A stretch of DNA of 64,000 nucleotides from Kondoa subrosea (Eukaryota): positions 310,001 through 374,000 of the forward strand of contig BCIN01000005.1 of the NCBI GenBank assembly GCA_039545335.1. The letters are read 5' to 3'. The notes beneath the pieces were generated by a model. That model was not told where the DNA came from and did not search any database. It worked only from the letters and a program-made list of their open reading frames with translations. Positions 1 to 64,000 of the stretch are shown in pieces. Every line of letters starts with the position of its first letter. Positions within the stretch are counted from its first letter, which is position 1. The translations under genes and the position numbers were made by a program.

Positions 1-1723
1 ACACCGGTATCGCAATGCCAACTTATAAACTCACACTACCTTCCGTCGATCCAACGGGTGCAGGTGAAGATCAACCCTTGTTTCAAATTTCCAGAACATC
101 AAGAACTGCACCTTGGTGGACATTATGGTATTACACTTATTCAGGTCATCTAGTCCCACCGAAAAGAGTCGAATTTGGGAAAATTGAGAAGGCGCCAGTC
201 GATAAACGGACAGGTAGCGGAGGTGGAACTAGAGTCGTCATTAGTGGAAAGTCTGAAGCCGAAAAGGCAGTTTGGAAGACTCTAGGCGACGGGAATGAGG
301 ATATGGTTGAGTGTGTTTTTGTGCCGACAGGAGAGGGAAAACAAAGCTGAATCTGTTGTGTTCAGATGGATCGTTCTTTGTGCTGCGCTCAACGTACTAG
401 ATGATGAGATCAGAGAAGCGATGAAAGGCGCAGGAACGGTTTGTTACTGTCTTGACCAAAGCCTTCGTGCGCTGATCCTGTTTCCTAAACGAATAGCCCC
501 TCCGAGCACCTCCTTCGAATGTTGGGCGAATGCCAGGCGGTCCAGGCCCAGCACAAGGTCATCAGCTACATCCAACAGGCTATCACGGCAATGCTCCTCC
601 GCCAAATCGCAGTCGGACTTCAGATCCACCAGATCGAGGCTTACAGAATGGCATGAATGGCTTAAACATCAATGGACGACAATCTCCTCAAGATCCTCGT
701 CGGCCTTCGCTGGAGGAGCGACCGAGAGATCCAAGATCTGATCCACATAGACGCCCAACTAATGCTCCTCCAATAGATGGCAGACAACTGCCAGATCCTA
801 GAGCTATGATGCAAGATCCGAGAAAAGCGGGTCCAGATCCGCGTGCTCTGCCGCCTCAAGGAGATATGCCGAGATCTTTCGATCCTCGAATGCAGCAACC
901 TAGGCCGCCTTTATCGAATGGGGCTCGATCAATGAATTTACAAGACATGCGAGGTCCACCGGCTCAAATAGTACAACCAGATTCTAGAATGCAAGATCCT
1001 CGAAGAGATCCGAGAATGCAATCGCAGCAAGATCCCAGAATGGATCCAAGGCAACCACAGCCGATACAAGAACCTCAAAGGCAAATGTCCGATCCGCGGC
1101 CGTTGCCATCAGAGCCAAGACAGATGCAACCAGATCCACGTATGGATCCTCGCATGCAAGATCCACGATTACGAGATCCTCGCGGACCACCTCTCGTGGC
1201 TCAAAATAGGACACCAACACCCGAACCCAATTCTTCACCTCGCACTCATCCTGATATGCTGCGAGCAGGCAGCAATGGCTCTGTACCTTCTTCTTCCTCT
1301 TCTTCCCAGCAAAATGGCTCGCGTGGTCCATCTCCTCTTTCAGCTTCTACGTCAGCTTTACCCTATGATAAACCAGCAGCACCATCTTTTGCGCCTCGAC
1401 CTGGTGCAGGTCAAGCTCAATCAGGACCTATACCACGACCGCGATTAGGTAGCAACAATGTACCTAAACCACTTCAAACGCAACAGCAACCTCAATTAGG
1501 CCCGCCAATGGAATTCGTTTCACCTCCTTCACCAGGCGGAAGACAAAGAGTGGAAAGCGGTGGTCAGAACAATTACATTCCGGGTCAATCTCGTCGATCA
1601 CCACAAGGAGCAAGACCACCTGAAGATTTCATGAGGAGTAGGAACGCTTCACCTCAGCCTCAACCTCAACTAAGAGGTGGTGCGCAATTATCAGATGTGC
1701 CACTCTCAAGATCTGAGAGGTAG
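1..1723 (+). CDS. Hypothetical protein, probably 5'-partial; globular region followed by a long P/Q/R-rich tail with DPR(M)Q repeats
   Basis: ORFs 15-350, 295-741 and 530-1723 join through two GT-AG introns (~314-365, ~439-495), giving ...EDMVEWIVLCAALNVLDDEI...; stop at 1721-1723. Confidence 0.7.
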
Positions 1724-1925
1724 CAATTGTGTATGGCTGTGGATTTTCCTTTGGTCGTTTGTACTATCATTATTCATCCGTCGTTCATCTCGCATAGCAA
1801 ATGTAGACATGAGTTCTTCAACCTTCGCTTCTTGTGATCATTTGAGACTTATATCGCGTCGAATGATAATTGCATAAATTTCTCTGGTCATCTGTTGACT
1901 TCCATTGCGCGCTCTACTCGCCAAG

Positions 1926-4900
1926 ATGGTGATGTATGAGACATCCAAAGGTGCTGACAGCTTCCTTCAACGCGTAGAATAGCAATCTCATTACTGTTCG
2001 ATCAAGTTTCTGAGGCGACAGCAGATTTGGCCTTGGACAAACCTGACGAGACGAGTTTCTGTCAATTCTTCGACAAGTTGCCTCCTACCGTCCCTGGGAC
2101 GATAAGACTCTTTGATCGTGGAGAATATTACAGCGCTCGTACGTCTGCATCTGACGCTACAGCGCATGGGTCAGATTGAATGACTTTCGAATGCAGACGG
2201 CTCTGATGCTCTGTATATTGCTGCGAACGTGTACAAGGTGCGGTCCAAGCCTATATGCAGGAATATAACTGAAAGTAAAGTTGACTAGACATCAAGTGTT
2301 CTCAAGTACTTGGGCCCCAAGAGAGATGGACCAACTTCTGGTTTACCTTCCTGCACTCTTTCCTTACAAGTAGCTAAATCTTTCCTACGCGATGCTTTGA
2401 CTTCCAAACAACTTCGAATTGAAATCTACGTTAAAGAAGGTAATGGTAAAAAGGGTAGCAAATTCGAGATTGGTCAACAAGCTTCTCCTGGAAACTTATC
2501 GGAACTAGAAGACCTACTTTTCGTTTCCGAAGACATCCTTTCTGCTCCTGTTATTGCTGCGATTCATTATACTGTTAAAGCGGGTGTCAAGACTGTCGGA
2601 GTTGCTTTTGGTGATTCTTCAGTTCGAGAGATTGGGATTTCAGAATTTCAAGACAATGACTTGTTCAGCAATGTGGAATCACTTCTTATTCAGCTAGGCA
2701 TAAAAGAAGTCGTCTTACCTGCTGTGGCTTTGGCTGATAAAGAAGGCGATAAGGCTAAAGACTACGAAGCGGACAAGCTGAGAAAGCTGTTGGCTCGTTG
2801 TAACGTGGTCGTAACTACTCGAAAGAAATGTTTGTCTCTGTTCGAACCTTTATCATTCGGTATGGTGTTTTTGATGAGAGAAACAGCTGAGTTCAAGACT
2901 ACAAGTATTCAGCAAGATCTAGATAGGCTTCTGCGCAACGATGGCAAAGTGGTATATGCCCGTAAGTCAGGGTTTACTGCTACGAAATATCACTCATATA
3001 GCTCTATTGGCTAACAGCACAATACGAACTCGAGACCGCTATGGCCTCTGCTGCAGCCCTGATCAGCTATCTATCTTTGCTGGCAGACGAATCCAACATT
3101 GGCGCGTACAAACTTCTTACTCATTCGATGGGTCAATACATGCATCTAGACGCTTCAGCTGTGCGAGCTTTACATCTTATGCCGGATCCAAATATGGGCG
3201 GCGGAAGCAAATCAATGAGCATCTTTGGGATTCTGAACAAGTGTAAGACTGCCCAAGGAACGAGATTGCTTGGTCAATGGTTGAAACAACCTGTGGTTAA
3301 TGTTCATGAGATTGAGAAAAGGCAAGATCTGGTGGAGGCTTTCGTGGAGGACAGCTTTATGCGTCAGAGCTTGCAGGTAGGTCGTGTCTCATTGTCATCG
3401 TGTGATCGCTAAAGCAGATCGTGACAGACTGAACACCTTAAAAGCATACCTGATCTAATACGCTTGACGAAGAAGTTTCAGAAAACTATCGCAAATCTTC
3501 AAGACGTGATCCGAGTCTATCAAGCTATCATTAAATTGCCTGCTTTCATCGAAACACTCGAAACTGCTGGCTCGGAATCGGGCAACAAGAAACACAATAC
3601 GCTCGTGGAGAAGGAATTTACAGCACCGCTCCGCGTGAGTTGAATACTTGGGTGAACAGCTGCGCTTATCAAGGAGTAATGCTAGGGCTTGTCTGAAGAT
3701 CTTGAAAAGTATGTTCAAATGGTTGAAGAGACCATCGATTTGGAAGAATTAGATAAGTAAGTTTTGTCGCAGCAGTAATCTGAAGGTCGTGGCTTACAGC
3801 CGAATGAGTCATCGCTATGTGATCAAAGCCGCCTTCAATGAAGAATTAGAGCAAATCAAGGAACAGCTCGATAAAACCAAAGAATCGCTTGATGAAGAAT
3901 TTGCCAACGTAGCTGAAGATCTCGGCTTTGATACCGATGGCAAGACTCTGCACTTCGAAGCGCATGCTACTTATGGCCACACTTTCCGCTTAACCCGAAA
4001 AGTAAGGTTTCGCCTGAAAGCACAACCTGGATGACGTTTTATGCTCGGAGCAGGAAAGTTCAGCTATCAAGAAGAAAGATAACAAGCTCAAATACATCGA
4101 ATTGACTAGCAAATCGAATGGGGTGCTTTTCACTACAAGAAAGCTCAAGTCTGATGTTGAAAGTTGGAAAGACTTGGAGTCGCGCTACAACAAGAAGCAA
4201 AGCACATTGGTCAAAGAGGTTGTCGGAATTGCTGGTATGTGCAGGTCATCAGTCAAGGCGATGAAGCTCATTTGACGCTGGCAGCTTCCTATTGTCCTGT
4301 TCTTGAGAACCTGAATGGCGTGTTCGCCTATCTGGATGTAATCGTCAGGTAAGTTATCGCTAGGTCAAATACGAGAAGTCTAACAGCAGGAGCAGCTTGG
4401 CTCACGTAGCTGTCAATTCGCCTACCGCTTTTGTGAAGCCTACTGTCACACCCAAAGGTGGGATTGCGTGAAACAAGTACTATCGATAGCTAATTAGGCA
4501 ACAGGCGAGGGTGATCTCGTCTTTAAGGAATCCAGACATCCTTGTCTAGAAGCTCAAGATGATGTGAATTTTATTCCAAATGATGTAGAACTGGTTCGAG
4601 GTAAGTACGAGTGTATGAGGTCTGATCTCGAACTAAGCTTTGCAACAGGCAAGAGCGAATTCAATATCATTACCGGACCGAAGTGAGCTGAAGATCATCT
4701 AGAGATTGTGCATTTTGGGCTCATTGCGACCTACAGCATGGGAGGGAAGAGCACATACATTCGACAGATCGGTGTAATAGCTCTCATGGCACAAATTGGC
4801 TCTTGGGTTCCTTGTTCGGAAGCGAAGATGCCGTGCTTTGATGCTATTCATGCCCGAGTAGGAGCTGGAGATAGTCAGATGAAAGGCATTTCTACTTTCA

Positions 4901-5734
4901 TGGCTGAGATGCTCGAGACTGCTACCATCGTATGTTTTGACTGTTCCAGTAGACATACGCTCATTGATTTCATCTGACAAAGCTCAAATCAGCAACGAAA
5001 GACTCGCTCATAATAATCGATGAGCTTGGTCGCGGAACCAGTACCTTTGATGGATTCGGCTTAGCGTGGGCTATTTCGGAAAACATCGCCAACGAGATTC
5101 GCTGCTTCTGTCTCTTTGCTACCCATTTCCATGAACTTTGTTCCTTAGCACAGCAACATGAGCAAGTCAAAAATCTACATGTCATTGCGCAGGTGGATAC
5201 AAAACCGGATTCAATAACTGGTAGAGATAGTAGGTTCTACTTCAGCGCCGAACGGATTTGGCGGCTAATCGTTGAGTTTAAGTCACATTGCTCTACAAAG
5301 TTGAAGAAGGATCATGTAAGTCGCTATATGATGCTGTATATCAATGGCGCTGATTCGTATCTGGCCTAGGTGACGAATCGTTTGGTATTCAAGTAGCCGA
5401 ACTAGCTAGTTTCCCAAAAGCTGTTGTCCATTTGGCCAAACGCAAAGCAGAAGATCTTGAATCGTTTGAAGGTACATCCAAAGTGGGGAAAGCCATGGCC
5501 GTCGACCCAGAAGTAGCTAAAGCTGGTACTTTGCTGCTGAAGAAAGTTCTTCGAGAATGGGCAGAAAAACATCAAGCGCCTTCAGATGTAACGCAAGATG
5601 GTGACGTAGAGATGTCTACTCCTGAAGATGAGACGAAAAGGAAAGTAGCTATTCTGGAAGCATGTTTCGCAGAACATAAGGAAGAGCTCATGGCTAATGC
5701 TTGGGTTGCTGCTTTGCTCAATCCGGGAGAGTAA
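1926..5734 (+). CDS. MSH2: DNA mismatch repair protein MSH2 (MutS family), multi-exon
   Basis: Spliced motifs [39 protein letters not shown] (Walker A), [42 protein letters not shown]. Confidence 0.96.
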
Positions 5735-5818
5735 ATCATATGTATCATTGAAGAAGTAGTGAAGTGATATACCACTCATGTAAGCATTGCATGAATTCTT
5801 AATTGTACAAGTTCACGT

Positions 5819-6927
5819 TCACATTTCCATCTCCTCATTGCCTTTTCCCAGCTCTTTTAATCGCCCTATATCCTGTATAGGTAGCCAAGTCGACAATGGA
5901 CTCACTCCGCTGTCGTACAGCGCATCTTGAAGACAGAAAGAGAGACCGTCTACGGGTAATCGAAATGTACGGATTGCTGGAATCGGCACAAAAGCAGAAT
6001 CAAACTCCACAACAGGAATGATTATCTCGCAAGCCGTATGAGCTATCTGATCGAGCTGAAGAGGAGGAGATATAGTAGGTGCAGAGGCGACAAGTAGATG
6101 TCGACTATTTGAATCCGATTGAGCATAGAAAGGTTGTCGAGGCAATTCAGAAATCTTGGAGTCGCGAAAAAAGACTCGGAAATCTGTCGAACTGTCCGCT
6201 ATTGCTACTGTTTGCCAGAAAAGAACTTGAACAAGGGTGATCAGTTTTTGGACGATCAATCGAGACAGCAGGGACAGACTATCGAGGATAATGACCAGAG
6301 ACTGATCCTCTACCCATATACAGTCTAGTAAGCTGCAATGCGAATTAAACGAAAGCTGCGGCGGAAGGAAGTAGTACGAACCAAGAAGGTGGAAGCCCAG
6401 TAACGCAGCGCTGAAGCGGCACAGCTTTCACTCGAGACAGCAGTAGAGCGTTATGAGAGTCTGAGCGTGAGTTTAGATGCGATGGAGATGGCAAATGACA
6501 GGCACATACAATGCCTACCCTTGACAAGAGGATACGTAGAAACGCAGACTCGCTTCCCTTTCGGTACCAGCATTGCAAAGTAGCACTCCAGCAGATCGTG
6601 CGGCAGAAATTCGAAGCTCTCAGCCTGCATTAAGCGGTTCTTATATTCCTTGTATCGCTTTTGCTGCTTCTTCTTCTGCACGCCTTCAGCATCTTGCTCT
6701 TCTTCCTCGTCTGACAGACTAAGCGAGAGCAGGTCATGTACACCTGGCCTGAGGAATTGTATAGCATTCTGTCTGCGGCTATTCAAGTCAGACCTTCTCT
6801 TTTTTTGGCAGAATGTGTCGAACCGTTTGGCCTGCTGAGCTGCTAAAGCTAGAGCTCTTCTTTCTTCAATATTGCTGCGAGATCCCTGGGTCTTGTACAG
6901 GCTTTTGAAGCGCGAGATACTGCTCAT
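5819..6927 (-). CDS. SNUPN: Snurportin-1-like m3G-cap nuclear import adaptor
   Basis: N-terminal IBB-like RFKSLYK...EERRALALAAQQAKR; YKNRLMQAES and MLVPKGKRVCV resemble snurportin YANQLMLSEW and VCPVGKRAL; C-terminal DGLSFCLQDALYDSGVSPLSTW resembles [22 protein letters not shown]. Compared from memory. Confidence 0.8.
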
Positions 6928-7051
6928 GGTCAACTCCAGATTACGTAATTTCCGATTATGATGATTTACCGGTCCACAATCTTCCTTCTCCTCCTGCAGC
7001 ATCCACTCCGCATACCTTTTGATCGATTTCTGTCCTTCAATCTCAGCAGAT

Positions 7052-8642
7052 ATGGCAGCAGCAGCAGCACATGATTTCAACTGCTTGACTATTGGCGAGC
7101 TTGAAGCTCACGCAAGAGAGCGAATGGATAAGCAAGCAAGTTTGTTTCATGCTGAGATGAACCTCTGATTGATATAGTTCTTCGTTTTGCAGACTCGCGA
7201 TTACTACAACGAGTCAGTCCGATGAAAAGCAAGACTTCATCACATGTTGATCGATCATTCACAGAGGCGCAGATTCGGGCTCGACTCTAGCTGAGAACAT
7301 CTCTGCTTATCAAAAGTATCGCATCCGTCCCCGAGTACTGCGAGATGTCTCGAATATTGATACATCCGCAACTATATTTGGATTTCGCAATGCTATGCCA
7401 TTAGCTGTCGCTCCTACAGCTATGCAGAAATTAGCTCACAGCGATGGTGAACTTGCAACTGCTCGAGCGTGCAAGAAAGCAGGTGTAGCAATGGGTTTAT
7501 CGTCTTTCGCTACAACCACTTTGGAAGATGTCGCAGCCGAGTTGGGAAGCGGAACACCTTGCGTCCTTCAATTATACCTCTTTGAAGCTAGAGAACATTC
7601 CAAGAAGTTGATCGCTCGAGCCAAAAAAGCTGGCTACAAGGCAGTTTTCTTAACTGTTGATACGCCCATGCTAGGTTGGCTTTGACTTTCTCTATCGATT
7701 ACACTGTTTCTAATCAGATAGATACAGGTCGAAGAAATATGGAGATCCGAAATCAGTTCAAGTTACCTTCTCATTTGACTATTGCCAATTTCCCAGAAGA
7801 GGACAACTCAGGCGAAGCTGCTGCTAGTATTATGGACGGAACGATGGGATCGAAGAAGAAGTCTGCAAGTACTGCCGGATATACCAAAGATGGGAAACGA
7901 GTGTTACCAAGTGGCAAGATTTCTTTCCATACCGTACGGTTTTTCTCTTTCCAGTTGATGTTGCAGTTTTCTTATGAGATTGATAGCATGCCGCTAATCC
8001 TACTTTATCTTGGGAACGTGATATTGATTGGCTCAAGAAAGAATGTGGGAAAGATATGCAAGTTTGGGTTAAAGGTATTGCTACAGCTGAAGATGCCCTT
8101 TTGGCAATGCATCATGGTGTCGATGGGATTGTCGTTTCCAATCATGGTCGGTCTTTTCAGTTGAAAGCACAGGGTTACGCTCAATGTTTAGTCTCAGGTG
8201 GAAGACAGCTCAACGGCGCATTAGCTACTCTTGATGCTTTACCTGATGTTGCTGCTGCTGTCAACAAGCGAATACCCGTACATGTCGATGGTGGAATCAG
8301 ACACGGCACAGATGTTTTCAAAGCTCTGGCTTTAGGTGCAGATTTCGTCTGGATCGGTAGACCAGTGAGTGTATTTCTCTTTGTCCAGGCAATGCTGATT
8401 GTGCATACAGGTATTGTGGGGACTTGCCTATAAAGCTGAAGCCGTATGAGTTCTGCTTGCTTTCAATATGCAATAGGCTGATTTTGGTGATTTAGGGTGT
8501 ATCGTTATGTTTGAAACTGCTATTGGATGAGTTCAAGCTTTGTATGGCTCTAGCTGGAGTAACGAAAGTCAGCGAGATTAATCAAGAGTATTTAGTCAAG
8601 ATGGATAAGAGTGGCTTCGTAGAAAGATTGAGCAAGTTGTGA
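7052..8642 (+). CDS. FMN-dependent (S)-2-hydroxy-acid oxidase/dehydrogenase (glycolate oxidase family)
   Basis: Motifs RIRPRVLRDVS, APTAMQKLAH, LTVDTPMLG, VKGI, VVSNHGGRQL, VDGGIRHGTDVFKALALGA, IGRP. Confidence 0.93.
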
Positions 8643-8747
8643 AGAGCTGACCCAAGTCAAGTCTATAGTGTTACGAATGTTCATTCATGCATATCGCGTT
8701 ATGTTTGCCTGTACCTGCAATCTATAGTGTTTCTGTATATAGTACTC

Positions 8748-11700
8748 TCAATCCCAGAAAGAGGTCATGCCAACTTCCTGCTCAATCAGATCTCTTTCTT
8801 GCCGCGGAGAAAAGTCGGAAGTCGGTACTGCCTCCTCTTTTTCCATAGGATGCTTGAGTGAACCCAAAACTTTGACCCAGCCAGCAGTAGAAGCCTGATT
8901 ACTGAACTCGAGGAATTGCGAGAATTCGACCAAAGGTTGATAGACAGAGCTGCGAGCACAACTCAAGCAGTATGAGGAAACTTTAGAGTTCTGATGATGG
9001 TATTGTGGAAACCGAAGGGTGTGGGTTATGAGGGCATCACTTGACTTGTGACAGCGAGAACAAGTTCCAGCATGTGCAGGGTGAAAGCTAAACGCATGAT
9101 CAGTATTAGATGTGAATTTTGAGCGACAGCCTTACACATGCAAACCTATATCTTGTAGCAACAGCCGAAGTCACAATTTGTTCACTATCAACTCCTCTTC
9201 TGCTCTGGTACCGGCCGTATACAAAAGATTGACAGCTTCGGTTGTATACTCTGACGATGCTTTGTATGTAGGATCAGCGTAATCTTCACCTAAAATGACC
9301 TGAAGGTTGATTAAGCTCACAATCACGAATTTGTGTAGGGAAAACTCACTAAACGGTATTCATGCCCTTTCGCTTGATGTAGGGTTGTGACAGTAAGATC
9401 AGCTGCGGTTGCTGTTTCGACCAGCATTCCTTCTATTGCTCCCATCCTTGTTAAGAAGCCATCTTGCTTCAAGAGTTCTTCCAATTCCAAGATGTTGAGA
9501 AGTGCCGGCATTGATAGGTCTCCGCTTTCTTCGACCTCAGTTCGCAAATCTGTCCAGGTAGCGAAGCCTTTGAGCAAACTCGAGCGGGAATTTTTCGGAC
9601 GCTCTAGACCACGACATAGGCGAGAAGCATCCTTGTAAATATGCATTCGCGACAGAGGCGTCTCGCTCGTCTTCAGCAAGACTTTTGCATGCGGAGACGT
9701 TGCTTGTAGAGCTAGCAGGAATTCAATTACCCCTAGAAACATCGCCTAAGCTTCGGTCGGCAGCTGATACAATGACGAACCCTTGTTTGTGCGGCAGACT
9801 ATAGCTGCTCCTGCAAGTGTCTGTACGCCAGGAGGGAGAGGCTGGAAGATCTTTCCAACATTAGGCGACAAGCCTTCAAGCTTAGGTAAATCCGCTACAG
9901 GATTCAACTGTAGTACACAATTCGCGAATCTAGCGATTTCGGATCCAAAGCGAAAGCTCTGAGTTAGAACAAGTTCCTGATCGGCTGGTAATTCAGTCCA
10001 AGTATTCTGTGACGCTTATTGAGCGAGCTCTGCAATGAGAAGCATAAAAATGCGCACATTGGCACCTCTGAAGCCATAGATCTGCTGGAACCGATCACCA
10101 ACCGAAACCACACGCTACTGTATGTAAGTTGTAGCATAGGTTTGACACGTGCTTCGCTGACCTTATGCCTGCTAGCACGCTTGATGATTTCAATTTCTGC
10201 GTCGTTGAAGTCCTATTCTGGTAAATGAGGCGCGCATCCGAGTCTCGGCTCTGCTGTTCATACCTGAGATTCGTCAACAACGAGCATCATCGTATCTCTC
10301 GCCAGATTGTGACGTTTGAGATGCAGGAGTTTGATTTGGGCAGCAAAAACCAAAGGTGCACTAAGGTCTTTGAGATCCAGAAGTCGTTTGCAAGTCACTT
10401 TCGTGAGATCTAGGATCAATCTGGCATATTTTGAGCCGTGCTCGAAAGCGTAGGAAGCTGATGTCTTGTCAGACAGATGTTGCAAGCTCAACCACTATGC
10501 GTACATAGATGCTCTAAGCACGGATGATCAGCTTGATACAAGTAGCAGAGAGCGATTCACTAACTTTTGCCAGGCAATGATTCAGCCGAGGACAGAAAAG
10601 TATTGGTCGCTGCTAGCACTCGATGCGGGACCCTTTCTCTTGCTAATTCTTCTTTCTCGGGGAGATCTTTACCCAAATCTTCCATTGCTTTCTGTACATG
10701 AGGCATCTTCTTGATATGACTGACATCCAGATTCCTTGTATCGCCAAATTTCTCTTTCGCATCTGAATTGAACCTTACAACATGACGAAATGCGACTGAG
10801 CCCATAGTGATGCAATCAACGTGATTGATTCTGCGATCCTTGTTGAACCTTTCGAGAGCAGCTGATTTCATCGCTCGGTTGTAGACCATATACCAGCAGT
10901 ATCCAGCTTGTTTCTTGAGTAATTCGACAACAGCTGCAGTTTTTCCAGTACCGGCTGTAGAATATGCAATCAGAAAGGTGCAGAAAGAGCAGTTTAGCTA
11001 GCTAACCATACGCATTGACACGGGTTATTCCAGGACCGGGCCGGATCTGAGTGATGAGCTTTTGCTGCTCGCTCAGCGCGAATCCCTCAGATGTCCTGCT
11101 ATCTGATATATCCGTTGAAGCCGGGGTGACTGTGTGATTGGCCAAAATATCACGGGCGTTTAGAGCATTTGCTGATAGCCGTATACCAGATATCAATGAT
11201 TCAGCATAGATCAGCTCCCTGATCCAAGATCAGTACCGCTGCAAACAAGGCATTAATTCAAGGCTGACAAGATTGACCGCAGCATATCGGCTAGACTTCC
11301 GTTGGTCAGCTCCATCGCGGAAGCTTCAGTGATGGTACTGGTGATATCAGCCGCAGAAGGATTGATCAAGATTCTGCTCGCAATATTCAATAAATGCTGA
11401 CAAGGGATGAGTCGTGTTATGTTCTCTGCGCAAGAATTACGAACCTCCTGCGTTATAGCCTGGGCGGCTTCCTCAGTCTCCAAAGCATGTTTGATTATGG
11501 CCAGAGTGTTCAACAAAGGACCATTTGATCGATACAAGCATAAGCCTTGACGAAATCGACTTCTCAGTGTTTGCAGACTTTGAGGTAGTGGGATCACCGG
11601 TATTGAAGTATAGATGCCTGGACGTAAACTAAGAGCGACTTGAACTTCCTCTTGGGTTTGAAGAAATGTTTTCTTTGCATTTGCAACTTCGGCTGTCACT

Positions 11701-11849
11701 TTTTCAGGAAATTGGATTGGCAGTATCTGAATAGCTTTCCAAGTAGATGTATCAACAGGCGACGTAGGCTGTGTACGCTTAATACGAGCATATTGTTTTA
11801 AAGATCCATTCAAATTGCGATAAAGTTCGTTCCAGCGCGGGCGCGACAT
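8748..11849 (-). CDS. UvrD-like superfamily 1 DNA helicase, FBH1/FBXO18-like
   Basis: Spliced RVNAYAGTGKT (Walker A), LVVDESQD, GDRFQQIYGFRGA, LTQSFRFGSEIA, CRTNKGV, TTLHQAKGHEY, NLLYTAGTRA. No F-box is recognisable by eye. Confidence 0.85.
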
Positions 11850-12129
11850 GCAGACAATGGCTTGAGGATATCACTGGCAACGGCAACGGCAACGGACGAG
11901 AGGTAAAGAGCGAAAAGAGAGAAAAGAAAGCATCGCGCATCGAGCATAGAAAAACACGACGCTCCAATCTATTAGCGAAACGCATTTGCTCACGAGATAG
12001 CTCACGGAGAGATGGCAGGTAAGACACTGCACAAGCGAGACACTAGCGAGACCAGCGTCCCAAAGACTTCCAGACATGAAAACATTATAGAATGGTCTTT
12101 CTCGCGCTCGACGATGCGAAGCTGAGGTC

Positions 12130-14666
12130 ATGGCACCAAGAAAGTCAGATACGAGTGAAAAAGCAAGCGGAAGCAAGAAGCTCAAGCCAGTCTTTGCTTC
12201 AAATGGCTTCAACCTGAAATCCTGGGCTTCGCCTGAAAAGGTCGCTTCTACGAGCAAATCCATTGGCTCAGGCAGTAACAGCAAGCACGAAGTGATTGAG
12301 ATCGATTCAGGATCCGAGGAGGTGCTGGATGAGGAGCAAGAGAGACCAGCTAAACGCTCGAAACCTGTCAAGTCAGCCGAGACGACTCCAAACAAAGGCA
12401 AAGGCAAAGCGAGGGAAGTTGTCACTGAGCAGCTATGGGTTGATGAGTATGCTCCTCGAGATCTGGTAACTTCTTCGCTTGATTACGGTCTATTTCGCTG
12501 AACGACACTTTGGGCAGGATGAGCTCTGTGTGCACAACAAGAAGGTCGCGGATGTTCAGAACTGGCTAGAGGAAGCTCTGGAGAACCCTAAGCTCGCAAA
12601 GTATAGGGTGAGACACATACCTTCAAGTCTAGTAACTAGCGCTCAATGGATGATATCAGCGCATTCTCGTGCTTTCTGGTCCAGCTGGTAGTGCAAAGAC
12701 AGCTACTCTCCAAGTTCTGAGCAAGGAGATGGGCTTTGACATTCTCGAATACAAATCTGGAAATGCTGGAGGTGCAGGTTTGCATTGACTCTGCTCTGCC
12801 GAATGTCAGATTGTGCTCAAATTGCTTTTAGACACGCTAGTCAGCCAATTTCCCGCCTTCCTCAATCGCGCAGCGTCAGTGCCTATGCTCTCGTTTGGTG
12901 ATACAGCCAAAGACCCAAAAGGCAAAAAGAAAGCTAAACCGGCTCGAAAGAAAGTTATTCTCGTGGAAGATCTGCCCAACATCTTCACTTCTTTCCCGAC
13001 CAAACAAGCTTTTCGTTCTGCTCTGATCTCTTTCGCTAATTCCAGTCGAGGCTATACTCAAGGCATTCCACTAATTATAATTATTTCTGAAGCGCTAGCC
13101 AAAACCAGCAATGATTCTGAATGGGCCGTAAATGAAGGCGGATCTTCCTGGCAAGATAATGTTTCGCCTAGGAACGTCTTACCTGTCGAAGTGTTCAAAG
13201 GCGGTAAATGTACTGAAATCAAGTCAGTCCGTTCTGAGCTCTGAACAATACAATAGCTGATTTCCATGCTGGTAAGATTCAACCCAGTAGCTATTACTCT
13301 GATGCGCAAAGCCCTTACTATGACACTGGATCGAATCTTTACCGCCAAAGCCAATTCTTCTACCCTCAAACAACCTTCGCCAGAAGCTATGGAAGTCGTC
13401 GCTCGTGCTGCTTGTGGAGATATCCGAACTGCTTTGAACAGCTTACAGTTTTTAGTCAAGGAAGGGAAGTATGCGAATGGCATGACGAGTATCATGGGTG
13501 AAGTAGCTGTCAAGAAGGGTAAAAAGCGTAAAGCGGGAGGGAAAGTCAAAGATCTCGACAGTTCAGCTTTGTGAGTTGATTGGAATTGTTAATTTGGCCG
13601 CTATTGATGTGGCAGTCAGATCGCACCTCGGTTCCAATAGAGAGACTTCACTTTTCATCTTTCATGCTCTTGGAAAAGTCCTGTACTCCAAACGTAAGCT
13701 TCTGCAGATACCCTTACGACTTTGGTTGACCTATACTTTCTAGGCTGGGGAGAAAAGCCTGAAGAAGATGCGAAAGACACGCGACCCAAATTGGCCAAGA
13801 CTGACAAGCTACCTGAGCATCTGTCTCAGTACAAGCGCGCAATGTCGAAGGTGGATCCCAATGTATGTCTTCTTCTTCGTCAGGGAAAATGACTTGCAAT
13901 TGATAACGAGAAAGGTTCTTTTTGCGGATGCGCCCGTTGATTCGGAAATGTTTATGGGATATCTACATCAGAATTACGCCCCTTTCTGTGAAGATATTAA
14001 TCAGTGCGCCAATTCGATGGAATACTTCAGCTCAAGCGATGCTTTTATGCGTTTCGAAAACGAGCGAGTAAATTCATTTCGTCCCGCGCTCGCACATTAG
14101 TTCTTAACCATCCTATATAGTACGGAAAGCACCCTCTCACCTCACATTACAGTTTTCAGACGGCTGTTCGCGGTATGCTAATGTCTCTACCAAGTCCGGT
14201 GCCGCGAAAAGGTCAAAGAATGTTTAAAGCTGAAGCTTGGGAGCGCAATCGAAAGCAAAAGGAGAACGAACAGAATATTGCTGATCTGGTATCGGACTTG
14301 GGAAGTTCTCTCTTACGACCTTTGCTGCAACTTCAAGATGAAGAGGACGAACTTTCTGTTACTCTACCTAGTCGAGCTGCTTTGGTTCATGACCTTCTCC
14401 CTTATCTACCTCTGCTACACAAAGACGTACTGAAGTCGCTACCAACTCATTCTGCTACCATTGTTCGCGAACTTGCTATTTTCCCTCCCGTACAGAATAC
14501 AAGAGGGAAGCTGATGGATGAGGACTATGTGGGAGAGGACGAGGAGGCTGAAACTGCAGATACACCTGTTGGATTAAATGAGCTGGAAGAGCAAGAAGGT
14601 GCAACCGTCGCGGTAGAAGAGCTTCTGTATTTAGAAGAGGATGATATTGAGAGCTGTGAAGATTGA
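12130..14666 (+). CDS. RAD17: Checkpoint clamp-loader subunit Rad17/Rad24
   Basis: LWVDEYAP, ELCVHNKKV, LSGPAGSAKT, VILVEDLPN, IKFNPVA, GDIRTALNSLQF, FHALGKVLYSKR, acidic C-terminus EEDDIESCED. Confidence 0.93.
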
Positions 14667-14860
14667 CTTTGTGCCACCATGCTACTGTACAGAGAACTTG
14701 CAACTGTGGACACGCTCCCACCTTGCACACCGACCCCATAAAATGCCTTCCTAAGGTTAACGGAGACTTCGAATCTTTGCAGATGGGACACTGTGCACGC
14801 ACCGTCATAGCTGTTTGACTTATCTGGGCTTCTTCTCGTGCGACAAAGCCACCCAACAAT

Positions 14861-17256
14861 ATGGACTTCATATACCAATTGCCTCCTATCTCTACCTCGC
14901 TCTCCCTACTCGGCGGTGTTGCTTTGCTAGCCTGTGCACATCTGATCTGGAAGCTTGTATATGCTACTTTCATTTACTGGCCTTACCTTGCTTCAACGAG
15001 GAAGCTACCTGGTCCTTCTCGACCATTTCCTTACTTCCAGGGTCACTCCGATTTAGTTTTTGCAAACCCCAAAAGTACTGCTCAGTTCTACGTGGATCTG
15101 GCTGAGAAGTATGGCTCTGTTGTGCGCTTCGCCCGTGAGCTATAAAATGCGTTCATATATATGCAGTATTGAATGGCTTCCCAGTATACGCAGGCATAGA
15201 CCGGTAGGGCTCCTGCTCCCGTTGTTACTGTGCTTATGCGCGTTCACAAGGTTATCTATTACCGACCCAGCTGCTCTGACGCATATTCTGGTCAACGAGT
15301 CGTACAACTTTCCAAAACCTGTAGGCAAATAGTATGTGGCACTTTGTTGAAAGCTCACACACTTCTAAGGACGAAGTCAGAGTGGATGTTGGAAGACTTC
15401 TCGGCGAGGGCTTAGTTTTGGCCGAAGGAGGTCAGTCATTTTAGTTGCGGGCCAGAACGTATTCACTCCAAGGTAGACGTGCATAGGAAGCAAAGACGGA
15501 TGTTGGGACCGGCTTTCAACACCATCAGTGTAAACAATATGCTTCCCATCTTCTTCGAAAAGGCAGAGACTTTACGACGAAAGTTGATTGAAGCAGCGGA
15601 GAAGAATGGTTTTGGTTATGCAACTGAAGATGTCGCTTCCTGGACATCCAAATGCAGTACGTTTAGAAGTCATTTTGTATCATACGCCTCTTTGTTCATG
15701 CTCTGTGCGTCTCGCTTGTCTCAGCGATGGATATCATCGGATCTGCAGGTTTAGGCGTGGAATTTGATTCTCTCGAAGATGCCGAGCATCCGTTAGCCGC
15801 GGTATTCGCTGACTTATGTGAGTTAATTGCCTCTGTATGGTTGCTTCTTTAATACCATATAGTTGGAGACTCTCTCGGAAATATTCTGTCTATGATTATG
15901 TTCTTTCTTACCTTCAAATTTCCAATACTTGCCCGTTTACGTAAGTCTGTCTCATACTAAGTCTGAAAATCACCTCATCCCTAGTCAGCTACGAAGTCTG
16001 CCAGAAGAACGTCCAAAATTGCTTCCACAATTCGTAAAGAAAGCCTGCACATACTGAGTCTCGCAAAAGAAGCAGCTCAAGAAGGAAGCGATAAAGTGTC
16101 AGGCAAGGATCTTTTGAGTCTTCTGGTTAAGGCCAATATGCAGCCTGAAAATGAAAAGTTTCGATTGGATGACGAGGAAGTTCTCGGTCAATTAGCAACG
16201 TTCATCCTTGCTGGCTTTGAGACGGTATGTATTCCTTTTACTGATGTTGAAGAGCATATTCATCGATTTGTTTTCCTTCAGACTGGGACCGCCCTGAGCT
16301 GGGGTTTATACGACCTTTCAAGAGATCGTGTGGTCCAGAATAAACTCCGCAGTGAAATACGTGAGGCTAAAGCGTCTTTCGGTCTTAATTCGGTATCAGA
16401 GCTATCGGTCGAACAACTCTCAAATTTACCATACCTAGATGCCGTCACTGTAAGCTCTTGTGGTTCCTTTCAACTTGATACTGATATGATGTCTAGAAAG
16501 AAGTTCTCCGCTTTAGAGCACCTGTTGTTGTTACCATCAGAGGTTATCTCCTTCTGCTCATATATTGTCTATTGCTGACTCAGACTCTTAAGAGCCAGCC
16601 GGGATTGCATATTACCTCTATCGAAGCCAGTCACACTTCGAGATGGTCAAATTCTGGATCGCTTGCCTTTGAGGGTCGGGACATCTATCATCGTACCGAT
16701 TGCTGCCATAAATCGTGAGTTATCGTTTGACTATGTTTATTCGCCTTCATTATGTGTCTTCTAGGTCTTCCTAGTATTTGGGGAATAACAGCATCACAGT
16801 TTCGGCCCGAACGATTTCAAGAGGAGTTACCTGAATCTGTCATCGCTGATACAAACGGCTACACTCAATATGCGCATCTTCTTACGTTCTTATCTGGAAG
16901 TAGAGGATGTAGGAGTTCCACCTGCATTGCATTGAAACGATTTCGTCTGATATCTGCTCAGGTATTGGCATGAGATTCGCTATCCTAGAGTTCAAAGCGG
17001 TGATTTCGTTGTCATGTTCGAGGCGGCCTATTCTCATTTCCTTGAATTGCTCTTAGATTCTAGCAACTATAATCGACGGTTTACAGTTTGAAGAGCGAGA
17101 GGATAAGCCTGAGATCATAGCAAAAGCGTATTTGGTGACGGTACGCTCTTTTCTCTTTGTATGAGAATTGGCTCATATTCACCTCCAAAGAAACCCTATG
17201 TCAAATCTGAACCAGCGATCAGCAAGCTTCCGCTCAAGGTGTCAATTGCAGAGTAG
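14861..17256 (+). CDS. Cytochrome P450, copy A of a tandem pair (possible lesion near 16592)
   Basis: N-terminal TM segment, HRKQRRMLGPAF, AGFET (I-helix), KEVLR (ExxR), FRPERF, heme motif FLSGSRGCIG split by an intron. Confidence 0.9.
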
Positions 17257-17421
17257 CTCGGGGCCAGATTTACCATGCTTACTAATCACGAAATACGTCG
17301 ACCGAATTCGGTCCCATGATGATGTGACACGTGAATCTTCGACAGAAGCTTCTTCTTGCACAGCCAGCGCATAGCTACTACGCTCTTTCTTGCACAGGTC
17401 TTGATACCCTTGTCCCCTACC

Positions 17422-19775
17422 ATGTCCGTCTTGTCAAAACTTGATTTCAGCTTGACTGCTTTCGCAGTCTATGCTCTGCTAGCTACCATCTTGTACTACA
17501 CATGCGGCTTTTTGTATACTACATTCGTTCACTATCCTTATCTCGCCCCTCTCGCGAAGCTTCCTGGACCGACAAGGACTTCTTTACTGCGAGGAAACAT
17601 CCCCGAGATTCTCGTCGCGGAACCAGGAGAGCAGCACGGTCTATGGGTTCGTGAGTATACTTGCAATCGATCAGGACTGAAATCTTGTCACAGGCAGCTC
17701 AGTTTGGCGGCGTTGTACGATATGCATGTGCGGCAAGCAAACGAGATTTAAGCTAGTCGTTGCTAAAGTCCAGATAGTATTCCTTGGCCGACAGCGACTC
17801 TTGATCACCGATCCGAAGGCGCTGAACCATATTATCCTGACCAACAGCTACGAGTAAGGTGTAATCGCTCACAGCCGATAATGATTGCTGATTGTACCAT
17901 TAGCTACCCGAAGCCGAATGAAGTACGAGGCGATGTAAGCTCACTTTTACCGTGCGCTAAGGCTCGGCTCAAGCCTGCGCTTAGTTGGGTAGAATCCTGG
18001 GCAAAGGTCCGCTGGATCTATGATAGAGCGTAAAATTCTGACATAAGTCTGCAGGCATACTATTCGCAGAAGGTGATCTACATCGGAAGCAGAAGCGCAT
18101 TCTTTCTCCTGCCTTCAATGCTCCAAACGTGAACAATCTACTCCCAATATTTCAAGAAAAGGCATCAACCTTGCGACTCAAATGGACAGAAGCAGTAGAA
18201 GCGGCTGAAGGTGTTCTCAAAGGCGATGTCAATCCTTGGATCAGTCGTTGTACTCTTGATGTCATTGGTGCTGCTGGCCTCGGAACAGAATTTGGAGCCT
18301 TACAAGACAATAGTCATCCCCTTGCAGAAGCCTTCTCTGTGCTCTTCGGACAACCTATGGGAAGCGGCTTCTTCGCTCAAGTCATGTTTTTCCTGCTCAT
18401 GACCTTCAAACCCTTGCGCAACCTCCGTAAGCCGAACCTTCCTGATATTGCTGAGGCTAAACCGCAGTGGTCTTAGCTACGCAGCGCGCACGAGTAGCTA
18501 AGAACAACATGGAAACTATGCAAAGGGAACTCAAGAAAATCCTTCAAACAGCCAAAGACTCGTTTGCTGCAGGAGACAAGAGTCAAGGCAAAGATCTATT
18601 ATCCCTTCTTGTTCGAGCAAATATGGGTAGTGGCAGTGAAAAGGGTAAACTAACAGACGAAGAGACACTTGGGCAAATGTACGTTGTTGTTACGACCTCT
18701 TCTATCTTCTCTTATTCCTTGTTCTCATCAACAGGACGACCTTCCTTTTAGGTATGTCAGGATTCTAATCAGTCGACGCCCTTTCTTGGCTGACGATATG
18801 CTTCTTGACTGTACCAGCTGGGTTTGAAACGGTGAGCTGTTTTGGGTTCGGTAGGACATACCTTTGTAGCTGATCGATACATTGGAAGACCGGTACAGCT
18901 CTGAGTTGGTGTTTGCTCGAATTGGCTCGTAATCAGGACGTTCAAGACAAGCTACGAGCAGAGATCAGAAAGGCCAAGAGTGATCTCGGTTTGGAAACTA
19001 CCGATCAGTTTTCAGTTGATCAATTGAGCGATCTGCAATATCTTGATGCTGTGACAGTAAGCGCGATGGCCGTCTCTTTAAATGTTGGAGCTGACTCTCG
19101 TTGCAGAAAGAGATCCTTCGCGTCCGCGCACCAGTTCCAAGTCAGTCGAATCTGATTGTCCGCGTGCTCACATTTGACAAGCATTCGTAGTGACACAACG
19201 ACAAGCAGCGAAGGATGACGTGATTCCTCTATCTACCCCAGTTACGCTCAAGAATGGTAGTCAAATGTCTGCCTTACCTCTCACGAAAGGGACTGATGTC
19301 TTTATTCCAATCAATGTAATCAATAGTAAGTGTGATCCCTCTCTTGCAGCGCATACTCACGATCTAAGCAGAATCTGTTGCTATTTGGGGACCGGATGCG
19401 AAAGAGTTCAAACCCGAGCGATGGCTCGCACCTCTGCCTGAATCTGTTGCTCCTGCGACGAGCGGATACTGCATCTACAGTCATCTGTTTACTTTCATCG
19501 GTGGTGCTAGAGGTTGCATGTACGGAGAACACAGTCGCTGATATGGGCATTGTTCGCTGACATCTACCCCTTCGCGCAGTGGTTGGAGATTCTCTCTACT
19601 GGAATTCAAAACGATCCTCTCTACATTGATCGAAACGATGAAGTTTGAAGAATTGGACGAGAAGCCAAAGATCATAGGCAAAGCTTTCATCGTTAACCGA
19701 CCTTATGTGGTCGACAATAACAACACTCCAATCGGGCACTCTTCGCTTCCGCTGAAGGTGACGATGGTTGCATGA
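17422..19775 (+). CDS. Cytochrome P450, copy B of a tandem pair
   Basis: HRKQKRILSPAF, KDLLSLLV, AGFET, KEILR, FKPERW, spliced heme motif FIGGARGCIG; clear paralogue of the upstream gene. Confidence 0.92.
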
Positions 19776-21385
19776 ACGAATTAGGATAGGACATGGACAT
19801 TCGCGCTGTAGACAGATCATAGATAAGAGCATGCTGTACAATCTTCTGCCTTTTGAGATTCTTGACCGCTTGCTTGCTTGTTTTCTTCATTCGTCCAATT
19901 TTGCCTCGAATGGCTCAAGATCCAGCAGGTGTGCTGTGCATAGCCTTGATATAAGTCTATGCTAACAAGCGCATCGCGCTGTTAGATGCTCTGCTGTACA
20001 ACTTCGAAACAGTGTCACGGAACTTTCAATCTTTAGACTACATTAGATCCAGTAAGCAGCGATGTGCAAGGTGCAGACACTTGCATTTAATGTGCTTGGC
20101 CAGCTCTTGCATCAATATCTGGAGCTGCAGCAGGAGTTCTCGGACTCACGAATTTGGCTGGCTTCGCTTGGTATCTCGTTCGTTGAGCTATACCTTGAGC
20201 AGCCGTATGTTCAGACTACGGTCATTGCAGTTCTCCTCCCTCCTGGCCAGCGGCCTCATCTTTAGCTATAATTGCGGAGGGAAACCAGGCGATGCGTTCA
20301 AATCTGGCTTATGGACTGTCGTGACGCATGGTCTGATAGAGAATGCTTTGGGTTTCATATTGTGTGAGTGTCAGACTCCCAATAGGTATGCGTAATTGAG
20401 ACCTTGTCAAACTTAGGGTGGACATGTAAGCTGTTTCGAGCAGCGGTCCATTTTTGGCTTACGCTTGCACAGTGGCATACGGACTTGTACATAGTGAGTG
20501 TGATCGCGGAAAGCAGCGATATTGACTAACTTCCGCCGTGCAGTTTATGAATGATATCGCTCGCTGGTCGACTTTGCATACCTTCACAAAGTAGTCAGAA
20601 TATGTTTCTTCGACCCAGAAATACAGCAGACCAAAGTGCTGGCCTGAGGATTGTCAAAATCCGAATCCTGTGTCTTGCTGCCAAATCTTGATGTCCACTC
20701 GCTGATTAGCATCTTTTGAATTGAAGTGGATGCAATTTCTTTTGTAGGCCTCGACGACCGTGATACAGGCTTTTTTCGGAGTACACTGATTCTGTATGAT
20801 GGACATTCACGAATCCTGCCTTTCATCGCAAAAACCTGGAAATCGCGCCGGCTTCTTTATCGCGAATACCAAGAGACTAGGTCAGTGCAAGAATCAGCTT
20901 ACTACAATTAGAGATGCCGGCATATCTTGCTACACTATCGGACAGCCGATCCGCTCTCACAAATGCACAAAAGAGGATTACCCCGGAAAATCTCAAACAA
21001 AAAAGATTTTCCCTAGTGTGGTCTTTAGTCATACGAAACATGACGCCTAGTCTGGGGCAGCTATCTTCATTGAGCGAAGACAAAAGACTTCCGTTTTGGC
21101 TGCCGATCTCACCATTATGGCCTCCCGAAAGACGGAGGCAATCACTTAGAAGTCTCTGAGCAATACAAAAGCACCACATATAAGAGCTTTGGACTTCTCG
21201 TCCTTCTCTTTCATTCCTTAGTCTGTTCCTCAATTATATCCAAGCATTGTCCTAGCACCTACCTACTTTTGTTGTATCGATTGTCTTCCCGGTGAAGATC
21301 TCCTGCATCCTACTTAACGAATCATCTTGTAACAACTGCTACCCTTTCGCATTTCTTTCCAAGCTCCCTCTCTCAACGATATCAA

Positions 21386-22840
21386 ATGGACGTCCTCGAA
21401 CTTATTCACGGCAACGATGAAGGCTCTTATCGACGCTTTCCTTGCGATGACGCCGGCTGTGGCAAATCCTTCACTCGCAAATCAGATCTAGCAAGACATG
21501 CCCGCATTCATGCCAATGACAGGCGAGTTATCTTTGCCCGGATCTGCCAGCCAAATCTTACTATGCTTCAGACCGTATGCATGCGATTGGGATGGTTGTG
21601 GGAAAGCTTTCATCCAGCGCAGTGCTCTTACGGTGCACTTACGAGTACAGTGAGCCGGTTCTTCCTATTTGTGCGACGTCCGCTCACTTTTATGATCAGC
21701 ACTGGAGAACGCCCTCATGCCTGCACATATAAGGGATGCAACAAAGCTTTTGGAGACTCTAGCTCTCTTGCTCGTCACAGGCGTGTTCAGTAAGTCTTTG
21801 CAGAGAAATGTCTTCGACTAAGGTCTGATCTGACCGCGTGTTTGCAGCACTGGTGCTAGACCTTATGTTTGTCATGTAGAAGACTGTGGAAAGACTTTCT
21901 GTCGGTAAGCGTACCTGCAGTATTTCGATTACCAGCAGCTGACTTTTTGTTCTGCAGCAAAATTACCCTCACAAAACACGTGAAACGTCATCATCCTCAT
22001 GACACCCCGATGTCGCCTGCATCCCCGCCTCGCAACATTCAATGCCAATGGACGTCGACACCTTCAGTTGGCACACCTCTTTTTGCCTCTCTTGACTCTC
22101 CTGCACACTCTCCTGCATCAACACCCGCTCCTGCAAGTCCAACACCTTTCAGCGAGGATGAAAAGAAGCCTAAGCTTCACCTTGGTCTCGGTATCACCAT
22201 ACCTTCTATCGATGGCGGTCCTTCTTTATCTCTTCCGCCTCCAGAGGTTTTCCAGCGTTCTTCCAGCGCTCTTTCGCACCATTCAGGTTTCTCAGCACCC
22301 TCAATGATGCAATCTCAGACTCTTTACGGCTCTCCTTCTCGTTACGAACAAAACACACTCATTCTACCTCCGTCGCCTGAACATTCGATCATGGATCTTC
22401 AGCACTTTTCTGATCGTCAGATCAATATGCCGCCTCATTACACTACATCTTCTCCTACTCTCAGAAGGTTGCCTACTATTCCTTCACCTTTTCGCTGGTC
22501 GGAAAGCTACTCGCAAGAATCTGGGCCGACACCTTTGCAAGAGTACTGCCCGTCAACACCTCGTGCAGCGGGTCGAGAGCGCTTCAGCGACGCAGCTTAC
22601 AATACACCAATCTCGCCTGTCTTTTCTCGATTCACATCTTCAACCATGTCTTCTTCTTCCTACCCTTCTATCCCTTCACCTACTTTCCCAAGCTTCTTTT
22701 CACTTTCCAGCCCAACATTTCGGCAATTTAGAAGAGATTCTTACGCTTGGGCAAGTGAGATGGAGCTGAGAAGGTTTTCTACCGATTCAAGAGAAGGAAG
22801 AGCGGCTTTCAGTCATCCTGGTGATGCTTATTCGTTCTAA
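21386..22840 (+). CDS. C2H2 zinc-finger transcription factor (four N-terminal fingers, S/P-rich tail)
   Basis: [100 protein letters not shown] after splicing. Confidence 0.9.
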
Positions 22841-23002
22841 AGTTCTTTTGGTAAAGGGAATCGTATATAGTAAAAAGTCGTTTGTAGTCGTTATATATCT
22901 ATTCATTGCATTGATCTGTTCTAATCGTCTCTATTTGTGACTCTTGCCTTGACTTTGGATTTCGACTTTCGCGTGAGAATTGCATGTTGCTTTCAAACAG
23001 TC

Positions 23003-23804
23003 ATGGTCAAACGCAAGCATGCAGCTGAAGCAGAAACTGAAGCTGGACCTTCTAAACGACTCAAAGGAGATACAGCGACAACAGAACAGCTTAAGGAGAA
23101 CAAGAAATCCAAATGCAAACAAAAGCAAGCAGCTCGATTCGCTCAAGATTTAACTCCATCTGCTGCTGCTTCTACTTCTACTAGACCTTTGATTCATACT
23201 TCTCATAAACGACCTGTCATTAAAGGCAAAGTCAAGAAACTCTCTGTTTCCGGTCATCCAGTTACTCAACTATCTCGAATTCATGGCTCTTCAAAAGCTG
23301 GTGTAACGCTCAGTGGAGCTAAAGTTAATCAAAGTTTAGGGACGGGTGGATTCTTAGCTGCTTCTTCTAAAACTGGAACGAATGAAGAAGAAATTTGGGT
23401 TACGAGAAAGACTGCGTTTGCTTATTCGTTGAAGACTTGCGTTGAAGCTTTCAATAAACGAGGGTGAGATTGTCCTTTCAACGTTGTTCGACTAAAGTTG
23501 ATGGATTGGGTTTGGGCAGACGAAAACATGTTACTATTCATGCACTTGGAGCTGCTATTCCTCAAGCTATGACTCTCGCTTTAGCTGCTCAAGGCAATCT
23601 GCCTACTCAAAGTATCGCGATGGATGTGAGGACTGGTAGTGTTGATTGTCAAGATGAAATTGAACCCGAAGCTGAAGATGAAGAGGTTAGATTACCGTCT
23701 GTTGTGTAATATTCCACTAATGCGTGATTCAGGACGTCGATATTCAATATCAAACCAGGACTAAGAGCACGATCGCCATCAGGTTGTCCCTTGTCAGTCA
23801 TTGA
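23003..23804 (+). CDS. POP7: RNase P/MRP subunit Rpp20/Pop7 (Alba-like)
   Basis: IWVTRKT...HVTIHALGAAIPQAMTLAL...VRTGSVDCQDEIEP...QTRTKSTIAI, the pattern I recall for the Rpp20/Pop7 family. Confidence 0.78.
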
Positions 23805-24910
23805 TATAGGCGTTAGCACAAAATTGAATATAATCTAGGTCTGAAAAGCTTTGATAGATCCAAACTGTATATGAAGATGTATGACGTGTCTATAGTAAGT
23901 CTAATCCTGACTGTAACCGCCGCATACTAAAGCTATATCTAGCCGCTGCGGCTTAGTTTGATCAGCACAATCACAAATGGAATGTCGAGCAATCAGTAAC
24001 CTGCTGCACGCTTCCACTGCCAATCAAGACACTGTCAATGCAAGTGCATGTCACGTCGACAAATATACATAATAAGCAGGCTTTAAATGTATGTCAAGTC
24101 ATGAAGCGAAGTCAAGCCGGTCAATATGTCCTTTGTTGGAGTATGCGAGAACCTGCACTATCGAGGTATGCCTAGAGTATTGGTGTACTTGGCCAAATGT
24201 GAGCGTGACTGATCACACTCGAGGGAGATTAACTGATGGTCCGACATACAGCGCTTAGCATAATGTCTGCTGACATTTGTATCTCATCCAGATGTCCGAT
24301 ATGATTGCGACCTATTCTTCGCCTCTACTCTGGACCAATGCAGACGCTTTTGAAGCTGTCAAAGGATCAACTCCAGATTATTAGCAAGACCAAGTTTCGA
24401 CCAAATTAATTACATCTTCCTTGGCAGTGCTGCTCTTTATGCATGCCACTTCTAATCTTCTGCCTTGTATGCTTTGTCTTCCAGATCGCGCTTTTCTTTT
24501 TTCAGTTCCTGGCTCTGTTCGCAATTTGGTCACAACACTCTTATTACAAGCTATCGCAGCTATTACCTGAGTATCAGTACTGCCTCAGTCCTCAAAACTC
24601 GCGGCTATCCGTATCAGCCCTGTCTAGCGTCTGGTCTGGACCTGCTAGTGCTCGTGTCATGATTTCACTTCCACCTGTTTATCGCTCTGCCGTCCCTTCG
24701 GCTTGTGCTCTTTGAGCTCAAAGCGGAAGGTGGAAAGGGTAGCTTTGATTCCAGTTTTGCCCATCTGCATTGTGCGAACATGCAGACCAAGCTTGACATA
24801 AAAAGGGCGATTTCTCTTTCTTTCTGGTCTTCTTCTCATTCTTCTGCTCAAAGTCTTCATTGCACATCCGCCGTCTCTTGCTTCTTCATCCAACTTTCTA
24901 TCAAGCAAAT

Positions 24911-26810
24911 ATGGTCCATCTCAACTCGATCCCGAAGTCGATCAGCATCCCTGAAGACTATCACCATCTCTTGCCATACGTCTATGAGCGTCTTTCTTAC
25001 ACACCAGCAGATGCTCTGGTTGGAGCTGCAGTTAAGATCGCTTTCCAAGAATTAGAATCAGAAACTGGTCCAAAAACTCTAGGTTATGCATCATCAATGC
25101 TTCGCTCGCTCCAGCGCACTGGCAGGTTATCACTAGAGCAAATCAATGCAATTGACAACGTCAGTTATCCTCTGGACAAGGCAGAGGTCGCCTACGACTT
25201 CTGTTCTCGAGTTCTGTCTACAGACACCTCTCTTCTTTACCAACAATACTCCTTCCCTGCATGCACTCAGAATACCGGTAGCTTCGCCCGTATGGGAGCG
25301 GCCTGGCACAATGCTTTGAAGGAGAAGCAACCTGGATCAGCCGCCTCGCTAGCAAATCATCGCTTCCCATCCGTGATCAATAGCAAGTGCGCTCTTCCAT
25401 GACAAAGGTTGCTTTCAAGTTGGTAAAGAAGTTTGGCGTTTGTAGTCAGTCTTCGGGAATGGATGAAAGAGGTTGACCACTGCTAAGTCCCTTTCCTTTT
25501 GCTTTCTTCTACCCGTACTGACGACTCGACTACAGTTATCTCATTGGTCTACTCTTCTTCTGGAGATCGGTAATGCTCGAAAGGGAGATTACTACTTACC
25601 CTTGCGGGACTTTGCTCTGAGCTTCTGGCTAGCAGTAAGTTTGCTTTCTTCTTGCTTCCGCTCCTCATGCTAAATACTAGAACAGAGAGATGTTCTCAAG
25701 AAGGCTGAAGCCGGTACTCGTGCTCGAGATGATGATGATGATGATGACGAGCTGGCGATTGGTCCTTCCAGCAAAAGTACGTTCTCTTTTGTTATTGTTG
25801 AATCCGTCTAACTCGATCTTTTAGGAGTCAAACGATCTTCTCAACCTTCTCTACCCGTCACGCAAGCTGCTGAAGAAGTCGCTGTTTCTGAACCGAAAAT
25901 CAAACAAGTCTCGGTCCAACCCACTTCCTCTCAGCTCACTTCATCAGCTCCTGCTCTCGTCATTGAAGAAGTAGTCGAAAAGGCAGTCAAACAAGCAGTT
26001 CAAGCTTTGGCAGAAGAATTAGCTCACGATATCGATCTCTTAGAGGATCAGACTGTACAATCTGTCTTAGTTCCGATCAAAGAGCCTGCTACTCAAGTTC
26101 AAGCTGCCGATACTGTCGTTTCCACTCCTTCTCTACCTTCCTCAGCTTCGGAATCTGCCAATCCTTCAAGATGGGTAGTCAATACTTGTACTTTGGCCGA
26201 GCGCTTGGTTGGCGGTCCGCTCAAAGGTGTTGGATCTGGTGCAAAGGAGGCCGTTGCTGTGGTATTGGACCGTGCTCCTGCAGTAATCAAGTTCGTCTTT
26301 TCTCTATTCTGTTTCCGCTACACTTTGCTGATTTCCTGCCATCAGACTTACAGGCGCCTATTTTGCTATTCTCTACATTGGAGGTGCTGTTAGCGTTGTC
26401 AAAATAGACGTAGCGACTTTGCTTGGCAGGTTGGTCCTTCTTTGCCTCATTTGTTTGCACAGCTGATTTGCTTCTTTTAGGGATCATACTTTGCTCTACA
26501 CTGAAGCTTTGGTGAAGATGATAGCCGTTTCGGTGAACAGGGCACTAGAAGCCATCACTTACAGCTCGATTGTCAGTGCTTTCTTCTTTTGCCTTTCGCT
26601 CCATGAATGCTGATTCTTGCTCTTCTCTTACAGGCCAAAGCATTGTGGCTTCAAGTCAAACCTGAAAAGCTACTTGCTAATCCAGGCGAAACGGCCTCGA
26701 AAGTCATCACAGCTTGCGCTGCAGTCAAGACCCTGCGTGCTGGAGCCAAGTTTGCGCGTCGCCTGATCGCTTTGCGAAATCGAGCCAACCGACAGATGAT
26801 TGGCAACTAG
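24911..26810 (+). CDS. Hypothetical multi-exon protein with hydrophobic C-terminal segments
   Basis: Coding-like ORFs 24860-25402, 26007-26393 and 26607-26810 are separated by canonical introns with branch sites; no family recognised. Confidence 0.55.
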
Positions 26811-27254
26811 AAGAAATTGTAGCTTCTGGGGTTCTTTGTATATAATTGTGCTTCGTGTATTCATTGGTACTGATCTTTGCGTGCATTCATGATATAGCAG
26901 AGCCCGTGTTTCTTTCCAAGAGCTTGACCTTGACCTTCTCTTCTGTGAACTTGGAATACCTTGGCTTCCGATCGTGCTATTGCAAAACTTGCTGCTTGAA
27001 TTGCCCATCTTCTCGGTGAGTTCTGGGTGCAAAACATCAGACAGCAAGCAGTACTTGATACTGTACTTGATCATCGACATAAGACATCACAGACTGGCGC
27101 GAAGGAGCTGATAACAGCAGTGCTTTGACTGAGCGCAATCGCAAACGAGACAAATTCGAAAACGCGGAAGACAACATAGGAAGAAACGAAGATAGGTCTA
27201 TAATCGGCAGACTGGCGAGAAATACAGCAAAGCAGCGCTACCTCGATCACGAGA

Positions 27255-28791
27255 AAATATGACTTTCACACCGAAACCAGCGAGAGCAGGAAAAGACAAA
27301 GAGAACGTCCAGCGCTGCAGCGACAATACCCGTAAATGCGATTGGATCTGGAGCATACCATCTGCCTGTGATACTAGATACCTGCTCGTCTTCACCGTTT
27401 GCTATCAAGACTCAAACCGAAATTTGAAGGCTCGCAGGGAGGTGTGATTCGAGTGGGAAGGATGACTCTTTCGCGTCAAGAGCTCAAGCGACGGGCTTTT
27501 CAAAAGGAGCAGCAGCAGAAGCAGGCCGAACAAGATAAATCTTGCGCTTTCCGTCGAGCTGAGCATCACTGGAAATCTCGCTTGGCTGCACCAGACCTAT
27601 CTGAAGCCTTCTCTCATGAGTCTGTGACATGGTTGAGCGAGGATTCTGGAAGCTGGAAGGGAAAAGAGCGAGACTATGCTGTTCAACGAGTGAAGCTCAA
27701 ATTGGATAGCCAAGCTATGGACCTTCTAGGCAGATGCGAGAATAGCGAAACTCAAGCCTACACGTTTGAAGATCTTCCAGGTGTGTTTTCTTCCTCTTCT
27801 TCCCCCTCCACAAGCTGAACGAGACCCCGATAGGCATCGTCTATATACCTTCATTACTCTCTTCTTCCGCTCAACGGTCACTTGTTGAATGTTGCTTGCT
27901 TGAAGGTCCAAGATCACCTAATATAACTTCTCTTGACCCGCATTACGATCTTCCGCTCGATGAAGGGCTCTGGCAGGCAAACGACCGAGATCCTCACTTA
28001 CCCGTCCAGAAGGTGGTCAACACTATTGCTCTAGATTCTAAACATCGAAAGCTAGTCGACCTCCCAGCCATTACGAAAGAGAACCTCGAGACGGAACGAG
28101 CGGAAGAAAGATTGCGAGATGTGAAAGCGAGCCAGAAACTCAACGGAGAGAATGTACATGTTCATGAAGTACTTGATAAGCTACGTTGGGCATCGATAGG
28201 ATTGAAATATCATGTTCGTCTATCTTTCCAGTGCTGTGATTGGCCTAATTTTATCTCAAGTGGGGAACGAAATCATACATGCTTGACTCGCCTGCGCCAG
28301 CCGTGCCTTCTCTCATATCGGACCTGTCGACCCGTATCGTTCAGAGCATACCTCCGGCTGAACTCACTCCTCCTTCGCCCGTGTGGAAGGACTATAAAGC
28401 AGAAGGAGGTCGGTTCCCTCTTCTGAGCTACGAATCGTACTGAGATGATCGCAATTCAGGCATCATCAACTTCTATAGACCAAGAGATACCCTTTGCGCG
28501 CATATAGATCATTCCGAAGCTTCTTTACGCCCTTTAATCTCTTTCTCACTTGGACTTAGTGCTATCTTCTTGGTCGGCGGAACAACAAGGGATGAGAGAC
28601 CATTACCTATCCTGCTGAGAAGTGGGGATGTCTTGATCATGAGTGGGAAAGGAAGAAGAGTGTTTCATGGTGTTCCAAGGATATTGGAAGAAGGTCGAGT
28701 TGAGGGATTGCAAGGAAAGATGGGAGAATGGATGGAGAAGAGACGGATCAACGTCAACGTCAGACAAGTTTGGCCTGGTGAAGAAGATTGA
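27255..28791 (+). repeat. Left arm of a ~1.5-kb inverted repeat (alkB gene plus ~200 bp upstream)
   Basis: Reverse-complement match to ~51380-52900 across exons, introns and promoter; similarity ends at the TGA stop. Confidence 0.95.
27462..28791 (+). CDS. AlkB-family 2OG-Fe(II) dioxygenase, ALKBH1-like (copy 1)
   Basis: LRWASIGLKYHWGTKSY, GIINFYRPRDTLCAHIDHSE (HxD), LRSGDVLIMSG..RRVFHGVPRI (H), RINVNVRQV (RxxxxxR); three introns. Confidence 0.92.
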
Positions 28792-29279
28792 CGGGACACA
28801 AATGTGAGTATGAGCAATCTCAAGCCGTGGGATGTTCTGATGCTTGCAGTTCGCTTTTCGGCCTCAGATTTGATCAGCGCAACGTCGTCCATGGTCTACA
28901 TAGCACAGCTTAATATCTATCTCGGCTGAGTCCGCACGTGCCAGATCCTAGGACATCCAAGTGAGTTACCTCGCACAAAACCGTTCGTTACTCTTATCAA
29001 CAGCATGCATCAGCTTCTACATCCTGCCTGCTCCCATCTCGAGGAATTGATGAGGCGCATCATAGCGTGAGAGATGGACGCCTAAACATGTGACGGAACG
29101 TGCAGAATACAGGATATACTGCTGTTGAGCTAGATCTCATCACAATCCGTTGTATAGCGTCGCGAGAATAGCGGAATGCAATTCTCGTGTTACAAAGCGT
29201 AAATCGAGTTTTTCAAAAGATTTTTTTCTCAGAGGTTGTTCTTCTAAACCAAAGCTTGACTTCTACCCTCACTCTCTTT

Positions 29280-32200
29280 ATGGTCTCATTGTCTGAAATG
29301 AGCGACTCTACGGCATCATCTGTCCTGCTTTCGAATCTCTTCGCTGCACCGTTCGCTTTTTGTCTTCTGGCTTGCATTAGCAGAAAGCTTATTGGCTCGT
29401 GATTAGGGATGGCGCTGCTGTAACAAAGTGTGCAGCTGAACTCTCAGCCTATGTCAAGAAGAATGGCCTCAATAGTCTGTCGGAAGAAGACATTCTGCCT
29501 CAGCTAGTCAAGGCAACAAAGTCAAAATCTGGTTATGAACGCGAATCAGCGCTCGTCGGTCTGTCTTTACTCTTTTCTCAATGCGGCTCAGCTGGCGGTG
29601 CCGACCCATATTTCTTGCCCCTTTGGCCTGATATTCTCGATCGTTTTCAAGAAGTCGGTAAAGGCGAAGTAGTCAAGGAAGCAGCGGAACAAGCAAGCAA
29701 ATCTCTACTTGCACTGGTCAAGCCAGAGGTCGTTATGCGATGTATGGAACTGATGTTCGGCTTACTGGACAACTCTGCGACGAAATGGAGAGTCAAGGTC
29801 GCTGCTCTGCAAACGATTTCTGTTCTTGTCAACAAAGGGCAATCACAAGTCGCTGATCATCTTGGCGAAATCATTCCAAAATTGACAAAGCACATGGGCG
29901 ATACCAAATCAGAAGTTAGTTTAGTGTTCTCATTCAAGTTCTCCTCCGGCTGATATCCTCAATCAGGTTTCCTCTGCCGCTGTCACAGCCACAAGCAAAG
30001 TCTGCGCTGTTCTTACCAACCCTGATGTTATTCCCTTCGTTCCTTTGATGGTTGAATGCATGGAAAGGTAAACTGAATGCATTCAGCTCTGTCCGCAGGC
30101 TCTGATCTATTTCATAGGCCCGATCGATTGAAAGAAGGTGTCAAAAAGCTCTCGGCCAACGTATGGGTTCGAGATGTCGATGCACCAACTTTAGCAGTCA
30201 TCGTTCCTCTTATTGTGCGTGCTTTGGGCGATCGTGATACGACTGTCCAGCGTCAAGTCGTTCTTCTTGTCGCAAACTTGTTCAAAATGGTTCGCTCGCC
30301 AGACCTAGCAGCAAAACATTACCAAAACCTCATTCCCGGTGTTACAAGAACCTACGAATCTGCTTCTTTCCCAGAACTTCGAGCTTTCGCCGCTGAAGCC
30401 AAAGCATCACTCGAAAACTCTATACTTGGAGCAGCTGAAAACGTTTCAGATGAAGTTGACCAGAAACAACTCGATGAGGATGAGAAAGCTGCATACGAAA
30501 TGTTGGCTAGCTTAGCGAAGAAAGAAACTGGCTCAGAAGTCTCTCAATTTACCTCTACGTCACTTTCTTGGGTAGCAGTCACTATCAGTCAGCTGGTGCG
30601 CAACAGAGATTTCGCAGATGAGACGTGGAATGCGATATATGTCGGTCCTTACCTTCGTCAATTTATGGATGAAAGCAAAGCACATGCTATGTCTGTTGAA
30701 GTTTTGAAGCGATGGATCGAAATTGATCGAGTGAGTCTTCTCGGCCTTTTCACTCCGATTCGTTTGTTGATGCTTTTCTGACAGATTCGCTCTATCGGAT
30801 CTGGCGAAGTGTATGATGGAAGCGATGGCGAAGAAGTTGTCAACATTCCTTTCTCTCTCGCTTACGGTGGTCTCTTGCTGCTGAATCACACTGTTCTCCG
30901 TCTTCTTCGTAAGTATCATTTAACCGCCCACTCGTTACGCCTTGACTAATACGAATGACAGGCGGTCATATCTATGGTGTCCTGGGACCCAACGGTGCAG
31001 GCAAATCTACTCTTCTCAAAGCCATCAACAGGAAGCAAATCGAAAACTTCCCTGAGAATTTATCTACTTTCTATGTCGAACACGATATCGATGCTAACGA
31101 AACTGGCGACACCTGTCACACCTTCTTGCTCAACGACAAGTTTGTCAAGGGAGTTGGCGCGACCGAGGAAAAGATCTTGGAAATCATGGAAGAGTGTGGT
31201 TTCACGAAAGAAAGAAGAGATCTTGGTGTCGGTCAGCTTTCAGGTGGTTGGAAGATGAGATTGGCTTTAGCTCGTGCTATGGTCTGCAATGCTGATATCC
31301 TTCTTCTTGGTAAGTTCTGCCATTATTAGGGGAATCAATCTAATAATATCGGTGATGATAGATGAGCCTACAAATCATTTGGATGTCGGATCCGTCGCTT
31401 GGTTGCAGGAGTATCTCAAGTCTCAGACTCATGTCACTGTCATGGTCGTCTCACACGACTCTGGTTTCCTTGACGCTATCTGTACTGATGTTGTTCACTA
31501 CGAGAACAAGCGTCTTGTTTACTACAAAGGTGCTCTTCATGAGTACGTCATGATCGAGCTTGGCCACAATAATCAATTGACGAGTGTTTTAGCTTCGTTG
31601 AGAAGCACCCTGCTGCTCGATCATACTATACTCTCGCCGCCTCTCAAATCAAATTCTCCTTCCCGCCTCCTGGTGCATTGACCGGTGTCAGGTCACAGAC
31701 TAGAGTGAGCAAATATCCCGTCTGCGTGCGTCTATTGCTGATGTTTGTTGTTTGCCTCGCAGACAATCTTGAAGATGTCGGTCAGTAGCTAGCCTTCATA
31801 CCTTGTGCTCTTGCTCATGATCTGGAACAGAATTGCACCTTCACATATCCTGGACGTGACAAGCCTTCGCTACACAACGTCACTGCTGCCGTTTCTCTTT
31901 CATCCCGTGTTGGTATCGGTGAGTCGAAGCATTCCTAGCCTCGAGCTGCTCTTATGTGTATAACAGTCGGACCTAACGGTGCCGGAAAATCAACTCTCAT
32001 CAAGCTCCTGACTGGTGAAACCCTACCTGACACTGGTAAAGTCGAGAAGCATCCTAACTTGCGTCTCGCATATATTGCTCAGTGAGTATAGTCCCACAAG
32101 TATGGTGTCATCGCTCACACGTTCTGCCCAGACACGCCTTCCATCATATCGAACAGCATCTAGAGAAATCTGCTACCCAATACATCAAATGGCGATATGC

Positions 32201-33417
32201 AGATGGTCACGATAAAGAACTCGCTGAGAAAGCTTCACGCAAGATGTCTGAAGAAGAAAGACGCATCCTTGAAACACCTATTGAAGCCAAGACTGGTGAA
32301 AAGCGAAGGATAGAAATGATCATTGGTCGACAGAAGCTCAAGAAGAGTTTCACATATGAAATCAAATGGTTGAATCTGAATCACAATGTCGGTTTTGCCC
32401 GAGTGTTAACACATCTGTTCTAACTGGTTCTCGCTTCTGCTTATAGCAAAACGCATGGATCCCTCGTGAACGTTTGATTGAGCTTGGTTTCAGCAAGATT
32501 GTCCAACAATTCGATGACTTCGAGTCCTCTCGGGAAGGTTCCGGATCCAGAGAACTATCTGGTGTTGCTGTCCGCGAGCATCTCGAAGCTCTTGGTCTCG
32601 ATGGCAACATTGCCGAATACAACGAAATGTCCGGTTTGTCAGGCGGACAAAAAGTCAAGGTCGTCATTGCTGCTGCTCTATGGGCCAAGCCCCAAGTCCT
32701 TATTCTGGACGAGCCGTAAGTATACTGCCTACTGTTGATGAATAACGTCTGATGCGTTGGCTTGCCCACAGTACGAATTTCTTGGATCGAGATGCTCTGG
32801 GTGGTCTGGCTACTGCCATTCACAACTGGGCCGGTGCTTTCTTGTGAGTATAGCTTCTCTAAATGCGACTGCAGCCATTGAGTACCGCTTGCAGATGTAT
32901 TTCACACAACATGGAATTCGTTGGCGCTTTATGTCCTGAGATTTGGGAAGTCGATAACGGACAACTTACACATAAGGGTAAAGTTGGTGTGACCGAAGAT
33001 GCTTTCGAAGATATGGCAGCCAAGATTGATTCGAGAGAAAATTCTCGTGCATCTACTCCAGCTGTTTCGAAAGGAGCTGCTCGTATGGCAGCGAAAATGG
33101 CAGCAAGGACGCCTGGAAAAGGTTCACCTGGTGCTAGTGCGGGGAATACACCTGGGACGAGCGCGGCCAATACACCTGCTGGTTCGGGCGACGAAGGAGC
33201 TGCAGCAGTTGATCCAACAGCACCCAAAGTCGCAAAGAAGAAGCTCACAAGGAAACAAGTCAAGGAGAGAGAAGAGAGGAGACGTCTGCGTACTGTGCGG
33301 TGGTTGTCCAACAGTGAAAAGGGCGTGCCGAGAGAGCCAGACACAGGTGAGTTTCGCATTTTTCAGCCAAGTTGAACATAATCTGATCTCTCATCAATTC
33401 CAGACTCGGATGCGTAG
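29280..33417 (+). CDS. Elongation factor 3 family ABC ATPase (eEF3/New1 group)
   Basis: HEAT region ([16 protein letters not shown]), ABC1 GPNGAGKST / [14 protein letters not shown] / [12 protein letters not shown]2 with a chromodomain insertion ([15 protein letters not shown]), [10 protein letters not shown], basic tail [17 protein letters not shown]. Confidence 0.93.
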
Positions 33418-34084
33418 AAGATCATATATACACTTTCAACACTACAACTCAGGGCATAATCGTTTTTCTTTCATTGGGATCCTTTGTAATTTTCAAGTAC
33501 AGTACACTTTTTAGAGTTTCTTTGCATTTGTTGCATTCAATAGATATGTTATTTCATTGATCACGGGAAGAAAAGAGACTTGTATGGCATCATATGGAAC
33601 TGCTCGCATGTACAATATAAAAAATGCAGCCGTTGAGTAAGAATCTTCCAATCTTGGTCTCCCTCGCTTAGAGTGGAGCTGGCAACACACAAAAGAGAAG
33701 CAATGACCGAAGCCACGCTCTCTCAAGACGTATAAGCTTCAAAAGGCGAGGTTGATATATTTATTGGGAGAAAAGAGACACTCGAGCGAAAATTGCAAGT
33801 GACACGAGATTTTTGCCTCCGTGCTTGTTCATAGATGGCGACGACGCAGCGTGGAAAGACTGCACCTTGTCCTATATGACATACCAAAGCAATCCTCACG
33901 CCGAAATGACGCGCTTGAAATCCAAACACAGGAGGTCAACTCTTCTAATGATTGATTGCATTTGCTCTCGCTCTTGTTCCTGTCCTCTATCTTGTGGCAT
34001 TTGATCTGCTCGAGTGATACCAGAGCGTTGTGTGGCCTCTAGATTGGAAGTGCCTGGTTCGCTGCCTCCTTTTCTATTATACCG

Positions 34085-37000
34085 ATGCGACGAAACGAGC
34101 CTCTTTATTCGCTTCCTGTTCTCGACCAAACTCCAGTCGGATCTTCTCTTCCCTTGACTTTGAACTCAGAGGACGGATCATCTCTATCTCAGCAGCTTCA
34201 GCGCTTGTTGCTCGCCCGATCTGCAATGGAACCGAGCCAGAATGCAAACAAGGCTACAGGAAGACCTCTGCCTGTTCCTCCAGCTAAGGACACCAAGATC
34301 AAGACCAATTGGCCTGCAACTTATGGACCTTCAGTTTCTAGAATCCAATACGCGCCAAACAGGACAGGTACTTTGAATCCAAACACAGCTGGCCTACCAC
34401 TTGGAGCACATAGGAATCCTATACCTTTCACACAGCCGCAAAGTCATTGGCCGCCTACACCAGGGGTGAATCAGCCTACGGCCTATTTTCCACCTCAACC
34501 TCCAAGTCAAATGACTGAAACTGCTTTACCTATTCCTCAGAATTCTAGTCTCTTCCTTCATTCTGGCTTCTACAGTATCCTCGGTTTGGCAAATGCAGTC
34601 ACCCAATATCCATCTAGAGCAACTCCAGCTTCTTCACCTCGATTAGGTCAAGAAGGTGGCTACTTTGCTGCTCTGCAAACAAAAGACAGAACAGCAGCAA
34701 TCAACGAACCTCAGGTAGTCCGCAAGAATCCTCCAATGTCTTCTCCTGCTGCATATAATTCACCAGATAAGCAAAAGAAGGATAACAGGCGAATAAGCGT
34801 TGATATGATTAGTCGGCCTCAAGGCTTTGCGTCAGTCCGCTCATTGGCGAATATGGGTTTCGCTAATCCTCTTGCAGTCATTTGTGCCATGCAAGTGATG
34901 CGGATCAGGCAGCTCAGATTCTCGGCAGATGGCAAAGTGACGGTCAAGGCAAATTAGCTAGTAGGTTGATGTGCTTGAATGATATACGGATTCTGACTAT
35001 TCTACAGGGCCTTCTTGGGTAATACCGATTAAAGAAGCAGCTCGAGCCAAAGCTAGAGCACATGGAGTAGCTCAAGTCCAAGCTAACATGGCCGAAGATC
35101 GTGCAGCTCCCCTCAAAATCGTCAACCCTTCTGATTCAATGCTTTATGGAGAGCGGCCGACTGAATCGACCTTATCCAACGTGGCTGTCAATGGCGAACA
35201 CGAAGATGAAGAAGAAATCGAAGAGCCTCTAACGCCGACGCTTCTGTCTCCATCACCTCAACTTCAGCGTATGGATACCTCAGATACGATCATCATCCGC
35301 AATCCTCGTTCCCGTCCTTCTTTACCTACATCTTCACCCAGCTCAAACTCTTTCAAAGATTACGAACCGCCAACCGGATCAGAGCAACCTGCGTTACCTT
35401 TCAAGCCATCGTTAGAAACCCTGGAACGCTCAGCGTCAGCTGCCATCTATTTCGAACAACTTTATCATGGACTGTTGAAAAGGCCTAAAGCGAGAGATCA
35501 ACGTTTGAAGCAATTGGAAGCAGGTGTAGCTCATTTAAATCTAGCGGATAGGACAGCGGCGAAACAAGCTTGGATTTCAGTGGAAACGGAACATTTGCGT
35601 GACTTGAGAACGAGAGTCAATGTTGGTTCCTTTGCCAAAATCAAGACCGTCGGTCATGGTGGTGAGTGTCTTGTACTACGGCGGTGAGGCCTTATGATGC
35701 TCACTCCGTTTCGATATAGCTTTTGGAGTTGTCAATCTGGTCAAAGAGAAGAGCTCTGGTCAATTATACGCAATGAAGCAACTTCGAAAAGCAGATATGT
35801 TGCGGAAAGGTCAAGAAGGTCATGTTCGAGCCGAAAGAGATTTCATGACTCAAGCTAGCGAGACTTCAAGATGGATCGTTCGGTTGGCGTACAGTTTTCA
35901 AGATGTTGATCACCTTTACCTCATCATGGAATGGATGTCGGGCGGTGATTTGCTCAACCTGCTTATCGAACGAGATGTGTTTGAGGAATCTTTTGCTCGA
36001 TTCTATGTTGCGGAAATGATTTTGGCTATTGACGAGGCACACAACATGGGTACGTTGCTTGATTTTGCGATCGGCCTTGCCTTTACAAGCTGTTGTTTCA
36101 GGCTTTATTCATCGAGATATCAAGCCAGACAACTTTCTCTTCGATTCCAGTGGTGCGTGCAGTCCGATAAGCGGCTTATCTCTCTGATGATTTCGTTCAA
36201 AAGGTCATCTCAAGTTGAGCGACTTTGGATTGGCCACTGACTTTCATTGGTATGTTCTCATCACTCGTTGATATATCAAGCTCAGAAGAAATTAGGGCGC
36301 ATGATGGCGCTTATTATGATCAACAACGCAAAGCACTCTTACGCAAACATGGTATTGATCTGGAAGACGGAGATTACGGTACTGTCAGGCGCAGAGATCG
36401 CTTCGATTTTGAGGGAGATGAGAGTCTTCAGCCGAACACCATTTTGACCTGGAGAGATCGGAATCGTAAGAAGCTCGCGTATTCAGTGGTGGGCACAGTG
36501 AGTGCATCTCTGTTGTTCCTCAGCTTATGGCTGAACCTGCGGACTAGAACAACTACATGGCGCCCGTAAGCAAATGTCAAATTTATAGGCAGGAGGGCTA
36601 TTCTCATCTTTATGCAGGAGGTTCTCCGCGGTCAAGGTTATCTTGCAAGCTGCGATTGGTGGTCTGCTGGCTGTATAACGTTTGAGATGCTTGTCCGTTA
36701 TTCCCCTCTGTATTCATTCTCCGGACTGATTTGGAAATACAGTACGGATATCCACCTTTCGTGTCCAAGTCTCGACATGTCACGAGGCAGAAGATCTTGA
36801 ATTGGCGCCAATCCCTCAAGTTCCCGCCGAAGCCTAAAGTTTCTCGCGAAGGACAAGACTTCATAGAGCGTCTTATCTGCGAAAGAGAAGACAGACTTGG
36901 CAGTGAGATGCCTCATAGCGTCTCCAGACCAAACTCGCAAATCGTGATGCAACGAAGAGGTACCAATCCATGGGCGGCAGCTAGCGGACCTTTCAAAGGC

Positions 37001-37674
37001 GGTGCTGATCAGATCAAGGTTCGCCGTTTACACATTCACGTAGCGTTTTATGCTAATATAGCTTGCATTTAGACTCATTGTAGGCCAAACCATTACTCTA
37101 CGTCATGCTGGCACTGAACTTCTTGTAGCTTGGTTTCGAGGCATTGATTTTGCTACTATTCACACGCAAACACCGCCCTTCATTCCTGAACTCAAAGAAG
37201 CAGGCGATACTCGTTATTTCGAAGATGACATTGATCCAAATCCGCTTGCTGCTCCGAATGGAGAAGATCCCGAAGCTACTAAAGATCCCATGCTGCGAGA
37301 CAGAAATCAAGGCAAACATCTGCTGGATGTCCGCAAGTCGTTGGCTTTTGTCGGCTAGTGAGCCCAGGCTCCGCTCACTCGTGACACTCGGGCTGATAAT
37401 CTGTGCAGTACATATCGTAAACCTAAACAGGTAATTTTTTCGCTACGACCTATGAGTGTGCGTTCTGAAAATTCGTACAGCTTATTGATCCACGCAATGG
37501 ACGGGTCAATATCGAAGCTACGTGGCGTGAGCAACCAGAAGAAGACGATAGGGGCCGCAGCATGGCTAGAAAACCAACGGGTAGGTCATTCGCTCTCTTT
37601 TGATACAAGCTCATGCAAGATCCAGGTTCAGCCATTCGGTCGTTGAGTGTCTGTGAGTGCACGAAGTACTTATA
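34085..37674 (+). CDS. AGC/NDR-family Ser/Thr kinase (Cbk1/Orb6/COT1-related) with an N-terminal CRIB-like motif; 3' end approximate
   Basis: NTR-like region ETEHLRDLRTR, GHGAFGVV, YAMKQLRKADM, HVRAERD, HRDIKPDN, DFGLAT, AYSVVGTNNYMAPEV, hydrophobic motif LAFVGYTY. Confidence 0.92.
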
Positions 37675-37967
37675 GCCAATTCGAAAATTGCTGACGAGAC
37701 ATCACGATTTCGACAGAACTTTGAAATTGCTATCTCCATGTCTGATCAATGCATATGAAATAATTACTACAACCACGAGTCTAGTTCATGTATAAACTTA
37801 GCGAATATTCACACTTTTGAAATCAATTGCTTCTGGAATCCCTCCACAGATGTATGCTCTCTCTCTCAGCTGATCCTTCCACGAACGCCCCTCAACCAAG
37901 AACATTAACACATCTTAGTAATAGCACTGACATAAACCGTCCCTTGAACGCAACAACCTTGCAATAC

Positions 37968-39858
37968 TTATTCCTCTTCAGAACCCTCGAGATCGTCCGT
38001 TCCTCCCATCTCAGTATCTTGCTCTGTATTTCGCTCTTGCTCCGCGTACTGTTACCATTGAACGATCAGTGATCTGATAGTGGATAACGTGTCTGACGGG
38101 ATTTGTCTTTTACCTTTTCATGTACCCTCAGATGTCGCCGAAGATTGGAATTCACCGAGAAAGCTCTGCCGCAAAGATGGCATGGGAAAGGTTTTTCACC
38201 TAAAAAGAAAAGGCGCCGAAACATCAGCCAATGTACCTAGCATATAGATAAGGAATAAGGTACCACTATGCGAATGCATGTGAATGCGTAGACTTGATGG
38301 TCGATTGAACCTCTTGTTGCAGAACTCGCATAAGTACTTGCCATTAACAGAGGACTGGCTCTGTTTCTGGAATGGGTTAATAGGCGCTGGTCGGAAGCCA
38401 GCTGGAATCGGTTGTGTTGTTGAAGTAGAAGCCACCTGTCCTTCTGGCATACTTGCTAATTGCTGAGCTGCAGCAAAATCTCGAGCTGGACCAGAATAAG
38501 AGGAAGCGGAAGTAATAGGTGGTCTATACTCGACGAAACTTTGAGGTTGCTGTTGAGCTTGATAGCTAAGCGAAGGTCCCGGTTGCTGGAAAAGACCTGT
38601 ACTAGTGCCTTGACCATATCCCGGTAGACCACTTTGATCGTCTCCTGAAAATCTTCTGCCAGAACTTGCATGAGAGGAAGCAGTAGAAGGTCGACGTGAA
38701 GAGGGCATTCCAGTCGCATCAAAGAAAGCGGAGTTCAGAGAAGGATTTGGAGAGCGATCTACCATGTAAGCGAATTCGGAAGGCGATTCTGGTCTTAGGC
38801 TTGAAATATCGCTATCGGTATAGCCCATTTTCGAGGTAGATCGATCGCTTGCAGTCATGGGTCTTCTATATCCACCGCTTCCTGGATTGTACTCAAAAAG
38901 AGAAGAAGGATTCGAGCTGATACTTGATCGAGGGTGTTCGAAGCTGAAACTTGTTCTGATCGAGCTTGCGTCAGATGATCTGGTACTCGGTGCATAGAGA
39001 GAGGATTCTGAAGTAACGCGTTCTCTGTATCGCTCGCCTTCCCGCTCCGAAGGAGGAGGAGGAGGCAAACGGCTTGGTAAAGTGTAAGACTTTTCTACTG
39101 AGAAACGACTGAAAGGCTTGATATCCATCTCGGCATCCATATCTTGAGCATAGAGAGAGTCTAGAGAGGATTGATGCGGAGTCGAATGACCAAGTGAGCT
39201 TGAAGAAGGCAAAGGGGAATAAGGTATTTGACCAAAATGATACGCTGCGCGTTGAAGAGGCTAATAGATACCGATCAGAAAGGGTCTTATACTGAACCTT
39301 TGTGAAAAAGACTCACTTCATTCGCACTTTGAGGCGGGATCGCGGACCGAGGAGTTTGCTGATTTGCCAAAGTCATAAGAGAAGGCCCTTCTGGTATGTC
39401 TCGAAAGCCAGTCTGAATACTAGGCGGTTTTCTGCCGATACGAGAAGATTTTGATTTGAGGGAGCTGATTCTTGGCGGAGCCATAGGTGGATCGTCACCG
39501 AGTCTGCGCGATGAAGAAGAACTTGCTCCTGAAGAATTTGTTACAAGGCTACCCGCATACTCGTATCCTCTGCGTTCCAGTGAACCAGAAGAGCGAATTG
39601 ATGAGGCTCTCGAGCTTGAATCACTGCCCAGCGCGAAGGCAGCTAAATCTCCACCGCCTTGATTTGCATTTGGCAGTGAAAGATTTGCAGGAGAGGACAG
39701 TGGAGACACAAAGTTGAAACTCGAAGGCAGACTGCTTAGCGAGTCTACACAGATTCAAAGGAACTCATCAGCAAACTTCAACTGGACTCGAAGCATGACC
39801 AACCTTGGCTAAAGAGTTCCGTTAAGGAAGGGAGTTTGGAGCGTCTCTTGTCAGACAT
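37968..39858 (-). CDS. C2H2 zinc-finger transcription factor (two C-terminal fingers)
   Basis: Inferred first exon [70 protein letters not shown]-rich linker. Confidence 0.88.
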
Positions 39859-40403
39859 GCTTGTTGCTGTGCGGTAATGAGAATGTTGACAGAGAAAGGC
39901 CAAATATAGGAAGTTTGTGTGATGAAAGCTAAGTCGTGTATGGCAGCTGTGTTTTGGACAAGAGCAAGAGCAGAAGGAATATCTTGAGCTCCTCTGTAAT
40001 AATGGAAGCAGCTAGCGTGCTTTGTAACCGGCGAAAGTCTTCTGATTGACTCCCTGAAGCATGTGTTCTTTCTGGGCGGATTTCGAGCTTCCAAATCCTT
40101 CTGCTGATCGGTTTCGAAACGGTGTACTGACTTATGCCAGTGATGCAGAAAAAAGAGGGCAAAGGGAACAGTGGAGCACTAATTGCAGTAAATGTCACCA
40201 GTCTCGACCGTCGAGGAACCCTTTTTGGTTTGTCTTTGAGCGGGATTGACACCGCTGTGTTCGGGCGCCGTTTTCAGGCTAGCAAAGCTCTTATAGTTTG
40301 CAATGACACAATAGCTCTATGTACATGATGCAGCAGAAAATGCAGTAGATGTGGAATGAATGCTAAGGAATGCTAAGGAATGGAGACCCGTATTACTGGG
40401 TTA

Positions 40404-42410
40404 TCACTGTTTCTGAGCGAGAAGTATCGAGCGGTGAAGCTCAGATAGCATCACATCACTCCAGAGGACTGTTGCAGGCATGCCAGGGTCTCCATGTAGT
40501 CTGTTGGGGAAAATTTTAAGTTAGAAACTTTCGTCACATAAGCGGGCATTGAAAATCCTCACCGATCGACTGGAAGATCACGAACGCAAGCGATCAGCCC
40601 CGAACATCAATTTCATACAACAATGACATACCTTGATGGGCTTCATGGCCGAGCATCAACGTTCCCCAAGCTGTGCGAAAATAGAAATTTAGCTTTTGAT
40701 GCAGTGTTCAAAAGGGACAAAGAAACTCACGATTGAAACGGTAAGACTTGAGACTGGTTTCTTGCTGATTACGCGCTTCTGCAGTAGCAGTTGGGGGAAT
40801 GACTACGGATCTGGCAACTTGATCTAGCTGAAGAACGCGACTGGTAGCAAAATGGGCTGGAATTGCTTTTGCTTTGGGAGTGACACCAATTTGTTCCTGC
40901 TATAGGAGTGAGCATCAAAGCTCAGACAAGCTCAGAAGCACTTACCTTGAAGTATTGCAATTCTGCAGCTTGATCTTGAGGGAAATGAATAGATCGCCAC
41001 ATTTTGCCTTTTGCTTGAGGGAAACTTCGACGAACGCTCTTCAAGACTTGTTCCATTCGAGCTCTATACCAATTCATTCTTTCTTGATCAACTGGATCTG
41101 TTGTGCTTCGTCCAATGCCAACATCTTCTTCAGCCCATTTCATCAAGTCGTAAGCGCCTGAAGAAACTTCAACAAAGTCTGGCGCGTTGGGTCGACCAGA
41201 TGCAACAAGAGAGCGAACAAAAGGCATGACATGTTGCTTCAGACGGTCTTCAAATAGTCCAGGGCCGCTATATGATTTGCTCTTGCGCCAGAAATCGTCT
41301 TCATCTAAGCCATAGTGGAAGACACTGACAAGCTAATCACCAACACGAATCAGCCAGCACCTTGATTAAAAGACTTGAACACTCACCAAGAAGTCGACCT
41401 CTGGAATATAGCAAGCTCTTGGCATTGTAGCTTCTTTAGCATCATGGCCTGTCATACGAACAGGAACACTCTTCTTTCTTCTCGTGCCAGCAGGTGCCCA
41501 ATCTTTCACATCCCTCACGATCTCTGCTTCCCGACCCATCAATTGACAGAATTGTTCCACATGTTCTCGATCAATCGTATCGCCAATAGTCAAGACCGTC
41601 TTGTTCCTCAACCATTCTAAATCGTTCAGATCTCCATTTCGAAGTTGGGAAAGGAAATGAGGAGGTGAGCAAGATTTGTCAAAAGGTTGCCAGCGTGTTC
41701 CATCGGGATTGACATGATCCACTTTGAGCGCACCGAAAGCGGAGTAAGGATCGCAAGCGACATAATGAGGAAGGTTGTGTTGAGCGATGATCTTATTCAA
41801 TGCGCCGAATCTGTTTGTTTAATGAGCTTGTACACTTTCGGCTTAAATCACCAAAGAAAAAACTGACTCTGGAATGGTTACGGGAGAATCTTTGAAGTAG
41901 TACAGAAGACCGGCCACAAAGGTGAAGAACGTGAGAAAGGAAATGAGCAGTCTTGATCTTCTTTTGTGCAAAAGACAACGTGGAAATATTAGCCTAATTT
42001 CCCGCAACGTGAGTAAACCAGACTGACCTTCTCTCGGTTCTATCTTGCCAGGCGTAGTCTATACTACTTGATCGTTCCCTCCACATGGGTTGTTGTGAGA
42101 TTGGCGGTGTCAAACTCATGCTTCCCATCTTGCGAAAGTAACCCATCTTTTGTGTAAAGGAAGGGTAGGCTTCTTCAGGGCTTGGAGGTGCCTTTGTGGA
42201 ATATCTGCTTGGAGAAGGACGCTCCACAGGTGACCCACCATTACTACGGGTCGATTGCTGAGATTGGTTCTGCTGAAGGAAAGCAGGATTGGTGAAAGAG
42301 AAAGCAGAAGCATGACCACGAATAGCAAAAGGATCTGCCGGTGCCGTGAATGAAGGCTGAGAGCTATGCGTAGCAGAGTAGGACACTGAACGTCTCTTGA
42401 TGTTACTCAT
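40404..42410 (-). CDS. CAP64/CAS3-like SGNH/PC-esterase-fold glycan-modifying protein
   Basis: WLRNKTVLTIGDTIDREHVEQFC, RACYIPEVDF, VFHYGLD, PDFVEVSSGAYDL, WGTLMLGH and a spliced DxxH (VDRLH); family assignment from memory. Confidence 0.65.
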
Positions 42411-42777
42411 GACTTTGATGTACTTTGAAATTTGAGGAAAGGGATGACAAAGAAAACTAGACAGGTAATGAACCTCCAAGGGACCAGCAGGCAAGAAGGC
42501 AAGTCGGGACAATTACAGCGCAACAAGGTACGAATCAGGCAACAGGCGGGACAATCTTTGCCAAATGCGTCCAAAAGCGAGGAATGGCTGAATCAGCATC
42601 CAATTTAATCAGGACTTTTGGTGATTGTCTCAGACTCTACTGAGTGATACGAGTCTAGCAGCAGTAGATTCCGAAGGGCGAGCCGCGTCGAGAAGCGTGA
42701 ATGAATATTTTTCACATGATCACTGGTGCTTGACAAGCAGCGAGCAATCTCACAATACCACTTAGCATAGCCTGAGG

Positions 42778-44590
42778 ATGAGCCGAAAGATGCTCGATGC
42801 GTATACCCCTAGTCTCATCAAGCTTAAGCCTGGCTTCCTATTGGCAGCAACAGCTTCGACTGGACCTTTGATGTTACAAAGTGCTTGTGATGTCTATTGG
42901 TCAGGAGTACACGGCTAAGAGCTGCTTCGATAGATACCCTGTCATTAGATCGACTGCACATTGCCTTGATTCAAATTCTTCTCCTCTTTCTTGCAAATCT
43001 GTTCGCGAAAGTTTGGGCTGGGTCACCAGCCATTGAAGCTTCTCCTTCGTCTGTCTCAGCATCCTCCTCTTCCGTTAGAGCAGTTCCTCCGAAACCAATA
43101 GTAGTGGATCGACCTGTACCTGTGCCGATTCCTGGACCAAGTGTGACAAAGGAGATCGTCATAAGTAAGTGCTTGTTCGGACCTGTCCTCCGTATATTGA
43201 TGGACTTTTGTAGAACCAAACAAGTCTATCAAAACAACTATCGTCAGGCAAGAGCATCCAAGCTATTCTGACAAGTTCTTGGACGGAGTCTTGCATCGCT
43301 TTCTAACGTTCGCCGACCCCGGTGCACTTTCTGTACTACCTTCAGTGGAGAACGAATTACCAGAAACAGATCGTATAGCAATATCTGATTGGATTCGCTT
43401 ATTTGAAAACGATATTCTTACCGTCAGCTCCCATCCAACTCTTAATGGCTTATATTCCATCACTACTATCTTCCCATCTCTTTCTCTTCGATCTTTATGG
43501 GAATTGATGCTGTCGATCGAATCAAGAACGGACTGGGATAATAGTTGCGAGCAGACTCAGCACTTGGAAGATATTGGACCGCTTTGTTCAAACAGTGCTT
43601 CGGTTTCAGCCAGACAAGCTTCAGTCAGCTATTTAGGTTGGTGATACTTCTTTGAGTCAGCTTGCACGATCTTGATGTGTTTGAACAGCCCTCAAATCCA
43701 TGTTTCCGATCAAACCCAGAGACATGGTCCTTCTTTCCGTTCTCGCTCGACTGGAACCTGTTGAAATAAATGGCAAATTGTGTCAAAGACTCGTTTCAGC
43801 TACCACAAGCGTGGATCACCCTTTGAAACCTGCTCAATCGGGTTATCAACGGATGATGATTTCCAATTCTGGATTTCTGGCAGAAGAGTTGCCTGAAGGT
43901 GGATGTAGATTGATGCAGGTATCTGACCTATCAGGTTTAGGTAGCTGGAGTGAGTTCTACTTCATTGTTGAACATGTAGAAATGTTGATCTGGACATTGA
44001 ATAGTTCCACAAAAGATCCTGAACACTATTACTCAGAAAGTCTTACCCAAGTCATTGGTAGAGCTAGGTATCGCTGCGGAGAAGATGACTTATTCGCCCG
44101 AAAGACAAGCATTGAAGGGCGATAAGTGGTATCCTCCGCTGTTAACAAACATTTACACTTCAATATCAGTAAATGATGAACTAGAAGACTCATCTTCATC
44201 TTCTGGTTCAGACGTAGACGAACCAGAAGGAGAAAAGAGAACAGCAGCGGAAGATCGAGCGGTAGCTTTATTGGAAGAACAATTACGAACAACAAATCAA
44301 CGATTAGCTCAATTAGAGAAGGAGAAATCTACTACGACCAATGCTGCTCTTTCGGCGGTAGCTTTGCAATCTAAGAACAAGAGATGGTTCAGCTGGTTAT
44401 GGCCAACTCAGAACAAAGCGAAACAAGATCCTGGTTTAGTGTTACGAACAACTTTCGCCAGTGCTATCGGAGGTGCCACTGGCGCAGCTGCAGGTGAGAG
44501 CTTTCTCAATGTTTTTTCAAAGATAAGCCTTGATTCGCTTTATAGTAATTGCTTTCGCCATCGTTTGGGCTCGAAGACGCTTGTAGATTA
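42778..44590 (+). CDS. START/SRPBCC lipid-binding domain membrane protein
   Basis: RTDWDNSCE, MFPIKPRDMVLLS, VSATTSVDHP, LMQVSDLSGLGSWVP; hydrophobic segments at both ends; start approximate. Confidence 0.78.
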
Positions 44591-45080
44591 AATTTACGCA
44601 ACTCGTTATTGTAGATGTGCATTGTAGACTGTACGATAGCTGTTTGCTTAATGCCAAGAATAAACTCGCCCATACCGGCAGAGACAATCGTACTCTTCGC
44701 CCAAAGTTTATAGCGGGACCAGCCTTATCGAGAGAAGACCAACCCAAAAAAATACAAGATGGCTATAGATCAAGCGCCTACTAAGAAGGAACATGGAGGC
44801 ATCTTTGATGATCTGAAGCGTACTTTCTCGCCCAACCGAGTCGGAGGGCGATCTTCAGGTTCAAGAGAAAGAGGTCCTGCTGATAAAGAGGGTTAGTTGG
44901 ACTGCTTCCCGCTCTGATTCCTGTCTATGTTCTCTGTGTGTGCTATGGATGCTATGCTGTCTACATGGACTGCAGCCCGACGGCTGTCTGTCCTTATCTT
45001 CTCAACATTAAATGTCGCAAGATTTCCAAAAGCTTATCACTCAGTCTGTATGCTTTGTAGAGCAAAGAGGTCGTCAACCT

Positions 45081-45567
45081 ATGGTCTCTACCGGTCGAGG
45101 TGGTGCTGGGAACTTGCAGAAAACGGTAAAGCTCTGTCCTGTTGCCAATAGTCTAATGAGTCACTGAACTTCGTTACGTTGTGTGATCACAATAGAATGC
45201 CGATGGTGATCGAGAAGACTCAGATGAAGAACGTAGAGCTGTATCTATCGAACGCTCTCGAAGCAAGAGTCGTCAGCGTGGTACATCTCACGTCAGAACT
45301 GGTCGTGGAGGTATTGCTTGTCATGGACACTCGGATCGGCACTTTGACTCAGCATGCATGTACAGGCAATGGAAATATTGGCGATGTGCCAATGGAAACT
45401 GAAGAAGAACGAGCTCGGAACAAGCAGTTTGAAGCTAGCGTAGATGCAAAGTATACCGCTGCTGAAGCAAATGCCGTGCATTCTGGTGGAAGAGGAGGTG
45501 CGTAGTCAAGATTAGGTCACACATTCAAATACTTAAGATCGTGTCAGGCGCTGGCAATATTCGCTAA
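45081..45567 (+). CDS. Small DUF3602-like protein with (T/G)GRGG(A/I)GN repeats
   Basis: Four exons give MVSTGRGGAGN...RTGRGGIGNI...SGGRGGAGNIR*. Confidence 0.8.
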
Positions 45568-46142
45568 GCTTCATGCATGAGCAGACGAAGGATGGTTGAT
45601 ATATCAAAGGGTTTTGTTAGCTAGTAATGTGTCTGTGCTGTTCGGATTGATGATATAGAGCTCTTGTCGTATTCCCTGATCGTAACTTTACTCCTATTCC
45701 GTAATGCACCCCTCTTTGCGCAAGACACAAATCGCTAACCGACTCTTCCGAAACTCGATCTTCATCACTTCTCTCTGCAAGAACGAGTGATACCTGTCCG
45801 GCCCTGTTCACGGGACACACACAGAGCCGACACTCCCTTGATGCGAGCATAATCGACGGTCTTTGCCCAGAAAGCGTTTAGACCGAACCTCGACCCTCGA
45901 ATCTCAATCTACCTACTTTCGACAAACGACTTCCCCTCGCGTGCTGGCGAGGCATTGCACCACACTGTGTTCAGGCCGTCTACTCAAAGCCTGACATACA
46001 AAAGCAAGACACAGTATTCTAACGCTCTTGCCATTTCGTAGCAAACAAAGGCAAACCTGCGCATAGCAAATCGGAGCTCTGGCCGTGCAAGCATAGCAGC
46101 ATCTCTCAAACAAGATTTTAGTCTCTGTATACCTATAGCAAC

Positions 46143-49100
46143 ATGTCTGGATCTCCTCAAACGCCGGCGAATGATGTGGATCGTCAATTGCCCGATGGCC
46201 TCCCTTTGCAAAGTCCTGCTCTGTCTACCGCTAGCTACAAATCATTCGATTCATACAACGACACATCCACAAGTAGCTCTCAACGCGTTTATCCTATACG
46301 AAGTGTAATCGGTGCTGGCCGATCTGGTGGCCAACCTCCAGCTTCTAACAGCAGCGACGGTCGACGCAATTCTTCATCACCCACAACCACGTTTGGTTCC
46401 TTTTCTGACTTCCCCGGAGGTACTCGACCGCCTCATCATCGAAGCGAATCCATGGCTTCCATTACCGCTACTACTTCTACCTCTGATCCAGGTAGACATC
46501 AAGGTTCTTCTCGACAAGCTACAGCAAGTCAGTCGCCTAGTCGCGCTTCTTCGGAACAGAGGTCATCCCTTTCAAACACTGGTGGATCCTCCTCACCTCG
46601 ACCCGGAATTTCACCAACTCAATCTCAACAATCTGAAAACTCAAAGACCACAACTCACGATACTACACCTACCCCTAGCGAATCTCATAAGGCACCTTTA
46701 TCGAATGGCCCACCACCTGGTGATTTGGATGAACCTGCTGAATCCGATATCATCGAACGAACCCGAAAATTACGGAGAACAGCTCAAAGGGAATTAGCGG
46801 ATGCAGATTCAAAAGCGTCAACTGCTTCATTTGCTTCTCAGCAAGAACAACTCATGACTGCTAGATTCGAACATACTCCTACTCCTGATGGTCATATGAT
46901 TATTGTTGGACGAGAAGGAGAACTCAAGTCTTGCGAAGAGGAGGTAAATTTCTTTTGATGCGCCTTGAATTTATGGTTGGAGCTCAATCTGATTGACTTT
47001 TCACTTTTAGCCAATTCATATACCTGGAGCGGTTCAAGCTTGGGGCGTTTTGATCGCTGTTGAAATGGTCGACGGTCGATTCCCAGTGAAGCAGGTTTCA
47101 GAGGTGAGTGTCCTTACATCTGCTATACATAACGATAGCTGATCAGTTTCGGCAGAACTCTGGTCATCTGCTAGGATTACCGCCAAGCTACCTTTTCCAT
47201 CAAGAATGCTTTACAGATATCCTTACTCCCGAAGAAGCTGATCTTTTCCGTGATGCAATTGACGCTGCGCAAGAAGAAGAGCTCTTGAAAGAGAGTGGAC
47301 CGCATCACTTTGATCTATCGGGAGAAGGTGTTCCAGGCAGTGGATTGGAAGGTCGCGATAGTATCATGGAGTGGTCGTGTTGGTGTGTGGTACATCGTCC
47401 ATCACCAGTCACAAGACCAGAACTTTACTTGGTCGAATTCGAACTTCAAGATGATCAACTCAATCCACCTTATACCGAATTGCAGGAGTTACCAAATGAA
47501 GATGAGCGAACAGGTCTGGCTGGTGAACCGTATGCGCCAACAGCAGAGGATCTTTTCGAATCTACCGTTTCCTCTGCCAAACCTTTACGAACAATGACTA
47601 GCGCTCGACGACCTGGGCCAAGAAGAAAAAGAAATATGAATGTCTTCCAGATGTTGAACCACGTCACAGATCAATTGGCTAAAGCTGACAGTCTACATGC
47701 ATGTTTGAAGATGTGTGTTTCGGTCATCAAAGATTTAACTGGATACGATCGAGTTATGATTTACCAAGTTAGTCCTGTGCATTTTGTCCTGCTACGTTCC
47801 TGAGGCTGATGATCATACTTGTGTAGTTCGATGAATCATGGAACGGTCAAGTCGTTGCTGAATTGGTCGACTGGTCAAGAACACGGGATCTCTACCGGGG
47901 TCTTCATTTCCCATCTACTGATATTCCAGCTCAAGCAAGAGAACTATACAAGATCAACAGAGTACGGCTACTGTATGATCGTGATCAGCCTACCGCCCGA
48001 ATGGTTTGCATCGACCGGAAAGAACTCGATACCCCACTCGACATGTCTTACACTACTTTACGAGCCATGAGTCCTATACATATCAAGTACCTCGCCAACA
48101 TGGGTGTTCGTGCTTCGGGATCTATATCTATCACCGCCTTCGGAACTCTGTGGGGTTTGATTTCATGCCATACATATGGTCGGTATGGTATGAGAGTACC
48201 GAGTCCAATTCGCCAGCTCTGCCGAATCTTGGGCGAATCCATTTCGCGGAACATTGAGCGATTGACATACGCGGAACGACTTCACTCTCGCAAAATGCTC
48301 AACTCGATGCCAAGCGACAAAAATCCTAACGGTTATCTCATTGCAAATGCGTCAGACTTATTATCGCTCTTCGATGCTGAATTTGGTATCCTCTCTATCG
48401 GCGACGAGTCAAAACTCATTGGTACTCTCGACAATACTCAAGAAGCTTTGGCTGTTGTTCATTACCTTCGTGACTGCAGATTTGAGTAGGTTGCTTTGAA
48501 TATGGCTGCTGTCGAGCTTGCTAAAGCGCATTTATAGGAACATCCAAGTGTCACAAGATATTACACAAGATTACCCGGATCTCAATTACCCTGGCGGCTT
48601 CAAATCGATAGCTGGCTTGCTTTCTGTGCCCTTGTCCGATTCTGGCAAAGACTTCATCGCCTTGTTCAGACGTGGTCAAACCAGACATGTGCACTGGGTA
48701 TGTGTTTTATGTTCTGCCGCAGACTTCCGTAAATGAACAATTTGAAATTGTAGGCTGGAAATCCTTACGATAAGATTTTGAAAGAACATGCTTCTGGAGC
48801 GTCAGACCTTGAACCTCGTACTTCTTTCAAAATGTGGTCCGAAGCTATTGTCGGCAAGGCAAAAGCTTGGACTGACGATCAGCAAGAGACCGCCTCGGTG
48901 CTATGTCTTGTATATGGAAAATTTATCGAGGTCTGGCGCCAGAAAGAAACTGCTTTAAAGACAAGTCGCTTGACCAATCTCCTGCTGTCTAACGCGAGTC
49001 ATGAAGGTATGTCTGCTCACTTCTAGTTTCGGAATGGCACTTACATAAGAATCAGTTCGAACACCCTTGAATGCTATAGTCAACTATCTAGTGCGTCGGT

Positions 49101-51102
49101 TCTGAACTTACAATGCAACTCGTTCTGAATTGGTTCTGCAGGAATTGGCTCTAGATGGCTCGCTTGACGGCGATACGCGAGAAGCTCTCACCAAGAGTTA
49201 CGTCGCTTCTAAATCTCTTGTTCATGTCATCAACGACTTGCTGGTATGAATTGTTTGCTAGTATTTATTAAATATCTGACTAATAGACTTGGTAGGATCT
49301 TACACGGATAGAGCAAGGCAAATCATTGTTCATTGAAGATCCTTTGGAATTGTCATCTGCTATAGAAGAAGCATCTGCAATTCACAAAGCCGAAGCCGAT
49401 CGCAAGGGTGTCGAATTTGTCATTCAGGCGGATGATCCTGAAGGCCGACACTTAGTGATGGGCGATCGAGCACGTCTCATGCAAGTGCTAGGCAATCTCA
49501 TCAGCAATGCCGTCGAGCATACTCGCAGCGGTGTAGTGACTGTTCAATGGGGCCAAACCGCTGCAGGCAGCTTGGTTGTTGCCCCAGACGCGTTGGTCTA
49601 CCAGATTACTGTTAGAGATACTGGGTAAGTTCACATCGTCGTCGAATTGATCATTCGCTCAGTCCAAATTTAGTGATGGCATACCACCACATGCTCTCGA
49701 CGCTATCTTCCGCGATTTCGAAGAAGTTGCTTCAACTGACCAACCATTACCCGAAGAAGAAAACGTTCCGCAAAACACCCTCGGTCTTGGCTTGGCTGTG
49801 GTCGCCCGTATTACTCGCAATATGGGAGGCCAATTGCGAGCAGACTCTATACTGGGAGAAGGGTCTACCTTCTCTGTTATTCTGCCTTTCGCACGTGCTC
49901 CGACTCCGTTACCCTCGCCTGCAGTTTCTGCTGATACCAAGTCTATGGAACAAAACTCTATCAGCACAAGAAATAGCGATGAACATTCAAGGGCACTCAA
50001 GCGCTCCTCTTCTCTAGACAGTACTGATTCCAAAGGATCCTACGGCTCCAAAGTTTCGACTACCTCATCTGGCCGATCCGAAATCGATAGCTTGGTTGAT
50101 GCAATGACTTTTAGTGAAGCGCCCGGCATCACTAACTCTGGCAAAGTTCAACCTCCTTCCATCACTCGCCGCTCTTCTACCTTACACAGCAGCTCAAACG
50201 CCAATCGGATCAGAAATGATGGATCCGACGATGGACGGTCAATAAGTTCTCCGCGTCTTCCCTCGCGAACTCCTACTTCTCCAAAACCAAAGTCACCTCC
50301 AATTTCACCTCCTTCTTCCCCTAAGCAAAGCACATCTGCCGCAAAATCGCAAAGGAGAAGGCAATCGTCTGCAAATCAGACGACACCAACTATGAGCAGA
50401 AAAGATTCCGTTACGAAGGAGGAGCCAACTTCGTCTCGTGATAGTGGAACTGCTCCTGTTGCCGGTCCTTCTAAGACACCTTCACTTCGAGTACTCGTAG
50501 TCGAAGATGATCCCATAAATGTAAGACTTCCCCTTTGGCATTAAAACCGAGCTGAAACTGTTTATAGCGGGCCATCATTGGCAAGAAGCTACAAAAAGAA
50601 GGCCACACCGTGCAAATGACGGTTCACGGCGGTGAAGGCGTTCGCTACTTTGAAAAAGATCCAAAGATCGACCTTATATTGATGGACTTACAGTAAGTGT
50701 GCCTTTTGCCGTGCTCCACTCTTTATCTCAATCTTTCGTTTCACAGAATGCCTATCTGCGATGGTCGAACAGCAACGGAACGCATCCGACGAATCGAAGC
50801 TCAGGCCAGAGACGACCAACCCTTCACTCCTCCAGCACCTCGAGTGCCGATAGTGGCAGTATCTGCGTCGTTGCATGAAGATCACCGTCAAGGCATTATC
50901 AAATGCGGGATGGATGGATGGCTCTTGAAACCCTTGACATCGGATCGTCTGACAGCTATTCTTGCTGGTGTGAGGAGTAGCAGAGCACGCAAGCAGGAGT
51001 TGTATCAGTGAGTGTACTTGGGTTCCTCATGAGCAATGACTAATATGATTTTCCAGACCTGGCAAATTCCACCGAGGTGGTTGGTTTACCACGGAATTAT
51101 AA
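46143..51102 (+). CDS. Fungal phytochrome (PAS-GAF-PHY-HisKA-HATPase-REC), FphA/PHY1-like
   Basis: Chromophore Cys motif SCEEEPIHIPGAVQ, GYDRVMIYQFD, FPSTDIPAQARELY, LRAMSPIHIKYL, PRTSF tongue, HEVRTPLN, NLISNA, GLGLAVV, VLVVEDDPIN, ILMDLQMP. Confidence 0.96.
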
Positions 51103-51379
51103 GGCTTGTGGCACTTTCGTAGAATTGTAAGCATAGCTTGTAAATAGACTGTGGGCATTGGGACTTGTGCGAATAAGATACGCGGGCTGCATCACATCAT
51201 TATATTGACACAATGCATCTGTCGCCATTCACCGCCTCCGATAGATTCAGACTTCCTAAGTACAACACCAAGGCTTCGAGGCTTGCAATCTACGGAGGTT
51301 GAAATGAGTTCTTCCTAGACGGAACCGGACATTCAGGAACCTTTCTTTCGAAGGTATACAGCACACACTTACATACTAT

Positions 51380-52708
51380 TCAATCTTCCTCACCAGGCCA
51401 AACTTGTCTGACGTTGACGTTGATCCGTCTCTTCTCCATCCATTCTTCCATCTTTCCTTGCGATCCCTCAACTCGACCTTCTTCCAATATCCTTGGAACA
51501 CCATGAAACACTCTTCTTCCTTTTCCACTCATGATCAAGACATCTCCACTTCTCAGCAGAATAGGTAATGGTTGTTCATCCCTTGTTGTTCCGCCGACCA
51601 AGAAGATAGCACTAAGGCCAAGTGAGAAAGAAATCAAAGGTCGTAAAGAAGCTTCAGAATGGTCTATATGGGCGCAAAGGGTATCTTTTGGTCTATAGAA
51701 GTTGATGATGCCTGAATTGCGATCATCTCAGTACGATTCGTAGCTCAGAAGAGGGAACCGACCTCCTTCTGCTTTATAGTCCTTCCACACGGGCGAAGGA
51801 GGAGTGAGTTCAGCCCAAGGTATGCTCTGAACGATACGGGTCGACAGGTCCGATATGAGAGAAGGCACGGCTGGCGCAGGCGAGTCAAGCATGTATGATT
51901 TCGTTCCCCACTTGAGATAAAATTAGGCCAATCACAGCACTGGAAAGATAGACGAACATGATATTTCAATCCTATCGATGCCCATCGCAGCTTATCAAGT
52001 ACTTCATGAATAGGTACATTCTCTCCGTTGAGTTTCTGGCTCGCTTTCACATCTCGCAATCTTTCTTCCGCTCGTTCCGTCTCGAGGTTCTCTTTCGTAA
52101 TGGCTGGTAAATCGACTAGCTTTCGGTGTGTAGAATCTAGAGCAATAGTGTTGACCACCTTCTGAACGGGTAAGTGAGGATCTCGCTCGTTTGCCTGCCA
52201 AAGCCCTTCATCAAGCGGAAGATCGTAATGCGGGTCAAGAGAAGTCATGTTAGGCGATTTTGGACCTTCAAGCAAGCAGCATTCAACTAGTGACCGTTGA
52301 GCGGAAGAAGAGAGTAATGATGGTATATACAGGATGCCTGTCGAGATCTCGTTCAGCTTGCGGACAGGAAAAAGAGGAAGAAAACACACCTGGAAGGTCT
52401 TCAAACGTGTAGGCTTGACTTTCGCTACTCTCGGATCTGCCTAGAAGGTCCATAGCTTGCCTATCCAATTTGAGTTTCACTCGTTGAACAGCATAGTCTC
52501 GCTCTTTTCCCTTCCAGCTTCCACAATCCTGGCTCAACCATGTAACAGACTCATGAGAGAAGGCTTCAGATAGGTCCGGTGCAGCTAAGCGAGATTTCCA
52601 GTGATGCTCAGCTCGACGGAAAGCGCAAGATTGATCTTGTTCGGCCTGCTTCTGCTGCTGTTCCTTTTGCAAAGCCCGTCGCTTGAGCTCTTGACGCGAT
52701 AGAGTCAT
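51380..52708 (-). CDS. AlkB-family dioxygenase, ALKBH1-like (copy 2, inverted)
   Basis: Same exon structure and catalytic motifs as 27462-28791; I saw no stop or frameshift. Confidence 0.92.
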
Positions 52709-52900
52709 CCTTTCGCGCGCTCCACACCTCCCTTCGAGCCTTCGAATTTCGGTTTTGAGTCGTTGACAGCAAACGGTCAACACGAGCAGGTATCTGGTTT
52801 CACAGGCAGATGATATGCTTCAGATCCAATCGCATATACGGGTATTACGGCTTCTCTCTGTCCTTTCCTGCTCTCGCTCGTTTCGGTGCAAGACTCGTTT
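51380..52900 (-). repeat. Right arm of the ~1.5-kb inverted repeat
   Basis: Reverse complement of ~27255-28791. Confidence 0.95.
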
Positions 52901-53529
52901 TCTTTATTGTAAATTAGTGTTGCTTGTTTGCTATGTGTTCCGTTTGCTGGCTCCTATGCCTCTTTCCTCCTGTGCTGTGTTTGCGTTCCCTTCTGCCTGG
53001 ACAGTTCTGTATTTGCTATGGACAAGACAACTTGGAAGTAGCTGCTGTTCGGCTCTTTCTCTCATCTCACATGTCAACGAGGAAGTAGACAGTATTAGTC
53101 ACTACTTGCTGCACGAGGTGTGATCCGCTCGAATTCGAAATTGGATCGATAGATGGACAAATTGGCATGCTGTATCAAGTGACAAGGCGATCTGATTCAG
53201 ACTTCGAAGATCAGACATGTGGTGCAAATTATCGAGAGGGAAAGAAGTAGCGATAGTATTAATGTATATTTCATATTGCATTGAGCACAAAGAAGATAGT
53301 CTATCGCATAATTCAAAGTCACAGCAATTTGACAGACCTTCCCTTGAAAGATGGAACGGAAATCCTAGTAGCTTCATATTCTTATCGTTAAACAGGGTGG
53401 AGAGGGTTCATAATACTTCGAAGCAGCTTCACTTTACAATGCAGAAAGTCGGTGAATCGAGTGTGGACCATAGGCCATTGAGGTTAATTCAGAGAAAGTA
53501 TATGCAATGCAAGAGAAGGAAAGAGAAGA

Positions 53530-53825
53530 AGAAGGGTTGCCGAGAAGAGACAGCGTCTCTTTGCTGAGAAGGGATCTTGCTCCCTGTGTCGCCGAGTGCT
53601 GTCCGGTTTTCCAAAGCTGGCAGACGGGTTGCCCAGTCGTCCATGCTGTCCAAAAGGAGGAGATCTAAAGGGGAGAACTGGATTCGCCAGTCTCTTGATC
53701 CCTGATCTTCCAAGAAAGAGAGAGCTCCAGTGCAGCGCGCAGAGATAGGGAAAAGACCGCGCCTGAACACGCGGCCACCGCATATCCTCTGGCTCTCTCT
53801 TCCTTGGTGCAGTAGCAACACCTGT
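53530..53825 (-). ncRNA. Candidate structured non-coding RNA, class unknown
   Basis: GC-rich intergenic island with several stems that contain G-U wobbles on the minus strand, a GCAA tetraloop and complementary 5'/3' ends. Confidence 0.4.
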
Positions 53826-54398
53826 CATGTATATAAAGAATGAGATGGGCAATGAGGAATGCTAAGAGCCAAAAACTTACTCGAATAGGTTAAGCAGGAC
53901 CAGGTGATAGGGCGTGATGCTATATCGCTGTAGATATCAAGACATTAGTGAAGGCATGACAAGTGACCATCGTGGACAAGAACAAGAGCAGCAAAATTCG
54001 CCTTTTCTGTGAGATTCCGATATTTTGATTGTCTTCCTGTCCAGCCAGCCAGCTATGTCTGATCTTGTGCCCTGAGCTAGCAATACGCGACAGCTTCCGC
54101 GCCTGATGCCTGGTCCCTGTATGCCTTTCCTGTCCTGCTGGGGACCGCCGAACAGTCTTTTGGATTCCCGCTTTCTGCTGTCTATTTCTGCCCTGTTCTA
54201 GCTCTAGCCTGTTTGTCGAAATGTCAATGACTGTTGCTCTGCATTGTTGTACTGTACGATGCTGCTGCCCAGCAGTCGTTTGACTTGGCGTTTTCTGGCT
54301 TATCCAAAAATAGCCGCCCATTAAACGTCACAGGCTCTCTTGCTCGCTTTTTTTCTCTTTACTACTGGCAGCGACTCCCAGTGGGAAGCCTAAGCTCG

Positions 54399-56644
54399 AT
54401 GCATTTCTTTAAGAAAGCCTTTGGACCAGAAACAACAGATGAGAAAGCTCAACCAAGAAGAACTGCTCAAGGTTTAATCCGACATCCCCTTGTCAGGCAA
54501 TATGTGCACGATAATACAGTGTACAGGGAAGCTGGAGAAAGAGAGCCATCAAGATTTGAGCTGTTTTACGAGTGAGCAATTTCAGAGCTCGGACTTGCGC
54601 TAGAATGCTGACAAGCTATACAGTCTTCTCGTGAGCGGAAGCTAAACAATCCGAGAATCTTTATGCTGAAAATGGTACAGTATGTAGGCGTATTCAGGCA
54701 ACTCGGTCATATTGTAGAAGCTGGATACACTGGCATCAATCTTGCGGTTTTTGTTTTGGTACTCTTTGCGTAAGTATGATTCATGCCGGCTTGAGTCTCT
54801 TCTCAACCCTGGTTTTTAGAGCTTGGAGTATCTGGTGCGAAACAAGGAATTTTATCAACATTTGTGGGACGGACGATCTACTTCAGCGACTCATGATTCT
54901 CTTGATCATGGCTCTCACTGTCGGATATACTGTCAATGCAGCTGGAATTCACGAAGAAGAAGGACATGTCAATATTGAAACCTTGAAACCTGCAATGGTC
55001 TTCTTCATTATCGCTCGCGCAGTCCGATGGTTCTTCTCCCTTGGTTACATGATAGCTCTACCTCGATTCAGGAGCTCCTTCTTCGGCTATGCTGTATTAC
55101 AAATCGTGGCTATCGGTATCTATCTACCTCTTATCTTTACTGGCGAAAATGAGAAGGTCTTTTGGATTTTGATGAGCTTGGGTATGGCTTTCGAGCTCTT
55201 GATTCGGTATTCATCCGGTAAGCTAGCTAATACCTTTGTTTATGCTGTGTCTAACAATTGCTTGCAGCTTTGTGGCCATCTGCCGAATATACACCTTGCT
55301 TGGCTTTAGGTTTGTTGTCTATGTCTTTGTAAACGATCTTCTCTTGAGATGACTGCTTGAACAGATCATTACATTGAACGGATCCATCTATTCGTCATCA
55401 TTGCGATCGGAGAGTGAGTGTTTGTGTCTGCCTACTGAATCGATGCTTACAGAGCGACTTCAGGATGGTCCTGAATGTGTTCTATTTGGGTAGTGTAGAA
55501 GAAGGAAACGCAGGACTAGTACATCTTCTCTTCCTGCCGGCTCAGAAATTTAGCTGACTCATTTGTGAAGGGCAACAATATGTATTGGAAATCTTGCCTA
55601 GCTTTGATCATCGCTTTTGGACTGTGTTGGATCTTCTTGTGAGCGCTCCTTTGCGATCTTTCAAATGAAGCATTCATTTATCTGTATTGTTGGCAGCGAT
55701 TCGTATGTCCCTCACCAATAGCCAGACTTGATTGTCTGACAGTCTGTCATAGCGACAACTCGGTCACTTACCTTCACGCCCTTCGCCGGAATTATATTGC
55801 GTGAGCAATCTTGCCTCAAAGAAGCTTTGAAACTGACCTCGATCTTCTGCATCAGAGCACTGACTGTCGCCAACCTTCACTTCCCTCTCGTCGCTGGTAT
55901 TGTCTTAGCCGGTGCATCAGTAGCGACTCTGATTGAGGAGAATGAGCTGCCAGAAGGAGGAGTGAGTGTCATTTGCCTCCTCCGAAAAGACTTCAGCTTA
56001 TTCTTATTAGGTGAAATGGATGTTTGGAGGTGGTCTCGCTGTTGCTATGGGCAGTTTGGCTTGCATTGGACTTATGCACAAATCACTTGATCGCAAAGGT
56101 TCAGCCTTGATGGATGTAAGTTTCGCTCTCTTTCAGTCACATACATCCAACTAAAACTGTGCGCAGCCTACACTGGTCCAAATATTCCGTCTTCTGGTCG
56201 CGATTATCTTTGCTGTCTTGCCTTTAAGTCATCATCTCGACACGTCGACTAAACTACTCGGTACCTATGCTGGTCTCACGTTTGTTGTGGTAGCCTTTGA
56301 GCTGCTTTCATCGCTTGGAGCTCAAGCAGAACATCCGCATCTTCTGCCTTCTTCGTTAGTCATTGTGTCTGTTTCTGTTTGGTCCAAGGGCTGATTTGTC
56401 TCTGACAGAGTCATCCCGATGGCTAGAGTCGATGGCGAGGATTTCGAAATTGGGGCCAGAACTCGTCTGCACGCTATGTTGACTGATGCTGAGAGGTATG
56501 CAACATTGATTGATCTCATAAAGCTAAACTTATGTGTTTTCTTGCAGAGGAGAAGAAGATCTTGGAGGTGAATCTGGTATGGCTGAATTCAAGCCGCTTC
56601 ATACCAACAGGGGAGGAGCAAAGGCTGCATCAAGAGCTGCTTAA
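54399..56644 (+). CDS. LtrA (low temperature requirement A) family polytopic membrane protein
   Basis: PLVRQY...SRFELFYDLLYVG, GTDDLLQRL, HYIERIHLFVIIAIGE, WIFFDSDNS..YLHALRR; many introns, including two micro-exons. Confidence 0.85.
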
Positions 56645-56931
56645 TCGGATTGATAGGAGAGGTATCGAGAGTCAACACACACGAAAAAGAGTCGTTCTGC
56701 ACATGTATATAAGATTAATACAGCACTTAAATGTTATTGTAAGCACGAGTTTCTATCATATTGCTGTGTATAGCCATTGCTTCGAGATCCGCAGGGTTTC
56801 ACGTGTTTACCTAATATTCAGAGGAGAGCTCGCCTTGACGTGTATCTGCCATCCGAGTTCAGCGCCAGGAGCTACGCTCTTGATGCGCGTAGCAGTTCAA
56901 ACGCCCAAGCTTCACTAGCCCTTCGCACAAG

Positions 56932-57618
56932 ATGGCAGTCGATCAGACTTCAGTCAAGCAAGACTATAACCATGTATTGGAGCATTGTACAATCAAAGGG
57001 GCGCCTGCATTACCGAGGTCCTGTTCTGCCATACTGAAAGCTTTCCAAAGGTATTCAGACGATGGCAGTCATCACTCCGCCTATACTGCTACTCGCTTCT
57101 CTCCGTCGCAAATCTTTCTCACCGTCACGGTTCCTAAGACAGAATGCAGTTGCGACATTTCTCATTGGGCCACCAGTCGGATATGGATTAGGTTGGGGAA
57201 GAATGAGAGATATGGCGCCTGAGGGGATTACCGACAGAGCATTCAAATTACAGCATAATGCTTCTCAGGTTCGCAGGATCTTTTCGTTGACTCATCATTT
57301 GAGTACTGAGTATCGGATTAGATCAAATGCGACGATTTCACAAAGACCGGTTTCGTTTTGGGTTCAATACTAACTACTGCTTTGTTCTACAAGCGAACAG
57401 ATATTATCACTTCGCTGGCTGGCGGTGCGGCACTAGGTGTAGCTGGAGGTGTCTTCACTCATCTTATCGTGAATACATCCCAAGAGGGGTCACGACCGAA
57501 TGCTATGATCGAGGAACTCAAATCCAGGTTAGGCTCTCTCGTGGTTCGTGATTGCGTGAGCTCAAATCATTTCAAGCTATCCTCTGAAGGAAACTGTTGG
57601 AGAGATCAAAGCTGGTAA
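56932..57618 (+). CDS. Small hypothetical membrane protein (3' end approximate)
   Basis: Spliced MAVDQTSVKQDYNHLSKGIQTMAVITPP...GITDRAFKLQHNASQIKCDDF..GFVLGSILTTALF..AGGAALGVAGG. Confidence 0.65.
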
Positions 57619-59546
57619 CGCGGACAAAGTTATTCAAGGCAAATAGCTATCAGCCAAAAGCTGCCTGGATCCACATTGCTCGGGTTTGCAGAAGATTATG
57701 ATACATGACAAAAGATACAGTAATCAAGCTTGTATGTAATAAACTGTACACGACCTTAGCACTTTCATAGGCTCAGCTTATGTAATCGCTTCCTTACTTC
57801 TTGCGACGAGGTCTACACATTATCTGCTGCCATCCACCAGGCTGATCGAAACATCCTGAGAGGCTGAGCAATTGCTGTCCTGACTCGAACGTGGCAGGTC
57901 CTTGTCAGGTGGAACTGGGCGAAAAGATAACGGAAATCTTTCAAATCACCTACCGAAGTGAACAAATACATTAGCCCTTCCCTTTCTTGAAGAATGATAC
58001 CTGAACTATCTCATCTTGAAAACTTCAACGCGATCCAGCTAATATCGCCAACCTTACATGATCTTTTCTGCTGCTCGATGCTTTCATCTCAAGCTTACGA
58101 GTGAGTCTCACCTGCCAGAGCATTCAGGACGTGTACTGACTATCTCCTATATTTGATGCAGGATTGTTATCTTACATGAGGCAGAGCCCAGCGATTATCT
58201 ATTAGTGTTGCCTAAGGACATATGAGCCTGGCTGGAACCGGATACCGCTGGTCCTGGAGCTTTGCTTCATGTGAGCATGAGTACGGTCACAGACTTCTCG
58301 ATGGAAGTTCTCGTGCTCATGCCTGTGGACGACTGGACGACTGAACGACATGGACGACGGGACAACAATCAAGAGACGCTGGGATATCCTTTGCATTCAA
58401 TACCTTCAGCAATCATTCCTCTTGCGCTATATCATGTCCAATCATCCCTTCCTTCTTCTCAAGTTAATGCGCAAATTGTTGGCTTTTCCAACGACAACAG
58501 CAGCCTCACCGTGGGTCGAGAACTTGGACTGTGAAAGAGACTATCCAGTCAGCTTTCACATTGTCTAGTCTCAAAAGACTGAGTGCCTCTTCTTCCAATT
58601 TGCCCAAATGCATTGTATTCCGCAAACCAATACCTCCTGCGATCAGAGCAAGAGTTGTGGTCATACCCAGATAGTTGCTCGATCAATTCCTCACTTCCGT
58701 TCCCTCGGCTTTAAACTCGCTAAGTATATTGCCTTCCTCAAGCAATTGTGCCAAGCTGACTCGAGTACATATCATAGATTTGCACTTCAAAGAGGCAGGC
58801 TCCACAGCACACGCGTACACTAGTCTCGTGCTTAGTCAGGTACAATGTGCTGTGTTCTGGCGAGCCTGTCTCTTCCTCCCGAGGGGCATCAAAGGATCAA
58901 AGTTTCTGCGCCTAGAACTTCCCTTTGATGTTTCATGGACGCCAGGTCAAGCGAGGGAGGTGTGGGAAAGGGGAAATCGGTTAGGCCAAGCAAATTAGGC
59001 AAGAGTTGGGATCTGATCAGGTTCAAGAGCTGGAATTCATACTCTCGATCGGACTGCTTTTTCCGGACTGAAGAATTTCTCTACGCTACAAGTGTCGAGT
59101 CGGTTCCAGCTATCGCCATGTCATGAACTTTCGACCGGCTTGCTCGCTTGCTGTTTTGTCTGACCGACTAGATTGGAATTCTCAAACGATATGTACTTTG
59201 CTTTGCAACTCGCCTCTTTCCCTCGTCGTCATCTCATCCTCATGTCACACGAATTGCTCGAGCTGCATTCGCTCCTCAACTCATATATATTAGGTCAGTC
59301 TTCTCTCTTTCCGTTCACACAAATCGCTGCGACTGTCTTCTCTCAAGCAATCTATCGGAGAGGCAGGCTTGGCTGATTAGAAAATATATATTCGGTTAGC
59401 AGGAGTCGCCTGTACCCTTATCAGCTACCTGGCAAGCCTGCATCTCTCCCATTCTTGGCCCGCGCGAAACGTGCAGAGAATCCCAAGTTTCCGCCAAGGA
59501 ACTTCTCTTTGCATGATGGATGGAGAACAGCAAGCGTTGATTGGAT

Positions 59547-60008
59547 TCAAATTGCTTTACTTGAGACGCTTATGCAAAGATCTTGAAAGGCGGAAAACTG
59601 ATAGGCGGATCTGTTTTCTGTGATAATCTTCTGTATGGCCGACTTGGGCGACCGATCAGACTTAACCGAGATGGGACTATTCGTCAGCTCGACTGGTCTG
59701 CAGCGGGAAAGTGAGACTTCGTCGTGATAGCAAAGTTCTTCTTCCTTTGTCTTCAGTAAAACCCTCAGTATATCTTCTGCATTCTCCCTCAGCAAACATG
59801 TCTTTCGCTCTTCAACTCGCTCTCTTTCTAGGATGCGCCGTGAAATACTAATGTGCATGCAAATACAGGTTATCTCAAAAAGCTCTTCGTCATTGTAGGA
59901 GTCGTCTTGCAATACTATTTGGAGCAGTTCCCTGTTCTTATTACATTGTCTTCGCAATTTCGTCTTCGTCCTCGTGTCTGACATGACCTTTTGACCTTGA
60001 ACATCCAA
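59547..60008 (-). CDS. Possible hypothetical protein
   Basis: Isolated 153-aa ORF divergent from the F-box gene; no family motif. Confidence 0.3.
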   Translation of the reverse strand: MDVQGQKVMSDTRTKTKLRRQCNKNRELLQIVLQDDSYNDEELFEITCICMHISISRRILERERVEERKTCLLRENAEDILRVLLKTKEEELCYHDEVSLSRCRPVELTNSPISVKSDRSPKSAIQKIITENRSAYQFSAFQDLCISVSSKAI

Positions 60009-60173
60009 GGTATATCGAAAACTTGTGCCAAACGCGTCGGTTTGATCTTCACCGCTGTATATTCGTCAGCTGAAGCTTAGCACCAGCTGCTGGCCAATTC
60101 GGAACGCGTCAAACAGAGATAAAATTTCGATTCTATTTCACAGGATCACTGCAAAGCTCGACAGCCGCTTACT

Positions 60174-61765
60174 ATGGAGTCTTTACCAGAAGAATTGCTA
60201 CATGAGATATTGATACACGTTGGCTATTCTTATGCTCGACTTTGTCTGGTGTCGAAGAGATTTCGAGTAACAGCAAGGCCTCTGCTTTATCGAACTCTTT
60301 CAGCAAATCAAACATCTCGTTCTCACCTTTTCAGACGCTCAGAAGACGCTCATCTGCTGGCGTCATATGTCAAAGATTTTACATTCGAATCTGGTGTCGA
60401 CCAGTATCGGGCTGAAAGTTTGGCATGCGAAGGCAATTACGAAGAGATGAAAAGAGCTAATGATGAACAAGCTGTACTCCTCTTGAACGCCTCGCAGAAC
60501 CTTGTACTATGTTCAAAGCTAGAACGTCTCACGTTCCGCTTGCGACACGAACCAATATTTGACGATTTCGGTGCCTATGCACCTGACCTAGAACTATGGA
60601 CTCTTCCCTTCTGCAGTACTTTGAAGTACCTCGACATTTCTAGTGCTCCATATAGCCTTGGAGAAGAAGTCATCGATTATCAGAAGTGGGGTCGGCTGAT
60701 AGCTGCTGCACCTCAGCTGAAGGTACTAGCATTGCGCAATATATACTCAGAGAGCCTCGTCAAAGGTTTACGGGAACAAACCAGCGCAATCACTGTCAAG
60801 CCAGCTGTAGAAACGTTGATCTGGAATGAGCTTGCTGTGAAGAGAAGAGCTGGAGCTGCAGATATACAATGCGCATCAGAAATCTTAGAGCTTCTTCCTT
60901 GCGCCAAAGAAGTTATTCTCGAGAGCATTGAAGCAAGTGCAGACCAGATCGGTCAACCTGAACTGGTGTCAAGTCCTTCTATCACATCTATCATTTACCG
61001 GATCAGCTATGGTTCATACATCTTTCGTCTACTATCACATCTCTTCCCCTCGGTACGACAGCTGAAAGTACATCTGCAATGGGCAACAGATGGATACGAC
61101 CTGGATCCACCGAAAATGTTTACGAACAGACTTTTTTGAATCTTACTCAATTCACCGTTTCGAACGAAGACTGGTCGCAAAATCTCAGCTACTCCAACAT
61201 CACTCAAGTAATTGATCTCCTCTACCAAAGCCAAGAACTCTTTCATCTCGACCTGTTCCCTCAGCTACAAGATATCCGCTTCAACTTTGTCTTCCTTGGG
61301 AAAACTAAAGATGATCTGAATTGGATTCTTCATGCAGAAGATAGAGAAAGCGATCAAACACCTCCAGTTGTTGTTTCGTTTGGTGATTTGGAAGAAGTAA
61401 TTGAACTGGCTCAAAGAGAGATAGAAGAATGGATGATGTTGGGACCGGAAAGATTGAAATATACCGTGGTTTTGGATTGTGAAGCAGTTGCGAGATGGGA
61501 GATCATCAGAGAGAAGGGTATCGTTCAATTCTTTGGCGGAATAGAAGGAAGAGGAAGAGCTCAAACTATACGAGAGCGAGAAGGAGGCTTTCGGACATTG
61601 GAAGAACTGCAACCTGCTACACAGCTTCAGGATGAGGACTTGGCGCGACTACACGCTGAAATTGCAGAACGGGACGCAGCTCAGGCGGAAGAAAGGAATA
61701 GCGAAGAGGATGAAGAAGAGCAAGGATCGGAAGAAGAGGAAGTTCAGATTGATCAAGGGAAGTAA
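60174..61765 (+). CDS. F-box protein with LRR-like repeats and an acidic tail; frame break near 61050-61140
   Basis: MESLPEELLHEIL...LCLVSKRFRVTARPLLYR is an F-box; LRR-like units LKYLDIS, LKVLALR, FPSVRQL, FPQLQDI; two overlapping ORFs. Confidence 0.75.
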
Positions 61766-62388
61766 GAAGTTTGACAGGCCGGAAACCTCAAACGTCTACG
61801 GAGACAAGACGCACTTCTCCCTCCTCAAACCGGTCACAAAATGTGTAGGTCTGGATTCCATCATTAGAGCAATGCTGATGCTAGCAGCAGACTTAGAGCT
61901 TTAAGGAAGCTCGTCATGGGATAAGTTCCACTGTAACAACTCGTATGAATGCTGCAAAGGTTAGATATCTGATTGGGATTCAGTCATGTCTAGACGCTTG
62001 CTGATATAGTGATACAGGCTGCTGGTGTTGATGGTTGCGACAGTCAAAGCACTTAGAACTCTTCCAGCGAGGTTTCGTCGGTTTACAGTCTGTTTTGCGC
62101 AAAGGAGGGGGATCGTGGATCGGAATTCAGGCTGTGATCTGTGCTGGCGAACAAGCGATTGCTCTTGATAATCTCTTCAGCCTTTGTGACCTGGCTGAAC
62201 GAGAATAACCTGTTTCTCTTTGCAACAACCATCAGCCTCAATTCGCGCTGCATTGTGACTGAAATACTTTCAATACAGTATCAGATATACCCTGACCTGG
62301 TTGTACCGCTCGAACCACGCTGCAGCAGCCAGATTCTTGCAAAAAACATTGCTTCAAGTATCTTTTAAGCTGGCCTCAATCGTGCACT

Positions 62389-63261
62389 ATGATGGACTGT
62401 GAACCTTCTAGCAGTCATCTATCTTCCTCTCCTTTCAATCCTGCTTCATTTCACTTGCCCAGAACGCCTGCTCTTCAGTCATCACCTGGTCCAACTTCAA
62501 GCAGTCCTTCTTACCCTTCGTACAGACATCAGCAATGCTACAAATCGCAGCAGTCGATACGCAAGATCTCAAATGGCAGGGAGACGAAGCTTCACGATCG
62601 ATTCATGGATCGCTGTCTGTCGAGATTAAAGACCGATAGAAAGCAAGCCGTCACTGCTGCTAGAGGGTCAACTTATGCGAGCACATTGTATGCGAAAGAT
62701 GAGAAGGAAGGGCAGGAGTGGTCAGCTGAAGAAGAGATGGTTATGCGTCGCTTGATTCGAAGGGAATGGGAGAAATTCAAGAGGGATTATTCAGATGATT
62801 GGATAGATGAGGTCGGACAGGTCGAAGAGGAAGAGCAGCAAGAAGAGATGCAGCCGCCTGATGACCTCGAAGCGGAAGATTACCAGCAATCCAGCATGTC
62901 AAGTTATAACAATGATGTCCACATGGACTCGCCGGTCCTTGCTTCCAGCTCTTCTTTCGCTCAACTGATAGGCAAATCATCTTGCCTGATCTGTCAAGCT
63001 CCTTCTTCCGCTCTGCTAGAAGATGATTCGTCTATCTCATGTTTGGCTTGTCGTTGGTTAATATCTTTGGCTACTTTGCAATCAGCTCAGCAAGTCTTTA
63101 GCTCTCACAGGTACATATACACCTCCTGTCATTCCTTATGTACAACGGCTGACTTGAATAATAGCTCACTGCCAAATCACTCACCTGTGTTCTACCATGA
63201 TCCGACGATAGGCACCAGCTGTTTCTGTTCTGGCTGTGACGAAGTTGTGGAGCTGTCATAA
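62389..63261 (+). CDS. RPAIN: RPA-interacting protein (RPAIN/RIP)-like
   Basis: N-terminal RHQQCYK...LHDRFMDRCLSRLKTDR, acidic middle, C-terminal CLIC...CLAC...H...H.PVF...CSGCD Zn module; probable in-frame intron near 63111-63164. Confidence 0.72.
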   Translation: MMDCEPSSSHLSSSPFNPASFHLPRTPALQSSPGPTSSSPSYPSYRHQQCYKSQQSIRKISNGRETKLHDRFMDRCLSRLKTDRKQAVTAARGSTYASTLYAKDEKEGQEWSAEEEMVMRRLIRREWEKFKRDYSDDWIDEVGQVEEEEQQEEMQPPDDLEAEDYQQSSMSSYNNDVHMDSPVLASSSSFAQLIGKSSCLICQAPSSALLEDDSSISCLACRWLISLATLQSAQQVFSSHRYIYTSCHSLCTTADLNNSSLPNHSPVFYHDPTIGTSCFCSGCDEVVELS

Positions 63262-63729
63262 TCCAGCGGAAAGATGTAGAACCGGTGCGCATTAATCTGC
63301 TGGCAATTTTCGAGGCTCAATCCCGCCTGTCAGCTCATCTCGCTTCAGGCAGCACCTGTGTACAGCAGCAGCAGTAATCCTGGTATTAAACTGAAAATTT
63401 GGCTTCAATAATCCTTGTTGCTACCAATACTCCGCAATCGCTCAAGTCACAAGCAATGTATGTATTCTGCTCTCGGCGCGCAAGCTAGCCTCATCTTTCG
63501 GAACGATAGTATTAGCTGATTACCTCCTGGTCGGCTATCAGCCTATAGTACGATTCGGGCTTTTGTTTCAGCCATGCGTATTCAATCATTCGAATCTTTC
63601 AGTGCGGAGAAACAAGACATAACGCATTGAGGCATTTTCTCTCGCCACACATGCTCAGCAGCACTTCTATCACATTCCTCCTCTTCTCTTCTACCATATC
63701 AATTCAAATAAGGAAAGGAGAGAAACAAT

Positions 63730-63937
63730 ATGATCGCGACTATCACTTTAATCAATAGTAAGCGGATTCGCTGTGGTAAACGGAAGTCTTGCTGATGTAG
63801 CTTCTGTAGACTGCGGCGGAGATTGTAAATGCGGAAACGATTGCTCTTGCAATGGGTGCACTAGTAAGGATCGCTCAATAAGACCTAAGAGACAAAAAGC
63901 TGATTCCATTTGTCATTTTGTAGAGCACGGCCGATAA
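63730..63937 (+). CDS. Metallothionein, 31 aa, three exons (63730-63757, 63810-63863, 63924-63937)
   Basis: Splicing two GTAAG...GCTGAT...TAG introns gives MIATITLINNCGGDCKCGNDCSCNGCTKHGR* with six Cys (Cx3CxCx3CxCx2C). Confidence 0.85.
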
Positions 63938-64000
63938 GAGAACTCGTCGGAGAAGTCTATCGTGCTCACACTTGGATAAGTTTTGGTGAGTCTCTGCCAT

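Follow-up and report, generated by a model that had tools for sequence, protein, structure and literature searches.

Two intact ALKBH1-like genes (alkB) of Kondoa subrosea face each other across a single-copy interval of 22.6 kb that carries seven other genes. Because identity between the two copies is patchy, we infer from their sequences that they are old duplicates between which gene conversion has occurred occasionally and recently. The locus had been put forward as a candidate invertible cassette. It is probably a retained inversion or the scar of a duplication, which perhaps inverts rarely as a by-product, and not a dedicated cassette.

Results

An inverted pair of intact ALKBH1-like genes

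The window analyzed here is a 64,000-nt stretch of contig C5 (positions 310001–374000). Its inverted arms lie at 27256–28791 on the forward strand and at 52901–51380 on the reverse strand, where a repeat finder reports them as four collinear inverted pairs separated by 22,588 nt. A local alignment over 27269–28791 has 1424 identical columns of 1507 (94.5%), and the longest perfect run is 167 nt. Each arm contains a whole gene. Copy A (27462–28791, +; exons 27462–27780, 27834–28213, 28261–28408, and 28460–28791) and copy B (51380–52708, −; exons 52708–52390, 52337–51958, 51910–51763, and 51711–51380) both encode open products of 392 aa without internal stops, in keeping with the preliminary description of two intact genes facing each other. 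Both have three introns at matching positions (27781–27833, 28214–28260, and 28409–28459 in copy A). The two proteins differ at 20 of 392 residues, and the HxD, H, and RxNxNxR motifs are kept in both. With dS of 0.131, dN of 0.0255, and dN/dS of 0.195, both copies are intact and held by purifying selection.

At the DNA level, a search of the genome (18.9 Mb in 27 contigs) returned two matches, copies A and B; six other, weaker matches to PF13532 lie elsewhere in the genome. Among solved structures, human ALKBH1 gives the best match to the last exon (E = 5e-20), with E. coli AlkB at ∼3e-12 and ALKBH8 at 0.03. Its homologs are basidiomycete proteins at 45–60% identity, several of them named ALKBH1 or abh1. 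By fold, by the HxD...H and distal arginine residues, and by nearest subfamily, the pair are predicted to be ALKBH1-type 2OG-Fe(II) dioxygenases.

The arms reach well upstream of the genes. The left arm includes a promoter/5′UTR zone (27255–27461, +; 164 of 191 aligned nt identical) and, beyond it, an old, faint zone (27042–27254, +; ∼64% identity; partner 53111–52902), and both have their partners in the corresponding right-arm zones (52709–53111, −). A single blastn HSP covers 27042–28791 and 53111–51380. The faint homology, which extends the arms to ∼420 nt upstream, scored 82, a value equaled by none of 500 shuffles and none of 462 other windows. The ∼200 bp of common promoter described earlier is therefore present, and fainter homology runs further than had been thought. 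An extension to ∼26815/53330 was dropped, its distal part alone being reached by 146 of 500 shuffles. Upstream of the arms there is no conserved reading frame, no Rfam match, and no tRNA detected by ARAGORN, which may miss tRNAs split by unusual introns. On the 3′ side, no homology was found past the alkB stop (145 of 500 shuffles reach the downstream score), so similarity does end at the stop codon, as first reported. Both copies carry a GTRAGT splice donor-like motif 7–12 nt past the stop.

Recent conversion within a diverged pair

Identity is uneven along the arms. A homogenized core (28187–28483, +) matches 51984–51688 at 295 of 297 nt (99.3%), and the rest of the gene stands at 93.2% and 94.5%. 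Identity is 79% over the 200 nt upstream and 64% from there to 27042/53111, and it is at background beyond that point and after the stop. The core contains identical runs of 167 and 128 nt and spans introns 2 and 3. Synonymous divergence follows the same pattern: dS is 0.164 before 28064, zero in the core (no synonymous differences at ∼51 sites), and 0.202 across the remainder of the last exon. No differences occur in the 98 nt of introns 2 and 3, whereas intron 1 has eight differences in 53 nt (seven substitutions and one indel; Fisher P = 1.6e-4). Thus, the earlier statement that all introns are common to the copies holds for their positions, and complete identity is confined to introns 2 and 3. 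A 297-nt span with two or fewer differences arose in 10 of 20,000 permutations, or in 0.11% when clustered differences were merged, both statistics having been selected with the tract already in view. A RIP-like process as the source of the divergence was considered and rejected, since 39 transitions against 24 transversions show no strong bias.

Conversion is rare, because synonymous divergence outside the core remains at 0.16–0.20. The conversion tract by itself says nothing on whether a crossover ever occurred. The arms have recently exchanged sequence, however, and a crossover that inverts the interval is therefore physically plausible, as is the earlier suggestion that recombination within alkB might invert the interval and swap the 3′ parts of the two genes.

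The pair in the assembly

To check the assembly, contigs of two sequencing runs from one sample (X1 and X2) were compared over 23500–32500; these runs are possibly the source of the assembly itself, which makes the comparison a check on the assembly that adds no biology. Contig depths in X1/X2 were 138.9/53.6 on the left flank, 142.6/51.9 in the interval, and 142/56.1 on the right-flank contig, and depth rose in the arms, where the contigs of the two alkB copies overlap. In both runs the interval is a single contig of 22,668 nt that at each end extends into the final 40 nt of the arm, the two ends on opposite strands. Separate flank contigs bear the A and the B alleles, and all 40 variant letters listed (40 of 77 rows) are B alleles of the assembly. 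In these contigs the 5′ alleles are tied to the flanks, and the final 40 nt of the arm to the interval; nothing joins the two parts, so the contigs give no orientation.

An assembler that collapses a repeat can yield identical introns, and these data are contigs from one sample. Even so, an artifact arising from a second haplotype or a collapsed repeat is extremely improbable. Depth is that of single-copy sequence on both flanks and inside, and the A and B flanks assemble separately with consistent alleles. The collapsed core contigs had depths of 207.3 and 83.8, where true identity predicts 213.1 and 85.0, and a 167-nt run that differed between the copies predicts 181.0 and 71.0. Because this depth fits true identity, the identity of the core is real and a collapse by the assembler is unlikely. 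The concern that read depth might betray a misassembly is thereby answered, and the pair is not a haplotype artifact.

Genes of the interval

The potentially invertible interval (28792–51379) had been described as containing seven named genes. Five of these names stand by Pfam matches: an eEF3-like ABC-F gene (29280–33514, +; HEAT_EF3_N, ABC, and chromo domains), a protein kinase gene (34043–37720, +; Pkinase), a C2H2 zinc-finger gene (38196–39800, −), a START-domain gene (42770–44590, +), and a phytochrome (46143–51011, +; GAF, PHY, HATPase, and receiver domains) that lies tail-to-tail with alkB copy B. The DUF3602 gene (44760–45567, +) sits at the cut-off, with 21.1 bits against 21. Gene ends other than those of the phytochrome are approximate, including those of the remaining gene (40400–42560, −), which has a weak PC-Esterase match (E = 0.039). 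Two of the labels go by motifs: the kinase is putatively NDR/Cbk1-like, and the gene at 40400–42560 putatively CAP64-like. The eEF3 assignment is right as to domains, and a protein search gave nine matches, of which the one bearing a species name was Mixia osmundae at 50%, no more than a hint of Pucciniomycotina; the gene is, however, one of several such genes in the genome, and contig C4 has a better match to the model of the eEF3 N terminus. Within the interval, a direct repeat at 43534/49823 (35 nt, 74%) is probably due to chance.

The anatomy determines what a flip would do. Both alkB genes point inward, and the promoters of the inner genes all lie inside the interval, so a flip would spare the promoters and neighbors of all seven inner genes. 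A crossover in the arms would yield two whole, chimeric alkB genes.

Ancestral context of the alkB gene

Seven alkB loci were found in metagenomes. Only one, L011, belongs to a close relative and is 84% identical over the last exon; the other six are 36–44% identical and have no neighbor in common with the window. In L011, alkB lies tail-to-tail with phytochrome, the same arrangement as that of right copy B. Its spacer scored 77 against the sequence 3′ of copy B, where the best of 300 shuffles reached 33, and 22 against that 3′ of copy A. The L011 contig starts inside alkB and reads as spliced cDNA, because its phytochrome frame is uninterrupted. Since L011 has the B-type junction, the alkB–phytochrome junction is old. 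No A-type junction occurs among the seven metagenome loci. Synonymous difference between L011 and either copy is 0.66–0.69, whereas the two copies differ from each other by 0.17 at those sites. As for the direction of conversion, the comparison covers the last exon outside the core, where L011 matches A at six sites, B at three, and neither at six.

When proteins were searched with the last exon of alkB, no match exceeded 61% identity among the candidates that passed (144 of 390 and 53 of 67), and no look-alike windows were found in relatives. Synteny, which the preliminary description had named as a way to recover the ancestral alkB position and the orientation of the interval, thus yields the alkB–phytochrome junction, a result that fits an inversion and a plain duplication alike.

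Other inverted pairs on the contig

A survey of 864 kb (C5 10,001–674,000 and C2 500,001–700,000) looked for pairs within a contig that, after merging, were ≥800 nt long and ≥85% identical. This gave eight pairs, five inverted and three direct. All five inverted pairs, alkB included, lie in the 664 kb of C5, with gaps of 9.9, 16.5, 22.6, 49.5, and 50.1 kb; there were none in the 200 kb of C2. The direct pairs lie 7 nt, 3.5 kb, and 3.8 kb apart, and the inverted excess accordingly depends on the gap cut-off, being five to none above 5 kb and five to two above 3 kb. The pair with the 16.5-kb gap, a neighbor of the alkB pair, carries a GNAT gene; its 90% core includes a run of 304 identical nt, which none of 5000 permutations reproduced. 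One inverted pair starts inside the window (61979–63248), and one of the five has a third copy at 75%. Two of the five may be of mobile origin; the domain scan covered the other three.

Discussion

A probable scar that may invert rarely

The scar of a past inversion, which the preliminary description had offered as its alternative, fits the locus well. An ALKBH1-like gene, together with at least 420 nt upstream, would have gained an inverted copy at a distance of 23 kb, most simply when a staggered break inverted the interval and left the copy as a by-product. The right copy would have retained the ancestral tail-to-tail junction with phytochrome, and the left copy would have acquired a different 3′ neighbor. 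Both copies have stayed intact under purifying selection. The arms may pair occasionally by ordinary nonallelic homologous recombination, which would account for the copied tract of ∼300 nt seen here. In a minority of cases, this recombination could end in a crossover and invert the 22.6 kb. A flip of this kind would be nearly silent, since it would reshuffle only the 20 amino acid differences and the alkB 3′ UTRs. The alkB pair may in turn be one case of a chromosome-wide habit in which inverted gene duplicates are left 10–50 kb apart.

Several points speak against this reading. Simple copying of alkB in inverted orientation would end in the same arrangement as an inversion. In addition, both copies are intact, whereas most of the duplicates in the inversions described by Ranz et al. 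2007 (PMC1885836) have decayed; this calls for some selective reason. The donor-like motifs just past both stops and the end of homology at the stop suggest an eroded, once longer repeat. Indeed, erosion of such a repeat fits better than a random break, because the homology ends exactly at the stop.

Alternative explanations

The alkB gene may instead have been copied by inverted duplicative transposition, copy A being inserted between its left neighbor and eEF3 and later converted, so that the interval was never inverted. Copy B has the ancestral 3′ neighbor, and no evidence at this locus indicates a past change in the orientation of the interval. By itself, however, transposition does not explain why all five nontandem local pairs are inverted, unless direct pairs were purged when recombination between them deleted the intervening genes. 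We regard this explanation as rather unlikely. The locus could also be a true counterpart of the Saccharomyces chromosome XIV flip/flop (FF) region: an old pair common to relatives, kept alike by selection, with both orientations segregating among strains through recurrent re-inversion. Size and anatomy match those of the 24-kb FF region, there is a conversion tract with an age gradient, and L011 begins inside alkB, as assemblies do at repeats. Its break may, however, reflect low coverage. The arms span 1.5 kb at 94.5% with a longest run of 167 nt, against 4.2 kb at 97.6% in S288C, and the divergence outside the core indicates that conversion is rare. Only one of the seven metagenome loci is a close relative, and none has an A-type junction. 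A locus of this type is unlikely.

A regulated flip–flop switch that alters the expression of inner genes such as phytochrome or eEF3, in the manner of Ogataea or Komagataella, is very improbable. It would be compatible with the fact that a crossover leaves both alkB genes whole and with the presence of signaling genes in the interval (the kinase, the C2H2 factor, and phytochrome). However, no promoter crosses an arm, the arms have diverged, and many similar pairs exist. C1 and C4 account for all 10 STE3 matches in the genome, and C11 for the single Homeobox_KN match (two candidates scored); C5 has no STE3 or homeobox match. Among the 101 of 145 window ORFs scanned, there was no mating gene, no recombinase family, and no transposon family. 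The locus is not telomeric, lying at 337–363 kb within a 1.51-Mb contig with genes on both sides, and a crude ORF-coverage profile (5-kb bins, C5 210–474 kb) revealed no gene-poor stretch next to the arms. These observations give no indication of a genetic switch at the alkB interval. The analogy with mating-type inversion that had been drawn at the outset is thus not supported: matches to mating genes of these classes are absent from the contig, a flip alters no inner promoter, and the layout is common.

Significance

Taken alone, the alkB locus matters little, because such partly homogenized inverted gene pairs are known and a flip changes almost nothing. Literature searches, thin on subscription papers, turned up no description of ALKBH1 as an inverted pair, nor of repeats like these in Pucciniomycotina. 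The value of the locus is as a clean, PCR-testable example, with short arms, many diagnostic sites, and both copies intact, in a genome that has many such pairs. More broadly, the chromosome might consist of many independently flippable, conversion-refreshed blocks, about one every 130 kb on part of C5 (five in 664 kb), and the alkB interval and its neighbors would then be orientation-polymorphic among strains; we consider this proposal doubtful. If it is true, the FF process, whose Saccharomyces example is described as the only common case in the passages cited from PMC9731477, would operate at dozens of loci and would drive gene-order turnover and gene duplication together. If orientations prove to be mixed at several pairs, this genome would allow a direct measure of the conversion-to-inversion rate and a test of inversions as a main source of new fungal gene copies.

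Comparison with known systems

As dioxygenases, the two proteins resemble the ALKBH1/S. pombe Abh1 type in matching PF13532 and in having human ALKBH1 as the best structure match. They differ from the usual members in occurring as a near-identical inverted pair, here with predicted dioxygenase activity.

In the mating-type systems of Ogataea and Komagataella, FF1/FF2 flip/flop works by bringing MAT genes to a site of repression (Krassowski et al. 2019, PMC6692504; see also PMC5720833). The alkB locus is like these, as they are outlined in PMC6692504, in that one inverted repeat of gene sequence flanks ∼20 kb; it is unlike them in that neither MAT genes nor, by the ORF-coverage profile, a repression site was found here.

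The staggered breaks of Ranz et al. 2007 (PMC1885836) left inverted duplications at 17 of 29 inversions, with a mean identity of ∼88% and lengths of up to ∼1.9 kb, and at one end only in 12. At alkB, too, unique, nonrepetitive sequence with two genome matches is inverted at both ends of the segment. The likeness extends to an inverted copy of a unique gene of <1.9 kb and to duplication of one end. In Ranz et al. 2007, by contrast, outgroups prove the inversions and most copies have decayed; at alkB both copies are intact and conversion came later.

The Saccharomyces FF region, as described by Salzberg et al. 2022 (PMC9731477), is ∼24 kb long, lies near the centromere, and is flanked by a 4.2-kb repeat that is 97.6% identical throughout in S288C. 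Both orientations occur in at least four species. Conversion there is accompanied by occasional crossover, ∼4% of conversions resolving in this way as cited in that work, and no change was seen in ∼53,800 mitoses and 950 meioses. The alkB locus differs from this account in having an arm of 1.5–1.75 kb, patchy in its identity, that contains a single ALKBH1-like gene and is one of many pairs. Homogenization is local here, being limited to the 297-nt core with introns 2 and 3, with dS of 0.16–0.20 elsewhere. Given arms that are shorter and more diverged, flipping would be rarer still than in the FF region. In both cases, ordinary single-copy genes lie between inverted repeats of whole genes with their promoters, and the arms undergo conversion. 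Thus, as known from one sample, the alkB locus appears to resemble the Saccharomyces FF region both in its anatomy and in the local homogenization of its arms, and its inversion, if any, would likewise be a by-product without obvious phenotype.

Inverted gene pairs elsewhere on the contig

The alkB genes are not the only inverted pair on contig C5. Self-comparison identified a second one at the right end of the window, where the gene at 61979-63248 (C5 371979-373248) is repeated at L031:9157-10000 and L032:1-440 (C5 384440-383157; the L handles here denote pieces of C5 outside the window). These 1.3-kb copies are 88% identical and point inward, enclosing 9.9 kb with methyltransferase, Frag1, DNAJC11, and SURF4 genes; a Pfam search with the repeated gene returned no match. 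A 3.3-kb inverted pair containing a GNAT gene, which we take to be GNA1-like, lies at L022:4452-7725 and L024:4242-7518 (C5 224452-227725 and 244242-247518). Its copies are also 88% identical, share an identical run of 304 nt, and end in a 700-nt tail of faint similarity. Two wider pairs, each ∼90% identical with copies 50 kb apart, occur at C5 130470-132456 and 182524-184511 (L053, L058), with an additional third copy (75%) at 19-21 kb, and at C5 432554-436363 and 485875-490005 (L036, L037, L062), where a motif points to what is presumably a kinase-like frame.

Direct duplications are found as well, at C5 453267-468290 (L039-L040) and 511052-517150 (L064-L065). They are young, with ∼95% identity overall and 100% in parts, and short N runs adjoin them; each may represent either a tandem array or an overlap left by the assembly. 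The sole large gap within the sampled part of C5 is an N run of ∼6.8 kb in L077-L078 (C5 634001-654000), ∼280 kb from the alkB locus, possibly a repeat block or a centromere.

The 3′ sides and surroundings of the alkB copies

Past the stop codons, the flanks of the two alkB copies are not alignable, despite an intron-like stretch in both. Each stretch has a GTRAGT donor and an AG end, beginning 12 nt past the stop of copy A (28804-28849, + strand, 46 nt) and 7 nt past that of copy B (51372-51315, − strand, 58 nt); the background frequency of GTRAGT is 1.1% of 25-nt windows. The two may possibly descend from a common ancestral 3′ UTR intron. At L011:1-5194, a metagenome locus of a close relative, the spliced phytochrome cDNA continues into the antisense of the alkB last exon, which suggests either that convergent transcripts overlap here or that the 3′ UTR is long.

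Divergent from copy B lies an intron-rich gene (54400-56600) for a membrane protein assigned to the LtrA family by a domain match below the cut-off. A tandem pair of cytochrome P450 genes with 57-65% DNA identity to each other occupies ∼15400-19700. A 33-nt stretch at 24661-24693, perhaps a piece of a gene family, is matched in both runs of one sample by contigs that derive from two or more other locations, with unrelated sequence on either side (loose ends).

STE3-like loci

The K. subrosea assembly contains four separate STE3-like loci, at C1:2428923, C1:2745580, C4:50728-51777, and C4:1439329-1440384, those on C4 being near opposite parts of that contig. The genome carrying them is apparently haploid, and their relevance to homothallism is worth a look.

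Follow-up and report, generated by a model that had tools for sequence, protein, structure and literature searches.

The locus at positions 53530-53825 raises the question whether a densely folded intergenic stretch encodes a structured non-coding RNA (ncRNA) and, if so, to which RNA family it belongs. It lies in the window, i.e., the whole 64,000-nt stretch of DNA analyzed here (C5:310001-374000), in a genome of 18.9 Mb and 27 contigs. Among named organisms, the closest relatives of an EF3-like exon are those of Mixia osmundae (50%) and of rust fungi (36-45%), which identifies the organism as a Pucciniomycotina basidiomycete. The gene labels MSH2-like, EF3-like, ALKBH1-like and phytochrome are those which we assume for the genes concerned. 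The element is located in a 1.7-kb gap between two genes. Downstream by 640 nt and on the same strand is a 2OG-Fe(II) dioxygenase gene (51380-52888, minus strand; Pfam PF13532, E 2e-26), which we take to be ALKBH1-like. The divergent upstream neighbour is an exon for an LtrA-like membrane protein (54635-55309, plus strand; Pfam PF06772, E 9.7e-06, under the cut-off). The dioxygenase gene has an inverted duplicate 22.6 kb apart (27269-28791, plus strand), which is 93% identical and has retained the introns. The structured element is absent from this second copy.

The fold of the minus strand of 53530-53825 is real and unusual. The preliminary description of this locus had proposed a comparison with shuffled sequences, in which the element was found to be the more stable (-118.7 kcal/mol, z -2.77, none of 200 shuffles equally stable). 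For the plus strand, 20 of 200 shuffles were equally stable (z -1.38). Among the 430 tiles of 296 nt in the window, which were registered on the coordinates of the preliminary description, the element ranks first by energy, and its tile also has the highest GC content of all 430 (56%, both strands tied); the corresponding regression z of -4.4 is an extrapolated value. With unregistered tiles of 150 nt, the best piece of the element ranks second of 852 by energy and twelfth of 852 by the gap to shuffles. The folding signal is carried by two of the four arms described below, arm 1 and arm 4. The larger unspliced region of 396 nt reaches a z of -1.24. For the plus strand, a rod-and-fork fold of 53495-53830 was discarded; its z is -1.17 and it shows no SRP motifs.

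The predicted fold consists of four arms and a closing stem, with pair probabilities mostly above 0.8. Arm 1 (53710-53807, minus strand, as are all parts of the fold) is a Y-shaped arm of 98 nt (z -4.47, 0 of 200 shuffles) on the 16-bp stem with one G-U pair that had been recognized before (53807-53792 with 53725-53710, probability 0.97). The inner pairing proposed inside this stem was not recovered (0.12); its place is taken by a 10-bp helix with three G-U pairs (0.84). Arm 2 (53661-53708, z -1.82) is a hairpin of 48 nt that carries two asymmetric loops besides a loop of 5 nt, and corresponds to the AGAUC hairpin of the preliminary description, which was found again with pair probabilities of 0.81-0.95. 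It is followed by a small 3-bp hairpin seen in the pair probabilities (53658-53649) and by arm 3 (53647-53615, z -1.77). The outer helices of arm 3 are well defined (0.94-0.99), whereas the GCAA tetraloop ascribed to it is formed with a probability of 0.44, versus 0.55 for a 3-nt loop. Arm 4 (53548-53604, z -3.54, 1 of 200 shuffles) is a local hairpin of the unspliced form. The stem of its proposed GACAGC/GCUGUC hairpin is present (53604-53598 with 53554-53548, 0.92), but in place of the CAGG/AGCA loop a 5-bp helix forms (0.98). The closing stem of the unspliced form (53823-53814 with 53541-53533, 0.93-0.94) includes the end pairing already noticed (53819-53814 with 53541-53536, 0.94). The two strands of a suggested alternative 7-bp pairing are complementary, yet the pairing does not appear among the helices with a probability above 0.1.

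Two small loops on the minus strand, a U4 loop (53655-53652) and an A4 loop (53610-53607), could kiss. The same 8-nt word follows each of them (53651-53644 and 53604-53597); these are two of its four copies in the window, where 2.5 are expected.

The strand had been deduced from irregular pairs that are G-U on the minus strand and A-C on the plus strand. Only in the big stem is this argument borne out (-49.5 for the minus versus -38.8 for the plus strand), whereas the other three hairpins are strand-neutral (-16.1/-17.0, -12.6/-12.3 and -21.8/-23.7 for minus/plus). The strand is fixed better by an adjoining intron that had been missed. From its signals (GTAAGT, a CTCAT branch and CAG), a spliceosomal-type intron of 59 nt is predicted at 53822-53880 on the minus strand. 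It ends at 53822, one base short of the fold, which it thus abuts, and it runs in the direction of the strand that folds better. The intron pattern was found five times in the window (both strands, 64 kb), with 1.55 matches expected from shuffles, and a comparison by eye revealed introns with the same signals and lengths in the gene at 2900-5500. The intron also holds a T5 run (53875-53871) and a TATA-like word. On the plus strand, a canonical TATA box (53832-53840) sits within the same interval, and a divergent plus-strand start near 53865 is possible.

Upstream of the intron, a first exon is predicted at 53881-53973 on the minus strand, with its 5' end placed tentatively. It contains a UGUNR-type pentamer (53961-53957) and the 5' strands of several long-range helices. 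Folded alone, it is unstructured (z +1.87). Joined to the second exon, three helices can be drawn, i.e., a junction helix of 10 bp with two G-U pairs (53884-53881 plus 53821-53816 with 53601-53592, all standard pairs), an outer helix of 13 interrupted bp (53901-53885 with 53587-53573) and an end-closing stem of 6 bp (53931-53926 with 53555-53550). All 29 colinear long-range pairs are standard, four of them G-U. These pairs were picked by eye, so a control with slid partners (28-55% paired) favours the spliced form by construction. The unspliced region, when folded, does not form them, and they exclude arm 4, which is itself significant. The spliced fold is thus put forward as a hypothesis that rests on complementarity drawn by eye.

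The predicted start is near 53973, as judged from the DNA before it. The stretch 54000-53974 (minus strand) shows a CGAA followed by a pyrimidine tract that ends just before the start, and it can be aligned, in register, with the sequence immediately upstream of the U1 copies and of the RNase MRP RNA gene of this genome. In its upstream DNA the element thus resembles the MRP gene. Pyrimidine tracts are generic, so the likeness to a promoter is weak. A T5 run was sought on the minus strand from 53870 to 52374, i.e., to about 1.1 kb past the element, and none was found. Together with the T5 run inside the intron, this makes RNA polymerase II (Pol II) likelier than Pol III. According to the model, Pol II would start near 53973 and the spliceosome would remove 53880-53822. 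The joining of the exons would then let the junction and the first exon zip onto 53601-53550, replacing arm 4 and the closing stem. Once mature, the RNA would measure about 365 nt and take the form of an irregular rod with a terminal fork of three arms, and it may serve as a protein scaffold, matured in the way that the RNase MRP RNA of the same genome appears to be. Before splicing, the AG of the 3' splice site is paired within the closing stem with a probability of 0.93, and by hiding this AG the unspliced fold may bring folding and splicing into competition.

The stretch 53530-53825 is probably the second exon of a single-copy ncRNA gene on the minus strand, whose transcript we infer. As the best reading we tentatively propose a spliced, structured RNA of the Pol II type, about 365 nt long, which stands outside the families tested. 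This retains the structured ncRNA on the minus strand that had been proposed before, while its boundaries probably reach about 150 nt further upstream, across the intron. A more far-reaching version seems unlikely, namely that it is an essential RNP RNA, either a radically remodelled Pol II SRP RNA or a lineage-specific new class, which takes on its mature fold only after splicing and whose unspliced fold is a splice-site-hiding switch.

Genes for structured RNAs that appear to be split were found elsewhere in this genome. The RNase MRP RNA gene (C2, about 990633-991691, minus strand of its locus; 48.5 bits, E 1.2e-11) is about 1 kb long and contains an insertion of about 800 nt. Near its 5' end is a 58-nt spliceosomal-type intron, the removal of which creates 13 unbroken Watson-Crick pairs with the 3' end (gene columns 14-22, 81-84 and 1060-1072). 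A candidate for the RNase P RNA was detected on C6 (at 398888, within a span of about 398840-399745, plus strand; 22.2 bits, below the cut-off of 28). It is about 900 nt long and shows CR-I, II, IV and V. By eye, the last conserved region, CR-V, is split by a 53-nt intron (2280-2332 of the locus, in which the candidate spans 1452-2356), and an end helix of 13 bp can be drawn; another intron is probably present near the 5' end. In both genes as in the element, the removal of a short spliceosomal-type intron would complete a helix, so that the element may resemble them in its biogenesis, and since the MRP and RNase P genes appear to be intron-split, the spliced model still seems the best one for the element. 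The completed helix of the element would have 10 bp with two G-U pairs, versus the 13 Watson-Crick pairs of the MRP gene. Unlike these genes, the element is much shorter and has none of their conserved regions. The likeness of its intron to the MRP intron is no greater than intron composition gives, and one search pattern was fitted to this locus and the MRP gene together, which makes its specificity circular. Spliceosomal introns in small structured RNA genes of basidiomycete yeasts are not without parallel. Takahashi is said to have described, in 1993 and 1996, mRNA-type introns in the U1, U2 and U5 snRNA genes of Rhodotorula hasegawae. In contrast to those host genes, the element is no recognizable snRNA.

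A snR47-like snoRNA (59.8 bits) lies 160 nt downstream of the MRP gene, and a sequence similar to a box C/D snoRNA is located directly behind the RNase P candidate.

No known RNA family could be matched to the element. The preliminary description had suggested a search of the cmscan type against Rfam; at gathering score it gave no match in the window, and around the element two and three chance-level matches at E up to 10. A resemblance to RNase P had also been pointed out, which found no support, as the CR-I-like word has no partner strand and the candidates for RNase P and MRP RNA are located on other contigs. An identity as RNase MRP RNA was rejected, with the CR-I/CR-V strands that form P4 absent at the element. 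Four copies of U1 snRNA were identified elsewhere (46 bits, under the cut-off); the end that pairs with the 5' splice site and the Sm site of U1 are, by eye, missing at the element. A block of about 75 nt is identical in two of these copies (1710-1784 in each locus); it stops some 30 nt upstream of the start (z -0.70). For U2, U4, U5 and U6, no Rfam match was obtained around the element at E up to 10, and the hallmark motifs were compared in the form that we take to be their consensus, as for the RNase P regions. A tRNA search gave no match. U3 and other box C/D RNAs were rejected, with no TGATGA within 1.2 kb of the element and no model match there; the sole match of the U3 model (E 0.6) was not convincing. 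For snR30/U17, the m2 motif as given in Table 1 of PMC7601244 was not found in or near the element at up to one mismatch, and m1 from the same table was compared by eye, leading to rejection. Resemblances to the TPP riboswitch P5, group I and II introns, U14, 7SK and Y RNA are short, out of order and not supported by Rfam.

Telomerase RNA was likewise rejected, since none of the 21 matches to the telomere repeat falls in the window. The telomere-like arrays of this genome consist of two alternating 10-nt units instead of TTAGGG, and were found at the starts of C1, C2, C3 and C6 and at the ends of C2 and C4. An internal copy of about 1.5 repeats at C2:1399256 (plus strand) looks like a telomerase RNA template and is a candidate for this gene; another such internal copy is present at C5:193686 (minus strand).

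The family that deserves the closest comparison is the SRP RNA, the only essential RNA of this size which no single motif sufficed to dismiss and which was not located elsewhere in this genome, either with Rfam models or, among the matches examined in context, with helix-8 patterns. The element would then be the strongly diverged, intron-split SRP RNA of this fungus. The UGUNR-type pentamer near the guessed start would represent a reduced Alu domain and the spliced rod helix 5, whose lateral hairpins would resemble helices 10 and 11. A bulge on its 3' strand would resemble 5e, and the fork would be an enlarged S domain that may bind Srp19 and Srp54. The size and the rod-plus-fork topology of the spliced form agree loosely with this, and helix 5, which is absent from the unspliced fold, can be drawn by eye with 29 pairs in the spliced form, where a 4-nt bulge lies in the 3' strand 10 bp below the fork. 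Arm 3, the last arm, can carry a GNRA loop; it resembles helix 6, yet it is the last arm of the spliced fork, whereas helix 6 precedes helix 8 on the 5' side. The UGUNR word, however, is common by chance near a guessed 5' end, and a stable hairpin is absent there.

Basidiomycete SRP RNAs are known to escape the standard models and to have an altered helix 8 (PMC4605306). In helix 8, an A-C pair is kept in 152 of 152 basidiomycete sequences, and conserved adenosines occur in the loops of both helix 6 and helix 8 (PMC4605306). The C. neoformans SRP RNA ends in poly-U, and no SRP RNA intron was reported in C. neoformans, U. maydis or M. violaceum (PMC4605306). Like these RNAs (PMC4605306), the element is about 300 nt long, intergenic and invisible to Rfam RF01502. 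It may share with them a 5' UGUNR and, once spliced, an irregular long helix that bears side hairpins and forks at its distal end. Unlike them, it has no recognizable helix 8, no poly-U end, a shorter rod, an extra arm of 98 nt and a predicted intron, and the T5 run in this intron would stop Pol III. The Fungi_SRP and Metazoa_SRP covariance models did not match, which is a weak test as known basidiomycete SRP RNAs are also missed.

The preliminary description had drawn an SRP S domain with helix 8 at 53604-53548. As drawn, it did not stand, with no GNRA tetraloop, no stem beside CAGG/AGCA, no long helix 5 and no poly-U end. The arms were compared by eye with helix 8, where a tetraloop with A at position 4 is followed by a short stem, a loop with the invariant A-C pair, a second stem and an asymmetric loop; the human consensus used for it is one that we assume. 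In arm 4 the loop measures 11 nt and CAGG/AGCA has no stem beneath it, arm 3 has a tetraloop but with Watson-Crick pairs under it, and arm 2 has a 5-nt loop and only a slipped A-C. The succession of tetraloop, short stem, A-C loop and stem was thus found in none of the arms. For this reason the element was not filed as SRP RNA. That it is the SRP RNA of this fungus appears rather unlikely, and the same holds for the idea that it may still work like one. Genome-wide, helix-8 patterns gave 43, 31 and 24 matches (98 in total), and none was SRP-like among the 30 (6, 20 and 4) examined in context. The true SRP gene could itself be intron-split or lie in unassembled rDNA (PMC9849065). A literature search revealed no report of a spliced, Pol II-made SRP RNA without canonical helix 8, and a search on SRP RNA introns in Rhodotorula found none.

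Apart from an independent RNA gene, the fold might act in cis for the dioxygenase gene, as part of a long leader or of its first intron. In this case, the closing stem would mask the near 3' splice site (53822), and splicing would shift to a far AAG (53432), so that the whole fold is removed within a 449-nt intron, tuning the leader. The pairing of the splice-site AG in the closing stem fits this explanation, as do the position of the dioxygenase gene on the same strand and a partly pyrimidine-rich tract of 123 nt after the fold that is free of AG (53434-53556, minus strand). The AAG behind this tract (53434-53432) could be a distal 3' splice site or belong to the start region of the next gene. 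However, the far site and its branch are weak, the second dioxygenase copy does without the element, and the long-range complementarity to the first exon is left unexplained. We consider a cis-acting role improbable. About equally improbable is that the stretch has no function at the RNA level and is a GC-rich relic of an old mobile element or a decayed gene, or an exon of a small orphan protein gene, with stems made by purine and pyrimidine tracts. The best stem does consist of low-complexity GA/CU tracts, the z is moderate, and some unregistered tiles elsewhere have similar gaps to shuffles. No conservation was found, and all three minus frames are open for at least 51 codons. On the other hand, open frames are uninformative here because all three are open, and neither a repeat family nor a Pfam or credible database relative was detected. 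For an orphan gene, the ATG at 53970 would have to be joined by a weak 40-nt intron and the 59-nt intron to a frame of 68 codons, but the donor of the 40-nt intron is poor, and the relaxed intron pattern does not recognize it.

A degenerate HDV-like self-cleaving ribozyme, with its first G at 53821 and arms 1 and 2 inserted in J1/2, would be a further explanation, which we regard as very improbable. The nested double pseudoknot typical of such ribozymes can be drawn for the element by eye (23 of 23 pairs standard), with a G-U at +1, a P1.1 containing two C-G pairs and a P3 of 3 bp. But the descriptor in PMC6326823 gives L3 with U..CG and J4/2 as CRRA, whereas here the conserved CG is missing from L3 and J4/2 deviates from CRRA. 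Moreover, P1 has six pairs, P2 contains a mismatch and three G-U pairs, arm 3 as a stronger competing hairpin (0.94-0.99) sequesters the strands, and Rfam gave no match around the element.

The search for homologues, which had also been suggested, brought neither a homologue nor a paralogue or covariation. At the DNA level, a search of its own genome returned the locus itself only, so the element is single-copy. With a covariance model built from arms 2-3 of this one sequence, the window gave no match but the arms themselves, and 41 genome loci (125 kb) gave none. In metagenomes, a 24-nt word had no match, and none of 367 pattern matches was accompanied by a relative of the neighbouring dioxygenase exon; phages gave no match. 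Words of 19 and 21 nt had a match in one viral and one bacterial contig, respectively, with no likeness beyond the word, i.e., by chance. The collections contain no close relative, and missing conservation therefore says little. For the three minus frames no credible protein relative was obtained (no match in one search, a best value of 0.77 in the atlas, and no Pfam match in any of the three frames); another search gave two weak protein matches, the better of which is a match to a tandem repeat, summed over 11 stretches.

We conclude that the element has an unusual fold and is probably the second exon of a spliced ncRNA without a match among the known RNA families. Should the RNA be real, introns split the very helices on which covariance models rely, which would explain why ncRNAs are missed in this fungal lineage. 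If it were the SRP RNA, it would be spliced, apparently made by Pol II, and would lack a canonical helix 8, which is the best-conserved part of SRP. As a new class, it would add to several orphan folds of this genome. By composition-adjusted energy, the second most structured region of the window is located at 43762-44353, with z of about -2.3 to -2.5 on both strands, and overlaps open frames.
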